In this document: positions 1 through 64,000 of the stretch, piece after piece
Layout: each line of letters begins with the position of its first letter
Position numbering within the stretch: position 1 is the stretch's first letter
The notes under the pieces: generated by a model
What the model saw: only the letters and a program-made list of their open reading frames with translations
What the model was told of the DNA's origin: nothing
Database searches by the model: none
Translations under genes and position numbers: made by a program
Origin: a virus
DNA: 64,000 nucleotides
Virus record (IMG/VR): IMGVR_UViG_3300024999_000086
Location: 1 to 64,000 of that record
Direction: 5' to 3' (one strand)

Positions 1-1
1 G

Positions 2-415
2 GCTTTTGTCAAGCTTGTGCTGGAGACCCCGCAGTATTCCGGGACGATGGCGGCATCGTGGAACATGACCGTGAACCGGTCGAGTTTTAGGGTCTCCGGA
101 AACTTCCCGTTCCCGGACAATCCTTATCAGAAGGGGGACCTGCCGGCGGTGATGGAAGCGCTGTCCAATGCCCACGGGAAGTCACACTCGTTCAAGGACC
201 GGTTCGAGGCCCACGGTTGGACGATTCAGGTGGCCAACGGCGTGGACTACGCCATGGACGTGAATGAGGGCCGGGTCAAACTGCGGTCACAGTTTGGCCA
301 CAGCCCTGGGTTTGTTGAGCAGTTTATGATGCGGGTTGACGCCGCGGTGGCCAACACGGAATCGGAGTGGAACTACTACGCCAACACTGATTTTCTCGGG
401 GTAGGTGCGGCATGA
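2..415 (+). CDS. Tail completion/neck protein, HK97 gp10-like (5' truncated by window)
   Basis: Frame open from window edge; ETPQYSG..AASWN resembles the gp10-like TPxxTG..W motif; lies before tail terminator and tube genes. Confidence 0.55.
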   Translation, partial: AFVKLVLETPQYSGTMAASWNMTVNRSSFRVSGNFPFPDNPYQKGDLPAVMEALSNAHGKSHSFKDRFEAHGWTIQVANGVDYAMDVNEGRVKLRSQFGHSPGFVEQFMMRVDAAVANTESEWNYYANTDFLGVGAA

Positions 416-819
416 CCTTTGAAGAGTTGCGGGAGACAATCATCGACCTCTTCAAGACGGCACATGATGCCGCGTATCCGACGACCTTGGTCGATTACCC
501 GAATAAGCCCAAGGTCGACATCGAGACTCAGGTCGATCCCTGGGTCAAGGTCGAACTGGCGATCAACAACCAGCGGCAGTTGTGCCTGGGGAGTAACTTC
601 ACCCGGGTGAGTGGGTGGCTGTATGTCGTTGCCAATGTTCGGACCGGAGACGGGACGAAGTGGCAGACGCAGTACACTGATTTTTTGGATACCAATTTCA
701 GTGTGGAGGTGCTCGATGACATCACCTTCAGAGAGCTTGTCCCATTGCCAGGGGTGAGTTATCCGGCTTGGCACACGGTACGAAACGTGTTGCCATTCAC
801 TTTTGAAAAATACAATTAA
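412..819 (+). CDS. Putative tail terminator protein
   Basis: 135 aa, ATGA overlap with upstream gene, immediately precedes tail tube gene. Confidence 0.55.
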   Translation: MTFEELRETIIDLFKTAHDAAYPTTLVDYPNKPKVDIETQVDPWVKVELAINNQRQLCLGSNFTRVSGWLYVVANVRTGDGTKWQTQYTDFLDTNFSVEVLDDITFRELVPLPGVSYPAWHTVRNVLPFTFEKYN

Positions 820-830
820 CGGAGGGTCTT

Positions 831-2138
831 ATGCCTGCTTCTGCAAGTGCTGCTCAAATCCGGTATCTCGAGGAAACCGTCCGCGGGACGACTCCTACTG
901 GGAACCCGACTGAGCTCAGGGTTACTGGTGAATCCTTAAACCAGAGCATCGAGTCCGCCGCCAGCCAGGAGCTCCGCGATGACCGGATGACTCCTGACAG
1001 TATTCTGACTGGCGGCCAGGTTGGTGGAGCGCTAAACTTCGAGATGTCGTTTGAAACTTACGACCCATTTCTTGAAGCGCTGCTCGCCGGAACTTTTACC
1101 ACGATTGGAACGGATAGCACTGCCGAGATCTCGGATGCTACGCTTTCCTCGGTGGATAACAGCATCAACTCTGTGGCCGGGGATATCCCTCACACCTTGA
1201 TCTCCAAGGGGCAGTGGGTCCGGATCGCTTCCGCACGGACTGCTGCAAACGTGGGTATTTACCGGGCGTCGACGTCTACCGCGGCGACGGCGAATAAACT
1301 GATCTTCGAGACTGCGGTCAAGACGGTCACCACGGATGCCACTGCCCATATGACAACCATCTCTTCATCCAGGTTGAAGAATGGGGTTGCTGATCTGCGG
1401 ACGTTCTCGATCGAGAAAGAGTTCACTGACGTTGACCAGCACTTTATGTACACCAGTTGTGGCGTTGAGTCCGCCAGCTTTGACTTCTCGACAGGGTCGA
1501 TGCTGACTGGTTCGCTGAACTTCCTCGGACAGACCAGCGAGCGGGACACTGACACGATGTTTCCGTCCGGGCTGGGTTCGGTTGTTGCAGCGACGACTTC
1601 GCCGGTTATGAACTCTGTGCAGGGAACTACGGTTCTTCTGGATGGGGCTTCTCTCGGGGAGTCTTGTGCTGAGTCTTTTTCTCTGAACATCGGGACCGGG
1701 CTCCGAGGCATTCGGTGTCTGGGTAGCGGGCTCGGGTTCTCTGACCTGATCCAAGGCACCTTTGAGATCACAGCCAACCTCAACATCTTCTTCGGCGCGG
1801 ACTCCTCGGCATCTGTCTACGACAAGATGCTGTTGAACCAGTCGCTGTCGTTCTCGATCGCTGTGTCCGATGCGAATGGAAAGGGTTATGCCTTCAACAT
1901 CGATCGGGCGAAATTGACCAGCTCCGAGATTGTGGCCGGCGGGATCAACACCGACGTTATCATGAACTTGGGCCTGACGGCAACGATTGACACGGTCTCC
2001 AACGCGATGATTAGTATCGATCGCTTTGGTGACACCGGTCCGAGCAGTGTTGCCAGCGCCAGCCCGAGCTCCTCGGTCTCTTCGAGCCCAAGCTCCAGTG
2101 CCTCTTCGAGCGCTTCTTCCAGCCCAAGTGCTTCCTAA
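831..2138 (+). CDS. Major tail tube protein with Ser/Pro-rich C-terminal tag
   Basis: GGAGG RBS; tube-like motifs (LRVTGESL, SQELRDDR, FSIEKEFTD); position before chaperone/TMP; ends SSVASASPSSSVSSSPSSSASSSASSSPSAS. Confidence 0.85.
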   Translation: MPASASAAQIRYLEETVRGTTPTGNPTELRVTGESLNQSIESAASQELRDDRMTPDSILTGGQVGGALNFEMSFETYDPFLEALLAGTFTTIGTDSTAEISDATLSSVDNSINSVAGDIPHTLISKGQWVRIASARTAANVGIYRASTSTAATANKLIFETAVKTVTTDATAHMTTISSSRLKNGVADLRTFSIEKEFTDVDQHFMYTSCGVESASFDFSTGSMLTGSLNFLGQTSERDTDTMFPSGLGSVVAATTSPVMNSVQGTTVLLDGASLGESCAESFSLNIGTGLRGIRCLGSGLGFSDLIQGTFEITANLNIFFGADSSASVYDKMLLNQSLSFSIAVSDANGKGYAFNIDRAKLTSSEIVAGGINTDVIMNLGLTATIDTVSNAMISIDRFGDTGPSSVASASPSSSVSSSPSSSASSSASSSPSAS

Positions 2139-2154
2139 CAGCCAACCTCAGTGT

Positions 2155-2190
2155 AACCCCAAGAGGACGTCAGTCCTCTTGGGGTTTTTC
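2155..2190. terminator. Rho-independent terminator after tail tube gene
   Basis: Perfect 14-bp stem AACCCCAAGAGGAC-GTCA-GTCCTCTTGGGGTT followed by TTTC. Confidence 0.85.
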
Positions 2191-2346
2191 TTCGGCCATC
2201 TTCCCGAACAAATCGTGCCCTTCGATCAGTCTCTGGATCACTGCGGAGTTATTCAAGCCTGACTTGCTGCGGATCATTGCCAGTTTTCTCAGATGGAACG
2301 GAGTCAGGGTAATCTGCAGCATCTTGTTGCCTTTCTTAATCGCCAC
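2170..2346 (-). CDS. Small ribbon-helix-helix (CopG/Arc-like) protein, 58 aa, not in ORF track
   Basis: GAGG RBS + GTG; MAIKKGNKMLQITLTPFHLRKLAMIRSKSGLNNSAVIQRLIEGHDLFGKMAEEKPQED fits the strand-helix-G-helix RHH pattern. Confidence 0.7.
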   Translation of the reverse strand: MAIKKGNKMLQITLTPFHLRKLAMIRSKSGLNNSAVIQRLIEGHDLFGKMAEEKPQED

Positions 2347-2386
2347 GTTGTACCTCTTCAGTAAAAGTTAATAACCTAATGATCTT

Positions 2387-2438
2387 CTTATATACGATTC
2401 TGCTTGATATTGCAAGTTTCTTAGGGTATCTTTAAAAT
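2387..2438. promoter_or_regulatory. Divergent sigma70-like promoters sharing a palindromic -35 (TTGCAA, 2410-2415)
   Basis: + strand TTGCAA-17-TAAAAT (2433-2438); - strand TTGCAA-17-TATAAG (2392-2387). Confidence 0.55.
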
Positions 2439-2468
2439 AACTTTAAACCTTCTACAGGAGAACTAATT

Positions 2469-2879
2469 ATGCTGGACATCGACAAGGTATTCGGTTTTGA
2501 CAAGAAGATGGCTGAGGACGGCGTGAAGATGATTCTCGACGTCAAGGGGGAGCAGTTCTTTCTGGTGCGCCGGATACCCAATCCGGATTACGAGCGGCAA
2601 CTGGGCCAGGAGTATCGTCGGTGGGAAAAGGTCCTCAAGATGAAGACGCCGGAAGCCGAAGAACTTTCCCAGAAGCTGATGGCTGAGGTACTGGCCCGAA
2701 CCGTGCTGATCGGCTGGAGCGGGATTTCGAACAAAGGCAAGAAGCTGGAGTTCAACGTCGAGAACGCCACCAAGCTGATGCTTGAGTATCCGGCTCTGCG
2801 TTCTGCCGTGGTCGAGTTCGCTCAGGAGCCCAGCAACTATCGCCCAACTGACGACGTGGCCGAAGTAAAAAAGCCCTAA
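2469..2879 (+). CDS. Tail assembly chaperone (gpG-like)
   Basis: AGGAG RBS; lies between tube and TMP; ends GTA AAA AAG CCC TAA. Confidence 0.8.
   Translation: MLDIDKVFGFDKKMAEDGVKMILDVKGEQFFLVRRIPNPDYERQLGQEYRRWEKVLKMKTPEAEELSQKLMAEVLARTVLIGWSGISNKGKKLEFNVENATKLMLEYPALRSAVVEFAQEPSNYRPTDDVAEVKKP
2867..2873 (+). promoter_or_regulatory. -1 ribosomal frameshift slippery site A_AAA_AAG
   Basis: Canonical heptamer; -1 frame is open from 2870 to 3256. Confidence 0.85.
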
Positions 2880-3256
2880 TCCCCTACATTGATTGGTCTG
2901 TTGAGTGGGGGGAACATATAGCCGTGCTTGAGAATGTTGCCAAATCCGGCAGCATTCCTCAAGCACTTCGAAACCGTCCAACAGTGGAGTGGTGGCACAT
3001 TTCACTGGTACTGGACTTTTCCAGGCTTCACCAATCAAGAACTTATGGTATGTCAGGGGCTAATCCGCTTGACTTGCCTTCTATTATTGCCTACAATGAA
3101 GCAGTCAGTAAAGAACCAATGGAGTTCTTTATTGACATCATGCAGGAGTTGGACAGCACTTTTCTCAAAGCTGAGAGAAAAAAGGCAGAAAGAAAAGGCA
3201 AAACGACAAAAGTACCGAACTCTTCAAGTACCAAGGGTCGGAAACCTGGGCGGTAA
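2870..3256 (+). CDS. Frameshifted extension of tail chaperone (gpGT-like)
   Basis: -1 frame KALIPYIDWSVEWGEHIAV runs without a stop into the 2924..3256 ORF (..RPTVEWW..FSRLHQSR..NPLDL). Confidence 0.8.
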   Translation, partial: KALIPYIDWSVEWGEHIAVLENVAKSGSIPQALRNRPTVEWWHISLVLDFSRLHQSRTYGMSGANPLDLPSIIAYNEAVSKEPMEFFIDIMQELDSTFLKAERKKAERKGKTTKVPNSSSTKGRKPGR

Positions 3257-3259
3257 TTC

Positions 3260-6200
3260 ATGGGCCAGATAGATATCGGCGTTTCCGTTTCTCAGAGGGC
3301 CCTTCAGGACATTGACAAACTTGCTGCTGGTCTGCAGAAGACTGGTAAAATCACGGATAAAACCGCAGCCAGCTTCAAGGCCGGCAGCAAGACTATTTCC
3401 GAATTTCTTCAGCAAGTAAAAGCTCTTCAGACAGGGTTTTCTGGGGTACTCAAGATGCTCCAAGCTGGAGGAGCCGGGTTTTCTGAGTATTTGACTCAGG
3501 TTCAAAAAGCTACCCGAGAATCAGCAGCACTCCGATCAGAATTCAAAAAGCTCACAGTTGACGGTTTTTCATACAAAAAATCTCTTGATGGGGTTCTCTC
3601 AACCCAGTTAGAGTTAATTCTTAACCAGAAGGCTGAGACCATCGCGTTGGGGAACCTGAGTTCCCAGATGAGTAAAGCTGCGGCACTCCGGGCCAAGACT
3701 ATTGCGTTACTCGATGGGACTGCCCTGGCCTCCGCTAAGGTTGTGGCTGTTAAAGAAGCTGAGCTCGCCATTGCTGAGGCCACGACTGTTTCAATAGCTC
3801 GTGAAGTTTTGGCTATGAAATCTTTGGTGATTGCTGAAGCTCAGTTAACAGATTCACAACGTTTGGCAGCACTGGTAACGGCCGGGCTGGCAGTTGAATA
3901 TGATGCAGTAGCTGTAGCCACTGCAGCTCAAGCGAAGGCGGCGTTAGCAGCTGGGGCTGCTTCGGCAAAGAATGCTGCTCAGAATAAAGTTGAATCTCTG
4001 GGGCTGAGAGAATTATTTGATGCCAGGGTCAAGATGAATGTGGCTACCGCAGCATCGATTCGTGCCAGAGAGATGGAAAATGCTGTGGCAGCCAAGTCAG
4101 TTGCATCAAAGACTCAGTTATTTAATATAGAAGCAGAACTAGCCTATCTTCAGGGGGCAGAAGCAAAGGCAGTTGCTGCTACGACAATCACACTTGAGCG
4201 AAAACTGGCTGTTGAGAGGTATTTATTCGAGACCGAGGCTCAGGTAACCGCAGGGACAATCGGGTTGACTCGGGCCGTAATTGAACAGACTCGGGTAGAA
4301 GCAGCTAACCAAGCTGTGGCTTTGGGCCTCGCGGTTGCCTATGATGCCCAGACTGTGGCTTATCAAGCAGCAACCGGGGCGGTGAATGCTAATCTAGGTG
4401 CGCAGTATTCAGCGGCTAAGGCTGCCAGCACTAATGCAGTGGCAAACAGTCAGTCAGCGGCAGCGACGACCCAAGCAGGTCGGGCAGCCGCAGGGGCCTC
4501 AGGGGCCTTCACGACCTACGGGTCGGCTGTCAGAGGCGCGGCCGGCGCTATGAGCATGCTCTGGTTTGCCTATGGACAGTTGCTGCCGTTGATGGCTGCG
4601 TTTGCCGGGGTCCGGGCAGCGAAGGAAGCAATGAGCCTGGGCGTGGCCTTCGAGTATGCCACGACCTCCATCCAGTCGTTGTCCAAGGACGTTGAAGGGG
4701 CGTTGATGCCTCTTGACGAGATCCAGCAGCGGTTGATGGCAATGGAGGGGTTGCGTCATACGCCGACGGAACTCGCCGCGGGGATGCGGGAATTTGCCAA
4801 GGCTGGTGTGGCCCCGGCCGAGGCCCTGCGTGATCTGGCAACGATGAGCAAGTTTGCCACGATTGCTGATATGGAACTTGGGGAAGCAATCAAGGACGTG
4901 ATCGGGCTCACCTTGGCGTTCCAACCGACGATGAAAGCAGCGACTGGGAAGTTGTTCACTTTTGCAGATGCCGCAAATATGGTGGCTGCGGCCGCAATGC
5001 TGTCTATCACTGAAGTTGATGAGATGAGCAATGCATTCTCGCATGCGGCGGAACTTGGGATCGTTTCTAAGATGCGATTCGAGGAAGTTGCCGCATCTCT
5101 GGCGATTATGGCCAATGCCGGGATCAGAGGGACAAAAGCAGCAACATCTCTCAGGACTGGTATGCTGAAGTTGCAGACGGCCGGCGACCCTGTTCATAAG
5201 ATGTTTGAGAAGCTTGGTCGTAAGTTCAATGCTTTTAACGAAGATGGGAGTGTTAAGAACGTTGTTGAGACTTTCAAAGAGTTGAATAAGGCTTTGGCAG
5301 GGGTTGCTGACGAGAAGCGGATTGCGATTTTTACCAAACTCTTTACTGCCCGATCGATGAAGGCCGGGGCAGTGCTTTCTCAGCAGGTCAAGGAGCTCGA
5401 CGCATTTATTCTGAAGCTTCGTCAGGCTGCGGAAGGGGTTGGGTTCATTGAGGAAAAGTATCAGGATCTTGCGCATACAGCCAGGGCTGAACTCGATTAC
5501 TTGAAAGTTGCTCTGGAGAAAATGCTTCTCAAACCAGTCAATGTTGAAGGGTTGTCCGAAGCTATATCATCAATTAGAATGGTTGTTACTGATATCAGCC
5601 CAATATTTGCTGTTTTCGCTTCGGTTATCGGGGCTATTGGCCATGACTTCATTAATTTGATTGAGTTGGCAATAAGTTTTGTTAAACAACTGTGGGATTT
5701 GGTTGATGGTGGAATTTCGTTTGCAGAAGTTGTAGATTTGCTGAAGACCAGGTTTACTGACCTTGTAGGATTTATTTCAAATCTTAATATTGTAAATCTG
5801 TTTAGAGAACAGTTTTATTCAATTGATGTATTATTCATAAATTTAGGCGCGACAGCAAAAACAGCCGCTGTAACAATCCAAGGAGTTTTTGAGTCTTTGG
5901 GTTCTATGCTGATGGTTATCTTTGGTAGCGCAATCAATTGGGTCATTGACAAAATCTTCTACATTCCTGACGCGATCAATCGAATGATTACGATGATCGG
6001 TCAGGCGACGAAAGATATTCCACTGTTGTCAAGTTTTTATTCTCCGGCAATGTCGGCTATTGGGGATAACCTCACTCAAGCGGCCTCGGCAGTAAAAGAA
6101 GCCTTTAAGATTGATCTTTCTGCTGAGAATGCTCAACTCAAAGAGTCTGGGGATCTTTATGCTTCAAGGATTGCGGCTATCAAAGCGTCCACAGATGCCT

Positions 6201-9200
6201 TGTTGGCAGAAAAAGCGGCACATTATGAAGCTTCCATAGCGGTTGACCGACTGGCCTCTTCTTATGGTGTTCTAGCTGATCAACAGCAGAGACTCCCATC
6301 TTTGGGGAATCCAGCCGCGGGTGGAAATCTAGCATCAAAAACTCTGGGGTATTACTTTGGCGCAGGCTCTTCAGGTATGTCTCAAGGATCTGCAGAATCT
6401 CCAGACTGGTTGAAGGACAGCGAGCAAAAACTACTGGATAATCTGCTGCCAATGCGGAAGGCTCGGGAGGAGTATGAGAAAGGTGTAGAAGCAATTCTAG
6501 CCCTGCAAAAGAAGCTCGAAGGGACTGCACAGGCTATATCAAAGGCTGATGTTGGCACGATGATGAGTAACCTGGCAGCCAAAACTATTGGCGCTGGCAA
6601 AGCGTTTAAAGGTTCTGCTGAGAGTATTAGAGACTTTAATACTAGAGTCCGTGAAGCTTTTGGGGACACTTCTCAGTCGTATCTTTCTGAGTATCAAAAG
6701 TTACAGGAGAAGATATCAGACACATCTTCAAAGTTAAAGTCTGCTGCTGAGAAGGAGTTTGGTATTGGCACCCCTGAAACAGCTGAACGGATGAAGGTCA
6801 TTAACTCTGAGATGGTCAAAGCCTACGAGAATGCTGATAATCTTGAGAAGGTTGCTCTTGATGATTTCAGTAAAAAGATGGAGGAGGCTTTTGGTGATGC
6901 CTCTACTGGAAAGCTCTCTGCTTTTGATAAGATGATGGAGAAGATCGATGACACCGTTATTAAGATGGAGTCTGAGATCAAGAAAAAGTTTGAGGGAGAC
7001 GACAACGGTCTGGCCCGGATGAGAAAAGAGCTTGGGCTCTTAAAAACTGAAGCTCAGGAAACGGCTGAAGAACTCCGGAAATCAGATTTGAAGAATAACC
7101 TAGAGGAGATTGAAGCGGCTTTTGGCAATCATGCCCAGCGCAATATGTCAGAGTTTGACAAAGAACTGGCAAAGATTAATAAAACTTATACAGACCAGAA
7201 AGACGCGATTGCCAAGAAATACCCACTGGAACAGGCGACCAATGCCACGATTGAAGATCGAGCCGCAGCAATGGCAAAGCTTGATGAGCAGTATCAATTG
7301 GCAATCCAGAATTCTGACATCCTTATCAAAAAAAGTAATAACCTGTGGGACGGATTTGCTCTCGGGGTCAAGGACGCGATCGCAAGCACCAAGACTCTGG
7401 GGGAAGTCGGCTACGAAGTGGCTGGGGAACTGAAGAATGCTTTTCACGACACCTTCGTCGCCGCAATCAAAGGTGACTTCGAGAGCATCGGCGACCTTTG
7501 GGACAGCCTTCTTGACCGGATGCTGGACCTGTTCATCAATTGGATCGCTGATCTTATTGCTCGCTGGGCTATGGCCCAGATAGGCAACGTGATCATGGGC
7601 GCTTTCGGGAGCGGCGGAGGCAGCGGCTTTGGTGCAGTTCTTGGCTCCTTGGGGGCGGCTCTGGCTGGGAATCGGGGCGGCAGTAACGGTGGCGTTGGCG
7701 CAGTTGGTACACTGGGCACCGTAGCAGGCACCGGTTATCAGATGTACACTGGGGAGAGTCTTTCGGCTGCGATTGCCAAGGGGCTGTATAATTATGCCTT
7801 CCCGAGGTCAACCATTGCTCCATACACTCCAGGGTCAGGGCAACCGTTGGGCAGTACAGGTTCTCCTTCTGGGGCTTCTCCAGGAGCAGCTAGCGCTTGG
7901 CAGACGAGTCAGAATACCTATGGAGTTTTGTCTTCACAGGCGGGGTCTCTGGCGCCTCAGGCGACCACGGCGCTGGGTTGGACCTATGGGGCAACCCCGA
8001 CTGTGGCCAGCCAAGTGGCCCAGTATGGTTCCTATGGCGTACTGCAATCTCAAGCTGCTGCGCCTGTAGCTCAGTCAGCAGCCCCCGCGGCGTCAAGTTT
8101 CAGCTCCTACGCAGGCATTATCGGGGCAGTTGTTTCCATGGCAATCATGGCGTACAGCAGTCAGAAAAAGAAGATGATGCCGGACGAAGCCGACATGTTC
8201 AACAAGGCTGGGTTCCGGCCGGAGACCTTTGCTTCGCTGATCGGTAACGAATTTCAGAAGACGGTCATCCCTTATTTCGGAGAGACGAATGCGAAATGGG
8301 ACCAAGCCTCGAATTCACTGATCATGCTGGCAGACGCCGATAAAGCAAAGTCCGCCCGGGAGGATAACTATTTCAAAAAAGACCCCTATGTGACGCCCGG
8401 TGCCCTTGGTATGCAGTGGGATGAGACTGCTCCTACTTGGAAAAAGAGTAACTCGGCAATACGAGAAGCGCTGCAGTTGTTGTTTGATGATGCTCAGTCT
8501 TTGGAGCGCATGGCGCTTAATATTGGGAAGCCAGAGACATTTGAGGAATTTGCGGTAGCCCTCGAGAAGCTGAATGTCGCTATTGACCCGTCTACGGCCG
8601 AAGGGCTGTGGGAGTGGGCCGAGGCCTCGACTCCGTCCTTTGACAAGATGAAAAAGTCTTTGACGGACCTTAACCTGAGCAGTGGTGAAATGCATCGAGC
8701 ACTGATCCTGCTCGAAGATGCAGCCGGCTCGGCGTCAGGTTCCTCTGAAGAACTCGAGAAGTATTTGCGATCGCTGGGAAAAACACAAGAAGAAGTGTCC
8801 CAAGTTATGGCCGATTACACCGGATCGGCAATCAGCAGGATGAGGGCTGCCGGGGAAGAATACCTGGCGGCTACAAATCCGGTGCTTTATTCTTTGTCTA
8901 TGATTTCTCAGCAGATGCAGGAAGTCTATACTGACACTTCGATGCTGACCAGCGCCGTGGGCGTGTTTGGGGACGAAGCCAACACAGCGAGCAATGCAAT
9001 CTACACGTTGAACTCCGTAATGGGGTCTTTGGACTATTCTCTGCAGGATTTGGATTCCTCGGCTACTCAGGCGGGGAATGCCATCGGCGACGCCGCCTAC
9101 GATATTCAAGCAGCGCTTCGCGTGATCACTGAGGGCAGCATATCGACCGGCACCACTGGGGTCGGGACTGCTGAAGGTTCGGCTACAGGAGGACTTCTCC

Positions 9201-10549
9201 GCGGCGGGTCCGGGGTCAGGGATGATCTGTACATCGGGACAATCGCCGGCCGGCCACAGATCGCAATGGGCGGTGAGTACGTCATCAATCAGCGCTCTAC
9301 TCAGAAACACCTCTCGCTGCTGGAAGCGATCAACGCTGACAAATATCTGATTGGGGGCCCAACCCCGCCGGCAAGTCCGCCCGGGAGCACTCCGAAGCCG
9401 GGATCCCTGCTGAGCGGTGTCAGATCATCAAAGACTCCGGAGGATCTGCAGTCGCTGGTTGATATGCTGGATGATGTGACCCGGTCCATGCGCTTGATGA
9501 GTGGCACAGACCTGGCTAAGGAGATCTTAGAGATTCAGTATCGTTTCTACGATATGATCGAGGAGGCGAAGAAGCTTGGCGCCTCGGAGCAAGATCTGGC
9601 AAAGATCCGACGCCTGCAGGCGATGGAGATCGAGGAAGCAAACAAGAAGGTGGCCCAGGCCCGGTTCGAGTTCATGCGTGGGATCAACGACGAGATCAAC
9701 AATTTCGGGATGACTGATCTTGAGATTGCTCTGCGCGGGACTCGTCGAGAGATGCAGGAGCAGATCGCTGCAGCGAAAGCTCTGGGGCTCGGTGAGTCTG
9801 AACTGATGAAGATCAGGCAGTTGCAGCAGCTTAAGGCCGCTGAGCTTATTGAGGCCCATCGTAAAGAACAGGCAGAGTTCATGCTCAACATCACTGACCA
9901 GATCAAGATGATGGGTATGACGGAGTCAGAGAAGTCCTTATTCCAGCTTAATCGTGAGATGGAGGACATGATCCTTCAGGCGAAAGAGCTTGGTCTGGGT
10001 GAGTCTGAACTGGCAAAGATCCGGGAGCTCTACGGACTCAAGTCTTTGGAGGTGATGAACCAAGGATTGCTGGAGGCGGTCACGGCGATTGGATCGTTTA
10101 AGGATTCCATGGGTGGGATCGAAAGTGCTGCGTTGAAGTCGTCCACAGCGCAACAGAAGCTCTTCGACATCCTGACTCAGGCCAAGGCCGGCGACTTTAA
10201 AGGCGTTGAGACTATCGGCGAGGTCCTGAAAGATATCTCGATCGATAAGTCGAAATATGCTACGGCTGCGGACTACGCTCGGGATTATTGGAAGACGATG
10301 GGCGCGGTCAACCAGATCGAGAAGTTGACGAATAACAAGATCGCAGGCATCAACACAGAAGTTCCAACGATCAGCAGCCGCGACGCCGAGGCCAACCGCA
10401 AGAGCCAAGACGAGGTCAATACCAGGCTGGACGACCTCAGGGCGTCAGTAGTTGCCGGCAACGTCCAGAACTTGAAGAATACCCAGAAAACTGCCCGGAT
10501 GCTTGACCGATGGGAATCCATTGGTATGCCGGCAACCAGGGTGGCGTAA
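3260..10549 (+). CDS. Tape measure protein (2429 aa)
   Basis: Ala-rich helical protein with TP901-type core (MANAGIRGTKAATSLR), GGEYVIN motif, follows the chaperone pair. Confidence 0.92.
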   Translation: MGQIDIGVSVSQRALQDIDKLAAGLQKTGKITDKTAASFKAGSKTISEFLQQVKALQTGFSGVLKMLQAGGAGFSEYLTQVQKATRESAALRSEFKKLTVDGFSYKKSLDGVLSTQLELILNQKAETIALGNLSSQMSKAAALRAKTIALLDGTALASAKVVAVKEAELAIAEATTVSIAREVLAMKSLVIAEAQLTDSQRLAALVTAGLAVEYDAVAVATAAQAKAALAAGAASAKNAAQNKVESLGLRELFDARVKMNVATAASIRAREMENAVAAKSVASKTQLFNIEAELAYLQGAEAKAVAATTITLERKLAVERYLFETEAQVTAGTIGLTRAVIEQTRVEAANQAVALGLAVAYDAQTVAYQAATGAVNANLGAQYSAAKAASTNAVANSQSAAATTQAGRAAAGASGAFTTYGSAVRGAAGAMSMLWFAYGQLLPLMAAFAGVRAAKEAMSLGVAFEYATTSIQSLSKDVEGALMPLDEIQQRLMAMEGLRHTPTELAAGMREFAKAGVAPAEALRDLATMSKFATIADMELGEAIKDVIGLTLAFQPTMKAATGKLFTFADAANMVAAAAMLSITEVDEMSNAFSHAAELGIVSKMRFEEVAASLAIMANAGIRGTKAATSLRTGMLKLQTAGDPVHKMFEKLGRKFNAFNEDGSVKNVVETFKELNKALAGVADEKRIAIFTKLFTARSMKAGAVLSQQVKELDAFILKLRQAAEGVGFIEEKYQDLAHTARAELDYLKVALEKMLLKPVNVEGLSEAISSIRMVVTDISPIFAVFASVIGAIGHDFINLIELAISFVKQLWDLVDGGISFAEVVDLLKTRFTDLVGFISNLNIVNLFREQFYSIDVLFINLGATAKTAAVTIQGVFESLGSMLMVIFGSAINWVIDKIFYIPDAINRMITMIGQATKDIPLLSSFYSPAMSAIGDNLTQAASAVKEAFKIDLSAENAQLKESGDLYASRIAAIKASTDALLAEKAAHYEASIAVDRLASSYGVLADQQQRLPSLGNPAAGGNLASKTLGYYFGAGSSGMSQGSAESPDWLKDSEQKLLDNLLPMRKAREEYEKGVEAILALQKKLEGTAQAISKADVGTMMSNLAAKTIGAGKAFKGSAESIRDFNTRVREAFGDTSQSYLSEYQKLQEKISDTSSKLKSAAEKEFGIGTPETAERMKVINSEMVKAYENADNLEKVALDDFSKKMEEAFGDASTGKLSAFDKMMEKIDDTVIKMESEIKKKFEGDDNGLARMRKELGLLKTEAQETAEELRKSDLKNNLEEIEAAFGNHAQRNMSEFDKELAKINKTYTDQKDAIAKKYPLEQATNATIEDRAAAMAKLDEQYQLAIQNSDILIKKSNNLWDGFALGVKDAIASTKTLGEVGYEVAGELKNAFHDTFVAAIKGDFESIGDLWDSLLDRMLDLFINWIADLIARWAMAQIGNVIMGAFGSGGGSGFGAVLGSLGAALAGNRGGSNGGVGAVGTLGTVAGTGYQMYTGESLSAAIAKGLYNYAFPRSTIAPYTPGSGQPLGSTGSPSGASPGAASAWQTSQNTYGVLSSQAGSLAPQATTALGWTYGATPTVASQVAQYGSYGVLQSQAAAPVAQSAAPAASSFSSYAGIIGAVVSMAIMAYSSQKKKMMPDEADMFNKAGFRPETFASLIGNEFQKTVIPYFGETNAKWDQASNSLIMLADADKAKSAREDNYFKKDPYVTPGALGMQWDETAPTWKKSNSAIREALQLLFDDAQSLERMALNIGKPETFEEFAVALEKLNVAIDPSTAEGLWEWAEASTPSFDKMKKSLTDLNLSSGEMHRALILLEDAAGSASGSSEELEKYLRSLGKTQEEVSQVMADYTGSAISRMRAAGEEYLAATNPVLYSLSMISQQMQEVYTDTSMLTSAVGVFGDEANTASNAIYTLNSVMGSLDYSLQDLDSSATQAGNAIGDAAYDIQAALRVITEGSISTGTTGVGTAEGSATGGLLRGGSGVRDDLYIGTIAGRPQIAMGGEYVINQRSTQKHLSLLEAINADKYLIGGPTPPASPPGSTPKPGSLLSGVRSSKTPEDLQSLVDMLDDVTRSMRLMSGTDLAKEILEIQYRFYDMIEEAKKLGASEQDLAKIRRLQAMEIEEANKKVAQARFEFMRGINDEINNFGMTDLEIALRGTRREMQEQIAAAKALGLGESELMKIRQLQQLKAAELIEAHRKEQAEFMLNITDQIKMMGMTESEKSLFQLNREMEDMILQAKELGLGESELAKIRELYGLKSLEVMNQGLLEAVTAIGSFKDSMGGIESAALKSSTAQQKLFDILTQAKAGDFKGVETIGEVLKDISIDKSKYATAADYARDYWKTMGAVNQIEKLTNNKIAGINTEVPTISSRDAEANRKSQDEVNTRLDDLRASVVAGNVQNLKNTQKTARMLDRWESIGMPATRVA

Positions 10550-10550
10550 T

Positions 10551-12131
10551 ATGAAAGTCATAAAGCCTATCGCGGTTACGGATGCAACCCTGTATGGGTG
10601 TTCAGAGCCTGAAGATGACTATGCTGCCTGGGCAATTGGGACGACCTATGGTGCCGGGGACAAGGTTATAGTTCTCAGTACGCACAAGATCTATGAGTCT
10701 CTGCAGGCGGCAAACACCGGAAACGATCCGACGACCGCAACAGACTGGTGGCTGGATCTGGGCCCGACGAACCGCTGGAAGATGTTTGACAAATCAGTGG
10801 GGTCGGTCACTGCCGCGAATAACTTCCTGATCGTGATGGTCAAACTGACCGATGCTGATTTTGTGGACTCTCTGGCTCTGCTGGATATCGTTGCCAATCA
10901 CGTAGTAATTGAACTCTTGGACGATGCTGTTTATGGGACGATGAGCCCAAGTGCCTCGGCCTCAGCAACAGCGAGCCCGTCAGGGGCAGCAAGTTTGAGT
11001 TCTTCTGTGTCGTCTAGCCCGACGACAAGCCCCTCGAGTAGCGCGTCTTCGAGCCCGAGTACATCAGCGTCTTCGAGCCCAAGCTCTTCGCCATCGTCCA
11101 GCCCGACGACGAGCCCGAGTACATCAGCGTCTTCGAGCCCGAGTTCTTCACCTTCGTCCAGCCCGACAACGAGCCCGAGCGCTTCAGTATCAGGGAGCCC
11201 GACGACTAGCCCAAGTTCGTCAGAAAGCGCAAGCCCGAGTTCTTCAGCCAGCAGCAGTTTGAGTGCTTCAACCAGCCCGTCTGGAGGACCAAGTGTCAGC
11301 GCCTCTGGGGGGCCCAGCACCAGCTCCAGCCTGTCAAATAGCCCATCAGCATCGCCGAGTGCCAGCGGGGGCAACTATCTGACCGACGGTGACGGGAACT
11401 TCTTGGTTGATGGGGCGGGCAACAGGTTGAAAGACGGCGGCGTCGGGGATGACGGTGGGGCCTCGTCTTCAGCTTCGTCGAGCGTATCCTCAAGCCCGAC
11501 GACAAGTTTGAGTTCTTCTGTGTCGTCTAGCCCAACAACAAGCCCGAGCTCGTCAGAGAGTGCAAGCCCAAGTTCGTCAGCCAGCGCCAGCCCTTACCCG
11601 GTTGGAGTGCTCTGGCACTATGAGACTGATTTGATATCTGCTCCGGATGAGACTGACAATGACTGGTATCAATATTTCTTCTCAGCACTGGAGAATCTCG
11701 AAGATTATTTGCTTCTGAATATGCCGACTTACACCAATGCAATCCTTAAAGTTACTCTAACCGGGACGACTGTAGAGGTGGGGACGTTCGCATTTGGAAA
11801 GTCAGTTTACATTGGGGAGACTCAGTGGGGGCTGCAGTTGGGTATACTGGACTATTCGACAAAAGAGACTGACGACTTTGGGGTGACTTCTGTTGTTGAA
11901 CGGGTTTATGCCGACAAGATGGAGTGTGATCTTTTTCTGGAACACAGCATGGTGAGGATGGTTAAGAAATTCCTTTCAAGTGTCAGGGCTACCCCCTGCG
12001 TTTGGATGGGCACCGAGGTCAGTACATTTTCCGAGTTAACAATTGTTTATGGATTCTATAAGAATTTTGATATAGTACTACAAGATTACGGTGGGAGTAT
12101 CTGCTCTCTCGAAATCGAAGGTTTAACTTAA
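10551..12131 (+). CDS. Tail-tip/baseplate-type virion protein with ~215-aa Ser/Pro/Thr insertion
   Basis: Directly after TMP; N-part (W..GTTY..GD.V...HKIYESL, GPTNRWKMFD) and C-part (DYSTKETDDFG, YGFYKNFDI) look like one conserved phage protein interrupted by low-complexity repeats. Confidence 0.7.
   Translation: MKVIKPIAVTDATLYGCSEPEDDYAAWAIGTTYGAGDKVIVLSTHKIYESLQAANTGNDPTTATDWWLDLGPTNRWKMFDKSVGSVTAANNFLIVMVKLTDADFVDSLALLDIVANHVVIELLDDAVYGTMSPSASASATASPSGAASLSSSVSSSPTTSPSSSASSSPSTSASSSPSSSPSSSPTTSPSTSASSSPSSSPSSSPTTSPSASVSGSPTTSPSSSESASPSSSASSSLSASTSPSGGPSVSASGGPSTSSSLSNSPSASPSASGGNYLTDGDGNFLVDGAGNRLKDGGVGDDGGASSSASSSVSSSPTTSLSSSVSSSPTTSPSSSESASPSSSASASPYPVGVLWHYETDLISAPDETDNDWYQYFFSALENLEDYLLLNMPTYTNAILKVTLTGTTVEVGTFAFGKSVYIGETQWGLQLGILDYSTKETDDFGVTSVVERVYADKMECDLFLEHSMVRMVKKFLSSVRATPCVWMGTEVSTFSELTIVYGFYKNFDIVLQDYGGSICSLEIEGLT
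10944..11592 (+). repeat. Coding tandem repeats encoding SPS/SPTT/SAS units
   Basis: Repeated AGCCCGAG/AGCCCGACGAC units; ~60-bp tandem duplication near 11050-11170; ~40-bp direct repeat at ~10991 and ~11503. Confidence 0.9.
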
Positions 12132-12142
12132 AGAGGCCCAGC

Positions 12143-12943
12143 ATGACTATCTCAGCCCTTCCATCAGCCCCAAATAAAAATACTGACAGTGCTTCAGCGT
12201 TCAACACAAAAGCGAATGCCTGGGTCGCAGCATTATCAACGTTCGTGACCGAGGCCAACGCCTTGGAGGCCAACGTCAACAGTCGAGAGACTCTGGCGAC
12301 TGCCGCGGCGGTAACTGCTTCGGCAGCCTCAGCGACGGCGACGACAAAAGCCGCAGAATCGTTGGCCAGTGCGGCGACGGCTGTGGCTGCTCCGGGGACG
12401 AGCGCGACGAGTACGACCAGCCTGACGATTGGTACCGGGTCGAAGTCACTGACGATCCAAGCAGGGAAATCTCTGGTCGTCGGGATGAAGGTTATCATCG
12501 CCTGGACAAACTCTCCCACGTATTATATGTATGGGACGATCACAGCCTACAATTCTACCACTGGGTCACTGGTGGTCATGTCTGAGGCATTCAGTGGCGC
12601 AGGGACAACTTCAGCGTGGACGATCTCCTTGACGGCGCCGGCAGTTGGTCTTGGCCTCGGGCAGACTTGGCAGGAAATGGGGAGTGCCAGGGCTTTTAAT
12701 ACAACATATACAAACACAACAGGCAAACCACTTGTGGTCTCTGTTACTGGGTACACAACAGATGAAAATCCATTAGCCGGGTTGTCTTTGTATGTTGATT
12801 CTACGTTGCTTGGAATATCAGCACAAGTAAGTACTATTACAACACACTATGTAGTGATTTCAGGTATAGTGCCAATTGGGTCAACATATAGAGTAACAGC
12901 TTTAGGTTCTATATTCAAGACTTCTTGGGCCGAACTGCGATAA
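12143..12943 (+). CDS. Tail fibre-like protein
   Basis: Ala/Thr-rich stalk; TSTTSLTIGTGSKSLT; C-terminal GLGQTWQ..RAFNTTYTNTTGKP fibre-tip motif. Confidence 0.75.
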   Translation: MTISALPSAPNKNTDSASAFNTKANAWVAALSTFVTEANALEANVNSRETLATAAAVTASAASATATTKAAESLASAATAVAAPGTSATSTTSLTIGTGSKSLTIQAGKSLVVGMKVIIAWTNSPTYYMYGTITAYNSTTGSLVVMSEAFSGAGTTSAWTISLTAPAVGLGLGQTWQEMGSARAFNTTYTNTTGKPLVVSVTGYTTDENPLAGLSLYVDSTLLGISAQVSTITTHYVVISGIVPIGSTYRVTALGSIFKTSWAELR

Positions 12944-12978
12944 CAATGAAATCTACAACAAATAGTCGGAGAACCGCT

Positions 12979-13842
12979 ATGAAGAGATTTTTAATAACAG
13001 CAATACTCTTGCTGACGGCTTGCAGCACAGCCCGGGCCGACTTTGACATCACGGCCTTGCCTGATCACACGGCGCCGGCGGCAGCAACTGACGGGCTGGT
13101 GGTCTACAAGTACTCTGCGGCAGAGGGCAGCCGAGTGCAGGAGGTCAAGGCCTCGGCCGACGCCGGGCAGTGTCTGTCGGGGACGTGGACCTGGGTTGAT
13201 TTTCAACCGCTTGACACTTCCCTGACTCAGATCTCCGGGTTGACGCTTTCTCAAGGCGACATCCTTTACTATGACGGATCAGCGATCACGAACCTTGGTC
13301 CGGGGGACGCCGGCAAGCTGTTGCAGACAAACGGGGTTGGGGCCAACCCCACTTGGACAAGTGCAATCGCCTTGGATGTTTTTGGTTTGCCAAACGGTGT
13401 GGCCCCGACGGTTGACGAAACGGGCGAAACCGCGATCGACACCACCAGCGATCAACTTCTTTATTACGGTGGGGCGAAGCGAGTACTGACGTATAAAGAG
13501 CCACTATGCATCACCGTTGAAAATCTCGCTGCTGCCGATGATGATTATGCCTATTTTTCCTGGCCTTATGCAGTGACCATCACTGGGCTGTGGTGCCATT
13601 ATCGAGGTACTGGTTCAACTCCGGCGACAATCACCTTGGAAGACGGGGCCGGGAATGCAATGACTATTACCGATACAGCCGCGACTTGTGCGGCATCAAC
13701 AACGACTGCAACACCAAAGACTGTCACAGCGGCAAATGGGCTTACGGCATATGAGATGCTGGCTTTTAACGTAACAAATGCAGTGAGCCCGGAGACAGAC
13801 GAATATACGATATGTGTCAGTTATACTGTGGATGCCGACTGA
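12979..13842 (+). CDS. Fibre-like protein with N-terminal Sec signal peptide
   Basis: GGAG RBS; MKRFLITAILLLTACSTARA|D; internal fibre repeat GDILYYDG..NLGPG.AGKLLQTNG.GANPTW. Confidence 0.7.
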   Translation: MKRFLITAILLLTACSTARADFDITALPDHTAPAAATDGLVVYKYSAAEGSRVQEVKASADAGQCLSGTWTWVDFQPLDTSLTQISGLTLSQGDILYYDGSAITNLGPGDAGKLLQTNGVGANPTWTSAIALDVFGLPNGVAPTVDETGETAIDTTSDQLLYYGGAKRVLTYKEPLCITVENLAAADDDYAYFSWPYAVTITGLWCHYRGTGSTPATITLEDGAGNAMTITDTAATCAASTTTATPKTVTAANGLTAYEMLAFNVTNAVSPETDEYTICVSYTVDAD

Positions 13843-14585
13843 TGAAGTATTTATTGGCAGCAGTCCTTATACTGCTCACATGGTCAGACAGTTTTGCGGC
13901 GAGCGGTATTCTCGTGCGCAGGAGTACCGCTTGTACTACTCCTGCGAATGGGGATGAGCTGAGTGAGGGCTTTGAGGGAGGCTACGAAGCCGCGGGTTGG
14001 ACAGAGACAGTAGGCACAGGCGGGACGCTGACCGAGAATTACACTCTGACGGGAACTGCGCCGGCAGGGTCATGCCTTGTGGGCCTTTATTCTGCAGCCA
14101 TCGCCGGTGCAAGTAACATGACTTACGCCACCTGGGACGCAGGAGCACCAATATCTAGGGCCGGAAGTCTTGATATTACCGGGAGTATCAGGGTCAACTC
14201 AAGCACACTCCCCGCCAACGACGATGCACTTACTGTTCTGCACTGGAGTAACTATAGCACCAGTGATGCTGCTGGCTTGGCAATGGTTAAACTCATCGAC
14301 GATAACGGAACGTTGATGATTAAAGCTCAAGGCGCAGGGAATAGCGCCGAGGTTGCTATCACAACTGGAATTTGGTACAGTTTTGTTCTGCACCTTGATG
14401 GTACCGCGGCAAGTTCGTATTTTCAGATAGACGCCGGAACAACTTGCGATGCTGCTAGCGAATGTACTTTCGCCAGATTTGATTCTGCTGATGGGCAGTA
14501 TTTGCACACTGGGCCTGGATATCAACTCGATACAGACGAAGCAGCCGCAATAGAATGGGGGGGCATATGGGTAAATACGCCGTAA
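13842..14585 (+). CDS. Secreted beta-sandwich (LamG/ConA-like) protein
   Basis: TGATG coupling; signal MKYLLAAVLILLTWSDSFA|A; beta-rich, EGFEG, paired Cys. Confidence 0.6.
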   Translation: MKYLLAAVLILLTWSDSFAASGILVRRSTACTTPANGDELSEGFEGGYEAAGWTETVGTGGTLTENYTLTGTAPAGSCLVGLYSAAIAGASNMTYATWDAGAPISRAGSLDITGSIRVNSSTLPANDDALTVLHWSNYSTSDAAGLAMVKLIDDNGTLMIKAQGAGNSAEVAITTGIWYSFVLHLDGTAASSYFQIDAGTTCDAASECTFARFDSADGQYLHTGPGYQLDTDEAAAIEWGGIWVNTP

Positions 14586-16639
14586 TTTTTCTGATACTCC
14601 TTTTTCCATCATTGGCTCTGGCCTATTCGCCTGTTGCCAGGTTCGACGTAGTTCCATACCAGCGGATTGAGTATGGGGCTTCACTTAATGTCGGAGTTGC
14701 GGCATTTTCTAAGCCAGGGATTGCATCAGTTGACTTTGTTGCATCTGGCCAGGGGTATAGTGGAGGAACAAAGACAGCAACCTCCATGACCTTGAATTCG
14801 ACCACGGATACCTGGGAATACTGGGTTAATTTCCCCGCCTCTGAGTTTACCGGAAACGGGGCTATTACTATCACCGCCACCGTTACCGACAACGAGGCCA
14901 ATGAAAGAGTATTGACCCTATCTTTGCTGGTCTATGGGGCCTCTGCTTTCACTCCAGTGACAGCTTGGGTTGATCCAGCGGGCAACAATACTACCTGCAT
15001 GGTAAACGATGAAGGGGCACCATGCTTGACCGTAGCCGGGGCAATAACCAAAATCCAAGCGGCAAATGGCGGCGTTTCGGACGGTGCGATTATCTATCTC
15101 GAGGAGGGCACTTACTCGGTAGCCTCTACATCAGCAAGCACGTCAAGCCAATGGTTAACAATCACGAAAGACGATACTGCGGCAGTTGCAAATGTAATAA
15201 TCAATACTGGACAGATAACAACCGGGTATCTCAAATATGATAGCGTGACTCTGCAAAGTCTGGGCAGTGCCCTGTATGTCGCCAATAGTAGTTCAACACG
15301 GTTATGGACGAATAGTTGTAGAAGAATTGGTTCTGGAAGAGGTACTGTCAATACAAACCCAGTGCATCTCAGCGACGAGAACAATCATTATAGTACTAAT
15401 GACTACACCTATGATGCTGACTATGCCTATAGGAAGGCAGCATTGGTCAGAGGTGCCACAATCTCGTTTATTGGTAATGATGTATTTGAGAATACACCTT
15501 TTATTGTCAACTGTACTGCTGATGATGTCGATAATATTGACAACCCGTCATGGCACGCAGATGCATTTCAAACTTTTACAGGGACAACGCTTGCCCCTCC
15601 GGATAACAGAATTGTCTATAATTACAAGGCAACAGACTTACATTATGAAGCTATTTTTATGCGGTCTGATACTGGAACTGCAACGGACAACGCATTTGTA
15701 AATGTATTTCTTGAGATGCGCGATCCTTGTACAGTTAATGAAACTGGCAGCTGTGTTTTTACTGATTTTCAGCTTTATTACAACTGGGATCACCTGATAA
15801 TGTGGAACAATACATTTATAGGTGGACATAGCACAATATCACCAACATCAACCCTTACAAATGTTTCCTGGGTTGGTAATGTTTTCTGGCAGTTTGCTCA
15901 AGACACAGACATCAGCAACCTGGCTATTACTCAACTTGCGAATGGGAATGCTGGTGGGAACGAGGTTTTGTATAACCATTATGAGTATGTAAAACTTGAG
16001 ACAGGTGAGTGCACACCAAATAGTAAATTTACACAAGCGGGGTATACCTGCCCAAAAAATTATACAAAACGTCCTGACTCTGGAGCAACCGCTACCTATT
16101 CAACAGGCGGGGGGGTAACTGACGGCGACTATACATCGGAAACCTTTACTTATCCTGTTGGTGACACCCTGACATATAAATTCTCTCCACGAGTTCCAGT
16201 TGATATTTACAACGTAGCTCGCGGAACCTTGTCCAGCATTGGGGCCGTAGAGCCGGTGTTTTCTGGGCCCGTTCGTTCAGCCGGTGCCCCGTCTTCGACG
16301 GTCAGTTATGCGGCAACGACTACGATATCATTGTTTACTGCAACAACCGCAACATGCAAATATGGGACTGTAGCAGAGACTGACTATAGTTCAATAGCTA
16401 ACACGTTTGAGTCTACTGCATCTCAGTGGCATACTCAAACAGGGGTGGCTGTGTCTCCAGGAACTAACACCTTTTATGTAAGATGTACTGATGGATCTCA
16501 TGAAAATCTTACTGACTATGTTATCAGCTTTAATATGTTGAGTCAAAGTTCTGCCCGAGTGGGATTAAGTTTGACTGGTACCGGGAAGTTTACTCCCTCA
16601 ACGATAGGAACCGGGAAGTTGATAATCTCAGCGCCTTAA
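14567..16639 (+). CDS. Secreted Ig-like + right-handed beta-helix protein (adhesin/depolymerase-like)
   Basis: Signal MGKYAVIFLILLFPSLALA|Y; ITATVTDN Ig-like, WVDPAGNN..PCLT, IYLEEGTY, WHADAFQ, NNTF motifs. Confidence 0.65.
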   Translation: MGKYAVIFLILLFPSLALAYSPVARFDVVPYQRIEYGASLNVGVAAFSKPGIASVDFVASGQGYSGGTKTATSMTLNSTTDTWEYWVNFPASEFTGNGAITITATVTDNEANERVLTLSLLVYGASAFTPVTAWVDPAGNNTTCMVNDEGAPCLTVAGAITKIQAANGGVSDGAIIYLEEGTYSVASTSASTSSQWLTITKDDTAAVANVIINTGQITTGYLKYDSVTLQSLGSALYVANSSSTRLWTNSCRRIGSGRGTVNTNPVHLSDENNHYSTNDYTYDADYAYRKAALVRGATISFIGNDVFENTPFIVNCTADDVDNIDNPSWHADAFQTFTGTTLAPPDNRIVYNYKATDLHYEAIFMRSDTGTATDNAFVNVFLEMRDPCTVNETGSCVFTDFQLYYNWDHLIMWNNTFIGGHSTISPTSTLTNVSWVGNVFWQFAQDTDISNLAITQLANGNAGGNEVLYNHYEYVKLETGECTPNSKFTQAGYTCPKNYTKRPDSGATATYSTGGGVTDGDYTSETFTYPVGDTLTYKFSPRVPVDIYNVARGTLSSIGAVEPVFSGPVRSAGAPSSTVSYAATTTISLFTATTATCKYGTVAETDYSSIANTFESTASQWHTQTGVAVSPGTNTFYVRCTDGSHENLTDYVISFNMLSQSSARVGLSLTGTGKFTPSTIGTGKLIISAP

Positions 16640-16657
16640 AATAATATTGGTGACCCC

Positions 16658-16686
16658 TTCAATAACGTTCGAAAAAGGGGTATATA
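16658..16686 (+). promoter_or_regulatory. Possible sigma70 promoter for Ser-tag/glycosyltransferase operon
   Basis: TTCAAT-17-TATATA in the 104-bp AT-rich gap, overlapping a CCCCTT...AAGGGG inverted repeat. Confidence 0.4.
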
Positions 16687-16743
16687 GAAATATGGGAGCA
16701 ATCCTAATGCCCATGGAAGAAACGTAATCACAGGAGAAAAGCA

Positions 16744-17415
16744 ATGGAACTTCAAGCCCCGTATCACTTGTTCGGAAATGTCCGAGGCAACAGCTATGTC
16801 AGGGTCGACCCGGTCACCGGCCTTGTGACGTTCAAAGGGCTGGCCAGGCCTTATCTCGGGCTGTGGATTCCATTGACAGCCATGGAGCCGACGTCGGCCC
16901 CGGATTACGACGCGACCAACTTCGGGTACCTTTTCCCGAACAACAGCACCACAGAGTTCCTGACCGCGAACATTGCCCTGGACCATGACTACGCCCCCGG
17001 GACGTCGCTTTATCCCAGGATACTCTGGCACCAGGCTGCAGCGACGCCCCCGGCGTGGAAGATCTCCTACCGGTGGTTGAATCCTGGTGAACAGGTGGGC
17101 GCCTTCACCACGGCGACGGCAACCGGGCAGGAGTACACCTACATCCAAGGCACAATCCTGCAGACATCATATTTCCCGACTATCCCGGGCGCGGGCAAGA
17201 AGATGGGCAGCATTCTGCAGGTCAAGCTCTACCGCGACGACGCGGTATTGGCCGGCGATGCTCTGGCGATCGCCTTTGGCGTGTTCAAAAAGGTCGACAG
17301 CCTGGGGTCGCAGACGTTGACGTTGAAGAGTGTCCCGGGCGCCCAGGTGTCGTCGTCACCGTCAGCTTCAGCTAGCGCCAGCCCGAGCGCTTCACCATCA
17401 GCTTCAGCTTCCTAA
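16744..17415 (+). CDS. Putative virion protein with Ser-rich C-terminal tag
   Basis: AGGAG RBS; beta-sandwich-like body; ends VSSSPSASASASPSASPSASAS. Confidence 0.7.
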   Translation: MELQAPYHLFGNVRGNSYVRVDPVTGLVTFKGLARPYLGLWIPLTAMEPTSAPDYDATNFGYLFPNNSTTEFLTANIALDHDYAPGTSLYPRILWHQAAATPPAWKISYRWLNPGEQVGAFTTATATGQEYTYIQGTILQTSYFPTIPGAGKKMGSILQVKLYRDDAVLAGDALAIAFGVFKKVDSLGSQTLTLKSVPGAQVSSSPSASASASPSASPSASAS

Positions 17416-17426
17416 GGGGGTAGCCA

Positions 17427-18164
17427 ATGAGTCAAGTATTGATTGCGCCGACAACGGCGGCAGCGGAATACAAGATGAAGATTCCGCAGAACCGGTTCAA
17501 CATGACGATCCAGGTCGACGCCAGCATCGGCGCCGCGGAGGTGGTTGAACTTAAGCAGTTGGATACGGATCAGCAGTGGCGGGCGATTGTTCTCGGCGGG
17601 GCACCCCTGGTCCTGTCAGCGTCCAACACTCAAATCAGCTTCACCGCGACGAATCTGATCAAACTGGTGAAGCCCATAACTGTTGCGGCCGTCGGCGTTC
17701 AGTTGCTGTCTGATCTTGGGTTTGGTGAGAACGAGGCATCTGATAGTGCCAGCACGTCAGCATCGAGCAGCGCGTCCTCGAGCCCGAGCTCAAGCGCGTC
17801 CTCAAGCCCGACGACTTCAGCTTCGTCCAGTCCGACGACTTCGCCGTCCTCGAGCGCTTCTTCAAGCCCGAGCGCTTCGCTGTCCGGCAGCGCTACGACA
17901 AGTCCGAGTTCGTCTGCGAGCGCAAGCCCGAGCGCTTCACTGTCCGGCAGTGCTACGACGAGCCCGAGTGCTTCAGCTTCAGGCAGCCCGACGACCAGTG
18001 CGAGCTCAAGCCCGACGACAAGCCCAAGCTCTTCGGCATCGTCCAGCCCGACGACTAGTGCGAGCTCTTCAGCTTCTTCGAGCCCGACGACTTCAGCTTC
18101 AGGAAGCCCGACGACAAGTCCGAGTTCTTCGGCGAGCGCTTCTCCGTCAAGTTCACCGTCTTGA
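17427..18164 (+). CDS. Small beta domain plus ~140-aa mucin-like Ser/Pro/Thr tail
   Basis: ~100-aa globular N-terminus then SASSSPTT repeats up to the stop codon. Confidence 0.75.
   Translation: MSQVLIAPTTAAAEYKMKIPQNRFNMTIQVDASIGAAEVVELKQLDTDQQWRAIVLGGAPLVLSASNTQISFTATNLIKLVKPITVAAVGVQLLSDLGFGENEASDSASTSASSSASSSPSSSASSSPTTSASSSPTTSPSSSASSSPSASLSGSATTSPSSSASASPSASLSGSATTSPSASASGSPTTSASSSPTTSPSSSASSSPTTSASSSASSSPTTSASGSPTTSPSSSASASPSSSPS
17737..18161 (+). repeat. Coding Ser/Pro/Thr tandem repeats
   Basis: AGCCCGACGAC / AGCCCGAGC units, same repeat vocabulary as 10944-11592. Confidence 0.9.
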
Positions 18165-18179
18165 TGAGGAGAGACTCTT

Positions 18180-19655
18180 ATGCTGAGCGTGGTTATCCCA
18201 TCCCGCAATGAGCAGGGATATTTGGAGAAGACTATCGAATCCCTCTTGGCCAACGCCGAGGGGGAGATCGAGATTATCGTTGTGCTCGACGGCTGGCTTC
18301 CTGAGAAGCCAATTGAATTTCCAGTGAACGAGCGACAGCAAGTTCACTGGATTCACAACCCGGAGGCGATCGGGCAGCGGCAGGCGATCAACCAGGCAGT
18401 CCGGACGGCTAAAGGCAAGTACATAATGAAGCTGGACGCGCACTGTGCGGTCTCGAAGGGCTTTGACTTGATCTTGGCCAGAGACTGCGAGTACGACATG
18501 ACGATGATTCCCCGGATGTACAACCTGGACGTCGTGACTTGGCAGCCGAAGCTGCACAAACGCACGGACTATATGTACATCGGCCTGGTCGACGGCAATC
18601 TCCGGGCCTGCTATTACAAGAAGCAGCCTGACAACAACAAGATGATCGACGACACCATGTGCTGCATGGGGCCCGGGTTCTTTCTGCACTTGGAGAGGTT
18701 CTGGGAACTCGGCGGCTGTATGGAGGAACACGGCGGCTGGGGGCAGCAGGGCGTGGAAGAGGCCTGCAAGGCAGCACTCAGCGGGGGCCGGATGGTGGTC
18801 AACAAGAACTGCTGGTTCGCTCACTGGTTCCGCGGCGGCGGGGTGCCAGAAGGCCACAAGAAAGGGTTCCCCTACCATATGAGCCAGCACTCGGTCAATA
18901 TCGCTCGGGCTTACAGCAACGACCTCTGGATGAACAACAAGTGGCCGAAACAGGTCCGGACCTTCCAGTGGCTCCTCGACAAATTCAATCCCCCCGGGTG
19001 GAGCAAGGAAGCTATGGCCAAGATCGGGAATCCCGCGGAAGTTTCAGTGGCGCCGGCCTCCTCGCCGGCACGGGCGTTCTTCAATCACATGATGTCCGGG
19101 AATAAGATGCCTACGTGGATGGGTTACACGGTTATCAAATATCCCAACGACCTCATCCTTTATCAGCAGAAACTCTTTGAGCAGAAGCCAGACGTCTTGG
19201 TCGAGGTCGGGACCCACAAGGGCGGCTCGGCCCTGTTCTTTGCTCAGATGATGGATTTGATCGGGCACGGGCGGGTCATCTCAATCGATCGGTCGCACGA
19301 TAAATACCCTCTGCCGCAGCATCCGCGGATCACTTATTTGACCGGGAGGTCGACGGCGACGGAGACGTTGGGAAAGGTCAAGGAGATGGTGAACGGGAGT
19401 TCCGTGATGGTCGTGCTGGACGGTGATCACAGCCGAACGCAGGTGAAGCGTGAGCTGGTACGGTATTCCGACATCGTCACGCAGGGCCAGTACCTCGTCG
19501 CCGAAGACACGGTGATGGGGGAGATGGGCATGCCTAATAACCCGGCCGAGGCCGTCGAGTGGTTTCTGAAGAGGACCGACAAAGTTCGCCGAGAGCGGCC
19601 GGAGGAGCAGTTCATGTTCTCCTGTAACAGTGGGGGCTGGCTGAAACGGATATGA
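18180..19655 (+). CDS. GT2-family glycosyltransferase fused to CmcI-like (sugar) O-methyltransferase
   Basis: LSVVIPSRNE, IIVVLDG, MKLDAHC, GGWG..G.E; C-half KYPNDL..YQ, VEVGT.KGGSA, VVLDGDH, YLVAEDT. Confidence 0.88.
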   Translation: MLSVVIPSRNEQGYLEKTIESLLANAEGEIEIIVVLDGWLPEKPIEFPVNERQQVHWIHNPEAIGQRQAINQAVRTAKGKYIMKLDAHCAVSKGFDLILARDCEYDMTMIPRMYNLDVVTWQPKLHKRTDYMYIGLVDGNLRACYYKKQPDNNKMIDDTMCCMGPGFFLHLERFWELGGCMEEHGGWGQQGVEEACKAALSGGRMVVNKNCWFAHWFRGGGVPEGHKKGFPYHMSQHSVNIARAYSNDLWMNNKWPKQVRTFQWLLDKFNPPGWSKEAMAKIGNPAEVSVAPASSPARAFFNHMMSGNKMPTWMGYTVIKYPNDLILYQQKLFEQKPDVLVEVGTHKGGSALFFAQMMDLIGHGRVISIDRSHDKYPLPQHPRITYLTGRSTATETLGKVKEMVNGSSVMVVLDGDHSRTQVKRELVRYSDIVTQGQYLVAEDTVMGEMGMPNNPAEAVEWFLKRTDKVRRERPEEQFMFSCNSGGWLKRI

Positions 19656-20122
19656 AAAAATCAGTCCGACGATTCGTCAAACAACAGGTAGACAGGCTGG
19701 CCGCGGCCGGCGACTGTCTGGAGATCGGATCCTACGATGTTAACGGCAACCTCCGGCAGATCCTAGCCCACACCAACTACACCGGACTTGACATGCGCGA
19801 GGGGACCAACGTCGACGTCGTCGCCAACAGCAACGACTTGCCCTTTCCGGATAACCATTTCGACGTCGTCGTCTGCGTCGAGACCTTTGAACACGACAAG
19901 TTCTTCTGGAAGACCGTAGCTCAGATCAGACGGGTCCTTCGTCCTGGCGGAGTGGTGATTTTAACGGCGCCGAGTATCGACTTCGGCATCCACGAATATC
20001 CCAGTGATTACTGGAGGTTCACCGAGGCCGGCCTGAAGTCCCTTATCGAAGACTGGTGTGGGGAGATCGTTTCACATCACCATGACCGAGCAGCATTCGT
20101 TGCTGGGAGAAAATATGTCTGA
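19652..20122 (+). CDS. Class I SAM-dependent methyltransferase
   Basis: LEIGSYDVNG, YTGLD, FDVVVCVETFEH, VLRPGG, DYWRFT. Confidence 0.88.
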   Translation: MKKSVRRFVKQQVDRLAAAGDCLEIGSYDVNGNLRQILAHTNYTGLDMREGTNVDVVANSNDLPFPDNHFDVVVCVETFEHDKFFWKTVAQIRRVLRPGGVVILTAPSIDFGIHEYPSDYWRFTEAGLKSLIEDWCGEIVSHHHDRAAFVAGRKYV

Positions 20123-21734
20123 TATTAGCTTGATATATTACACAGATAACCAACTTGACCCGTTTCTTTTCGCAAAGTGCCAAGAGAAACTTCTTGAGGC
20201 TGCCCAAGGAAAGCGAATCATTTCTGTTTCGCAGAAGCCTCTTGACTTTGGCGACAACATCTGCGTTGGGAATATCGGCCGGAGCCACGAGTCGCTGTTT
20301 ACCCAGGTCCTCACCGGGGCAAAAGCGGCGACCACGAAGTATGTGGCACTGGTCGAGCACGACTGCCTGTACTCTCCGGAGCATTTCAACTGGCAGCCAC
20401 CAAACGACTTTGTTTTCTGGTACAACGTCAATCACTGGTTCGTGCAGTGGGGCGGTAGCAACACTGGGCAGTACAGCTACCTGCGGCGGAAGGTCCTGTC
20501 CAATCTGATTTGCGAGCGTAACCTCTTGATCGAGGCCGTGGAAGAGAAGTTGGCAATTCTCAAGCAAGGCGCCCAAATCCGAAAGGGGTTGCCTGGGGCT
20601 TGTGAGCCTGGGGTCTGTTCAAATGAAGACGCCTTCGTCGGGATTGTAGGTAAGGACTTGGGTAAGGTCCCTGGAGACTATAGAGCCAGGGGCTTTTCAA
20701 CGGTGGTGCCAAACCTTGATATCCGGCACGGGCAAAACTTCTCTGGCGGGCGGATTGCCAAGAAGAAGTGCTACTCCCTGCCGTACTGGGGGAGCTTCCA
20801 CTCTGTAATGGGCGTGATCCCTCCCGGTGAGTGGTATCAGGAAGCGACTGTGCATGGCGTTCAGATGCCCACTCGTCGGACGAACGATACGAACGAGAAG
20901 CGATGGCACAAGTTCATCAAGCCTCTGATTGAGGGCCCCATAGTGGGGAGGATGACTGACTTGGGCTGCAACGCCGGCTTCTATTGCCGAAAGTTTTCTG
21001 ATCTGGGGTTCAAAGCAACCGGGGTCGAGCGCGACCCTGAGGTCCTTCGTCACAACTACTGGTGGGAAGAGCACGAGCCCAAGGGTGTCAGAGTCGTCGA
21101 GTCCGATATCAACGACTATTCTCCATCCTGCTCTGATTATGTTCTCCTTGCCAACGTCCACTACTGGCTGACGCCGGCACATCTGCAGACGTTGGTGCAA
21201 AAGCTCAACGACCGAGCTTTGAACGTGATCTTGATCGGGAGGTACAACACGGCCTCGGTTCACAAGTCGCCGGCTGACCTGCAGTTTTTGCGGAAGCTCT
21301 TCAGAGGTTGGCAGGAGAAACGAGTGATCAAGGGCGTCAAGCACTTTTCGGTGTTGTTCCGGAACCCGACGTTGATCTCAAGAAGTGTGGATGATCTGTT
21401 CACGAAACAGCAGTTTTTTAAGAGCAGTCGCTTTTTACCTTCATATTCTCGGTTGATTGATGATATACTGGAAGGCAAGAACGGCAATTATCAGGATTCC
21501 GAGTATCACAAATATCTTCTTTGGCGAGGATTTAAAGACAGTACTGAACTTCTCAAGCGCCACGTCGACCTTGTCGCCAGTATTCAACAGGAGGGGACCA
21601 AGGATCCGCTGTTGATCGGGCGAGTGGTCAATGGTAAATACGAGCCGGACAGACTGGTCGACGGCGACCATCGGCTGATCGTTGCAAAGAAACTGGGTAT
21701 TCAAAATGTTATTTGTCGTGTCGTCAAACAGTAG
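20115..21734 (+). CDS. GT-A glycosyltransferase + methyltransferase + ParB/Srx-like fusion
   Basis: N: LIYYTDN..IISVSQKP..ALVEHDCLY; middle: DLGCNAGFY..GVERD; C: RLVDGDHRLIVAKKLG. Confidence 0.75.
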   Translation: MSDISLIYYTDNQLDPFLFAKCQEKLLEAAQGKRIISVSQKPLDFGDNICVGNIGRSHESLFTQVLTGAKAATTKYVALVEHDCLYSPEHFNWQPPNDFVFWYNVNHWFVQWGGSNTGQYSYLRRKVLSNLICERNLLIEAVEEKLAILKQGAQIRKGLPGACEPGVCSNEDAFVGIVGKDLGKVPGDYRARGFSTVVPNLDIRHGQNFSGGRIAKKKCYSLPYWGSFHSVMGVIPPGEWYQEATVHGVQMPTRRTNDTNEKRWHKFIKPLIEGPIVGRMTDLGCNAGFYCRKFSDLGFKATGVERDPEVLRHNYWWEEHEPKGVRVVESDINDYSPSCSDYVLLANVHYWLTPAHLQTLVQKLNDRALNVILIGRYNTASVHKSPADLQFLRKLFRGWQEKRVIKGVKHFSVLFRNPTLISRSVDDLFTKQQFFKSSRFLPSYSRLIDDILEGKNGNYQDSEYHKYLLWRGFKDSTELLKRHVDLVASIQQEGTKDPLLIGRVVNGKYEPDRLVDGDHRLIVAKKLGIQNVICRVVKQ

Positions 21735-21745
21735 CAGAGGTGAGT

Positions 21746-22429
21746 ATGTTTAAAAAAATAATTTTTCTTGGGCTTCTCTTCGTCGGCGTTGCCCCGGCTG
21801 TCTTGGCACAGGGGTTCTCGACCCCGTTCGGGACCCAACCTGAGATAGCAATCAATACTGATTGTTCAGGGTTCACGACTGACGGCAAGTTATGCTGGGA
21901 CAGTGATGATGATGTTCTCTACGTCGGGAACGGAACGACAGCAGAGTTGGTTCCTGCCGGGCTTGCTTCGGCGCTGGCTGCGAACGGGGCAAACTGTTCC
22001 GCGGGGTCATACCCGCTCGGGGTTGACGCCTCCGGTGCGGTTGAGGACTGCACCGCGGCGTTGACTGAAGCTGGAGCGAAGACCGTCGGCATCAACTCCC
22101 ACACCGACGCCACCGTGGTCCTGACCGCTGCCGATTGCTACGGGGATATTAACCTCAACGGTGATGATGACGCGATTGATTTCACCCTTCCCGCTGCTGC
22201 TGCTGGGTTGGCCTGTTGCTTTGACGCCAACGGATTTGCTCAGGTAATCACTGTAGATACAGCGGACGGCACGGACTCCAGTGTGCTTGGCGGCACGGCC
22301 CTGACTGCCGGGAACGCGATTGACACTATCGGCTCCGAGGCTGAACAATTTTGCCTTGTCGGGCGGGATGACTCAACCTGGATTGTTTACCCCGGCTCCG
22401 CATACCTGGCTGACGGAGGGGCAGATTGA
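21746..22429 (+). CDS. Secreted Cys-rich fibre-like protein
   Basis: GAGGTG RBS; signal MFKKIIFLGLLFVGVAPAVLA|Q; WDSDDDVLYVGNG and FTLPAAAAGL fibre-type motifs. Confidence 0.65.
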   Translation: MFKKIIFLGLLFVGVAPAVLAQGFSTPFGTQPEIAINTDCSGFTTDGKLCWDSDDDVLYVGNGTTAELVPAGLASALAANGANCSAGSYPLGVDASGAVEDCTAALTEAGAKTVGINSHTDATVVLTAADCYGDINLNGDDDAIDFTLPAAAAGLACCFDANGFAQVITVDTADGTDSSVLGGTALTAGNAIDTIGSEAEQFCLVGRDDSTWIVYPGSAYLADGGAD

Positions 22430-24444
22430 TGAAAGCCGTGCTTCGCATAATCCTAGCCCTGCTGCTCCTGTGCAATTCTGCACAGGCGATGGTGCCGTAC
22501 CAGTTGCCGGAACCGGACGTATTGTACGCTCCTTTCCACACCAATCTGTATTATTACAGCCTAGGAGCAAGAGGCACCGCCACCTTCACCCGAGGCAGCG
22601 CCCGAGTCTTCGAGGACTGGGAAGGCAACTACGTCCGCACCACCAACACCAACGAGGCCACGTTCAAAGCTCGGCGGGTAGCGAACCTGCTTGCTGCGGA
22701 TTCGAGCGAGGATTTCTCGGTCGCGAGTTGGACGAAGTTCGGGGCGGCTACGGTTACAGGGACGAATGCAATAAACTTCCCGGATAATTATGGGGGTGTA
22801 TCTCAAGCCATCTATGTCAAAAATACCGGACAAGTTTTTCGCTGGGCAGTTACTTTGAGCGGAAGTGGTACCACATCGGTAGTGCTATATAACACTGCAA
22901 CTGGATACACTACTACTGCTATAGGTTCCAAGGCAGTAACTCTTTCAGCAACTCCGAAAAGATTTTCCGTTGTTGGAACGAGCATATATGCAGGCGGGGG
23001 CATATTAGCCTATATTATTCGCAATGGCAACACCGCCACCCAAGTCACCGCCACCAACGCAATGTTGGAGGAAGTCACGGGCCAGTCAAACGGAAATCCT
23101 TCTGAGTACACCAGCACCCATCAATACTACGGTGGCCAGACCGTCAAGGGTGTCCAGTACCTCGCCTACGAGAACGGCAACACGGTAGACGCCAACGGAG
23201 TTGTAACCGAGGCCCAGGGCGCAGCGATACCCGATGCCCAGCTTACCGGATACCAGTATAACGGAGCTACGACGAACAAGCTTGCCGGTGCTTTCAATAC
23301 CGTTGGGCCGGATATGCTGGGGAGTGAGCTTGCTTCTGGTACGTTGACCATTGGCAAGCGATACCAGATCACGGCAAGGACGGACGCAGATTTCACGGCT
23401 GATGGTGCTGCTGATAACGTAGTTGGCACGCAGTTTACAGCCACAGATACCACAGTCACCCTTGACGCTGGCGACAAGGTCAAGGAGATCGGCGCAGCCA
23501 ACCTCGCAGGAACATTCGTCTCCGGCCTCGGCACAGGCGCACAGAATACCGCAGCAGCTACCGCAGCTATCCCCGGCCAAACTCACGGCGGGACCGGCTC
23601 AACCACCATCACCAATGTCTCAGCGGTAATCACCGCAACCAACAAATACAAAAGATTAACCCCGGCTACCAAGTGGTACGTCACCACGGCTTCGGGCGGA
23701 GATGCCACCGTGGACTTTACCGGGGCACTCTCAGCCGCAACGCATACCCTTTCCCTTGTTGCCTACGGGGCCACGGCAAGCGATGTGCTGACCCTTGGTA
23801 CAAACACGGTAGCAGGTACACCGCAGACCGTCACCACTGCGCCCGTGCTGTACTCGCAGACCTTGACCGCGAACGCCAGCGATACCATGCGGCTGACCGT
23901 AGCGGATGGCGACACGATAACTTGGTGCCTGATGCAAGCTCAGACTGGCATCGTGGCCGACTCTCGCATAATCGTAGAGGGTGCCGCTGCGAGTCGGAGT
24001 GCCGATGATTTACTAATAACTATTGCAGATGGCACAAGCTACAGAGCAAGAGAAGGAAAGATCAGCTACACACTTACCCCTGGATTTAATCAATCTAGTA
24101 TTCCTGCTGCAACTGCCGCTGTTCGGCCGGTGAGTTTGACAGCAGGCAACTCGTTCTTTTACCTGTACGGGCCAACATCTGCAAGGATCACTGATGGAAC
24201 GAATACATTAACACAAGCAATTACACCATTAACAAGTGGAACATCTGTAGATATTGCATCAACATGGTCAACCACGAAGGCCAAAATGAACAACTATAAT
24301 AGCGTTGATGGTTGGTTGACAGCAGGCACTTACGACGGGGCGTTTACCCTAGGTGCGACATACAGATTCTTTTATTCGACTTCATACCCCGCCAGCCTCA
24401 AAAACCTGCGGGTATTAGGCACCGCTGATCCGGGAGGAATGTAA
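22429..24444 (+). CDS. Secreted virion appendage-like protein (carbohydrate-binding/LamG-like)
   Basis: Signal MKAVLRIILALLLLCNSAQA|M; ATFTRGS, NLL..SEDFS..SW, SRSADDL motifs typical of phage spike/fibre proteins. Confidence 0.65.
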   Translation: MKAVLRIILALLLLCNSAQAMVPYQLPEPDVLYAPFHTNLYYYSLGARGTATFTRGSARVFEDWEGNYVRTTNTNEATFKARRVANLLAADSSEDFSVASWTKFGAATVTGTNAINFPDNYGGVSQAIYVKNTGQVFRWAVTLSGSGTTSVVLYNTATGYTTTAIGSKAVTLSATPKRFSVVGTSIYAGGGILAYIIRNGNTATQVTATNAMLEEVTGQSNGNPSEYTSTHQYYGGQTVKGVQYLAYENGNTVDANGVVTEAQGAAIPDAQLTGYQYNGATTNKLAGAFNTVGPDMLGSELASGTLTIGKRYQITARTDADFTADGAADNVVGTQFTATDTTVTLDAGDKVKEIGAANLAGTFVSGLGTGAQNTAAATAAIPGQTHGGTGSTTITNVSAVITATNKYKRLTPATKWYVTTASGGDATVDFTGALSAATHTLSLVAYGATASDVLTLGTNTVAGTPQTVTTAPVLYSQTLTANASDTMRLTVADGDTITWCLMQAQTGIVADSRIIVEGAAASRSADDLLITIADGTSYRAREGKISYTLTPGFNQSSIPAATAAVRPVSLTAGNSFFYLYGPTSARITDGTNTLTQAITPLTSGTSVDIASTWSTTKAKMNNYNSVDGWLTAGTYDGAFTLGATYRFFYSTSYPASLKNLRVLGTADPGGM

Positions 24445-24611
24445 TGCCAAAGATAGAACCAAGAACCAAGCCCAAGGGCAAGTCGGTATCACAGAAGAAT
24501 ATGACCGCCCTCAAGAAGCTGCTGGAGATTAAGGGCAAGGATGTGAAGACCCTGAAAGCCACCACCGACATAGAGCTTGCCCAAGAGTTGAAGGAGGTAC
24601 TGCGTGCTTAG
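24444..24611 (+). CDS. Small basic hypothetical protein (55 aa, not in track)
   Basis: GGAGG RBS, TAATG coupling, MPKIEPRTKPKGK... Confidence 0.6.
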   Translation: MPKIEPRTKPKGKSVSQKNMTALKKLLEIKGKDVKTLKATTDIELAQELKEVLRA

Positions 24612-25005
24612 TATTCTAATAACCGTCCCGGAAGACACGATTGTAGAAGACCCATTGTGGTCCCAGGAGCACGAGGGCGTGCTGTACGAGCTGGGAAGCA
24701 TTGGCGCGGAATGGCACTCAGAGGACGGAATCAGCATCGGCACAATAGTTTACCAGGGCCGGAAGATGATTCAAGCGACCATTGAGTTGCCAAGTTCTGC
24801 CCCGGTTACGCTGCTTCAGGGATTGTTCTTGATCTACGGATTAGACTGGGAAGTACTGGCATGTCAGGAGTGGGACGGTAACACCGTATACCTCCCGGTA
24901 CAGATGGAGGTGTACAACTACCTCCCGAAACGAACCGTGATCGAAGAAGGGCAGCTTATCGACCTGACCCCTGATCCCTCATGGGTACCGATCCGCACTG
25001 GCTAG
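24604..25005 (+). CDS. Hypothetical protein
   Basis: AGGAGG RBS + GTG, coupled in operon. Confidence 0.7.
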   Translation: MLSILITVPEDTIVEDPLWSQEHEGVLYELGSIGAEWHSEDGISIGTIVYQGRKMIQATIELPSSAPVTLLQGLFLIYGLDWEVLACQEWDGNTVYLPVQMEVYNYLPKRTVIEEGQLIDLTPDPSWVPIRTG

Positions 25006-25018
25006 GGGAGCTGGAAAG

Positions 25019-25609
25019 ATGCGTTTCCGCTTTAACTGCCTCCTGATAGCCGTAACATGCCTGACTGTATGGGCTGGCGGGCTTATCGGGCTGGCACGGG
25101 CAGAAGTCGTGCAGGGGTCATACTCTGAATATATCTGTGATAATGCATGGGACGTGTGGGCAATCAATGCCGGATATTACAACCGTCCGGAACGATACTA
25201 CATCATCGCCCACGGCGCGCCGCAACTGTTCCGCCCGAACTGCGGAAGACCGGATATCACCCCTGACCAGATCAGCGGCTACAGCCTGGGGTTTTTCGCC
25301 GGGTGTGATGCAATGTGTTCTAACGCGGACCATACTTTTGCTGAGTCGGTACCTGAATCGGTCGGCTACTGCAATATGTCCGAGTCGTCCTGTGATGGGT
25401 GCTGGATGGCAACAGTATCTTGGCAGGATACGTTTTACCGCAATGTGGACAGCCTTGGGGCAGGGGCGGCTTATAGCGCAGCGATGAACGCAGTGCCTTC
25501 CTGCCTGCCCTGTTTGAGGTATCACAAGAAGCGGGAGCCTGAGCAGGTGAATGAAACGCAGATTGTGATGACAACTATTATTGTTCCTTGGCTGATGAGG
25601 GAAAGATGA
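25019..25609 (+). CDS. Secreted Cys-rich hypothetical protein
   Basis: Signal-like N-terminus ending ARA|E; many Cys; HGAP..GC motif. Confidence 0.6.
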   Translation: MRFRFNCLLIAVTCLTVWAGGLIGLARAEVVQGSYSEYICDNAWDVWAINAGYYNRPERYYIIAHGAPQLFRPNCGRPDITPDQISGYSLGFFAGCDAMCSNADHTFAESVPESVGYCNMSESSCDGCWMATVSWQDTFYRNVDSLGAGAAYSAAMNAVPSCLPCLRYHKKREPEQVNETQIVMTTIIVPWLMRER

Positions 25610-25707
25610 CTTATATCGCTATCTACTCAATCATAGTGGTCATAGTCGCCCTGGCCGTTGGGCTATTTTATGGGCTAAAAGTTGAGAAAAGAGGGAGACG
25701 ACGATGA
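25606..25707 (+). CDS. Small single-TM protein (33 aa)
   Basis: ATGA overlaps at both ends; hydrophobic stretch plus basic tail. Confidence 0.55.
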   Translation: MTYIAIYSIIVVIVALAVGLFYGLKVEKRGRRR

Positions 25708-26378
25708 AAATCCTACCGTTGATTATTGCGCTGTTGCTGGCGTGGAATTGTGATGCCTATGCACTTGGGAGGAAGCCGCCGCCACCGGAGCCGACCCCAA
25801 TCCCAACGCCGCTCCCGGCCCCGGTGCAGGAAATCGTGATTGAGTACGGCGTCAGAAACGTTTTCAGTAATGAGGTCAATTTCCACTTCTCAAAGCCAAT
25901 CGCGGAGTATGGCCGGTTCAATTTGAACACTGCCGGGAAAAAATATGTAATAGAGGGAAATTACAAGGACAGCAATGTAGAGGTCCGCGACTCAGCCACT
26001 ACCAAAAAGCTCGTTGTTATCGCTGGCCCTGCCTACGCAACCAAGGGGGCGAGCGTGGCCTACCCCTCGAAAGACGCACTGACCAAGCCGGAAGCCACGC
26101 CAACGCCTGAGCCGCAACCTGGACTCAGCCAGCACTTCCACCATTGGAACCCTGCGGCGGTGTGGAATGGGGTTGGGTTGGTCATGTGCCCAGACTCCCC
26201 GAAATACTCTGGCTGCACATTCAACGGCGAGGCTATGACCCTGCACGGTAAGGATAAGGGCCGCTGGGTCTGGGCGCAGTACTCGAAGAACAAGGGCAAG
26301 GGCGGCACAATCATCTGTGACGGGACCAGATTTGAGGTCAAAGGCGGAAACGAAATGCAAAAGGGGGATTGCTGGTGA
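25704..26378 (+). CDS. Secreted Pro-rich hypothetical protein
   Basis: Signal MKILPLIIALLLAWNCDAYA|L; PPPPEPTPIPTP linkers; Cys-containing C-domain. Confidence 0.7.
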   Translation: MKILPLIIALLLAWNCDAYALGRKPPPPEPTPIPTPLPAPVQEIVIEYGVRNVFSNEVNFHFSKPIAEYGRFNLNTAGKKYVIEGNYKDSNVEVRDSATTKKLVVIAGPAYATKGASVAYPSKDALTKPEATPTPEPQPGLSQHFHHWNPAAVWNGVGLVMCPDSPKYSGCTFNGEAMTLHGKDKGRWVWAQYSKNKGKGGTIICDGTRFEVKGGNEMQKGDCW

Positions 26379-26581
26379 TGAGACTATTTATCGCTTTGGT
26401 ATTTGCTTTGATGCTGGCCGGCTGTGCAAACAGTAGCCGGAACCTGACCGTCCACCTGCACGACAGCGCAACGCTAATGATTTGCGGGAGCACCATCAGC
26501 CCCGAGGTCATGAAGAGCAACACCGATGAGCGGGCTTCGAACGCAACCGATGTCTCACCGACCATTCCGCTGGTCCCGTGA
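26378..26581 (+). CDS. Small lipoprotein (possible spanin component)
   Basis: Lipobox MLAG|C after hydrophobic signal; near lysis genes. Confidence 0.6.
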   Translation: MRLFIALVFALMLAGCANSSRNLTVHLHDSATLMICGSTISPEVMKSNTDERASNATDVSPTIPLVP

Positions 26582-26589
26582 GGTGCGCC

Positions 26590-26790
26590 ATGAACATATT
26601 CGAGCAGGCATGGGAGTTCTTCAGCGGGAAAAAGGTTGCTATCGGCTCAATTCTCCTGACTGCAGCGGTAATTCTGCGCGACAATTTCCCTGACCTCATC
26701 GTCTGGGCCGGTGTATTTGAGCAAATCGGCTTGGTCCTGGTTGGCGGAGGGCTGGCTCACAAGGCCGTGAAGGAGTACCGCGGTGAGTGA
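26590..26790 (+). CDS. Putative holin (2 TM)
   Basis: Two hydrophobic segments, SGKK N-motif, charged C-terminus. Confidence 0.55.
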   Translation: MNIFEQAWEFFSGKKVAIGSILLTAAVILRDNFPDLIVWAGVFEQIGLVLVGGGLAHKAVKEYRGE

Positions 26791-27205
26791 GTATGACGGC
26801 CAGATAGATACCGAGGTCTATTACCGGGACCGAATGAAATACGTCACGGCGCGGCGACATGCCTATCAAACCAAGGTGCGCCCAGACCATGACATCTACG
26901 GCAAGTTCGTATCGCTCCTGACCTGCGGGGTTCTGCTCATTGAGGAGGGTTGTCCTTGGAATGGGGCAAACGTGGTTCCTGACCGCAAATCAAACATGCG
27001 GGCGTCCCTTATCCATGACGTGCTCGTAGGCATGATTCAGGCCGGGATTCTCGACCCGAAATTCAAGACCGAAGTGGACGAAGAGTTCTATGATACCTGC
27101 CGCGAAGATGGCATGTGGCTGGTCCCGGCTATAACGGAGTTTTTCGGTGTCCAGTTCCATTCCTGGGACCGGAACCCGATCGACACGATAAAGGTTGCAC
27201 CATAA
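26783..27205 (+). CDS. DUF1353-like protein
   Basis: WNGA..PD....RASLIHD......D.EF...C.EDG pattern. Confidence 0.65.
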   Translation: MSEYDGQIDTEVYYRDRMKYVTARRHAYQTKVRPDHDIYGKFVSLLTCGVLLIEEGCPWNGANVVPDRKSNMRASLIHDVLVGMIQAGILDPKFKTEVDEEFYDTCREDGMWLVPAITEFFGVQFHSWDRNPIDTIKVAP

Positions 27206-27258
27206 TACAAACAGGAAGCCCGCGAGCCTCAGCAGGCCGGGCGGTAAGGAGCTGGTGG

Positions 27259-27561
27259 ATGGCAGATTCGATTGAAGAAAGAGTGGTCCCTATATCTCTC
27301 CGGGTTGCGGCGGTGGTTATTTTGTTTCTCCTGGGGATTTCTGGAGCGGTGATGACATGGGCAATCAGTATCAGATCAACCGTTGACCAGAACTGCCACG
27401 ATATTTCAAGGCTCGAAACAAAGGCAGCTGAGATAGACGCGATGAAAACCGGAGTGGCGGTAATAGCCTCAGAACTTGGATATATCAAAGGGTCACTGTC
27501 CAGAATCGAGCGGGCTATTGACCGGAACGAACAAAGCCGGCAGGGGGATAATAAGGAATGA
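27259..27561 (+). CDS. TM + coiled-coil protein (holin/XhlA-like)
   Basis: AGGAG RBS; single TM followed by coiled coil. Confidence 0.55.
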   Translation: MADSIEERVVPISLRVAAVVILFLLGISGAVMTWAISIRSTVDQNCHDISRLETKAAEIDAMKTGVAVIASELGYIKGSLSRIERAIDRNEQSRQGDNKE

Positions 27562-27823
27562 GCATCCTGATGTCGATACTTGCCTTTGTGGCCGTGTGGG
27601 TCTTGTCAGCGGTTGCGCATGAAGCTGACATGGCGCGGAACTTTAAAAAGACCGGCGATGCTAAGGCATGGTTCTTTGAAATAAAGGGAAGGCGATGACC
27701 ACCCTGACAAAACAATACCTTGCTCTGTCCGCTGCTGTCCTTGGTTTTCTAGCCGCTTTTGTGGTGGCCTGGAACATGGAGGAATGGGTGCCGGAATGGG
27801 TGTTTCGGGTGGTTGGGGTGTAG
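27558..27823 (+). CDS. Two coupled small membrane ORFs (27558-27698, 27695-27823)
   Basis: Overlapping ends, hydrophobic N-termini; below ORF-track cutoff. Confidence 0.5.
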
Positions 27824-27824
27824 A

Positions 27825-28031
27825 GTGAAGTTCATTCTCTCTGCCGGTCCATCCTGCACCGGATGTCGCACATGCGAAAAATGGCTGCCTGGATTCATCG
27901 GATTGCACAATGGTAGGCAGCGGATAACAGAGCACTGGATGAACAAGGCCAGCGTAGCCCTGGCAATTGACAGGGCAGCCCGTAACTGCCCCACTGATTC
28001 AATAATCCTGGAGACGTTGGATGTCTTATAA
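27825..28031 (+). CDS. Single-cluster ferredoxin-like protein (68 aa)
   Basis: CTGCRTC..WLP ... AARNCPTDSI matches the CxxCxxC...CP Fe-S pattern. Confidence 0.65.
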   Translation: MKFILSAGPSCTGCRTCEKWLPGFIGLHNGRQRITEHWMNKASVALAIDRAARNCPTDSIILETLDVL

Positions 28032-28395
28032 TAAGAATATTGTCGAGATCTGCCGGCTGATGTCGGAAGGCGTCGTGGTGTCACGTGAAGACTTCCAACT
28101 CGCCGTCTAGGCCACTGGTCTGTCCTCACGGGACATCTGTCGGGCGGAACTGCCCTTATTGTTTTGCTGTCCTGCGGGTGGGGCAGGCCCAGGGACAGCT
28201 GACCTTTATCGATTTTTCGAGCTTTGATCATCGGAAGCGGGCTCCACAAGGATCCGGGAATGGCTGGAGGTAGGTGGACGATGACGAAAGAAAATACCCC
28301 CATCTTGACTCTGACGAGACTGCTGCTCTATTCCTGTTCCACCTGGGAACAATATTGCTCCGACCTCGAGTACATCAAGGACTTCAGGAGAAGAA

Positions 28396-28902
28396 ATGAA
28401 TTTTCCGGAAACATTTTTATTCGCGATGGTGTTTCTTTTCAAGGAGGAAGGCGGGACTAACGCCGACCCTCTGGACCGCGGGGGCTTCACAAACTTCGGT
28501 CTTTCACAGAAACAGTATCCGAACCTTGACCTGAAGAATATCACCCGGGAACAGGCCCTCGAGATCTACTACCTCGACTACTGGATCAGCCAGAAGTGCC
28601 ACATGTTCTTGTCACCGATCGCTGTAGCGCTGTTTGATTCCTCAGTGAACTGTGGCCCGGGGACCGCGGCGAAGTGGCTGCAGAAGTCAATCAACCAAGG
28701 GAACAACTTCCTCACCGTCGACGGGGTCATCGGCCCCAAGACGATCCTGGCATCGACCGGCCCCCCGCCGTACAGAGTGGCCGGGGGGCTGATCGGTTAT
28801 CGAGTGAGTCACTATGCGGATCTTCTTGACCGGTATCCTGAGCAAGTGCGGTTTATCAAAGGGTGGAACCGCCGGGCTGGCCGGCTGTTGAATTATATTT
28901 GA
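28396..28902 (+). CDS. Endolysin, glycoside hydrolase family 108 with PG-binding domain
   Basis: EGG..DP.DRGG.TNFG, FDSSVN.G, DGVIGPKT, F.KGW.RR. Confidence 0.92.
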   Translation: MNFPETFLFAMVFLFKEEGGTNADPLDRGGFTNFGLSQKQYPNLDLKNITREQALEIYYLDYWISQKCHMFLSPIAVALFDSSVNCGPGTAAKWLQKSINQGNNFLTVDGVIGPKTILASTGPPPYRVAGGLIGYRVSHYADLLDRYPEQVRFIKGWNRRAGRLLNYI

Positions 28903-29245
28903 GGCAGCTTGCCCGACTGCCGGATCTCGTTGGCTTTCTTCTTGGCCCGCTTGTAGATCCTGCGGCCCTCGCTGGCGACAATCTGCAACGTCCGAGGATG
29001 CCTGAACCTCTTGGGGTCGTCGACGTTGACGTTGACGTCTCTGAGAGCCTTACGCAGTTTCTTGCTCGATTTTCCGCTCACTTTTTGGCCTCCTGCATCG
29101 CTTTCAGAATTTTAGCCATCTCCCCAGCCTTCTTCAACCGGGCCTGATTGAACGCCGACGTTATCATAAAGGTGCAGATATAGAGCCAAGCCGGAACCAG
29201 GAAAAACAGCCCGAGAACGACCCCGACAAAATCAAACCATGCCAT
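28893..29245 (-). CDS. Two small hypothetical genes (28893-29081 basic; 29078-29245 TM)
   Basis: Coupled ORFs ending the leftward operon. Confidence 0.55.
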
Positions 29246-29720
29246 ACATCTGCCTCTCATATTTTGTTGGTTCAGGGATCCGCTTCAGGACGTGATCCCG
29301 AGGTTTACCGCCAAGACTTCCCCAGTCTGACCGGGCTTCCAGCCCCCCGGCCTGGACCTTCATACTGTTCTCGACCAGTTTGCCGACGACCCACGTCCGC
29401 GGGCTGCCAGCGCCGTGCTTGTTGACCCTCTTGGAGAATGCCTGAACAGTGATCTTCAGCTTCTCAGCGCAGAAGGCATAGGTCTGGGTGCCCCACTCAG
29501 GGGTCTGGATCTTCCGAGAAATAACCGGATCCTTGGCGCTGTGCTTCCTGAGCTTGACGTACCGGTCCCAGAGTGGCCGGCCGTCGGATACCCAGCGACA
29601 CATTACCGGGCCGGTGACGCCGACGATATCCGCGGCTGCTTGCCTTGTCGTCTCGCCCGACCTTATTTGGTCCTCGAGGTCGTCAAGGAGTTCTTTTGTC
29701 AGTCTTCTATTCAATCTCAT
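29232..29720 (-). CDS. HTH DNA-binding protein
   Basis: TRQAAADIVGVTGPVMCRW HTH plus a second HTH-like segment. Confidence 0.6.
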   Translation of the reverse strand: MRLNRRLTKELLDDLEDQIRSGETTRQAAADIVGVTGPVMCRWVSDGRPLWDRYVKLRKHSAKDPVISRKIQTPEWGTQTYAFCAEKLKITVQAFSKRVNKHGAGSPRTWVVGKLVENSMKVQAGGLEARSDWGSLGGKPRDHVLKRIPEPTKYERQMYGMV

Positions 29721-30118
29721 ATGTTCTCCACCGGGGTTGCTTCCTCAACTATACAGCTTGTCAAAATAATTTTGCCAAACTCTCCTGTAGCAGCATCACA
29801 AACAGCAATAAACCCCCACCGTTTTTCTCTAGACAAACGGACCCCTGTTGAATACCTGGCAATTTCACCAGTTATTTCGATTGTCCCCAGAAGAATTTCT
29901 CCGCCAAGAGCCACACGAGCGGTGTCAGCTATGCTCAAATCGAATCGCCAGAGTCCACCATCTTTTGAGTTCATCGCAAAACTCAAATTCCCAGAGACAG
30001 CAATTTGGTCACCGATACAAATACGATTCAGGGCAACAAGATTTTCCCTCACTACAGCCAGAACGTCCTTTGGCCAATTTTTCTCCACTGAAAACTCAGG
30101 TTTCTCTTTTCTCATCAC
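29717..30118 (-). CDS. Hypothetical protein
   Basis: AGGAGG RBS, coupled. Confidence 0.6.
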   Translation of the reverse strand: MMRKEKPEFSVEKNWPKDVLAVVRENLVALNRICIGDQIAVSGNLSFAMNSKDGGLWRFDLSIADTARVALGGEILLGTIEITGEIARYSTGVRLSREKRWGFIAVCDAATGEFGKIILTSCIVEEATPVENI

Positions 30119-30124
30119 CCCTCC

Positions 30125-30742
30125 TCACATCATCAAGGTTGCGTTCGCGATCCGATCCACCAATTGGAAATCGTACCGCCGGTCAGCACAGTTGGTAATC
30201 TCTTCTTCGTGGCTCACGATCAGGAACTGCAAGTCGAACTCTTTCGACAGCATGCGCAGCATCTCTGCCGCTGCCGGCTGGAGGTCTTCAGACAGGTGTC
30301 GGAAAGGCTCATCCAGCAGGATGAACGGTGCCGTTGCTGACAACAGCCAGTAGCTGATCCGCAGGGTGAAGGAGGCGACGTCGGCAGCCCCGTGGCCGGC
30401 ACTCTCCAAAGGGTCGTAGTCCTCGCCGCCGCGGGAGAATAGCAGGTCGCACTCCGTCGAGTTCCTGCGCTCGACGAACTCAACCTTGAACTCGTAAGGG
30501 TCCGGGAAGATCAGCGACATCGCTTGGGTGACGATGTTTGAGATCTTGTACTTGAGCTGCTCCTGAGTCATTGCCACCGCCCGCTGGATCAGGGCTCGGC
30601 AATCAATCGTGAGCATCAGGTGTCCCTGAGCGTCCGCGAGCCTCTCATCACAGCTTTTCAACTGCTGATTGAGATCCTCAATCTTCCAGAGCTTCTTGTC
30701 GATCTTCTCCTTGAACTCGGCGAGCTTAGAGGAGTGCGGCAT
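30125..30742 (-). CDS. SbcC/Rad50-like ABC ATPase, C-terminal half
   Basis: Signature-like SAGHG, Walker B ILLDEPFRHLS, H-loop IVSH. Confidence 0.85.
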   Translation of the reverse strand: MPHSSKLAEFKEKIDKKLWKIEDLNQQLKSCDERLADAQGHLMLTIDCRALIQRAVAMTQEQLKYKISNIVTQAMSLIFPDPYEFKVEFVERRNSTECDLLFSRGGEDYDPLESAGHGAADVASFTLRISYWLLSATAPFILLDEPFRHLSEDLQPAAAEMLRMLSKEFDLQFLIVSHEEEITNCADRRYDFQLVDRIANATLMM

Positions 30743-30962
30743 AGCGGGTCTCCAAGTCCTTAACGGCGGAGTCGATCTCGACGTCGAGCTTGTCCAGTTC
30801 CTTGTCCATTTTCTCAATAGCCTTGTCGGCCTCAGGCACAGTGTCATAGCCCAACGTCTTCAACTGATCAAACGCTGACTCCAACTGGCCCTCGACCTTG
30901 GCCTTCTCCTTCTGCTTCTCTTCCAATACCGACTTCAACTTCTTCAGTTTCTCAAGACTCAT
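30726..30962 (-). CDS. Small coiled-coil protein
   Basis: GGAG RBS; heptad pattern; coupled to the SbcC C-half. Confidence 0.7.
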   Translation of the reverse strand: MSLEKLKKLKSVLEEKQKEKAKVEGQLESAFDQLKTLGYDTVPEADKAIEKMDKELDKLDVEIDSAVKDLETRYAALL

Positions 30963-30988
30963 TTAACCGCTCCTTTTAGTACTCAAAC

Positions 30989-32597
30989 TTAGTCTATTGA
31001 TCTATTCCAGATAGCATCATCAATCCAAATTCCGACCTTTAAAGCTTTCTTGATCTTCTTTGTTACTTTATCAGAGGGGGGAGGAATAATAAGCAATACT
31101 TCAATCTTGACGAGAGTAACGATCTCTTGTGTAGACTCAAAAGATCCCTTTATAAAAACCTTATAAGGCTCAAACTCAGTTACGCACCCATAGGCTTTAT
31201 ATTTTTTCATCTCAAACCCTCCAGATTTTCAAGTAGATCTTCCAACACTCTGATCGTATCTTGCATGGCTTCTTTTGAATGTGCAGAAATAGCAGGATCA
31301 AGAGTCATACCGCGTAGCATATTAGCGGTACCCTGGATCAACAGAAGAGTTTCTTCCCCACATCTCTCACAGAGTATGACTGCTCCAGTTCCGCTCCTCA
31401 CCGCATGACACCTTTGACACACTATACTCATAGTTGGCTCCCTGACCACAGGCTAGGCCGGATACAATTCCGGGTTTTTAGGGACATGGCAATAATCTTT
31501 TTTGGAGCAGGCAGCACATTGCTCAGGAATATACACTGGCACATTATCGCAGGCACAATCGGGTCCTTCGCCCGATTCAGTTAATTCAAGACAATCTGCA
31601 CAACAGCACCCCTCAATCCCGCCAACATTTTGGGGATTATACTCACAGTATACACAATGCTTGGAGAGTTGACCTGAGCCTTTCTCCGTTACCGGGCACC
31701 CCGCAAAAAGTAGTGGCTCTCTTTCATAAAAATGACAATCGAATTTATTCATTTTGTTTCCCTTGATAATGGTCTGTTAAAGCGCACTCGCAATACCCTC
31801 CCATCCGTCAGGAGAATACTCCCCATCATTTCCCCATGCCCACAGCAGGAGGCATCTGTTGGAATATTCGCAGCATTGAGCGCGGCGACGATATCGGAAA
31901 TGCAGATATCAATTCCCTGGACCCTCCCGTTTAGTGGCATCGGCACTTGGCACCTGTATTCACCAACCGGGGTGCATTCAATTGGTCTCAGCCCGGAAGA
32001 GTGTGGCGGCTCGCCACACTGCCCATTATCAGTCGTATTGCACCAGTCTGCATCAACGCATTGTGCAGCTAGTTCGTCGGGACAATCTCCGACCCCACCG
32101 CATAGATATCTTTTTTTGAGTTTTTCAATTTTACGATGGCCCCACCAAATTCCACATTTGTTGCAAATTTTTATACCGACATTGCGTACATTATCACTGC
32201 CGCATTTCGGACACTTCACCTCCACCCCTCCTTCGGAAAATGCATCAGTGTTGTCAATGGTTCCTGCGTCTGGATTCATTACCATCCTATCCCCCTCCCT
32301 AGCTGTTAATGCTTCTGTCCCATGAAACCACACTGGAACGTTATCATAACCTAATATTTTCAACCTTCTATTGATGCAAGAAATACAAAGAATACCACAC
32401 TCGTCGTCACTTTCTGTTGGCTTAATTTTATTCCAGATATCATCGGCAACAACAGCTTCTATCCATGAATCGCTACCATAGACCATCCCGCAGTCATTAC
32501 AATGTGTATGTCCCATCTCGATAGTCGGGTCAATCACCATCCTTCGCAGCAGGAGGGCCACCCTATCAAGCAGCGCATAAAGTTCTTCAGTGTTCAT
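30989..32597 (-). CDS. Lower-GC cluster of hypothetical Cys-rich genes (30989-31210, 31207-31449, 31453-31752, 31749-32597)
   Basis: Coupled ORFs, three with CxxC motifs; visibly more AT-rich. Confidence 0.55.
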
Positions 32598-32607
32598 TTC
32601 AACTCTC

Positions 32608-32949
32608 CTATGATCCATAATCAATGGCGACGATCTTGCCATTTAACACTCCAAAACTGTCTCGCTTCATCTCGGCCGGTACCACATACTCACCACGTTC
32701 GCACCAGTCTTCTGGCACCTCACCCCACTCCTCGTCCGTCAGTGGCTGTGCCGTGCTCATCACAACAAGCCAGCCACCAGGGAGCGAGAACAACACCGGG
32801 CAAAGCTCAGGCCATCGGGTTGTCCAGAATAGTCGCTCCTGCATGTTCCCAAGCAGCCCCCACAAGAATGTCTGCCACGAGTGCATACTTGGGATCTTGA
32901 GAGCATAACTGCCGACAAGAAAAACAATCCTAGTAGCCCCGGTTTTCAT
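32608..32949 (-). CDS. Minimal protein-kinase-like fold protein
   Basis: GATR loop, YALK, NMQE, EMKRDSFG, IVAIDYG. Confidence 0.45.
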   Translation of the reverse strand: MKTGATRIVFLVGSYALKIPSMHSWQTFLWGLLGNMQERLFWTTRWPELCPVLFSLPGGWLVVMSTAQPLTDEEWGEVPEDWCERGEYVVPAEMKRDSFGVLNGKIVAIDYGS

Positions 32950-32951
32950 TA

Positions 32952-33881
32952 CTATCTCAAACCCTCCAGATTTTTTCGTGCCGTGGTTAATACTTCTCTT
33001 GTCATCGCCGCCAGCTTGACGTCGGCAACTTCTTCAACGACACCGTCAAGGATCTTGAAGAAGTCAGGCCGGTCTTCTTTCCTGGCCATGGCGTCTCGCA
33101 AGCCGTTGGTGCTGACGGAGATCTCGTGCTGGGCCTGTTTCTCCAGCCTCTCGTCGTTCCAGACGTCGCTCTTGACGTCAAGATAAAGGGGTGAGATCTC
33201 CGCGGTGTCGGTGTCGATCAAATATACCCGAGGCTGATAATCCCTTTTGTCAATGCTGGCCCGAAGCATGGGCCCGGGGTTAACCAGAAAGGCACCGTCA
33301 CGCTCGGCGATGAACGGTTCGTGATAGTCACCGGAAAGCACAAGGTCAAAGTTATACAAAGTCTCCAACGTCTTCTGTGCCGGCGTGGCGTCCTTCAGGA
33401 AAAACGGCGGCTCCCCAGGGGTGATTGTCCTGTGCAAGAGGAGGACGTCGACGATGTTGTCAGTCTTCTCCATGGGCATGGGGATGTCCTGACCCCAGCC
33501 GGCGCCGTAGAATCGGACGTTGCCGATACTGATGCCCAGGGCGCCGGGCACTTCAATGCCTCCACCGACGAGCAGCGTGTAATACGGCGAGGTCTGCAGA
33601 TTCAAGTTGTGGTAGGTCATATCGTGCTGCCCGTGACAGGCCAGGACCCGGACCTTCAACAACCTGATCATCTGCAGGACCTTGTTTGTCAATTGGTACG
33701 GGATCTTCGACAATTTCGACGTATCCCAGAGGTCCCCAGAGACGGTGAGGACCGCGTCGTGTTCCTTGACCAGAGCGAGGATCTGGCTGAACTTGTCGAG
33801 CACGGTAGCCTCGTAGTCGTCGATCCGATTAACCGGCCGAGCAGTCGTCATGTGGAAGTCGGCGCCAGCTATGATTTTCAT
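32952..33881 (-). CDS. SbcD/Mre11-like metallophosphoesterase nuclease
   Basis: ADFH, GDLWD, GQHD, LH, GDYH, NPG motifs. Confidence 0.9.
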   Translation of the reverse strand: MKIIAGADFHMTTARPVNRIDDYEATVLDKFSQILALVKEHDAVLTVSGDLWDTSKLSKIPYQLTNKVLQMIRLLKVRVLACHGQHDMTYHNLNLQTSPYYTLLVGGGIEVPGALGISIGNVRFYGAGWGQDIPMPMEKTDNIVDVLLLHRTITPGEPPFFLKDATPAQKTLETLYNFDLVLSGDYHEPFIAERDGAFLVNPGPMLRASIDKRDYQPRVYLIDTDTAEISPLYLDVKSDVWNDERLEKQAQHEISVSTNGLRDAMARKEDRPDFFKILDGVVEEVADVKLAAMTREVLTTARKNLEGLR

Positions 33882-34075
33882 ATCAGCCCCTTTTTCTCCG
33901 CCAGCCATTCCGGAATCACCAGTATCAGAGTTCCCTCAGGAGTATACTCGGTCTCGTCGTCGATCTGTGACTTGGGGATCCAGTAATCAGTCTCGTCATC
34001 GTCGGTGATGCAGATCGCCAAATCCGTCTCGGCCACCTGCCGGCAATAAATATCAACCATCTTAACGTCGGTCAT
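33878..34075 (-). CDS. Small conserved phage protein
   Basis: WIPKSQI...IPEWLAEKKGL motif. Confidence 0.7.
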   Translation of the reverse strand: MTDVKMVDIYCRQVAETDLAICITDDDETDYWIPKSQIDDETEYTPEGTLILVIPEWLAEKKGLI

Positions 34076-34362
34076 ATCACCCCCCGATTTTTCATTGAGG
34101 GTGCCAGCCGCGCTTTCTTGATCACCCGCTTCAGGACAAGGTAACCGATAAGGTCAAGTTCGGTATCATCGCCTTGGTACTCGTTGCCTTTGGCAATGCG
34201 ACTGAGCTTGTCGTCGATCCGAATATTGATCTGTTCCAAAGGGTCGGCCTTGGAGAATATCCTGACCGGCTCGGCCGCGGAATTTCCGTATGCCTGATTC
34301 TTCGCCAGAAGGAAATCCTTCAGGGCCTCACACTCCTGCTCGATCAGTTCTTGCATGTTCAT
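34072..34362 (-). CDS. DUF1599-like (nucleotide-modification-associated) protein
   Basis: KN.AYGNS...RIDDKLSRI...DT.LDLIGY. Confidence 0.7.
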   Translation of the reverse strand: MNMQELIEQECEALKDFLLAKNQAYGNSAAEPVRIFSKADPLEQINIRIDDKLSRIAKGNEYQGDDTELDLIGYLVLKRVIKKARLAPSMKNRGVI

Positions 34363-35546
34363 CAACAGCACTCCTCAGTAAATTTGTTTCCACACACCGG
34401 GCAGACGCCGAGGTTGACTTTAAGGTCCTCATAGGCCTCTTCAGCATCGACCAGGGCAAGCTCGGCCGCCTTCAGTTTGCCCTGCCATTTATCAACCGCG
34501 ACCAAGGCGCCACGCAGGGTAGACCTACCGGCGATCAGGTCACGCCTCTTAATCTCAAAGCCCTCAACGTCTGGCATAGCGTCGACGTCGGGCAGGACGT
34601 CGAGTTTCTCCTGAAGTTGAACTATGCGTTGACGTATCTCAACAAGGTTCTTTCGAGTCAGCCCCGTTGCGACACGAGTGTCGCACAGGTCAATCCCGAC
34701 CTCGACGTCGGAGATGCTGATCTCCGGAAAGAGCCTCAAGGTGTCCTGCAGAGTCGTGACCTTCTCTGCCGCGGCAACTAAAGCGTTTCCCCGGGTGAAG
34801 AAATCGTCACGACGTTGCTGCCGGGTGATGACTTCCTCGATCTGTGTCAATCCTGACATATCCGGAAACTGGTTAAGCTTGGTGCTGATATCAGTGATGT
34901 CGTCCATAACGCTGAGAAGCTGCCCTTTAGCTGAAAAAACCTTGCTATATGCCTCCTGCAGGCCAACCCCCTGGTCAACCAGTTCTTTCGCTTCAGGGAC
35001 CCAGGTCAGGCCCTCCAGTTGGTCCTTGATCCCAACGACCGACGTCTTGATGACGTTGACGTCGCCGTCGGCGTCTCGCACAAGAGCGTTTACGGTCTTT
35101 AACGACTCATCCATGATACTCAGGTCAGCGACCTCGTTCAGCCGCTTGGCCACGTTTCCCCCAGTTTCATCCAGAAGAAAATAGTGATGCAGCTGCCACT
35201 GGCAGTTGTCCAGAGTGACCCCGTGAAACTTACTGACCTCGGCCGGGACGTCGGTCTTCAGCGCCTTGAAGACGTCACCGTTGAGCTGGTACTGGTTCAC
35301 CTTTGGACCTCGCTCCCGAATCAAGACGTCGCCGGTGTCGTAGGTCAGAGTCACCCGCGTCGTGCCCTTGCGGTCCAGCATAAAGTTCCCTTTGGGCGCC
35401 CGGTTGAAGAACACCCACCGCAACGCCCGGACCAACGACGACTTCCCGGAGTCGCTCGACCCGGTGATCAGGGTGATCGCGTCAAGTTCAATCTCAGTGT
35501 GCCGGTGCGCTTGAAAGTTCTCAAGCAGGATCTTGGTGAGTTTCAT
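34362..35546 (-). CDS. SbcC/Rad50-like ATPase, N-terminal half ending in zinc hook
   Basis: ENFQAH, Walker A GSSDSGKS, coiled coil, terminal CPVCG. Confidence 0.88.
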   Translation of the reverse strand: MKLTKILLENFQAHRHTEIELDAITLITGSSDSGKSSLVRALRWVFFNRAPKGNFMLDRKGTTRVTLTYDTGDVLIRERGPKVNQYQLNGDVFKALKTDVPAEVSKFHGVTLDNCQWQLHHYFLLDETGGNVAKRLNEVADLSIMDESLKTVNALVRDADGDVNVIKTSVVGIKDQLEGLTWVPEAKELVDQGVGLQEAYSKVFSAKGQLLSVMDDITDISTKLNQFPDMSGLTQIEEVITRQQRRDDFFTRGNALVAAAEKVTTLQDTLRLFPEISISDVEVGIDLCDTRVATGLTRKNLVEIRQRIVQLQEKLDVLPDVDAMPDVEGFEIKRRDLIAGRSTLRGALVAVDKWQGKLKAAELALVDAEEAYEDLKVNLGVCPVCGNKFTEECC

Positions 35547-35555
35547 TTGGAGGCC

Positions 35556-35951
35556 TCATTTAATACTTTCTATGTACAGTTCAGCTCTAGGGGCTTCTTT
35601 ATCCACGCCACCAAACCGATAAACAACTTCGCTAATAATTTTCATATTATCATCCTTAATGAGACCAAGTTCAACAAGAGCATCATCTGTAAATTTTTGG
35701 ATAATAGAGCCCACATTGCCAAGATCAAACGCTCTACCAGTGGGAGGAAATATTGTGTAAATAAACCGAAATGGTGGGACAGGAGGATCGCCCCCAGGTA
35801 GCGCCCGCCGGACATGTTCTAACATCTCTTTCTTCGCAGCATTGAGTGTAAAATGATAAGAATTTCTGTAGATATTAAGATTGAGGATAATCTTCTTGTC
35901 CTCCCTCGTTTTCCTGGGGATCATTACTTCAAGGGGCAGTATAAGTTTCAT
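35556..35951 (-). CDS. RusA-like Holliday junction resolvase
   Basis: DLGN...K...DAL...G.IKDDN. Confidence 0.8.
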   Translation of the reverse strand: MKLILPLEVMIPRKTREDKKIILNLNIYRNSYHFTLNAAKKEMLEHVRRALPGGDPPVPPFRFIYTIFPPTGRAFDLGNVGSIIQKFTDDALVELGLIKDDNMKIISEVVYRFGGVDKEAPRAELYIESIK

Positions 35952-36573
35952 CTATCACCTCATACTCCATAGTGGTTTTATTAAATTTTAACACACCCAT
36001 CTGCAATAAACGTTTCACACACTTTTCCAATGACCCATGAGATATATTATGTTCTCTTACACTAGTAATTACTAGATTATCTGGATCATTACTCTGCATA
36101 TCACAATCAATGTGATGAATAAGTTCCGTTGGCAAAAGATATCTACCTATAACTTTCTCCATCACCAACCTGTGTTGTGCTACAAAACCCTTTCTTGCGT
36201 GTGGGTGATCCGGAGCATACTCCAAGAGATGCCCTCCGTTTTTACCTCTCTTTGGTTTCACGCCCCCAGCCCATTTATAGTTCAATTCTCCAGTTCTACC
36301 AATTTTCCTGCATTCGGAACTGCAGTATCTTTTTTTATACTTCTTACCCGGCCCCTGCCGATATTTGAGTATCTCTTTCCCACAGGTTGCACAGTTTGTT
36401 TTTATGAAGTATTGATTACGCGATTTGCCCCGGTAAGGCATTCTTATTTTATAAATGTTATCTCGTACATGGGTTAACACACCCAAAGGGACTATAGATG
36501 GCTTTCCTGGAGGCATGCTATTTACCCCACTGGGTGAGAAGCCTAGCAAGGCAGCCGCTGATGCCCGGGTCAA
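35929..36573 (-). CDS. HNH homing endonuclease
   Basis: QHRLVME..IGR.L...E.IHHID...SN.PDNL; low GC. Confidence 0.85.
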   Translation of the reverse strand: MTRASAAALLGFSPSGVNSMPPGKPSIVPLGVLTHVRDNIYKIRMPYRGKSRNQYFIKTNCATCGKEILKYRQGPGKKYKKRYCSSECRKIGRTGELNYKWAGGVKPKRGKNGGHLLEYAPDHPHARKGFVAQHRLVMEKVIGRYLLPTELIHHIDCDMQSNDPDNLVITSVREHNISHGSLEKCVKRLLQMGVLKFNKTTMEYEVIDETYTAP

Positions 36574-36585
36574 TCGCGAGAATAA

Positions 36586-36789
36586 TCATAGCTCGCCCTC
36601 CGGCATGTAGGTCGTCAGCATCTTGACCGAGGCCCTAATGGCGTGAGGTTTCTGTCCGATCGTCTCGACAATTGTATACTCAAACTGGACGTTGTCGATC
36701 CTGACGCTGTACTCGTTGAAGATCTCCTTGGCGAGTTCGTGCAGTTTCTTGTTGATAACTGCTTCTACCGACGTTGGCGTTGTTGTCAT
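36586..36789 (-). CDS. Hypothetical protein
   Basis: GAGGAG RBS. Confidence 0.6.
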   Translation of the reverse strand: MTTTPTSVEAVINKKLHELAKEIFNEYSVRIDNVQFEYTIVETIGQKPHAIRASVKMLTTYMPEGEL

Positions 36790-37331
36790 GGGGTCTCCTC
36801 AAGGGTTACATGTTTCCAGTTTCTGCCTGTACTGATTTGGGTTATAGTTGTTTTCTTAACTCTATACTTTTCTGACAATTGTTTATGAGAAAATTCGCCG
36901 GTGATTAACTGTTTTTTTATTTCAACAACTTGTTTATGTGTTAATTTAATATTTCCTTTTTTTAATACTCTAACAGAATGAATTCTGTTCTCTTCTGAAG
37001 TTACCCACTCTAAATTAGTTACATGATTATTTAGCTTATCTCCGTCGATATGATTAACTTCTCTACAACAATTTTGATTTAATAAAAATAACTGGGCAAC
37101 AAGTCTATGAATCCTGAACATCTGAGTGATGTTGTTTTTGCTAAGGTTAACAAATGCATATCCTGAGCCATTTACTCCTGGTGCAAGTATTTGGCCTTTT
37201 TGAACTCTCTCATACTTGGTCCCTTTGCAGCTTGTAAACTCAACAGATCGAAGCAAAGACTGGACTGTGCCATAATTGCTTACTTGATACCAACCCTCGT
37301 ATCCAGGAATGTCTTTCCACTCTTCAACCAT
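36786..37331 (-). CDS. NUMOD4 + HNH homing endonuclease
   Basis: EEWKDIPGYEG.YQVSNYG; IHRLVA..F...VNHIDG.K.NN...NLEW; low GC. Confidence 0.92.
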   Translation of the reverse strand: MVEEWKDIPGYEGWYQVSNYGTVQSLLRSVEFTSCKGTKYERVQKGQILAPGVNGSGYAFVNLSKNNITQMFRIHRLVAQLFLLNQNCCREVNHIDGDKLNNHVTNLEWVTSEENRIHSVRVLKKGNIKLTHKQVVEIKKQLITGEFSHKQLSEKYRVKKTTITQISTGRNWKHVTLEETP

Positions 37332-40300
37332 TGACAACCTCCCGCTCTGGCCACTCATATTTCTTACAGGACCCAAAGTTCGGCCCGACTTCCGGGGTAC
37401 TCTCTGTAGGAATCTCCATCCCGTCATAAGGCTGGCACACACACTCATGGAGAATCGGAACGACAACGCCGACGTCTTCCTTATGGATCCTTGTGACAAT
37501 CTCATCATGTACTGAGGTCACCGACGAACATCGATACTTGAAAAACACCTCTGAACGCCACATAGCTGCCATGATTAACTTTGTTTGTTCAGCGGCACTA
37601 CCTTGAATTTTGAAACTCCACGCCCACCGGCCGGCCTTGGCTCTGTAGAATTTGTCATTCGTTGAGAACGGGACATGAAGGTGTCGGCGCCCTCCGAGAA
37701 ACGTCAACGAGTACTTCTGCTTCTCGCATTCAGCGATGTATTTTTCGACCGCTGGCATCAGTCCTGGGAACGCCGCAGCTTTGGCGTCCATGAATGCCTG
37801 AGCCTCTTCTTCCGGAACACAGAGCATGTTGCCCAACTTCTTCGCCATGCAGAGATATGACGTGGAGAAGTTGGTCTCTTTGCCTTGGTGTCGGATTCGA
37901 CTCGCAAGCGGATCCTTAGCTTCGACAGCTGCCTCAAAAGCTTCATAAGTTTCCCAGTTCTGACCTTTCTTCTGGTCTATCCCAAACCCAGTCAGAGAAT
38001 GCAGGTCTTTCTTAACATCCCCGAGATAGCAAGAGAGAAAGTTTGGGTCCTGGCTCGCCCAAGCTTGTAAACGAAGCTCCTGCCCAGAGATATCCTGAGT
38101 ACACAGAACATGATTCTCGTCGCCCGCGGTAACCATTTCTCTAAGCTCGCGACCTTTCTTCTTGGGCATTTGAGCCAGGTTGGGCGCCCCATGGGAGAAA
38201 CGTCTTGTTGACGTCGACGACTGATTGAGGTGGTGGTGAAGCTTGCCGTCTTTCCAGTGTACAAGTACTGGATACCGTTCATAAAATAAGCTAAAGCGGG
38301 TGATGATCTTCTTCAACTCCAAGAGCGTCTTAAAGGCGTCTTCGTACTGCCCGACGTCACCAAAGGCAATGGCGTTCTTGATGGCCTCTTCGTCGGTCGA
38401 AGGTGTGCCGCCTTTACCTTCTTTGCGCATCTTGTCCGTGGGTTTGTTCCTGATCCGGATAGGCATATTCAGGGCGTCGTACATCAGCCGAGTGGCGTCC
38501 ATCGGGCTGCCGGGGTTGAAGACAGGGTCGGGCACCCACCGGGCCTCGTACTCAGCGTTGACCTTGTCCAGGTCGCCGGAGGCAATAGCCTCGGCCAAAG
38601 GCTCTTCAGTGAAGAACTTCGCCAACTCTTCCAGCTTCCGAGCTTGGCACTTGAATGGCTCGCCGTAGAGAACACCGTACATCCTCTTGATCTGGACGCC
38701 GTTGAGTTCGGTCAAGGCGTCGAAGTAGGTTCCCGGCCACCTGTGGACCTCGACGTTGACCTTGCCGTCAGGAGTTCTGATGTTGGTCTTCCACTCCAGA
38801 TCCATCAGGAACTGCCGGAACTTCCACCAGTGTTGATTGTAGGCTTCCTGGTCCCGGGCGGAAAGTTCTTCAACTTTGTCAAGGTCGCAGTCGACGCCGC
38901 GGTGCATAGCCAGGGCAGCAGTGTATTGGCAGTCCTGCTCGACTTCGACGAAGACGTCCAAAGTACGTTCATACTCCATTATGGCCGTGAACAAGTTCCA
39001 CAATGCGTCCGTACAGAGGGTGTCGTCAAGGCCGTAATTGAGGACCTCCTGCCCGGTTACTTCAAACATGCCGGACTTGCCGGCCAGGGTCTCTTCGTAA
39101 GTCAACTGGGTGTAATGTAACCACTTTTTCGACAGTGACTTCAGGCCGGTGATCGGCGTGTTCTCATCTACGTAGTTGGCAGCAATCTTGGTGTCATGAA
39201 CATTCGGGAGAAATCCGTGATCGCCAAAGGTCTGATCTTCGCCGAACTCCCGGAACAGCACAGGCAACTCGAATCCCCCAGCCCGATGGCAAAGTATTGG
39301 GGTCGTCTTCGGGATCCATCTGAGGACCTCCTTCAGGTCGTCAAGCAGGACGTTGTCCGTGTCCTTGTGCCGGATCGGGAAATAAAAACTGTGGGGCCCG
39401 GCCGTCAAACCGCAGCCGGCGAGTTCAGAGCCGAAGACGTCGATCTTCTCACCGTTCTTTGCCAACCACTCTTTCGACTCCGGCGGGGTGTCGGTCTCGA
39501 TGTCGAGCGCGACGTGCTGTGCAGACTCCAGGGCCTGGCGAATCGTCGCGGCCCTGGTCTCGATGTTGCTGTCGGTAATCAGTCGACGAGACGGCCACCA
39601 CTTCTCCATGCCCTCCTCAAACCGAAGCTTCTGCACACCACCTTCCCACTTGATTCTGTGTGCCGGCACGTGCTGAAAAGAGAACAACGCCCAGGCCGTG
39701 TACGCCGTCTGCATGTCGTCAAGGATCAACTGCAGGCATGGCAGGTCAGCAACGTCTTCCTCCAGCCGGTGCAGTTCGTCATTCTCGAGCAACTCAGCCA
39801 TCATGTCCAAGCCCTCGGCGCCAAAGGCCTCGATCAGCTTCATAAACTTCTGCGGGCCAAACCCCTTCACCGAGGGGACGTTGTCAGATTGATCGCCCTT
39901 GACCAGGACCTTCCAGACCTTGATGTGGTTGGGCTCGATCAATCCGGAGGGGTGAGGAGGGTTGAGTTGGCCCTCAAGAAAGATGTCGCCGTCAAGGCAC
40001 TGGAGGTCCCGGTCCCGCGTCCAGATAATCGTGTGCCGGAACCTGTTTGAAATCTCGGCGACTAAGTCGTCAGCCTCGTAGCCTTCCTTGGGCGTGGCTA
40101 CGATTCCACCGAAGTCCTTGATCAGGGCTTCAGCCTTTGCCATCGCCGCGGAGTACGCCGCATACCACTCCGGCGGCCGGGGCTCACGGTTGGCTTTGTA
40201 TTCGGGATAGATCTTGATCCTGTTGCCGCGGGAGTTCACCGGGTCCTTGACAAAGATCACGTCGGCCGGGCTGAACTTCAGATCCGTCAACGTCTTGACC

Positions 40301-40473
40301 AGCGTCCCTTTAAACGTGTCGTAGATGTCGGCGTCGGTCTGGACGTAGTACTTGCGGCCCTCAAAGACGATCTCAGTCTCGTCTTCTTCGTGACGAACGT
40401 ATGCGCAGGCAGTCATAATCGACGAGGCGTCGATCACGAGTCGGGCCTTGTGCACTCCGGGAAGGTCAAGCAT
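37324..40473 (-). CDS. polA: Family A DNA polymerase with 5'-3' and 3'-5' exonuclease domains
   Basis: YKANR, EADD, GDQSDN (5' exo); DIET, YGLDD (3' exo); motifs DISGQELR, R..GK..NF...Y, HDEI. Confidence 0.92.
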   Translation of the reverse strand: MLDLPGVHKARLVIDASSIMTACAYVRHEEDETEIVFEGRKYYVQTDADIYDTFKGTLVKTLTDLKFSPADVIFVKDPVNSRGNRIKIYPEYKANREPRPPEWYAAYSAAMAKAEALIKDFGGIVATPKEGYEADDLVAEISNRFRHTIIWTRDRDLQCLDGDIFLEGQLNPPHPSGLIEPNHIKVWKVLVKGDQSDNVPSVKGFGPQKFMKLIEAFGAEGLDMMAELLENDELHRLEEDVADLPCLQLILDDMQTAYTAWALFSFQHVPAHRIKWEGGVQKLRFEEGMEKWWPSRRLITDSNIETRAATIRQALESAQHVALDIETDTPPESKEWLAKNGEKIDVFGSELAGCGLTAGPHSFYFPIRHKDTDNVLLDDLKEVLRWIPKTTPILCHRAGGFELPVLFREFGEDQTFGDHGFLPNVHDTKIAANYVDENTPITGLKSLSKKWLHYTQLTYEETLAGKSGMFEVTGQEVLNYGLDDTLCTDALWNLFTAIMEYERTLDVFVEVEQDCQYTAALAMHRGVDCDLDKVEELSARDQEAYNQHWWKFRQFLMDLEWKTNIRTPDGKVNVEVHRWPGTYFDALTELNGVQIKRMYGVLYGEPFKCQARKLEELAKFFTEEPLAEAIASGDLDKVNAEYEARWVPDPVFNPGSPMDATRLMYDALNMPIRIRNKPTDKMRKEGKGGTPSTDEEAIKNAIAFGDVGQYEDAFKTLLELKKIITRFSLFYERYPVLVHWKDGKLHHHLNQSSTSTRRFSHGAPNLAQMPKKKGRELREMVTAGDENHVLCTQDISGQELRLQAWASQDPNFLSCYLGDVKKDLHSLTGFGIDQKKGQNWETYEAFEAAVEAKDPLASRIRHQGKETNFSTSYLCMAKKLGNMLCVPEEEAQAFMDAKAAAFPGLMPAVEKYIAECEKQKYSLTFLGGRRHLHVPFSTNDKFYRAKAGRWAWSFKIQGSAAEQTKLIMAAMWRSEVFFKYRCSSVTSVHDEIVTRIHKEDVGVVVPILHECVCQPYDGMEIPTESTPEVGPNFGSCKKYEWPEREVVNG

Positions 40474-41114
40474 TTTCGAGGATCTCCAAGGCATCCTTAA
40501 TCGTTGTCGAAATGAAAAAGTCCTCATCATTCCAGCGCACCGGGATGCTCATCTTAGGGCAGCGCAATTCACTGCACATTTTTCCGATCATTTCTTGAGC
40601 TTGTTTGAGCCTCTCGGTTAGGGGGATCTCCCTCACTTTGGCCTCAAGCTCTGCTTTTCGAGCCTCACCAACTTTCATCACTCAGCCTCCTCAGCTTCGA
40701 CAGACAGCCAAGCCCCCTGGGCATAGACTACAAAGGGTGAGGCATCATTTTTTCGTTTATAAAACAGCAGGCTGCCCTCAGCATCAATCTCCAGTACGGT
40801 GGCTTCGATTGTTCTGTAGCTATTACCAGTTCGCCCCATCAACAGGGCAGAAAAAGTTACCAGATATCTATTCATCAGCGGCTCCTCCGAGAATCCTTAC
40901 ACACGAAATCGTCCAAAATCCTGAATGCTTCGTCGAGTCTTGGGTCAATTTTCTGTTGCCGAATATGTCTCATCTCGTAGTTTATACTAGCAAGAACGCA
41001 GGCTTCCCTCAATTCTGAGGGAGAAAAATGGGCTCTCTCAATAAGTTGTTCCAAAGTATTGACCAAGTTATGATACTCAGGGTCATTCATGTATTTTTCT
41101 TTCGGTGTTTTCAT
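40466..41114 (-). CDS. Three small hypothetical genes (40466-40681, 40678-40875, 40875-41114)
   Basis: Translationally coupled, RBS present. Confidence 0.6.
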
Positions 41115-41141
41115 CTGTTTCTCCTCTCAAAAGTAAAAGCT

Positions 41142-41161
41142 GGAGCCCCCAAGAGGGCTCC
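41142..41161 (-). terminator. Probable terminator hairpin
   Basis: GGAGCCC/GGGCTCC stem followed by AGCTTTTACTTTT on the minus strand. Confidence 0.55.
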
Positions 41162-41195
41162 GTAACTCCTTCCACACATGGTGAATGAGCTAAAA

Positions 41196-41259
41196 TTGGG
41201 CGGGCAGGATTCGAACCTGCGCCTGCTAGGCCTAGCTGCTCTCCTTGAGCTACCGCCCA
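41196..41259 (-). ncRNA. tRNA-like RNA lacking an anticodon loop (64 nt)
   Basis: Acceptor TGGGCGG/CCGCCCA, D arm GCTC/GAGC, T arm GCAGG-TTCGAAT-CCTGC; anticodon arm GCTAG-GC-CTAGC. Confidence 0.75.
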
Positions 41260-41277
41260 ACGGTTAAAGATTAAAGT

Positions 41278-42114
41278 TTATTCAAAGTTGTAGCAGGAGA
41301 ACGTGTTGCCACTGTAGGTCTTGACGACGACGTTGGCAGTGACGACCCGCATATCTTCCGGGTTCATCCGCCCCATCTTGATCTGGACCGCGGCCTGGAC
41401 CTTGAAGCCGTTCCAGGCCTTGACCGACTCCGGCGACAAGGACAACATCGCCAGCTTGTTCATCGCCGGGCTGTCGTCCTGGAGCTTCTCGGCGCTGAGG
41501 ACGATACCAAAGAGCTCGATGTACTTCTTGATTGCGGCCTTGTCGTAGCCGGCTTCCTGAGCTTCCTTGAGCGCCTGCTGCAGAGTCATCGACCCGTCGG
41601 TACACATTTCGCCGTCGTAGGAGAATTTCAAATACTCCTTGGCTTCCTCATCGTTCGATCCCGGGGCCATCATGTAGGTGTAGTTCCAGGACACCGGTTC
41701 GATCTGGATCCAAGACCCGACCGGTTTCTTGTCCCCGTCCATAACCTGGCCGTTGCTGGCGGTATACCGCGGGATACTGCCGAAGGTCAACTCGCCCGGA
41801 GGGATGTTACCTTCGAGGGAATCCAACGGGGATACCAGGCCCAAGCCACCGGACGTTGCCGGCGGCTTCGCAGCCGGCCGAGCAGCAACAGCAGTCTCGA
41901 CGACGGGCTCGACCTTGGAATCCTCTGGAAGCAGGACCTCGGGAGTGACTTCCTTTACAGGCTCGGACGTTGGCACTGCTGCCGACGGCGAGGCACCTTT
42001 CCGCAGCCGAGTATTGGGCTTGCCGGTGGGGGTGTCAGTCGCCAGAGGGACGTCGGGCTCGGCGTTGGTGTCATCAGCAGGGGGCGGGACAGGGGTGTTT
42101 CTTTTCAAAGCCAT
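41278..42114 (-). CDS. Putative ssDNA-binding/recombination protein
   Basis: Disordered Pro-rich N-terminus plus beta-rich core; own strong promoter; position between primase and polymerase (inference). Confidence 0.45.
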   Translation of the reverse strand: MALKRNTPVPPPADDTNAEPDVPLATDTPTGKPNTRLRKGASPSAAVPTSEPVKEVTPEVLLPEDSKVEPVVETAVAARPAAKPPATSGGLGLVSPLDSLEGNIPPGELTFGSIPRYTASNGQVMDGDKKPVGSWIQIEPVSWNYTYMMAPGSNDEEAKEYLKFSYDGEMCTDGSMTLQQALKEAQEAGYDKAAIKKYIELFGIVLSAEKLQDDSPAMNKLAMLSLSPESVKAWNGFKVQAAVQIKMGRMNPEDMRVVTANVVVKTYSGNTFSCYNFE

Positions 42115-42170
42115 TTTCTTACCTCATTTTCATTTTGTTAATCAGAATCAAACGCATCATCATTATCAGT

Positions 42171-42199
42171 TTTATATTAGCTTTTACTGTCTAAGTCAA
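42171..42199 (-). promoter_or_regulatory. Sigma70-like promoter
   Basis: TTGACT-17-TATAAA. Confidence 0.7.
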
Positions 42200-42222
42200 G
42201 TGTTTTTCAATCACCTCCTCAA

Positions 42223-44904
42223 TTAATTGTGACCAATCAGTTTGATCCCTTCAAAGGACCAATCCCCTTTATGTTTGACCATGCTGTACCGCTTGCACAT
42301 GGCTTCAGTGAACGACTGCTTCTGGATTTGCCGGTTGTTGGTCCGGGTACACCACTCGCTGTAGGCCTGGAACACGACGTCGCGGCTGACGAAAGTATTA
42401 GGAATGTGCAGGACGTAGTCCTCGTCAGAGACAAAACCTGTAACAGGGTTGATCCGGATCTGCCACTGATCCATTATCCGATTGTGGGTCTGGGTATGAG
42501 TGAAGTGATTCTGTTCCAGAAGCCGGGCAGCACCCTCCAGCGCCCAGTTTAATATCCCGGGGCCCTCGGTCTCGGCGATGACCCGGCCGTAATCACTGAC
42601 CCGGTCCTTCTCGCTGATCACGGAGTCGAACCCAAGAAATAGCCATCGGCGAAGCATGCCCTCGGAAGCGTCGTCGGAGTCGATAAAGTAGTTGGAGGAG
42701 AAAATCTGGGAGCAGATCGGGATGAACGAGAACGGCGGCTCATACAGGCGCCGGGCGGAAACGAGTGAGCTGTCAACGATCTGTTTGAAAATATCCCCAG
42801 GAATCTTTCTGTTTGCCGGCAGCTCCGGCACGAGGTTGAGCAACTTCCCGGCCAACGTCGCCCGGTAGGCCCCCTCTTTAAGATCAAAGGGAGAGATCAC
42901 GCAGACATAATCCTCAGGGACGATGTGCCGGATAATATTGAACATAACGCCCTTGCCGTTGGCGCCCGGCCCTTTGAACAGAACCGCCTTGTGAAATTGG
43001 TAGTTCAGGATCCCAAATAAGATCGCACCGAAGATCTCCTGCATCAAGGGGATCTGCGTCGGGTCATTTTGAAACGCCCATTGCAGGAACCCGTCAAACA
43101 TCTGAATCGAGCACTTGGGGTCAGCGTCGAACTTGAACATGTGCCGGATCTTGTACTTGGAGTCGTGCTTGACCTCGTTGATGTTCTTACCCTCAATCAC
43201 ATAACAGGCAGAGGGGGTGGCGAAACAGGGTTGATGATTGATAAAGAACGATTCATCCCTGAGTTTATCATAAATGTGAGAAGCAATTGCCTTGTAATCC
43301 TGCTTCCGAGAGCACCTGGCGACCCCGTCAAACTTGGCGACCATCAACTGCTGCACGGTGTTGAGGTCCAGCCCCTCCCAGACGCATTTCCCGTTATACT
43401 GGTAGACCTCGCCTTCGGCGCCGACGGCGTTCTTGGGCAGTTGCTTGATATAGAGTTCAGCAATCTGGTCGTGAGTGAGATCTTCGTCGTCGTCAGGAGG
43501 AACAAGACCGGCAAGGTAGCCGTTCTCACCAGCCTTGTTCTTTTGCTCTGCAGCCTCCTTTTCCGCTTTCTTGAACTTGCTCAGGTCCTTGCGCAGGATC
43601 GTCGCACTGACGCCCAGAGCGACCTTCAGCTTGTCCAAGAGTTTCGCCTCGGCCACCGCGGAGTCTGCCGCGGACGTCACCATCCGCAACCAGTTCTCCT
43701 CGATCTCGGCGTCCGAGGCATTCTTCAGCCAGTTGTCAAACGTCTCATCATCGTGTTTGAGCCTGAACGTCCGGCCACCATGAGCAAACGAATTGCAAAT
43801 GATGCTGCCGTCTTCGTTGACGAAAATCTTGGCCTTTGACTTACCGTACTCCGGTTCCAACGGGTCCCGGAATGACATCCCGACATACGACTGAGGGTCG
43901 TTGAGGATATCCTTGACGGCGACGTAGTCGTCTTCGTCGGTCTGGAGCAAGTCCTGTGACAGAAGAAGGCCTTCGTACCGACCGTTGATAATCTTCTTGG
44001 CCGCAGGCATCGCCAGTCCTCCGGCTTTTGCCAACGACTCTGACTGCTTCTGGATGTAGATGCTCCTGACTTTGGCAATCTCATTACTGAGTTCGGCCTT
44101 CTTCTTAGCAATCAGAGATTTGACCGGCGCCAAGAAACTCGGATTGAGGATCTCGACCTTCCGCAAGTCGATTGTCTTCCCCGGGTAGAACTCTGTCTTC
44201 GGCAACCTCTGCGTCAGGCCCGACGTCAATTGGGCGCCGGCCTCAAAGACAAGCCGCTCGGGAGAGAATACCGCGGTATCGAATATCACCCGCTCCAGGG
44301 CAGTGCCGGCTGCCGAGATCATGATCCAGCCCAACTCCTTGAACCAGCACTCGCACTTCAAGGTGGTGATGAAAGCCTCGAGCCCGTCAGGGTGCTGGCA
44401 GGGAACGTAGACGTGTTGCCCGGTCAGACCTGTGAGTTCCTTCTCCCTGTCGTAGATGAACGACGATGACGACGGGCGCCACAGCATCGCCGCGTCACTC
44501 AGCGCCGGATGCAACGCCCTGAGCTTGGCGATCAGACCCTCTTTAGACAAAGGTTGTTTCTCCGGCGGGGGGTCATAATCGAAGTAGATCATGAACTCGC
44601 TGGCGAACTTGAACTCGCCTTTTGTCCTAGTAATGGCCCCGGGGTGCTTATCCTGCATCCCGGCAGCCACCAATTCTCCACTCGAAACCGACGGCACTCC
44701 CAACGTTATGGCCTGGTTCAACGCCAGGCCATCCAAGATCCCCGCAACATCCTCGAAGTCGACGTCAACGCGCTTGACGGAACCCTCCGTCAATTTGCAC
44801 TTGCTTGAGTCTTTCTTCAGTGCTCCTTCGGCTGTCAGCGAGAACTCTTTTGTCAGGATGCCTTGGTTTTTCGTGACAAGCGAAAAACTTATTGCACCTG
44901 ACAT
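42223..44904 (-). CDS. Primase-helicase, P4/D5 family (SF3)
   Basis: Walker A GPGANGKG, GKLLN, ARRLY, RRWL; C-terminal winged helix. Confidence 0.9.
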   Translation of the reverse strand: MSGAISFSLVTKNQGILTKEFSLTAEGALKKDSSKCKLTEGSVKRVDVDFEDVAGILDGLALNQAITLGVPSVSSGELVAAGMQDKHPGAITRTKGEFKFASEFMIYFDYDPPPEKQPLSKEGLIAKLRALHPALSDAAMLWRPSSSSFIYDREKELTGLTGQHVYVPCQHPDGLEAFITTLKCECWFKELGWIMISAAGTALERVIFDTAVFSPERLVFEAGAQLTSGLTQRLPKTEFYPGKTIDLRKVEILNPSFLAPVKSLIAKKKAELSNEIAKVRSIYIQKQSESLAKAGGLAMPAAKKIINGRYEGLLLSQDLLQTDEDDYVAVKDILNDPQSYVGMSFRDPLEPEYGKSKAKIFVNEDGSIICNSFAHGGRTFRLKHDDETFDNWLKNASDAEIEENWLRMVTSAADSAVAEAKLLDKLKVALGVSATILRKDLSKFKKAEKEAAEQKNKAGENGYLAGLVPPDDDEDLTHDQIAELYIKQLPKNAVGAEGEVYQYNGKCVWEGLDLNTVQQLMVAKFDGVARCSRKQDYKAIASHIYDKLRDESFFINHQPCFATPSACYVIEGKNINEVKHDSKYKIRHMFKFDADPKCSIQMFDGFLQWAFQNDPTQIPLMQEIFGAILFGILNYQFHKAVLFKGPGANGKGVMFNIIRHIVPEDYVCVISPFDLKEGAYRATLAGKLLNLVPELPANRKIPGDIFKQIVDSSLVSARRLYEPPFSFIPICSQIFSSNYFIDSDDASEGMLRRWLFLGFDSVISEKDRVSDYGRVIAETEGPGILNWALEGAARLLEQNHFTHTQTHNRIMDQWQIRINPVTGFVSDEDYVLHIPNTFVSRDVVFQAYSEWCTRTNNRQIQKQSFTEAMCKRYSMVKHKGDWSFEGIKLIGHN

Positions 44905-45101
44905 TCCCCGGTCTCCTTAACCCAGTCTTCAAAATTGCCCACGGCACCGCCGGTAGCCTTCTTGATCTCAATCAGTACAGGAACTTCAGGAACTCGGGTT
45001 AGGTTACACCAACGAAAGACAGTCACCCGGGATTTCCCGAGCTTCCGTCCGAACTCTGATTTAGAAATATCCTGCGATTGCAGATACTCGGAAAGTCTCA
45101 C
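44889..45101 (-). CDS. Cro/CI-like HTH regulator
   Basis: SKSEFGRKLGKSRVTVFRW...R.P...IKKATGGAV. Confidence 0.8.
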   Translation of the reverse strand: MRLSEYLQSQDISKSEFGRKLGKSRVTVFRWCNLTRVPEVPVLIEIKKATGGAVGNFEDWVKETGECQVQ

Positions 45102-45143
45102 GGGTGGCCACCTTTTGAAGAGATTTATGGAGCGAGATGATTT

Positions 45144-45173
45144 ATTCTAGGGGAATTGATACCATAAAGTCAA
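45144..45173 (-). promoter_or_regulatory. Sigma70-like promoter for cro-primase
   Basis: TTGACT-18-TAGAAT. Confidence 0.65.
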
Positions 45174-45176
45174 CAG

Positions 45177-46347
45177 CTATTTCTGATTTTTTAAATAGCT
45201 GGGTTTCCCCGAGTACTTAGCCAATGCTTTGTTCGCTTTCTGGGCGATACGGCGCAGCTGAGCGACAAATCCCTCTGGAGACAGCAGCAGGTGGTGCGCA
45301 TTATGAAGGGCGATGTGGTGCTCAAAGGCATCATAGACCCGGCGCATGACCTCTTTATCCTGCAAGACAGCCATCAACCCGGGCTTTGACAGGAGAAAGT
45401 TCCGGACCAAGGCCTCCTCAGAGGCCCCCTCGTCGGCTGACATCACCATGTGGGTCGTCAAGAACATCCTGATTGCACGTTCCTTCGTCTTGGGGTCCTT
45501 GGTGGAGATGAACTCATCTTTACATTGCCGGTTGATCTCGTCCAACCTGTCTGAAGACGTTTCTATCTCTGCCGGGAGGTCCTTGTCAAACGGAATCAAG
45601 TCTGTGTTATTGTTTGCCATGTGGTTATCACTTTTTAAATTTTACATATAATCATACCGATGACTCTTACTGAGTTCATCCACTATTGCATCCCACTCCT
45701 TAGCTGGTAACGTTTCATAACATTTTTCACAAAGACGATCCGGAGGATCTCCAAAACTTGTCTCAATTTCTGATGTAGGCCGTTCTTGGTTACACGCAAC
45801 ACAGAAGAATGTGCTTCTTCCTGCCTTAGCACATGTATTACAAATACGCCGACCTTTGGAGTCAGTCGATGTTGATTCAATAACTACACCAGCCCTCTCA
45901 CATTGGGCTGCTATTGTGTTTCCTCCAGAATTATTAAAAACTCCAGAACCAACTATAGATTCACATCTTTTTAATGATGCTTCTGGAACTTCAATCATAG
46001 GTTTATTACACAATGGGCAACCGCCGACATCAAAAGCTAAAGTTATAAAGCCCCCTGTAATAACTGGTGTGTGTAAATACATAATTATCCCCCTAAGCTA
46101 CAGATTACTATTTTTCACGCTCTTCCATAACCTCGTTCAGTCTATCAATAGCAGTCTGAAATCTCATCATTGCGTAGATCTCGTCAGTATGAACGAGTTC
46201 CTCAGTAGAAAAAACAATCGTAGAGCCGTAGATCCCTTTGAGCAATTGGATCTGGACCTCACCACGAAAGATACCCACGGTCATTCTGCAGTCGTCACCG
46301 AAGTTATCCTGCAGCAGCTGCAAAGCATCAAACAAATCAAGTTTCAT
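45177..46347 (-). CDS. Hypothetical genes (45177-45620, 45642-46082 Cys-rich, 46108-46347)
   Basis: Co-oriented ORFs with RBS. Confidence 0.6.
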
Positions 46348-46362
46348 TATTGATCTCCCATT

Positions 46363-46899
46363 CTATTGTTCGTCATCCCCAATCTCCTTGATATCTCTCG
46401 TCAGCATCAACCTCTCGAGGTCCCCAAGTTCTTGACGTCGACGTTCTTCTTCGACGGAGAACTCCGGCCGGAAATTAGGCAGTCTGAATTCCAGATTATT
46501 ACGGTTTTCCTCGATCAATTGATTGGCCTCTTCCAGGGTGTTAACCGTGAGCTCGACGCCCTCAAAACACCAACGTCCCTTCGACCTCACCATCTCGTAA
46601 CGCTTCTGCAACTGCTGGACGAGAACCACTTTCGGCGGGGCATAGCTGGCGTGGTACGTTGAGTTGCACTCGTACCAGGCGTAAAAGATATTGATGAGGT
46701 CTTCCTGGGCCAAGACCGCGCCCGGCCGCTCCTTCAACATCAGCCCCATGAACATCTCAGTGATCTCGACATCCGTCCGAAATCCGTTACTGCCAATGGG
46801 CTGGATCAGGGCGTTGTGACTATGCAAAGCATACTCCTTGATGAACTTCTGGAGCCACTTGTTGAACGGCTCCTGCGCCAGGAGCTTGTCGAGGTTCAC
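46363..46899 (-). CDS. Protein with primase-type C-terminal winged-helix domain
   Basis: KRYEMVRSKGRWCFEGVEL matches primase KRYSMVKHKGDWSFEGIKL. Confidence 0.6.
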   Translation of the reverse strand: MNLDKLLAQEPFNKWLQKFIKEYALHSHNALIQPIGSNGFRTDVEITEMFMGLMLKERPGAVLAQEDLINIFYAWYECNSTYHASYAPPKVVLVQQLQKRYEMVRSKGRWCFEGVELTVNTLEEANQLIEENRNNLEFRLPNFRPEFSVEEERRRQELGDLERLMLTRDIKEIGDDEQ

Positions 46900-47084
46900 G
46901 CCCCCACCCTCACCTTGCTGGCTCTGTTCTCTTCCCGGGCACGGATCCCGAGCTTGACCAAGGTCGCAATCATGCTCGAGATCGTTCTGTCTTCCGCATC
47001 TGCCAATTCGCGCACCTGTTTATAGAGTTCCCGGTGCAACGACACTGACGACGTCACCCTTGTACTTTTTTCAAACCCAGACAT
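46896..47084 (-). CDS. Ribbon-helix-helix (Arc-like) regulator
   Basis: SVSLHRELYKQVRELADAEDRTISSMIATLV. Confidence 0.75.
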   Translation of the reverse strand: MSGFEKSTRVTSSVSLHRELYKQVRELADAEDRTISSMIATLVKLGIRAREENRASKVRVGA

Positions 47085-47231
47085 TTCAATCGTTCTCCGT
47101 AAAGCTTTGAGGTTGCTCTGAAATTTGCTGCAGACAATCGGCACACAAGGTGTCAAGGTCCTCGTCAACAGCCTTGATCCACTTCCCGCAGCCGGCGCAG
47201 CGGATCCTGGCGACACGCAGATCCTCGTCAC

Positions 47232-48395
47232 TCATCCTGCCACCTCCTCAATCTCCACAAATTCAACCACTCTTGGACCCTGCAAACATTTTGCTTCCCA
47301 CTGAAAGTCGGGCCCGACGTTGACGTCGACGTTGCGGTCCTGAAGGAACTGCATAGTGGCATCATACGATATCTTGTGCGCTCTGGCAAATTCCAGCAAG
47401 GCGCCGAGCAGCAGTTGGGTATTTTTTCGTTCGACTACCGGCCCGGACGACAGATACTCCGTCCGCTTGTTCCTCCGTAACAACCTCGCTGTCTGCAACC
47501 AGCTTGAAAATCCGGTTAAGGTCTCTTTAAAATCTTTCACTATTTTTCCTCCTCAATAAACTGGGCAACACTCTCGTCATACGGCGGCACAGAGACGTTC
47601 CAAGCCGCACAGAATTTCAGACTAATTTGGCTCAAAACATCTTCCACCTTTGTCTGGCAGATCTGGGAGTGCAAGGTTTTCTCCTCTGCCAAGATTCTTT
47701 CATAGTGATTCGTCGTCAGTATCAACCCGAACCACGTCCCCAAGCCGAACACGCCACAGATAGACAGGAACTTCAGCCACCACTTCATTGGTCGTCCTGA
47801 TACCTCTGAAGAAAATCACACACCCGAGCCCGGGCCGCCGGAGTCAATTGGCTGATGCAATCGCTGGGCAGATCATAGGCCCAAGATTCATCAAGGTAGT
47901 CTCTCAAATTGTCCAGAACAGCCCCAAACCACCACCCGTTAGGAAAGAAGTGTTCAATAAGATCCTGACAAACCGGGCAGACCTTATAATTCTGAGCGGT
48001 ACCGCCGCCGAAAACAACGTGCAAAGCATAACCCGAACCTTTCTCAATCGCAGACCCACACTCGAAGCACTTGTAGTCCTTGCCGGCGCGTTTGATATGT
48101 CTGACGCCCCAGTGGCAGTCCTCTGACTCTTCCATACAGCCGATAGCAGCACATGAGCAGTTCATTTGGGTTCCCTCATCACGACTCGAACTTCGTGAAT
48201 TGTAAGCTTATTCCTGTTATTCTTGTAGCAGTTTGAATAATAAGATTCATATCAGTATCAATCTGGGCCGGCGTTGGCTTGTTGAAGCCATAGCTTTTCA
48301 TACACCAGTCAGAGGGTTCCCCACCAATCTTCCCCATCAACACCCACTCGAAACCGCCACGGGCATAGTTATTTTCACGCCTCTTCAAATACATC
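47232..48395 (-). CDS. Small hypothetical genes (47232-47540, 47540-47788, 47785-48165, 48179-~48395)
   Basis: Coupled ORFs; one TM protein, one CxxC protein. Confidence 0.55.
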
Positions 48396-48455
48396 GAAAT
48401 TGTTTTCACTCTCTGAGCCTCCTTTTTATAGATTGTAACACAAATAACATTTCTA

Positions 48456-49874
48456 TTACAAGAGAAAATCCTGCAACGACTTCTTGTCGCCGATGACCTC
48501 GGACAGAACTTTGTCCTTGACAATCAGATTGTAGTAGATCCTTTCCTGGATCGTGCCGGCGGCCAGGAATATGGTCACGAACTGGTTCCTGGCCTGGCCA
48601 CTCCGGTGAACCCGCCCTACTGCCTGTTTAAACGTCGGCGGATCGGGCGGGATCTCGACAAAGATCTCGTGCCGGGCATGCTGTAAGTTCAACCCGATCC
48701 CCCCCGACTTGCAGTGCGCGACCATTCTGTTGACGTCGGCCTTAAAAGCGTCCTCGCTCTTGTTCTTTTGCACTTGCGAGAAATCGCTCCAGAGCCCAAC
48801 CGCGGTCTTGCCCAGGTGCTTGAGAATCCTCCTGTTCGTATCAACAAAGTGGGCGTAGATGATGATCTTCTCCTCAGCCCCAAGTTCCTCAAGACGTTCA
48901 TCAAGCATCTCCAAGTACATCGGCGGAAACTCGGCGCCGAACATTTCAGGGTTCGTCACCATCTGCTGCAGCCGGGTAAACAGCGAATCAATTTCCTTCC
49001 CGTTCCTGGCGGCATAGGCCGGGAACTCGGAGACCGCGGTCTTGGTCATCTTGTTGTACAGCCGCAGATGCTTGGGGTCCAGGTCATACTTGATCGGGAT
49101 GTAGGTGATTGCCGGGATGTCCAGCAACTCGTCGGCGTTGGCGTCGAACCTCCGCAACTTGAAGTTCTCTTCCAGCAGGTCAAGGTTCTTAAATGCCTTA
49201 GGCTTCTTGTACTGGTCGAACTTCAGCACGTGAAGACGGTTGAACTGCTCCTCAGTCTTGTAGACGATCGGCGTCAACGTCTTGATGTAGCCATACGCCT
49301 GCGCCGGATTCGACACCGGTGTCGCGTTCAACAGCGTGAACGGTTTCACAGGGTCAATATCAAGCGGCCCGAGGGCGTTCAATTGCTTGACCGTTTCCAC
49401 GTTGTAAAGAAGCTGCCGCAATCTCTTATACGTCTGAGACTTTGGGCTCCGGAGACTGACCTCGTCACAGATCACAAACACTTTACGGTCCTTGACCTGA
49501 TGATAGATCTTATCAAAGTCCTTGAGAAATATCTGGTATCCCATTATAATAACCGACTCGGTCAAGTCCATCTTGGCCCGCTCCCCCGGGCTGCCTTGAT
49601 AGGCACAGACCGAGGGGATCCCGTCGAACTCTTGAATAAACTCATACCATTGCCTGATCAGTGTCGGCGGGCACAAGATCAGGATCTGGCAGACGTCAGT
49701 GTTGATCGTCGAGCCCAAGGCCAAGAACCACGACACGATTGTCTTCCCGGTCCCAACGTCCATCTTCAAGAGCGACATCAGGTCCTTGCTGGCGTCGAAA
49801 ATAACCTGACGTTGGAAGGGGTATGGTTCATAACGTGAAGGGAATAACGACCTCACCGTGTTGATGATGTCCAT
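48456..49874 (-). CDS. SNF2-like SF2 helicase
   Basis: GTGKT, ICDE, NATP, GGIGLNLQ, QAVGRVHRSGQ. Confidence 0.9.
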   Translation of the reverse strand: MDIINTVRSLFPSRYEPYPFQRQVIFDASKDLMSLLKMDVGTGKTIVSWFLALGSTINTDVCQILILCPPTLIRQWYEFIQEFDGIPSVCAYQGSPGERAKMDLTESVIIMGYQIFLKDFDKIYHQVKDRKVFVICDEVSLRSPKSQTYKRLRQLLYNVETVKQLNALGPLDIDPVKPFTLLNATPVSNPAQAYGYIKTLTPIVYKTEEQFNRLHVLKFDQYKKPKAFKNLDLLEENFKLRRFDANADELLDIPAITYIPIKYDLDPKHLRLYNKMTKTAVSEFPAYAARNGKEIDSLFTRLQQMVTNPEMFGAEFPPMYLEMLDERLEELGAEEKIIIYAHFVDTNRRILKHLGKTAVGLWSDFSQVQKNKSEDAFKADVNRMVAHCKSGGIGLNLQHARHEIFVEIPPDPPTFKQAVGRVHRSGQARNQFVTIFLAAGTIQERIYYNLIVKDKVLSEVIGDKKSLQDFLL

Positions 49875-49880
49875 ATCAAA

Positions 49881-50429
49881 TCACTTAAAGATTACTTCAT
49901 TCAGTGTCTTCACCTGCACCATCGGCAGCAGCTGCCCCGAAGTTTCTAACAGACCTTTAAGAAAGATTTCACTCTCAGGCCAGGCCTCCAGAAGCTGCTT
50001 TGTTGTATTCACCGAGTTCAAGAGCGCCCTAACCTCCTTGGCCAGTTTGTTTTTCTCGGCTAGTAGATCATATTCTCTGTTCTGCTGGGCATCCCACTGT
50101 ACCGTGAGTTTATGATCAGCAGCCAGCTTTGTTTTTGATTCCATGTCCTTATACAAGAACAGTCGAGGCACACTCATGGCCAGGCTGGCATGCCTCCCAC
50201 CAAAATACATATAGATAGCCTCCTTATTTGAGAAAGCCCGGTTGTTTGTCTGCAACTGCAATTCTTGGATCATACCAAGCTCTTTCTTGGTGTAACGGAA
50301 AGCATAACAGGCGTCAGCCAGTGCCATCTTTTGTTTCTTCAGTTCCTCCAGACGTTCACCAAATACTTTGGCCAAAATTCTTTCAACGATTGTGTCCTTC
50401 ATACTGTTTGTAAGCTTCTGTGATTTCAT
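49881..50429 (-). CDS. Nmad5-like protein
   Basis: KLTNSMKD.I N-terminus; LNSVNTTKQLLEAWPE C-terminal motif. Confidence 0.7.
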   Translation of the reverse strand: MKSQKLTNSMKDTIVERILAKVFGERLEELKKQKMALADACYAFRYTKKELGMIQELQLQTNNRAFSNKEAIYMYFGGRHASLAMSVPRLFLYKDMESKTKLAADHKLTVQWDAQQNREYDLLAEKNKLAKEVRALLNSVNTTKQLLEAWPESEIFLKGLLETSGQLLPMVQVKTLNEVIFK

Positions 50430-50595
50430 TTTTTGATCTCCTGCAATTTTTGTTTATCCACACACTCAAACCAAAAGAGGCCCCGGACGAGTGTTCCGCC
50501 CTGCCGCTCACAGCTGGAATAAGCTAGCCAAACGACCGTAGCAAATATTATCACCACCCAAAGCGACCCAACGACATAAAACCAGTTAGTCCTGC

Positions 50596-51919
50596 TCATT
50601 CCTCCCCCTCCCGGACGTGGGCCTCAAGTTTCTCAAACGCCCGGGTAGCATCGTCACCAAACATCTGGTGAAAATCAGCCAAGCCCAGGCAGTAAACATA
50701 ACCTGTATTTTTGAACGCCGGCTTCGACCGATGCCTGAGCAGCAGGCCGGCAGACAGGCCGACGTCAAGGACGTGGCCGGCGTCACTCTCCTTGAGGATC
50801 TTGGTGACCATACATTCGCTGGGCACCATCGCGAAAACATCGTAACCGCAAAGCTGCTCAGGAATATAAGAAACCTGGCACGTCTTGCCGGTCTTCAAGT
50901 CCAGAAAGTCCAGGACCACGTCCTTATTGACGATGTCGATACCGGTGACCCTGAGGTTCGTCAGGATGTTGGGGACCTTGCTCCCGGAGAGGACGTTGTA
51001 CACGACCAAGAGCTTGCCGTGGAACACTCTGACTATCGAGAGATCGCCAAACTGCTCGAAACGGCGTTGCTCATCGAAGCTCATCTGCTCCGCGTAATAG
51101 TTACTGATTTCGTTTCGTTCCAAAAACTTTGTCATTTGATTCTCCTGTCGTAAACTTCGACGTCAACGTTGCCGTTAGGCCAACGGTTAATATAATAGGT
51201 TTTGAGCGTCCTGCCCGCGGTGTCCTTGATGTCGACCGTAGACCGGTCCGCGGTCACGCTGTGGAAATTTTCCCACTCACCTCTCAGCATGTAACAGAGT
51301 TCAGTCTCATATGTGAGCGTCCCAGGCGGGCCACAACAGCCGGCGGGCAGCAGAAGTATAGTCAGCCACAAATACTTCGTCATCCCCCCACCTCCGCAGG
51401 ATCCTTGAAATCCTTATGATACGGATTCATCTTGAGCAGGAACGATTCCTCACCCTGCTCCAACAGCGATCCGAACCTGCCTTGGATCACGTTACCTTCT
51501 CTGGATAGAGATCCACGCTGATATTTTTTCCACTGCAACGTCCGCGCCAGGACAACGTCAAGGACAAGGTCGACGTCGCCGTACCAATATTCTGTGATTC
51601 CGAGTCCCGGAAGGTCTTCAGGGTGACTCCGAAAAAACTCCAGCATCTGGATCGGGCTCAACTCCGAGCAGAGCCTATCCACGGTCCTGCCGCCAACCGT
51701 CTGCGTCAGCGTCTTTTCGTACAGATGATCTTTGTCGATCGTGAAGAACCTCGACTTGCCATCGGCCCCAGGTTCAAACTGGAATGGCACCAGACACGCC
51801 CGGGTAATAAGGTTGAATAACACAGGGGACCTGCTGAAGTATGTGCTGTAGATCCCGACCTTGACCCCGTTGACGGTCGCGTCGTAGTCCTCAAGTGGTT
51901 GGGCTGTCGCAAAAATCAT
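50596..51919 (-). CDS. Hypothetical genes (50596-51135, 51132-51383 lipoprotein-like, 51380-51919)
   Basis: Coupled ORFs with RBS. Confidence 0.6.
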
Positions 51920-51929
51920 GCTGTTTCTC

Positions 51930-52265
51930 CTATTTACTTCGTTTCAGGTGAGGCGGAAGGTCCTTGACGACCTCGACGTCAGGCCAGCCATAGGCTCTCT
52001 TGTAATCCTTGACCAAGAAGTCCTCCGGAGGAACCGGGCCTGTGACCAGTTTATTCCTGGGAAACTTAACCCACTCATCTTTCTTGGCGCCAAAGATGAA
52101 CGGAATCAACGCCGCCATCAATTGCCCATTCTGATTCTGTTGTGGCACCACCCGGGCAGCGTTCTTGATCATGATGTAGTCCTCGTCGTAATACACGACC
52201 TCGGCGATAACGCTGACGTAGCCGTCAACAAGAAGCAACTGAATTTATGCAACTTTTTCTGTCAT
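51930..52265 (-). pseudogene. Small beta-rich (Sm-like?) gene with in-frame TAA at codon 7
   Basis: AGGAG RBS + ATG ACA GAA AAA GTT GCA TAA, then open frame to 51930. Confidence 0.55.
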
Positions 52266-52285
52266 ACTGGTTCTCCTCTTGAATT

Positions 52286-52867
52286 TTAATGTAAATCAAA
52301 AACGACGTCATAACCAAGGTCAACGATATCCCAACATTTGTAGCACTCGTCACACCGGCCCGGGCATTTGAAGTAAAAATTCGGTTTCCGCTTGTCGCTC
52401 GACAGCCAAGCTCTGGGAAAATCCTCAAACCCTTTTGGGTTCCGGAGCCCGGGCCACATCGACAAGATGACCGCCAGATTCTCCGGCGGCGGCTGATCCG
52501 GAAGTAGATCCCAACGTTTTGTGAACATCATGAACTTGACGTCGGGGAAAATCTTGGCGATCTGATAAACCAAGACAGCGTAAAGAGTGCTCGGCGTATC
52601 CCCGCTGACATGCCACCGAAAATGGGTGGGTTTGTTTTCCGCCAGCCACTCACTCACTTGGGTAAAGAACTCTGCCTCACCAGAGAGTTCCAAAAAATCC
52701 AAGTTCTCCGTCCAGGCCTTCCTGGTCTGCGGATACAGCCTCATCGCCTTCTGCGCGTAGCACTGCTTGGCGCAGGGCACCCTCGGCCGGCAGGTCGTCA
52801 CCGGTGGCAGGCTGATGTTCGGGATCTTGCCCAACTTCATGTTTCCTTTTGAGATGTGCAGCCTCAT
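52286..52867 (-). CDS. Gp88-like (radical-SAM-related) protein
   Basis: GN.KLG...SLPP..TC....C...CYA.K, FRWHVSGD, FTKR, C..C..C. Confidence 0.75.
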   Translation of the reverse strand: MRLHISKGNMKLGKIPNISLPPVTTCRPRVPCAKQCYAQKAMRLYPQTRKAWTENLDFLELSGEAEFFTQVSEWLAENKPTHFRWHVSGDTPSTLYAVLVYQIAKIFPDVKFMMFTKRWDLLPDQPPPENLAVILSMWPGLRNPKGFEDFPRAWLSSDKRKPNFYFKCPGRCDECYKCWDIVDLGYDVVFDLH

Positions 52868-54405
52868 TCTTCCAACCTCCACTGATGGCATGAGTCTGGA
52901 ACAAAGCACATAGCAACTCGGATATCATAGCCACTCTCCATGCCTCTGCCTGACTCCATCATGTTGTGGACTACTTCCTCGTAGGCTTTGACAAGCCAGC
53001 CCCCGGGCACCCGGGCTCTCTGATGATAGTCGTCAATCTGTTCCCACTCCAATTTCATTTCTGGTTCTCCTCATAACATTCTGTTTCGGGATTCCAAGAG
53101 AACCCCAGTTTTGCTGCTTCCTCCGCCTCAAGATCATCCAGCGTCGCAATCACGTCAGCCTTCAACTCAGCCAGGACAAGGTCGACGTCTTCGTCGGGCA
53201 CGACCTCGACCTTCATCCAGAATTCAGGGCCGATAATAACGTAGGGTTTGAGGCGCACGGAGCGCTTCATCCCCAGGGCCATCTCGAGGATCTTCACAGC
53301 AGCGTACTCTCAAGCTTGGCGTCAAGGCTGGCAGCAAACTTGGTCAAGGCCCTGCCCCGAGTGAAGGCCTTCGTGACAGCCTCTCTGACGGCGTCTTCCC
53401 GAGTTCTGCCGACGCCAGAGATCGACAGCCCCAAGTAGGCCAAGAGCGGCGGATTAAGCCGGCACTGGAAGGCGCCTTTCGCCACCCAAATCAACCCGAC
53501 GTACTCGCCGTTAACGAGCACGGCGTGATGCGACATCGCTTTGTCGCCAGGGATTTTTTCAAAGGTTAGCATGACGGTGTTCCTCCACTGCTTTTTCCAC
53601 GAAGTCCGCCGCGGCATTCAGCAGCCGAGCATTCTCCCTCGCGTTGATTACTGCCTTGATTATTGCAGTCATCGGCGTGTTCCCCACCCCGTTCAGCGAC
53701 ATCGCGCTCAACCGCAAGTTCTTGGGCACCAACTGACACTGGTACCCGAGAGACATCCGCCAGACCTCGCCGACGACGTCGCCGTCGATAACAATCTGCT
53801 GTCTTGGGGCCTTCGGGGGGCCTTCTTCCTTGATCTCGATCATGTTCTGGACCTCCTGTTTGATGTTGCTATTTTTCCTGGATCAGCTTTCCGAGGTCAA
53901 TGTTCTTCAACATCGATGCTGACAGGCTCGCCTTCAGTTTCTCATTGAGTGCCCCCTTGAGTCTCACGTCAAAGTCAGCCTGCGTTTTTTGAACAAAGTC
54001 TTTTGTATAGGCCTCGATGCGGGAGTCAATAAGCCAATCCAGCTTGGGCTTGGCGTTATAGGGGCAGGGGGTAGTCTTGACGACCTTACCGGAAGAGTCA
54101 ACACGCTCGTTCAGAAATCGGTCCAACCTGGCCTTGAGCATGTCCTTGATCGTGTCGTGGGATTCCACCGGGTCACCGTACTTGTCAGTAATCGTCACGC
54201 GCTTCTCCATAAAATCCGTCCACAAGCTGTCAATCAAGACGTCAACCCGCTGATTGATCTCTTCAGCAGCCCGGGTTTCGATCTGAGCAGCGACGTCTTT
54301 CTTCACTGTGTTGATCACTCCGGAAACAACGGCTTCACGGATTGTATCGTCAATACTGCCATCTTCACGAAGCCAATCGATGTCTACTTTGATATCAATT
54401 ATCAC
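52864..54405 (-). CDS. Small hypothetical genes incl. tandem paralog pair (53294-53572, 53559-53843) and 53869-54405
   Basis: Coupled ORFs; the pair shares VG..W....QC.L.P...GVG.T. Confidence 0.6.
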
Positions 54406-54436
54406 TGTCTGATTCTCCTTTTGACGTTGACGTTAT

Positions 54437-54540
54437 TGGTGGGGCGAGCAGGATTCGAACCTGCGTAGAGGGTTTAACGTGGATTTTGATCTGCAGTCAT
54501 CCCCCTGCCACGAACGCGGCTACCATTACGCCACCGCCCC
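54437..54540 (-). ncRNA. Atypical tRNA-like RNA (104 nt) with CCA end and expanded anticodon region
   Basis: GGGGCGG/TCGCCCC-A-CCA acceptor, D arm GCG/CGC with TGGTA, T arm GCAGG-TTCGAAT-CCTGC; ~50 nt between D and T arms. Confidence 0.75.
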
Positions 54541-54551
54541 ACACGTTTCAG

Positions 54552-54902
54552 CTATTTCTTGGGTTCCCTCAAGCTGTAGTACTGGGAAACACCGGACAGC
54601 TCCACGGCGCCTTTCGATTCCAGAGCCGTGACCAAAGCCGCACCGCCGAACTCCTTGATCTTGCCGAAGGCAATCGTCGCCCGGGCGATGAATTCATCCT
54701 TGCCCATCTCGTCGACGACGGCGTTCTTGTCGACGACTTTCCAGTTCTCGCGCTCGTTGAAGATGAGGGTCCCGTACTTGGTCTCGACCTTGCCCGGAGT
54801 GCCGTGATCCTTGATGCACTTGGCCTGGGCCGTGGCAGCTTGCTCTTCCAGTTTCTTGATCTCGACTTTGATTCTGGCCAAATCGGCAAAGCATCTGTTC
54901 AT
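54552..54902 (-). CDS. Hypothetical protein
   Basis: AGGAG RBS; first gene after promoter. Confidence 0.7.
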   Translation of the reverse strand: MNRCFADLARIKVEIKKLEEQAATAQAKCIKDHGTPGKVETKYGTLIFNERENWKVVDKNAVVDEMGKDEFIARATIAFGKIKEFGGAALVTALESKGAVELSGVSQYYSLREPKK

Positions 54903-54941
54903 AGTGATTCTCCTGTTAATAGTGATTTACTTTCTACGTTG

Positions 54942-54970
54942 ATGTTACTGTCTTGTTACCTTCTTGTCAA
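54942..54970 (-). promoter_or_regulatory. Sigma70-like promoter
   Basis: TTGACA-17-TAACAT. Confidence 0.65.
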
Positions 54971-56720
54971 CTGTTTCTGTCTATCTCTTCACTTGAATAA
55001 GGTTCAATCTCAGCACCACACCGAGGGCACCTGTCATTGCACATGCAATCCCACTCACCCTCCCATTCAGTGACACACTTCGGGCACCGATAATAATTCC
55101 GATACCACTCAGACCCCTCAGAATTCATGATCATGTTCGACACCCAGTGCCAATAGCCGGCCCGAGTATCATTGTTATTCACCTCGTACTGCCAGTCACA
55201 AAGCGGAAACTGCGGATGCTCTCCCCAATTCCCATACTCGGTGATCAGGTCCTGCTCAGAAACAAATTCTCCCACGTCACACCTCCTTCATTTATCTCGC
55301 CAGACCCGGATGCCACCATCTACTTTACGGGAACTGAATCTTTTCGGAGCATGCCTCTTGGTAGCCGCCGCGGTTGCCCCTCTAATGCCTTTGAACTCCT
55401 CGCCTGTGGGTACAAAAAACGAGTCACCAATCTTCATTGCTTTCCAAGGGTACTTATCAGGTCGGCCACGTCCCCGACCTCTCTCAGGTTTAGTGACCCC
55501 TTTATCAATTTTAAACATCTCAAACCTCCCCAAAAAATTTGTTGATATGCCAGCCAATAAAGACCCCTGCGACAGTGTCGACCAGGTCCTTATCCCCGGT
55601 GATCTTGTCAATTGCTTGTTTAGCCGCTTCCTTCGGGGACTGGGCCTGGACGCAGAACGTCAACGGCCCCTTAACCCTGTGCATCAAGACGACTGTGAAT
55701 TTTTGGTTCATCAGACCTCCTATTTAAAGTTAATCTTGATAACAACGTCGCCGTTGACGTCAACGGAGACGACACCCTCGGGCCCGGTAGCAACTTGGAT
55801 CTTGTCCCGGTATTCCTGCGCAGAAATAATCTTTTTGAGGTCAAAGATCATCTTCGCCATTCGTTTCCGTGAATCCCTCAACCGAGAAACTTCCGACCGA
55901 AGATCCCGGGCTTCCTGCCGGGCCTGCTCCAGATTAAATTCAGTAATAGCTAGGGACTCGTCCCGCTCCTCCTTGTAGATCTCGGCCAGGTTCCGGGCCT
56001 CGTCCAGGTCCGTTTCGTATTGCGAACATGCCTCCTGCAGCCGAGTCACGGACTCCTGCAGGAAACGGTTCTTGTTCTCAAGGTCCTGGACCCTGTGATA
56101 CAGCCCAAGCTCGTTTTCATATCCCACGAAGAAGTGGCCGTGGACGATCTTGTCTCCGGTTTTGACGCCCTCGGTCGAGTACAGCGCCGGAATCGATTTC
56201 AAATCTTTTTTCGTCGGTTTTGCCCACATAGCTGATCTCCTTTATGTTGTTGATTTTACCTGATTATTTTCACTTTCCCGCGATAACCCATCGCCCGGCA
56301 AATGGCCTTGAACGCAGCTTCCACCGCGGAATCCCCGACGCCATGGATACTGCACTTCTTGTTCATGTTGACCTTTTTCTCCTCACCGTTGGTGTAAGGA
56401 GTACCGTACAGCTCCACGCCGGCCGACCTCAGAGCCATTCCGACTGCCGCACTGACTCTGTGGTACCCGTAGCCACCAGCCTGGCCCGACCCTGACAACG
56501 ACAACCAGTCATCCTTGACCTTGCCGTGGATCCAGACGTTGCAGTAGACCGTACTTGAATTTAAACTCCGACCCATATAACAAGTGGCTGACACCGGGTT
56601 GTGGATCTCGCCGTCTTTACAGACCACGGCGTTGAACGAGGCCACGACCTCTTTCTTGTCGTAACCAGGCTTCACATTATGAAGTTCTTTGGCTGTGAAT
56701 TTTGCTTTCATTGTGTGCAT
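54967..56720 (-). CDS. Early small genes (54967-55275 Zn-ribbon fusion, 55288-55518 basic DNA-binding-like, 55520-55711, 55720-56229, 56256-56720)
   Basis: Co-oriented ORFs with strong RBS. Confidence 0.6.
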
Positions 56721-56746
56721 CGCTGACCTCCTCTAAGTTTCTGATT

Positions 56747-56830
56747 TTAATACGGATTGTCCCAATTTTCATAGGCCCACTCGCTGATCTCACCGTCCTT
56801 ACACAACCCGTCCGTATAATCGTTCCAAGC
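56747..56830 (-). pseudogene. Orphan 3' gene fragment abutting the TnpB right end (guide source)
   Basis: In-frame AWNDYTDGLCKDGEISEWAYENWDNPY* with no start codon or RBS. Confidence 0.55.
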
Positions 56831-56872
56831 TTGAACCTCCCCACCAGCAACCTTGGGGATTCCGGACGAGAC

Positions 56873-57928
56873 TCATATTTGACACAAGCCTCTTTCGAGG
56901 GCCGTCCCAGCCCCAAAATTGAGTACGTTGATCGCAGCATTCTGATCACGATCATGCAGAGATCCACACTCTTGACATACCCAATTTCTTACCGACAGTC
57001 CTGCCCAACCTGTAGGTCCTGACAGGCACCCACAATTTGAACAGATCCTGGTGGAATTTTTGCTAGCAGGCTCGTCATACTGCGTACCGCCGATATGGCT
57101 ACTCTTGTAAGCAAGCATTGCACGAAGCTGCCCGTGACCTGAACTTGTCACGCTTTTTCCAAATTTCTTAGCAATCCCTTTAATGTTATCTTTGCTGAAA
57201 CGGATCACAGTATTTTCAGCAACAAGTTTCCTGGAAAGTTTGTGATTCCGGTCTTTCCGTTGATTGGCAATTCGTTCATGGATTCTTGCCACGAGTTTCT
57301 TATCCTTCCCCCGCTGCGCTTGTGCCAGTCGTTTTGCTGAAGCTTCCAGTTCTCTGGGGTGCTCAACTTTCTCCCCTGTTGAGAATGTCAAGAGGCTTTT
57401 AAACCCGGGGTCAATCCCGATTTTTCCAAAACCAACCCGCTCAATTTCTTTCGGGGCAGCATCAATAAAAAGACACAAATGCCACCCGCTTGCCCTTTTT
57501 ATGAGTCGCCCACATTTGATCCGCCCTTCGGGCAAGAACTGTTTGTGGAACCGGACCAAGCCCAGTACCGGCAACTTGACGTGGCTGCCCTCCGGGCATC
57601 GGATTGGATCAGGAAAAGGGATCGACACCAGCTTGTTTCTCTGTCCTTTGAGTTTAGGTCTGCCGCCCTGTTTTCTGAAACACCGCTGCCAAGCTGCATG
57701 AACAGTGGAAAGCACCCCCTGAATACAATGCCCTGGAACCCCAACTTTTTTGGCATGGCCTGCCAAAAGATTCTGGAAATTCATGGGTGAATGATAAATC
57801 TTATCATCAGCATCTAGTTGGATCTTTCGCACTGCCCAGTTATAGACCCCGGTCAAGTGCCAGAGCCATTCGTCAAGTCTTTTTTCAAGCTTTACGTTTG
57901 GCCTGAGTTTGAGTTGTACTTGAATCAC
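56873..57928 (-). CDS. tnpB: TnpB RNA-guided endonuclease-family protein
   Basis: AGGAG RBS + GTG; GIDPG (RuvC-I), CSNC..CQECG Zn finger, HDRDQNAA (RuvC-III); RuvC-II Glu apparently absent. Confidence 0.9.
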   Translation of the reverse strand: MIQVQLKLRPNVKLEKRLDEWLWHLTGVYNWAVRKIQLDADDKIYHSPMNFQNLLAGHAKKVGVPGHCIQGVLSTVHAAWQRCFRKQGGRPKLKGQRNKLVSIPFPDPIRCPEGSHVKLPVLGLVRFHKQFLPEGRIKCGRLIKRASGWHLCLFIDAAPKEIERVGFGKIGIDPGFKSLLTFSTGEKVEHPRELEASAKRLAQAQRGKDKKLVARIHERIANQRKDRNHKLSRKLVAENTVIRFSKDNIKGIAKKFGKSVTSSGHGQLRAMLAYKSSHIGGTQYDEPASKNSTRICSNCGCLSGPTGWAGLSVRNWVCQECGSLHDRDQNAAINVLNFGAGTALERGLCQI

Positions 57929-58055
57929 GCTTCCGCTCCTTGTCCCAGTAGGCACTCTTGCATTTTGGACAGATGCGGACATCCAGTTTCCGGGGAAACC
58001 ACCTGTGTCCACACCTCTTGCAAGTCAATTTTAAATCCTCAGTTATCATACTCAT
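57885..58055 (-). CDS. Zinc-ribbon protein (56 aa, not in track)
   Basis: CKRCGHRWFPRKLDVRICPKCKSAYW; preceded by TTGACT-17-TACTTT. Confidence 0.7.
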   Translation of the reverse strand: MSMITEDLKLTCKRCGHRWFPRKLDVRICPKCKSAYWDKERKRDSSTTQTQAKRKA

Positions 58056-58091
58056 AAAGTATCACCTATTAAGTAAGAAGTCAAGAATATT

Positions 58092-61000
58092 TCACTCATT
58101 ATCTAAATCTGAAATTGTTATTGGATACCCCATCCCATCAACGGCGGGAGCCTCACAGCAATTGGAGACTGCTTCAGGTCTAGAATCAAATCCCGTCGCG
58201 CCCCAAAATTCGTAGGGCCCGACGCCGAAGTCGACGACAACGACCTCACAAGGCTCCAAGCAACGGCTGCAGATGCCGACCACGATGTCACCTCCGGAGC
58301 CTGGCTTCTTCAGCCGGCACATACCCGGCTTTTTTGAGATTACTCACACAATTGCTGTGGGCTGCCAGCGCCAGTGGCGCTCCAAGCCAGCCAAAACCCC
58401 AGGCATGGCAGGGTTGCATATCATTGGTTCTTGGGTTGACCATCGACGTGTTCATACTGACGCAACTGGTCAGAAAAAGCAGACTGATAATCACAATAGT
58501 TTTCATTTGATTACTCCAATTTTTTGATTGTACCGTTCGTTGCCCGATAATAAATCCTGCCGGCATTGTGGAGGTCGGCGACAAGGTCGATGAGTTCCTT
58601 AATCTCAACGCTGCCAGCGGTAGCCTTACAGGAATTCACCCATTCCCGGACCTTGTTGACCCTGGAACTGATCTCTTTTGCGATCTCTTCCACCGGGGGA
58701 GTAAAGGAAAGGTAGTGCCCGAAATGGATCACAGTTGAGAACTCTCCCCAGACGAAATTATCTTGGTAATTATTAATAAAGAGGTTCCCACACTGACAGC
58801 CGGTCAGCTTCCGGGTCGTCTCCGCATTGATACTCTCGCCGTCGACCTTGACCTCTACCTTGCCGTCGGCGTCTATAATTTTCTCGATTTTCATTTTGAT
58901 CCTCCTGTTTTGAATTTTGCGATCTTGCGCAAGCCGTCGTACCGGATCAGGACCTCGGCGCATTCGTTGGCCAAGTCCGCTTTGTTGGCATATTTGCCTA
59001 CATATCGATGGGACATGTCAGTGATGATGAAATCTTTATTCAGATCCCAGTCCTTCTGAACCGCAGCCTTTGACTTGTAATCCCGTTGATATGCTGGTGT
59101 TAACGTGATCATTTTGATCCTCCTGTTTTAAATTTTAATACCCACACTCCGTGCAAATGATTTGGAGCCTCTTGCCGTTATGAATGATGAGGTTGTTGCC
59201 TAAGGATTGGTTGAAGGTCACATGATGACCGCAATCCAAAGTGAATTTCTGCCCTTTGAGGGCCTCCAACGCCCAGCGAAGTTCACTCGCCGGCTGATAT
59301 TTTGCTGTCTGCGTCTTCGTCATTTTGGTCCTCCTTTACTCTAAGATTTGCTGCCCGTTTCCGGCCAAGACCTCCGCCGCGGCTATCGCCTCCTCTTCCG
59401 TAGGGTACTCCCCGTAAAGGATGGGTATCCCGATGTCTTCGTAAATATCCCGAACTTCATCAATGCATTCGACATGAATCCAAATTTTATACACCCGATC
59501 CGGTGATTTCTCCAACTCATACCCCATTCTAAAATCCTCCTCTTTCTGAGTTTAAATTTTGACCCTCTCCAAGACCCACTCCCGGTCCGGGTTGTTGCGC
59601 ATCCGCTGCAACGCATAGTCCTTTGGGAACCCCCTGTAATTCCCGTTCAACCACGCTTCGTGGACGTCCGCCCGCCAGTGGCGCCCGAAGTAGGCCTTGG
59701 CCTCCCTCAAAATTTCCTTTTCAGATTCTGTTGGGGACTTCATGGATGATTCCTCCATGCCGGTTTACAGAGGCAGCAATAATATGGTGCCTTCGTACCG
59801 TCCAGCTTGGTCAGGAATGAGCCGCAGGGCATTTTGCCCCCGTTGGTACCCTCGACGTTGGTCGGCGCACCACAACCCCCGTTTTGCCCCGGGATAAGCC
59901 TTCTGCTTTTGATTACAATCAAGGTCCCTCCGGATTCCTGGCAAGCCTTTGTGAGATTGTTCATGTTGTCACCCCACGTCATACGGATAAGGTTCGGCCA
60001 TGATGTGGCCTTTGAAAATGATCAGGACCGCGTAGTCTTTCGAGTCGCCTTCAAAGTCATCAACCTTCCGAACTTCGTCTCTTGCCGCCGCTACAGCGAA
60101 GTTGATGTTGGCTTCATCCACGAAAGCGGTATAGATGTCGAATCCGAAGTCGTCCGTGACGTAATCAGGACGTTGTAAAATTACTGTGTATTTCATACTG
60201 TTGCCTCCTTTTTCTGGTAGTTTTAGACTACTTTTCAGTTTCTTCTTTTCTTCTCTGCCTCAAAAAATTGGGCAACCGTCGCATGCAGATCCTGTTTGAG
60301 GTACATTCCAGAGGCTATAGGCAGGCCCTTCATATACAGATCGAACATCAGGTTATTGACCAGAGTATGTGCGACCTTTTCAGTGTTGCTGAGATCTTTG
60401 ACGGTGGTCATTGGTCACCTTCTTTTCTTTGTTGAGATATTTCCTGAGTCGATTTGCAGCTTCAACCATTGCCCAGGCAACGGCGTCTTCTTCGAAGTCT
60501 TCATGACGCTCTTCATAAGGCTTTTTCATCTGCCGAGCACAAGAGCGCAGCATTTTGATGAGTCTGTCAGTCGGAATTGGTTTCATACCTTGCCCTCCTT
60601 GCATTCATCACGGCAACCATCACGGCGCCGGCTTCGATCCACCGCTCACTCATCCAAAGCTGCGGCCGGTCATACCACTGGGCCAGGATCCTGACCGCGA
60701 GCTGGATTTTGTTTTCATGCTGACGTCGGTAGAGCTTCATACCTTCCTCGCTTTCAAAAAGGCCTGCAAGACCTTGTCCAGGTCCCCGGCGTTGTTCCTG
60801 AGCCAAAGAAGCACCTCTGCCACCCCTTTGGCGCCCTTAATTTGATGGTCGGCGTACCAGCCGTCGAAATCGAGCACGGCCTGGTGCTGATCAGCAGCCT
60901 CTTTGAATTGGAATTGCCGGCCGTCTGACGTTTGCCACAGGGACAGCCTTAATACATTGGATTTGTTCATGATTTATCCTTCTCAGGTTGCTTACCCAGA

Positions 61001-62499
61001 ACATAATCGTCAGAGAGTTTTCTTCTCAGATCCTGAATTTCAGTTATTGTCTCTCGATCACGACGAGAATGAGTCTTATTGAATGCCCTCTTCTCGACCT
61101 CTTTCTCATAGCAATTGAGAGCGTTGAGAGCTGTCAAAATCTCTGTCTTTGTCAAGTCGCCCATTTCAGACCTCCCTCAGATTGTCAGTTTTAACCATTC
61201 TCCAAACCCCGCCAGCGTCAATTTAGCCGCAACTTGCCGGCGCCACTCTTTGACCTTAAGCTCGTGAGGATCAGCGTGTTCGACGTGATAATCAACGGCA
61301 CTCTTGGCTTCGGAAATGACATAGTCCATGTCACCGACGTAGCCCCAGCAGGAATCAATATCCTCGCCGTCGACGTCTTCAGCGACGTAGCCGTAGCAGT
61401 CACCGTTGGCCCAGGCGGAGAACTGCTCGGTAAGGGACTCCAAGTAGTTCAAAGCTCCCTGCCGTGGATCCTTTGCCCATTCCTGTTTCGCCGTCGATTT
61501 CGGAATCGCTACCATGCCTACCAGCCCCGAGTCCCAGGGGTCATTGAAGGGCTCGTTCCGGTAAGCGACGCCGCCGTGTTCAAACTTGTAGATCGGAAGC
61601 CAGTAGTGAATCTTTTCAAATTCGTGGTCAGATTCTTCGTTGTTAGCAAAACGAATCAGAAACTGGTTAATACCACACTCCGGCTCCTCCCCTCTAAGCC
61701 AGTATCTGTTGTGATCCCTTCTCGTCGACGTGAAGAACAACGTCCCCGCGGGCTGGTCGTCTTCAGTGATCGGGTTCTGGGCGTCTTCATCTTGAAAAAT
61801 CTTGATCTTGTGATTTCGGTAGTCAATGGTTTCGATTGGGTTCATGCCCTGGCCCTCCTCCCAGTTCCGGATACTGAAAAGACTTGGAATTCGACGACTC
61901 GCCGGCCCTCAGGTCTAAACGTGGTGACGGCCTTGACCGGGCGCTTTTTCTTGTCCTCGAAGTATTGCACTGCACAAACTTGACGTTGCTTTTCCATTTT
62001 GATTCTCCTTTTTATCTGACTGATTTTAGGGTAGTTTTAAACTACTCTTTCTTTGCAAACCTCGGCACGAAGCAGTTCCCCAACTCGCCGGTAACATGGT
62101 CGAGGTAGCGGTTGATGCCTGTGATGTCGTGGATGAAGTTGAAGTCGTCGGCATTCAGGAGCTTCTCCAGGTCCAACGGGCAACCGTTCATGTGGCATGC
62201 GGTGACGTCCATAATGGAGTCGAAGACCTCATAGCCTTCGAACATTTCCGCGGCCCGGGCCGCGGTCTTTTTGATCAGCACGCTGTCTTTCTCGTTTGAA
62301 TTCCAGTTCATATTTGGGCCCCCTTTGCATAGCATTTTTCTGCCTCGTTTCTTTGGATCGCAGTCAACATCCGTTTAGCGAGCTTGGGGTCATGGTGAAT
62401 TCTGGTTTCCAGTTCCCAGCATCGGTCACAGAGCTTTGTCCCGAGCATTGTTGTTGGCTTTCCACACCAAGTACAGGGGACTGTTTCTTCTTTGGTCAT
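58092..62499 (-). CDS. Dense array of ~18 small early hypothetical genes
   Basis: Co-oriented 60-220 aa ORFs, most with AGGAG(G) RBS; no recognisable enzyme motifs. Confidence 0.6.
58891..59136. repeat. 28-bp direct repeat (58891-58918, 59109-59136) containing RBS + ATG
   Basis: TCATTTTGATCCTCCTGTTTT(G/A)AATTTT. Confidence 0.8.
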
Positions 62500-63211
62500 T
62501 TACAGACCTCCTCCAAGTTAAAGTTCCCGGCAACGTACTTGACGTCTCCGTCGTCGCAGACGTAGGCGTTGACGTTGACGTCGGCGTTGACGTCGGGCTC
62601 GAGGTAGTTTAAAACTACCGCCAATGACACTCCCAAGACCAAACTAATAATGATTCTCATGACTTAGCTGCCTCCTCTTGCTGAATTCAACGGCTTGCCG
62701 GATTTTCTCCTCGGTTTTGATTTTGGGATCTTCCGGTTTGTATGCCCTTCTGAATGCCCTGGCTTCCCGATGTTCTTTGGACGGGAATTTTATTAAAGTT
62801 CCCATGTGGACGTTCTCCTTTTTCTGATTTGGTTTATTACAAGGCGTCAAGAAGACGTTGAGCCCCATCGCGGATCTCAGCCGCTTTGAGTTTCAAGTGC
62901 TCTCTATCAAGATGGTCCCAGGCCCAAGCTCGATATGGAGATCCCTCTCCCAGGCAGCCGTTGCTGTTACCCCAAACTTCTTTCATGGGGCAGACGTCGG
63001 CGCAGACGGCGACGTCTGCCTGGTCATACCCAACTTCACCATAACTTTCCTTGACATAACTGCACATTGGACAACCAAAAAGATATTGGTCTGCGCCTGC
63101 TGGCTTCCTCTGGTTGCCAGTTTTGGCGAGTTCCGCCCACAGATCCACGCATGCTTTCAAAGCTTCTTTGAGTGTCATTTTTTGATCTCCTTTAAAGTAG
63201 TTTTAGACTAC
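60217..63211. promoter_or_regulatory. Four copies of the 15-bp palindrome GTAGTTTWARACTAC
   Basis: Copies at 60217-60231, 62031-62045, 62604-62618, 63197-63211. Confidence 0.7.
62837..63178 (-). CDS. Cys-rich paralog family, copy 1
   Basis: LKEAL...LW.EL, C.YV, C..VCP...W...GC...SPY, EIRDG.QRLLD. Confidence 0.7.
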   Translation of the reverse strand: MTLKEALKACVDLWAELAKTGNQRKPAGADQYLFGCPMCSYVKESYGEVGYDQADVAVCADVCPMKEVWGNSNGCLGEGSPYRAWAWDHLDREHLKLKAAEIRDGAQRLLDAL

Positions 63212-63390
63212 CTCTACAAAATGCTTGAGTTTTCCACATTTTGTACAGGTTAAATTTTGGATTACTTTCTGATCTAGAAAGTAATAAGGAATAGTTTCTC
63301 CTGGAGTAATGCCTATGATCTTCTTTAATCGTTCAAGTTTAGACTCTGTAATGGTTTCTGAAATGAGTTTCCAGTCGTGTTCGCAAAACA

Positions 63391-63750
63391 TCAGCGGTCC
63401 TCCAGTTCATCTAATTCGTCGAGAAGACGTTGAATTCCGTCACGGATTTCTTGTGCGTAATATTTTTTGTCTGAAGTTGTCACGGCAATCTTCCGCCAGT
63501 ATGCATAAGGCGACCCCGGCCCCATACAACCTTTATTCGTTGTCCAAATTGTCTTTAACGGGCAGACCTTGCCGCAGACGTAGTCGTTGAGGTGGTTCTT
63601 GTGCACGGGCCGGCCCAAGCTGTAGACGTAATGGCATGCGGGATTACCTTTAAAATATACTGCAGCCCAATCAGGTACAGTCAGACGTTTGGTAATCATC
63701 AACTCATTCCACAGTTTAAGACTCAATTCCAGAGCTTCTTTTAGTTCCAT
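63391..63750 (-). CDS. Cys-rich paralog family, copy 2
   Basis: Same motif set as copy 1. Confidence 0.7.
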   Translation of the reverse strand: MELKEALELSLKLWNELMITKRLTVPDWAAVYFKGNPACHYVYSLGRPVHKNHLNDYVCGKVCPLKTIWTTNKGCMGPGSPYAYWRKIAVTTSDKKYYAQEIRDGIQRLLDELDELEDR

Positions 63751-63759
63751 ATTTAATCC

Positions 63760-63999
63760 TCAATAGCTATCAATTATGCGGATGATCCCTGAAATAATTT
63801 CTTCCGCGGCGAGTTTCCGTTCGTTATCCGTTTTGGCATGGGCATAACGATAATACGGGGACCGCCATTTATTTCCCCAGCACCCTTTGGAATGGTATCG
63901 TTGGGGACGTTGACGTGGTGGGAATGGCGGATCCCATATGGACCTCATGGGGCAGATGACGTCGCAGTCGCAGTGTTTTTGATTCGAACCAAGGTCAAC
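63760..63999 (-). CDS. Cys-rich paralog family, copy 3 (5' truncated by window)
   Basis: Frame open to window edge: CDVICPMRSIW..GC..SPY..EIISGIIRIID. Confidence 0.65.
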   Translation of the reverse strand, partial: VDLGSNQKHCDCDVICPMRSIWDPPFPPRQRPQRYHSKGCWGNKWRSPYYRYAHAKTDNERKLAAEEIISGIIRIIDSY

Positions 64000-64000
64000 T

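What the first reader, a model, noticed from the sequence alone, without database searches (positions are those of the whole stretch)
831..21734. Candidate virion O-glycosylation system: mucin-like Ser/Pro/Thr tags on structural proteins plus an adjacent glycosyltransferase/methyltransferase operon
Seen: the same S/P/T/A repeat vocabulary (SPSSSAS, SPTT) is grafted onto four unrelated late-module proteins. These are the tail tube C-terminus (~2041-2135), an internal ~215-aa block in the post-TMP protein (10944-11592), the 16744 C-terminus, and ~140 aa of the 17427 protein. All three C-terminal tags end in Ser. The last two tagged genes run directly into GT2+CmcI-like O-methyltransferase, a SAM methyltransferase and a GT-A+MTase+ParB-like fusion. 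Known: some mycobacteriophages O-glycosylate capsid and tail-tube C-terminal Ser with their own glycosyltransferases, and S/T/P-rich tracts are typical O-glycan acceptors. Inference: this phage uses a portable acceptor tag to coat its tail with methylated glycans (shielding, adhesion or host-surface mimicry).
Basis: partly seen in the sequence, partly recalled or inferred. Interest (0 to 1): 0.9.

Follow-up and report, generated by a model that had tools for sequence, protein, structure and literature searches.

The report
Phage tail serine tags with mucin-type glycosyltransferase
An uncultivated tailed phage hangs serine-rich tails on its tail tube and three other late proteins and encodes, right beside them, an enzyme most like the animal enzymes that start mucin sugar-coating, fused to a sugar methylase, so it probably sugar-coats its own tail, though no sugar has been measured.

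Summary
Exactly four + strand late genes of this incomplete 72-kb phage contig carry Ser/Pro/Thr/Ala tracts of 28-199 aa: the tail tube, the post-tape-measure protein, g16744 and g17427. A tightly packed enzyme block follows.

The first enzyme's GT domain is more specific than "GT2". By fold (Z 26.7 against 18.4 for the next GT-A) and by profile (E 1e-12) it is nearest the polypeptide GalNAc-transferases (GT27). The DxH motif and the distal His are conserved. It is fused to a CmcI/rhamnosyl-O-methyltransferase domain.

Enzyme and tracts travel together:
- 51 of 83 viral loci with a homologue have a tract of at least 60 aa on the same strand; 23 of 26 do where both flanks are complete.
- 2 of 80 tail-tube control loci have one, and both are close relatives.
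- In a blind reverse test the enzyme was found in exactly the 3 of 41 records with long (SPSx)n tracts.
- A syntenic relative without the enzyme has an untagged tube and a post-TMP protein lacking the insert.

Best reading (0.65): cytoplasmic O-glycosylation and methylation of virion tags. No chemistry exists.

This scan has already reported the same enzyme-tract pairing on other DNA at least seven times. My literature searches found no published description.

The parts
831..2138 (+). Tail tube protein (435 aa). The core is residues 1-399 and the C-terminal Ser-rich tag is 2028-2135.
   Evidence: PF18906 Phage_tube_2 E 1e-32 and phrog_290 E 2e-63. Tag seen. Homologues in Pan1, R5C, PaMx74, ctIqW946 and G045 end at the core without a tag.
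2028..2135 (+). Tube tag, 36 aa, 58% Ser, ending in Ser.
3260..10549 (+). Tape measure protein (2429 aa). It is context only and marks the next gene as a tail-tip protein.
   Evidence: phrog_9696 and phrog_1272 tape measure matches
10551..12131 (+). Post-TMP tail protein (526 aa from ATG 10551), with a Ser-rich insert of about 220 aa splitting a conserved protein.
   Evidence: phrog_6278 E 2e-68 in two stretches against a 306-position profile. The G045 homologue is 316 aa, matching query 1-128 and 366-526 with about 14 aa between them.
10941..11606 (+). Insert holding two Ser-rich tracts, 10941-11375 and 11445-11606, separated by a Gly/Asp-rich spacer.
16744..17415 (+). 223-aa protein of no known family with a C-terminal tag at 17329-17412.
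   Evidence: No Pfam, PHROG or NCBIfam hit.
17427..18164 (+). 245-aa protein: a domain of about 100 aa followed by a 144-aa tag (17730-18161) that runs to the stop codon.
   Evidence: The tag is 177 aa in the 90%-identical relative L001.
18180..19019 (+). GT27-like (ppGalNAc-T-like) GT-A catalytic domain, residues 1-280 of the 491-aa fusion. It is soluble, with no N-terminal hydrophobic segment.
   Evidence: AF2 pLDDT 89.8. All rows shown in the Foldseek PDB search are ppGalNAc-Ts. VIA Z is 26.7 and 24.5 against 18.4 for the next GT-A. The profile scores E 1e-12 over 250 positions with DxH, W-G..E, GG and His aligned.
19113..19655 (+). CmcI / rhamnosyl O-methyltransferase-like domain, residues 312-491 of the same protein.
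   Evidence: PF04989 E 4e-42. CmcI 2bm8 E 1e-14. NF045824 rhamnosyl O-methyltransferase E 7e-25, below the equivalog cut-off.
19652..20122 (+). Small class I SAM methyltransferase (156 aa). Its start overlaps the GT stop by 4 nt.
   Evidence: PF08241 E 5e-13 and phrog_32762; spacing
20115..21734 (+). 539-aa three-part protein. The N-terminal alpha/beta domain (1-235) has an invariant E-H-D motif and may be GT-A. A class I SAM methyltransferase occupies 236-419. The C-terminal part has a DGDHR motif and a weak ParB_N match.
   Evidence: AF2 pLDDT 90.1. MTase Z 16-18 at residues 236-419. Weak PF00535. Weak PF02195. Its family shares contigs with the GT-CmcI family, and two members are fused to a GT27-like domain.

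Best explanation
This is a phage-encoded virion O-glycosylation module that works in the host cytoplasm late in infection.

Proposed steps:
1. The soluble GT27-like domain of gp18180 transfers a first sugar from a host nucleotide sugar onto Ser/Thr hydroxyls of the disordered (Ser-x)n tags.
2. Its fused CmcI-like domain, the small methyltransferase gp19652 and the methyltransferase domain of gp20115 O-methylate the glycan.
3. The N-terminal domain of gp20115 may add a further sugar.

The tags are carried by the tail tube C-terminus, the tail-tip (post-TMP) protein, g16744 and g17427, and in the nearest relative by a protein next to the capsid gene. Because the tube tag sits where other siphoviruses display Ig-like decoration domains (established knowledge, recalled), the assembled tail would carry a brush of methylated glycans.

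Shown here:
- the tags exist;
- the enzyme domains and their nearest folds;
- the operon arrangement;
- the enzyme-tag co-occurrence.

Inferred:
- sugar transfer to the tags;
- the donor sugar;
- methylation of the sugar rather than of something else;
- the surface brush and its purpose.
For: (1) Nearest structures are polypeptide GalNAc-transferases.
- Every row shown in the Foldseek PDB search (to rank 50) is a ppGalNAc-T, E 7e-15 to 1e-12.
- VIA against 48,161 chains gives mGalNAc-T1 Z 26.7 (rmsd 2.4, 264 of 280 residues aligned) and TgGalNAc-T3 Z 24.5. The next GT-A scores 18.4.
- The family profile hits ppGalNAc-Ts at E 1e-12 to 1e-6 over about 250 positions. Other GT2 structures align only over the first 90 or so.
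- D86, H88, W187, G188, E193, G202, G203 and H215 are invariant in 27 family members. They align to LDAHC, WGGENxE, CGG and VGHVFR of the GalNAc-Ts.

(2) The methyltransferase domain belongs to the rhamnosyl-O-methyltransferase/CmcI family.

(3) The genes are packed as one unit: gaps of 11 and 15 nt, then overlaps of 4, 8, 22 and 4 nt from g16744 to g22426.

(4) Forward association.
- 51 of 83 viral loci with a GT homologue have an S/T/P tract of at least 60 aa on the GT strand within 10 kb. 44 have one of at least 100 aa. None of the 83 has one on the other strand.
- The figure is 23 of 26 where both flanks reach 8 kb. The median distance to the nearest tract is 2.7 kb.
- After collapsing GT domains, 49 of 71 clusters at 90% identity and 31 of 36 at 70% have a tagged locus.

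(5) Control. 2 of 80 tail-tube-family loci (0.98 Mb) have such a tract, and both are close relatives of this phage. The GT was found in 0 of 50 such records searched. Fisher p = 1e-17.

(6) Reverse test.
- Of 80 loci picked by a DNA pattern for SPSxSPSxSPS, 8 have a tract of at least 60 aa.
- I marked three of them (L123, L139, L149) as the long (SPSx)n kind before searching for the GT.
- The GT was then found in exactly those 3 of the 41 records held, and in 0 of the 38 others (p = 9e-5).

(7) Natural contrast. G045 shares terminator, tube (52%), chaperone, TMP, post-TMP and g12143. It has no GT in its 73-kb record, an untagged tube, and a 316-aa post-TMP protein without the insert.

(8) Tagged proteins in other loci are unrelated to this phage's. 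4 of 10 sampled carry a ConA-like lectin domain, so the tag is portable.

(9) Precedent. Mycobacteriophage capsid and tube C-termini carry glycans, as described in PMC12619734 (passage). PMC13313380 reads a GT plus a methyltransferase as a sign of glycosylated virions (passage).
Against: - There is no chemical evidence of any glycan, and no virion or host is in hand.
- The enzyme lacks the ricin-type lectin domain and the membrane anchor of true GT27 enzymes. Its WGGEN motif reads WGQQG.
- The tags do not reproduce the T/S-P-x-P sequon of GalNAc-Ts. Pro is equally frequent at -3, -1, +1 and +3, about 0.2 each (sequon from one passage of bioRxiv 10.1101/2020.06.25.171371).
- 32 of 83 GT loci show no long tract. 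Most of these are truncated, but 3 of the 26 with full flanks also lack one.
- The loci are not phylogenetically independent.
- The phage encodes no nucleotide-sugar enzyme of the epimerase/dehydratase family.
- The GT-A nature of the third protein's N-terminal domain is unproven.
- The neighbouring late genes carry signal-peptide-like N-termini. This leaves room for an envelope-directed role of the enzyme block.
Confidence: 0.65

Rival explanations
1. The Ser-rich tracts are sugar-free disordered spacers or hairs. The GT and methyltransferase block acts on something else, such as a host envelope glycan (LPS, S-layer or capsule) or a small molecule, for example to block superinfection.
For: No glycan has been observed. 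PF00535 enzymes mostly build polysaccharides, and NCBIfam gives only weak polysaccharide-synthase hits to the first 90 or so residues. Seven neighbouring late proteins have signal-peptide-like N-termini, so part of this operon is envelope-directed.
Against: This reading does not explain why the enzyme and long (SPSx)n tracts travel together on one strand in unrelated phages. It also does not explain why the GT-less relative lacks the tags. The fold is nearest peptide-modifying GalNAc-Ts, by 6-8 Z units over the polysaccharide GT-As. By direct reading, no enzyme in the block has a membrane segment.
Confidence: 0.15
2. The enzymes do glycosylate Ser-rich proteins, but the main substrates are non-virion products. 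On this reading g16744, g17427 and the long lectin-tract proteins of other phages are released or host-surface mucin-like proteins, and the short tube tag is incidental.
For: g16744 and g17427 have no family assignment and no proof of virion location. In other loci the tagged ORFs are often lectin-domain proteins of 500-1900 aa.
Against: The tube (PF18906) and the post-TMP protein are virion parts by family and position, and they carry the same tag vocabulary and shared DNA repeats. The tube tag is kept in three relatives at 75-86% identity. g16744 and g17427 have no signal peptide.
Confidence: 0.1
3. The block modifies phage DNA, by glycosylating and methylating bases, to evade restriction.
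For: Phage GTs are classically DNA glucosyltransferases (passage in PMC12619734). gp20115 has a weak ParB_N-like C-terminus next to a methyltransferase.
Against: The contig has no thymidylate-synthase-like hydroxymethylase. The methyltransferases are of the small-molecule/O-methyl classes, not DNA N6/N4/C5 classes. The genes lie inside the late structural operon. The GT fold is that of a peptide GalNAc-T. The association with Ser tracts would be unexplained.
Confidence: 0.03

Closest known systems
Mycobacteriophage virion O-glycosylation (Freeman et al. 2023, Cell Host Microbe). The paper itself was not held; it is known here only through passages in PMC12619734 and PMC13313380.
   Same: Phage-encoded glycosyltransferase(s), with a methyltransferase nearby. 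A C-terminal extension of the tail tube subunit serves as acceptor. Modification happens in the cytoplasm before or during assembly.
   Different: - No sequence relative of gp18180 exists in 50,697 deposited phage records. There is no match at E 1e-5. At E 1 there are only matches that each cover under half of the domain, to generic GT2 genes, and none to a Mycobacterium phage.
- The tags here are tracts of 28-199 aa, one of them internal.
- The capsid of the nearest relative is untagged.
- The host is unknown, and nothing ties it to the actinobacteria.
Eukaryotic polypeptide GalNAc-transferases (CAZy GT27), initiators of mucin-type O-glycosylation.
   Same: Nearest fold and nearest profile match. 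The DxH motif, the distal His and the W-G..E / GG motif are conserved. Ser/Thr/Pro-rich tandem-repeat acceptors lie next door.
   Different: There is no lectin domain and no membrane anchor, and a methyltransferase domain is fused instead. WGGEN reads WGQQG. Identity is about 20%. The enzyme is cytoplasmic and viral. The donor sugar is unknown, and the tags are Ser-based rather than Thr-rich.
Serine-rich repeat glycoproteins of Gram-positive bacteria (GspB, Fap1, PsrP with GtfA/GtfB). This comparison is recalled and comes from no call.
   Same: Long (Ser-x)n repeats glycosylated in the cytoplasm by soluble enzymes encoded next to the substrate.
   Different: The initiators there are GT-B enzymes. 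This contig has no PF00534 match. There is no accessory Sec system here, and the substrates are virion proteins.
Rhamnosyl O-methyltransferases / CmcI (PF04989, NF045824).
   Same: The C-terminal domain of gp18180 is a clear member of the Pfam family (144.8 bits against a cut-off of 23.2).
   Different: It scores far below the NCBIfam equivalog cut-off (87.7 against 400 bits). It is fused to a GT. Its substrate is unknown.
Chlorovirus PBCV-1 A064R, a glycosyltransferase-glycosyltransferase-methyltransferase that decorates the capsid glycan. This comparison is recalled and comes from no call.
   Same: A virus-encoded, soluble, multi-domain GT plus sugar methyltransferase that glycosylates a virion protein without host machinery.
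   Different: It belongs to a eukaryotic virus, builds an N-linked glycan on the capsid, and has different GT families. No comparison was run here.

Membership tests
CAZy GT27 / ppGalNAc-T | GT-A catalytic domain whose nearest structures are ppGalNAc-Ts | tested here: met
   Every row shown in the Foldseek search, to rank 50, is a ppGalNAc-T. VIA Z is 26.7 and 24.5 against 18.4 for the next family.
CAZy GT27 / ppGalNAc-T | DxH metal motif plus a distal His | tested here: met
   D86, H88 and H215 are invariant in 27 sequences. They align to LDAHC and VGHVFR of GalNAc-T chains.
CAZy GT27 / ppGalNAc-T | Gal/GalNAc-T motif WGGENxE (motif name recalled) | tested here: inconclusive
   W187, G188 and E193 are invariant and aligned, but the motif reads WGQQGxE.
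CAZy GT27 / ppGalNAc-T | C-terminal ricin-type lectin domain and N-terminal membrane anchor | tested here: not met
   The C-terminal half is PF04989 CmcI. The N-terminus MLSVVIPSRNE has no hydrophobic segment.
CAZy GT27 / ppGalNAc-T | Transfers GalNAc from UDP-GalNAc to peptide Ser/Thr | not testable with these tools
   Needs an enzyme assay.
Mycobacteriophage-type virion glycosylation | Phage-encoded GT, with a methyltransferase, in a phage whose tube subunit has a C-terminal acceptor extension | tested here: met
Mycobacteriophage-type virion glycosylation | GT homologous to those of the mycobacteriophages | tested here: not met
   No tblastn match at E 1e-5. At E 1 there are 42 records, none covers 80% of the domain, and none is listed under Mycobacterium.
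Mycobacteriophage-type virion glycosylation | Capsid subunit also carries the acceptor | tested here: not met
   The capsid gene is missing from this contig. In the 86-90% identical relative, the 399-aa major head protein ends without a tag, while the next gene has a tract of about 60 aa.
Mycobacteriophage-type virion glycosylation | Glycans shown on virions | not testable with these tools
   No particles or MS data.
PF04989 RMNT_CmcI methyltransferases | Match above the Pfam gathering score | tested here: met
   144.8 bits against 23.2, residues 312-491.
SRRP / GtfA-GtfB systems | GT-B (GT4) initiating pair | tested here: not met
   No PF00534 match in the contig. The control matched in all 14 control genomes.
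Phage DNA glycosylation systems | Hydroxymethyl-pyrimidine synthesis gene (ThyA-like) | tested here: not met
   No PF00303 match in the 72 kb. The contig is about 79% complete, so absence is not proven.

The most novel reading that the evidence does not exclude
Many uncultivated tailed phages run their own soluble, mucin-type O-glycosylation system. A GT27-like initiator, here fused to a sugar O-methyltransferase, writes methylated glycans onto portable (Ser-x)n tags. These tags can be grafted onto tail tubes, tail tips, connector-side proteins and lectin fibres, giving mucin-coated virions. This prokaryotic-virus enzyme family would be the closest non-eukaryotic relative of the GalNAc-transferases that start animal mucin glycosylation.
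Probability: 0.5. Interest if true: 0.9.

Novelty: new variant of a known kind. Interest (0 to 1): 0.8.

Why it matters
Virion glycosylation in phages has so far been described only for actinobacteriophages, as far as the papers I could read say.

If this module works as proposed, sugar-coated tails are widespread among environmental phages:
- 216 IMG/VR contigs encode a relative.
- 1983 database proteins match at E 1e-5.
- None is in a cultured phage.

The coat would be built by relatives of the enzymes that start mucin glycosylation in animals.

This would matter in four ways:
- It would change how tail surfaces are modelled for adsorption, aggregation, mucus or biofilm adherence and antibody shielding.
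- It would give a compact, soluble tag-plus-enzyme pair for glyco-engineering in bacteria.
- It would open the question of where GT27 enzymes came from.
- The pair is directly testable by co-expression, because both enzyme and substrate are small soluble proteins.

Tried and rejected
- **Close DNA or protein relatives among deposited phages.** Megablast of 831-21734 and tblastn of gp18180 found nothing.
- **tRNA scan.** None found.
- **Primary paper on mycobacteriophage glycosylation.** It is not held, by DOI or by PMC id. I rely on two citing passages and on recall. Supplements are closed.
- **PMC12801897 and PMC3417536.** The passages read had nothing useful.
- **Literature searches.** They listed no paper describing a GT27-like phage enzyme with Ser-rich virion tags. 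This covers only the held library.
- **N-terminal domain of gp20115.**
  - Foldseek and VIA lists were filled by the methyltransferase domain.
  - The PDB profile search gave only methyltransferases.
- **Protein atlas for gp20115.** All scores were under 0.9, so these are leads only.
- **Tube search with a single protein.** It gave only 4 loci. Two of them (G043, G044) end before the place where the GT would lie, so their lack of a GT match says nothing.
- **DNA pattern for SPSxSPSxSPS.** It mostly found short or other-frame matches: 72 of 80 loci had no tract of at least 60 aa. I used these as comparison rows.
- **GalNAc-T sequon.** The tags show no directional Pro preference, so I dropped the idea that they mimic T/S-P-x-P.
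- **Host.** Not identified. The 27 GTDB contigs with a GT relative are all MAG contigs of scattered phyla, 7 of them Planctomycetota/PVC, and 9 of the 27 have a long tract.
- **BFVD search.** It gave only unnamed or generically named uncultured-phage proteins. An actinophage GT (Gordonia phage Sixama) came only at rank 40, TMq 0.54.
- **Not run.** Complex prediction was skipped because an enzyme with its substrate is a poor case by the tool's own text. I also did not run the search of protein representatives, the listing of cluster members, the look-up of sequencing runs or read laying.

Full report
**What the DNA is.** The window is bases 1-64000 of a single 72,108-bp viral contig. IMG/VR classes it as linear, and CheckV rates it about 79% complete.
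- The contig ends with large terminase, portal and a cut-off head protease. It begins with a cut-off ORF, a tail terminator and the tail tube.
- The scaffold-capsid-connector stretch is therefore missing.
- The late genes run on the + strand in this order: tube (831-2138; PF18906, phrog_290), chaperone, a 2429-aa tape measure, a post-TMP protein, four ORFs without family, g16744, g17427, three enzyme genes, and further ORFs.

**The observation.** Translations and a six-frame scan of all 72 kb confirm Ser-rich S/P/T/A tracts in exactly four proteins.
- The tracts are the tube C-terminus (36 aa), an internal block in the post-TMP protein (145 + 54 aa), the g16744 C-terminus (28 aa) and the last 144 aa of g17427.
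- Ser makes up 46-58% of each tract. S/T recurs at +/-4 in about 90% of positions and at +/-2 in about 70%, with Pro or Ala at the odd positions.
- All six Ser codons are used. The tracts share imperfect DNA repeats of 60-89% identity.
- The three C-terminal tags all end in Ser.
- None of the four proteins has a signal peptide.

**The enzymes.**
- *gp18180 (491 aa).* It is PF00535 plus PF04989. An AF2 model of residues 1-280 (pLDDT 89.8) matches polypeptide GalNAc-transferases first.
  - Every row shown by Foldseek, to rank 50, is a ppGalNAc-T.
  - In a search of 48,161 representative chains, mouse GalNAc-T1 scores Z 26.7 (rmsd 2.4, 264 residues) and Toxoplasma GalNAc-T3 scores Z 24.5. The next GT-A scores 18.4.
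  - A profile of 27 family members hits GalNAc-Ts at E 1e-12 over about 250 positions, while other GT2 chains align only over the first 90 or so.
  - The alignment puts the family's invariant D86-x-H88, W187-G188...E193, G202-G203 and H215 on LDAHC, WGGENxE, CGG and VGHVFR.
  - The enzyme differs from true GT27 in three ways. It has no lectin domain and no membrane anchor, and it carries a CmcI/rhamnosyl-O-methyltransferase domain instead.
- *gp19652.* A small class I methyltransferase.
- *gp20115 (start revised from 20058).* It models well (pLDDT 90.1). Residues 236-419 are a class I methyltransferase, Z 16-18, with NodS and MtfA among the best matches.
  - Its N-terminal alpha/beta domain has an invariant E-H-D but only sub-threshold GT2 matches.
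  - Its C-terminus has a weak ParB_N match.
- *Arrangement.* The block is translationally packed with the two tagged genes: gaps of 11 and 15 nt, then overlaps.
- *Other searches of the contig.* It has no second GT27-like gene, no GT-B, no epimerase-family sugar enzyme and no ThyA-like gene.

**Do enzyme and tags belong together?**
- *Size of the family.* 1983 database proteins match gp18180 at E 1e-5, and almost all are unnamed metagenome proteins. 216 IMG/VR contigs encode a relative. Only 27 contigs do so among 185,579 species genomes, and all 27 are MAG contigs.
- *Forward test.* I scanned the 83 viral loci fetched. The criterion was a 24-aa window with at least 10 S/T, at least 3 P, and at least 83% S/T/P/A/G/E/D.
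  - 51 have a tract of at least 60 aa on the GT strand, and 44 have one of at least 100 aa. None has one on the opposite strand.
  - Truncation explains many of the misses. The figure is 23 of 26 where both flanks reach 8 kb, against 28 of 56 otherwise. One locus had no GT-domain hit and was left out.
  - Collapsing near-identical GTs leaves 49 of 71 clusters at 90% identity and 31 of 36 at 70% with a tagged locus.
  - The motif is (S-P-S-x)n. The carriers are unrelated to this phage's proteins, and several have ConA-like lectin domains (4 of 10 sampled).
- *Control.* I took 80 tail modules found through a tube-family alignment. Only two have such a tract, and both are close relatives of this phage. 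The GT is in 0 of 50 of those records searched.
- *Reverse test.*
  - From 80 loci picked by a DNA pattern for SPSxSPSxSPS, eight had a tract of at least 60 aa.
  - I judged three of them to be the long (SPSx)n kind before looking for the GT.
  - Among the 41 records that could be searched, the GT was found in exactly those three, twice in each.
- *Natural contrast.* G045 shares six tail genes with this phage (tube 52% identical) but has no GT. Its tube ends at the core, and its post-TMP protein is 316 aa with the two halves adjacent. Cultured relatives of the tube (Pan1, R5C, PaMx74, ctIqW946) are also untagged, and no cultured phage has the GT.
- *Linkage of gp20115.* Members of its family sit on the same contigs as the GT-CmcI family. 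Two members begin with the C-terminal half of a GT27-like domain, which ties the third enzyme to the same pathway.

**The relative's head.** In G001 (86-90% identical proteins) the 399-aa major head protein (phrog_3922) has no tag. The 225-aa protein encoded next to it has an internal tract of about 60 aa, and the tube has a 43-aa tag. Tag lengths differ between the two phages, for example 144 against 177 aa in g17427. The tracts therefore change quickly in length while keeping their composition.

**How it most likely works.** Late in infection the soluble GT27-like domain adds a first sugar to Ser/Thr of the disordered tags in the cytoplasm. The fused CmcI-like domain and the two other methyltransferase domains methylate the glycan, and gp20115's N-terminal domain may extend it. 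The tagged subunits then assemble into a tail with a glycan brush. Only the parts, their nearest folds, the gene packing and the co-occurrence are shown. The transfer, the donor, the site of methylation and the purpose are inferred.

**Rivals.** The alternatives are sugar-free spacers with an envelope-directed enzyme block, non-virion substrates, and DNA modification. Each is weighed in its own section. The first is the most serious, because seven neighbouring late proteins have signal-peptide-like N-termini.

**Comparison with what is known.** The nearest described system is mycobacteriophage virion glycosylation. I could read it only through two citing passages, because the paper is not held. 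The logic is the same, but the enzyme family, the tag length and the capsid involvement differ. The nearest enzymes are eukaryotic GT27. Membership fails on the lectin domain and membrane anchor and is untestable on activity, so I call the domain GT27-like and not GT27. Four full-text searches listed no paper on such a phage system.

**Earlier notes of this scan.** Earlier notes report the same pairing on at least seven other genomes and on this same stretch read in another window. One of those notes gave me the GalNAc-T lead, which I then tested myself.

**Verdict.** It is a new variant of a known kind. Interest is 0.8.

Noticed in passing
window 12925-16639 and 21713-26378: Seven late-operon proteins begin with signal-peptide-like or lipoprotein-like hydrophobic N-termini: g12925, g13812, g14555, g21713, g22426, g25019 and g25704. 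This is odd for tail-module genes. None has a Pfam, PHROG or NCBIfam family.
   Followed up: partly
contig ends: window 1-415 and L111 7332-8108 (genome 71332-72108): The assembly is cut inside the head module. Comparison with the relative G001 suggests that about 5 kb is missing: scaffold, a 148-aa structural protein, the major head protein, a 225-aa tagged protein and a 277-aa protein.
   Followed up: partly
L113 10661-11833 (relative G001): A 390-aa ORF lies between the tail chaperone genes and the tape measure of the relative. By recalled motifs it reads like a TnpB/IS605 OrfB-type protein. The window has no gene at that position.
   Followed up: no
L103 11766-15789 (MAG contig labelled Candidatus Roizmanbacteria): A 1220-aa (SPSx)n tract lies directly after a GT homologue of 35% identity. 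Several other CPR-labelled MAG contigs carry GT homologues. Whether these are cellular genes or mis-binned phage contigs was not examined.
   Followed up: no
proteins P0144 and P0136: Two homologues of gp20115 start with the C-terminal half of a GT27-like domain (MH.DRFWELGGCDE...WGQQG...). They are either fusions or truncated gene calls, and either way they link the two enzyme families.
   Followed up: partly
window 9745-9820 and 9952-10027: A 76-nt direct repeat (74% identical) lies inside the tape measure gene, 207 nt apart.
   Followed up: no
G008, G021, G029 (loci L234-L239): Each of the three pattern-selected records with long (SPSx)n tracts carries two GT27-like paralogues. One of them, in G021, has an in-frame TAG.
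   Followed up: no
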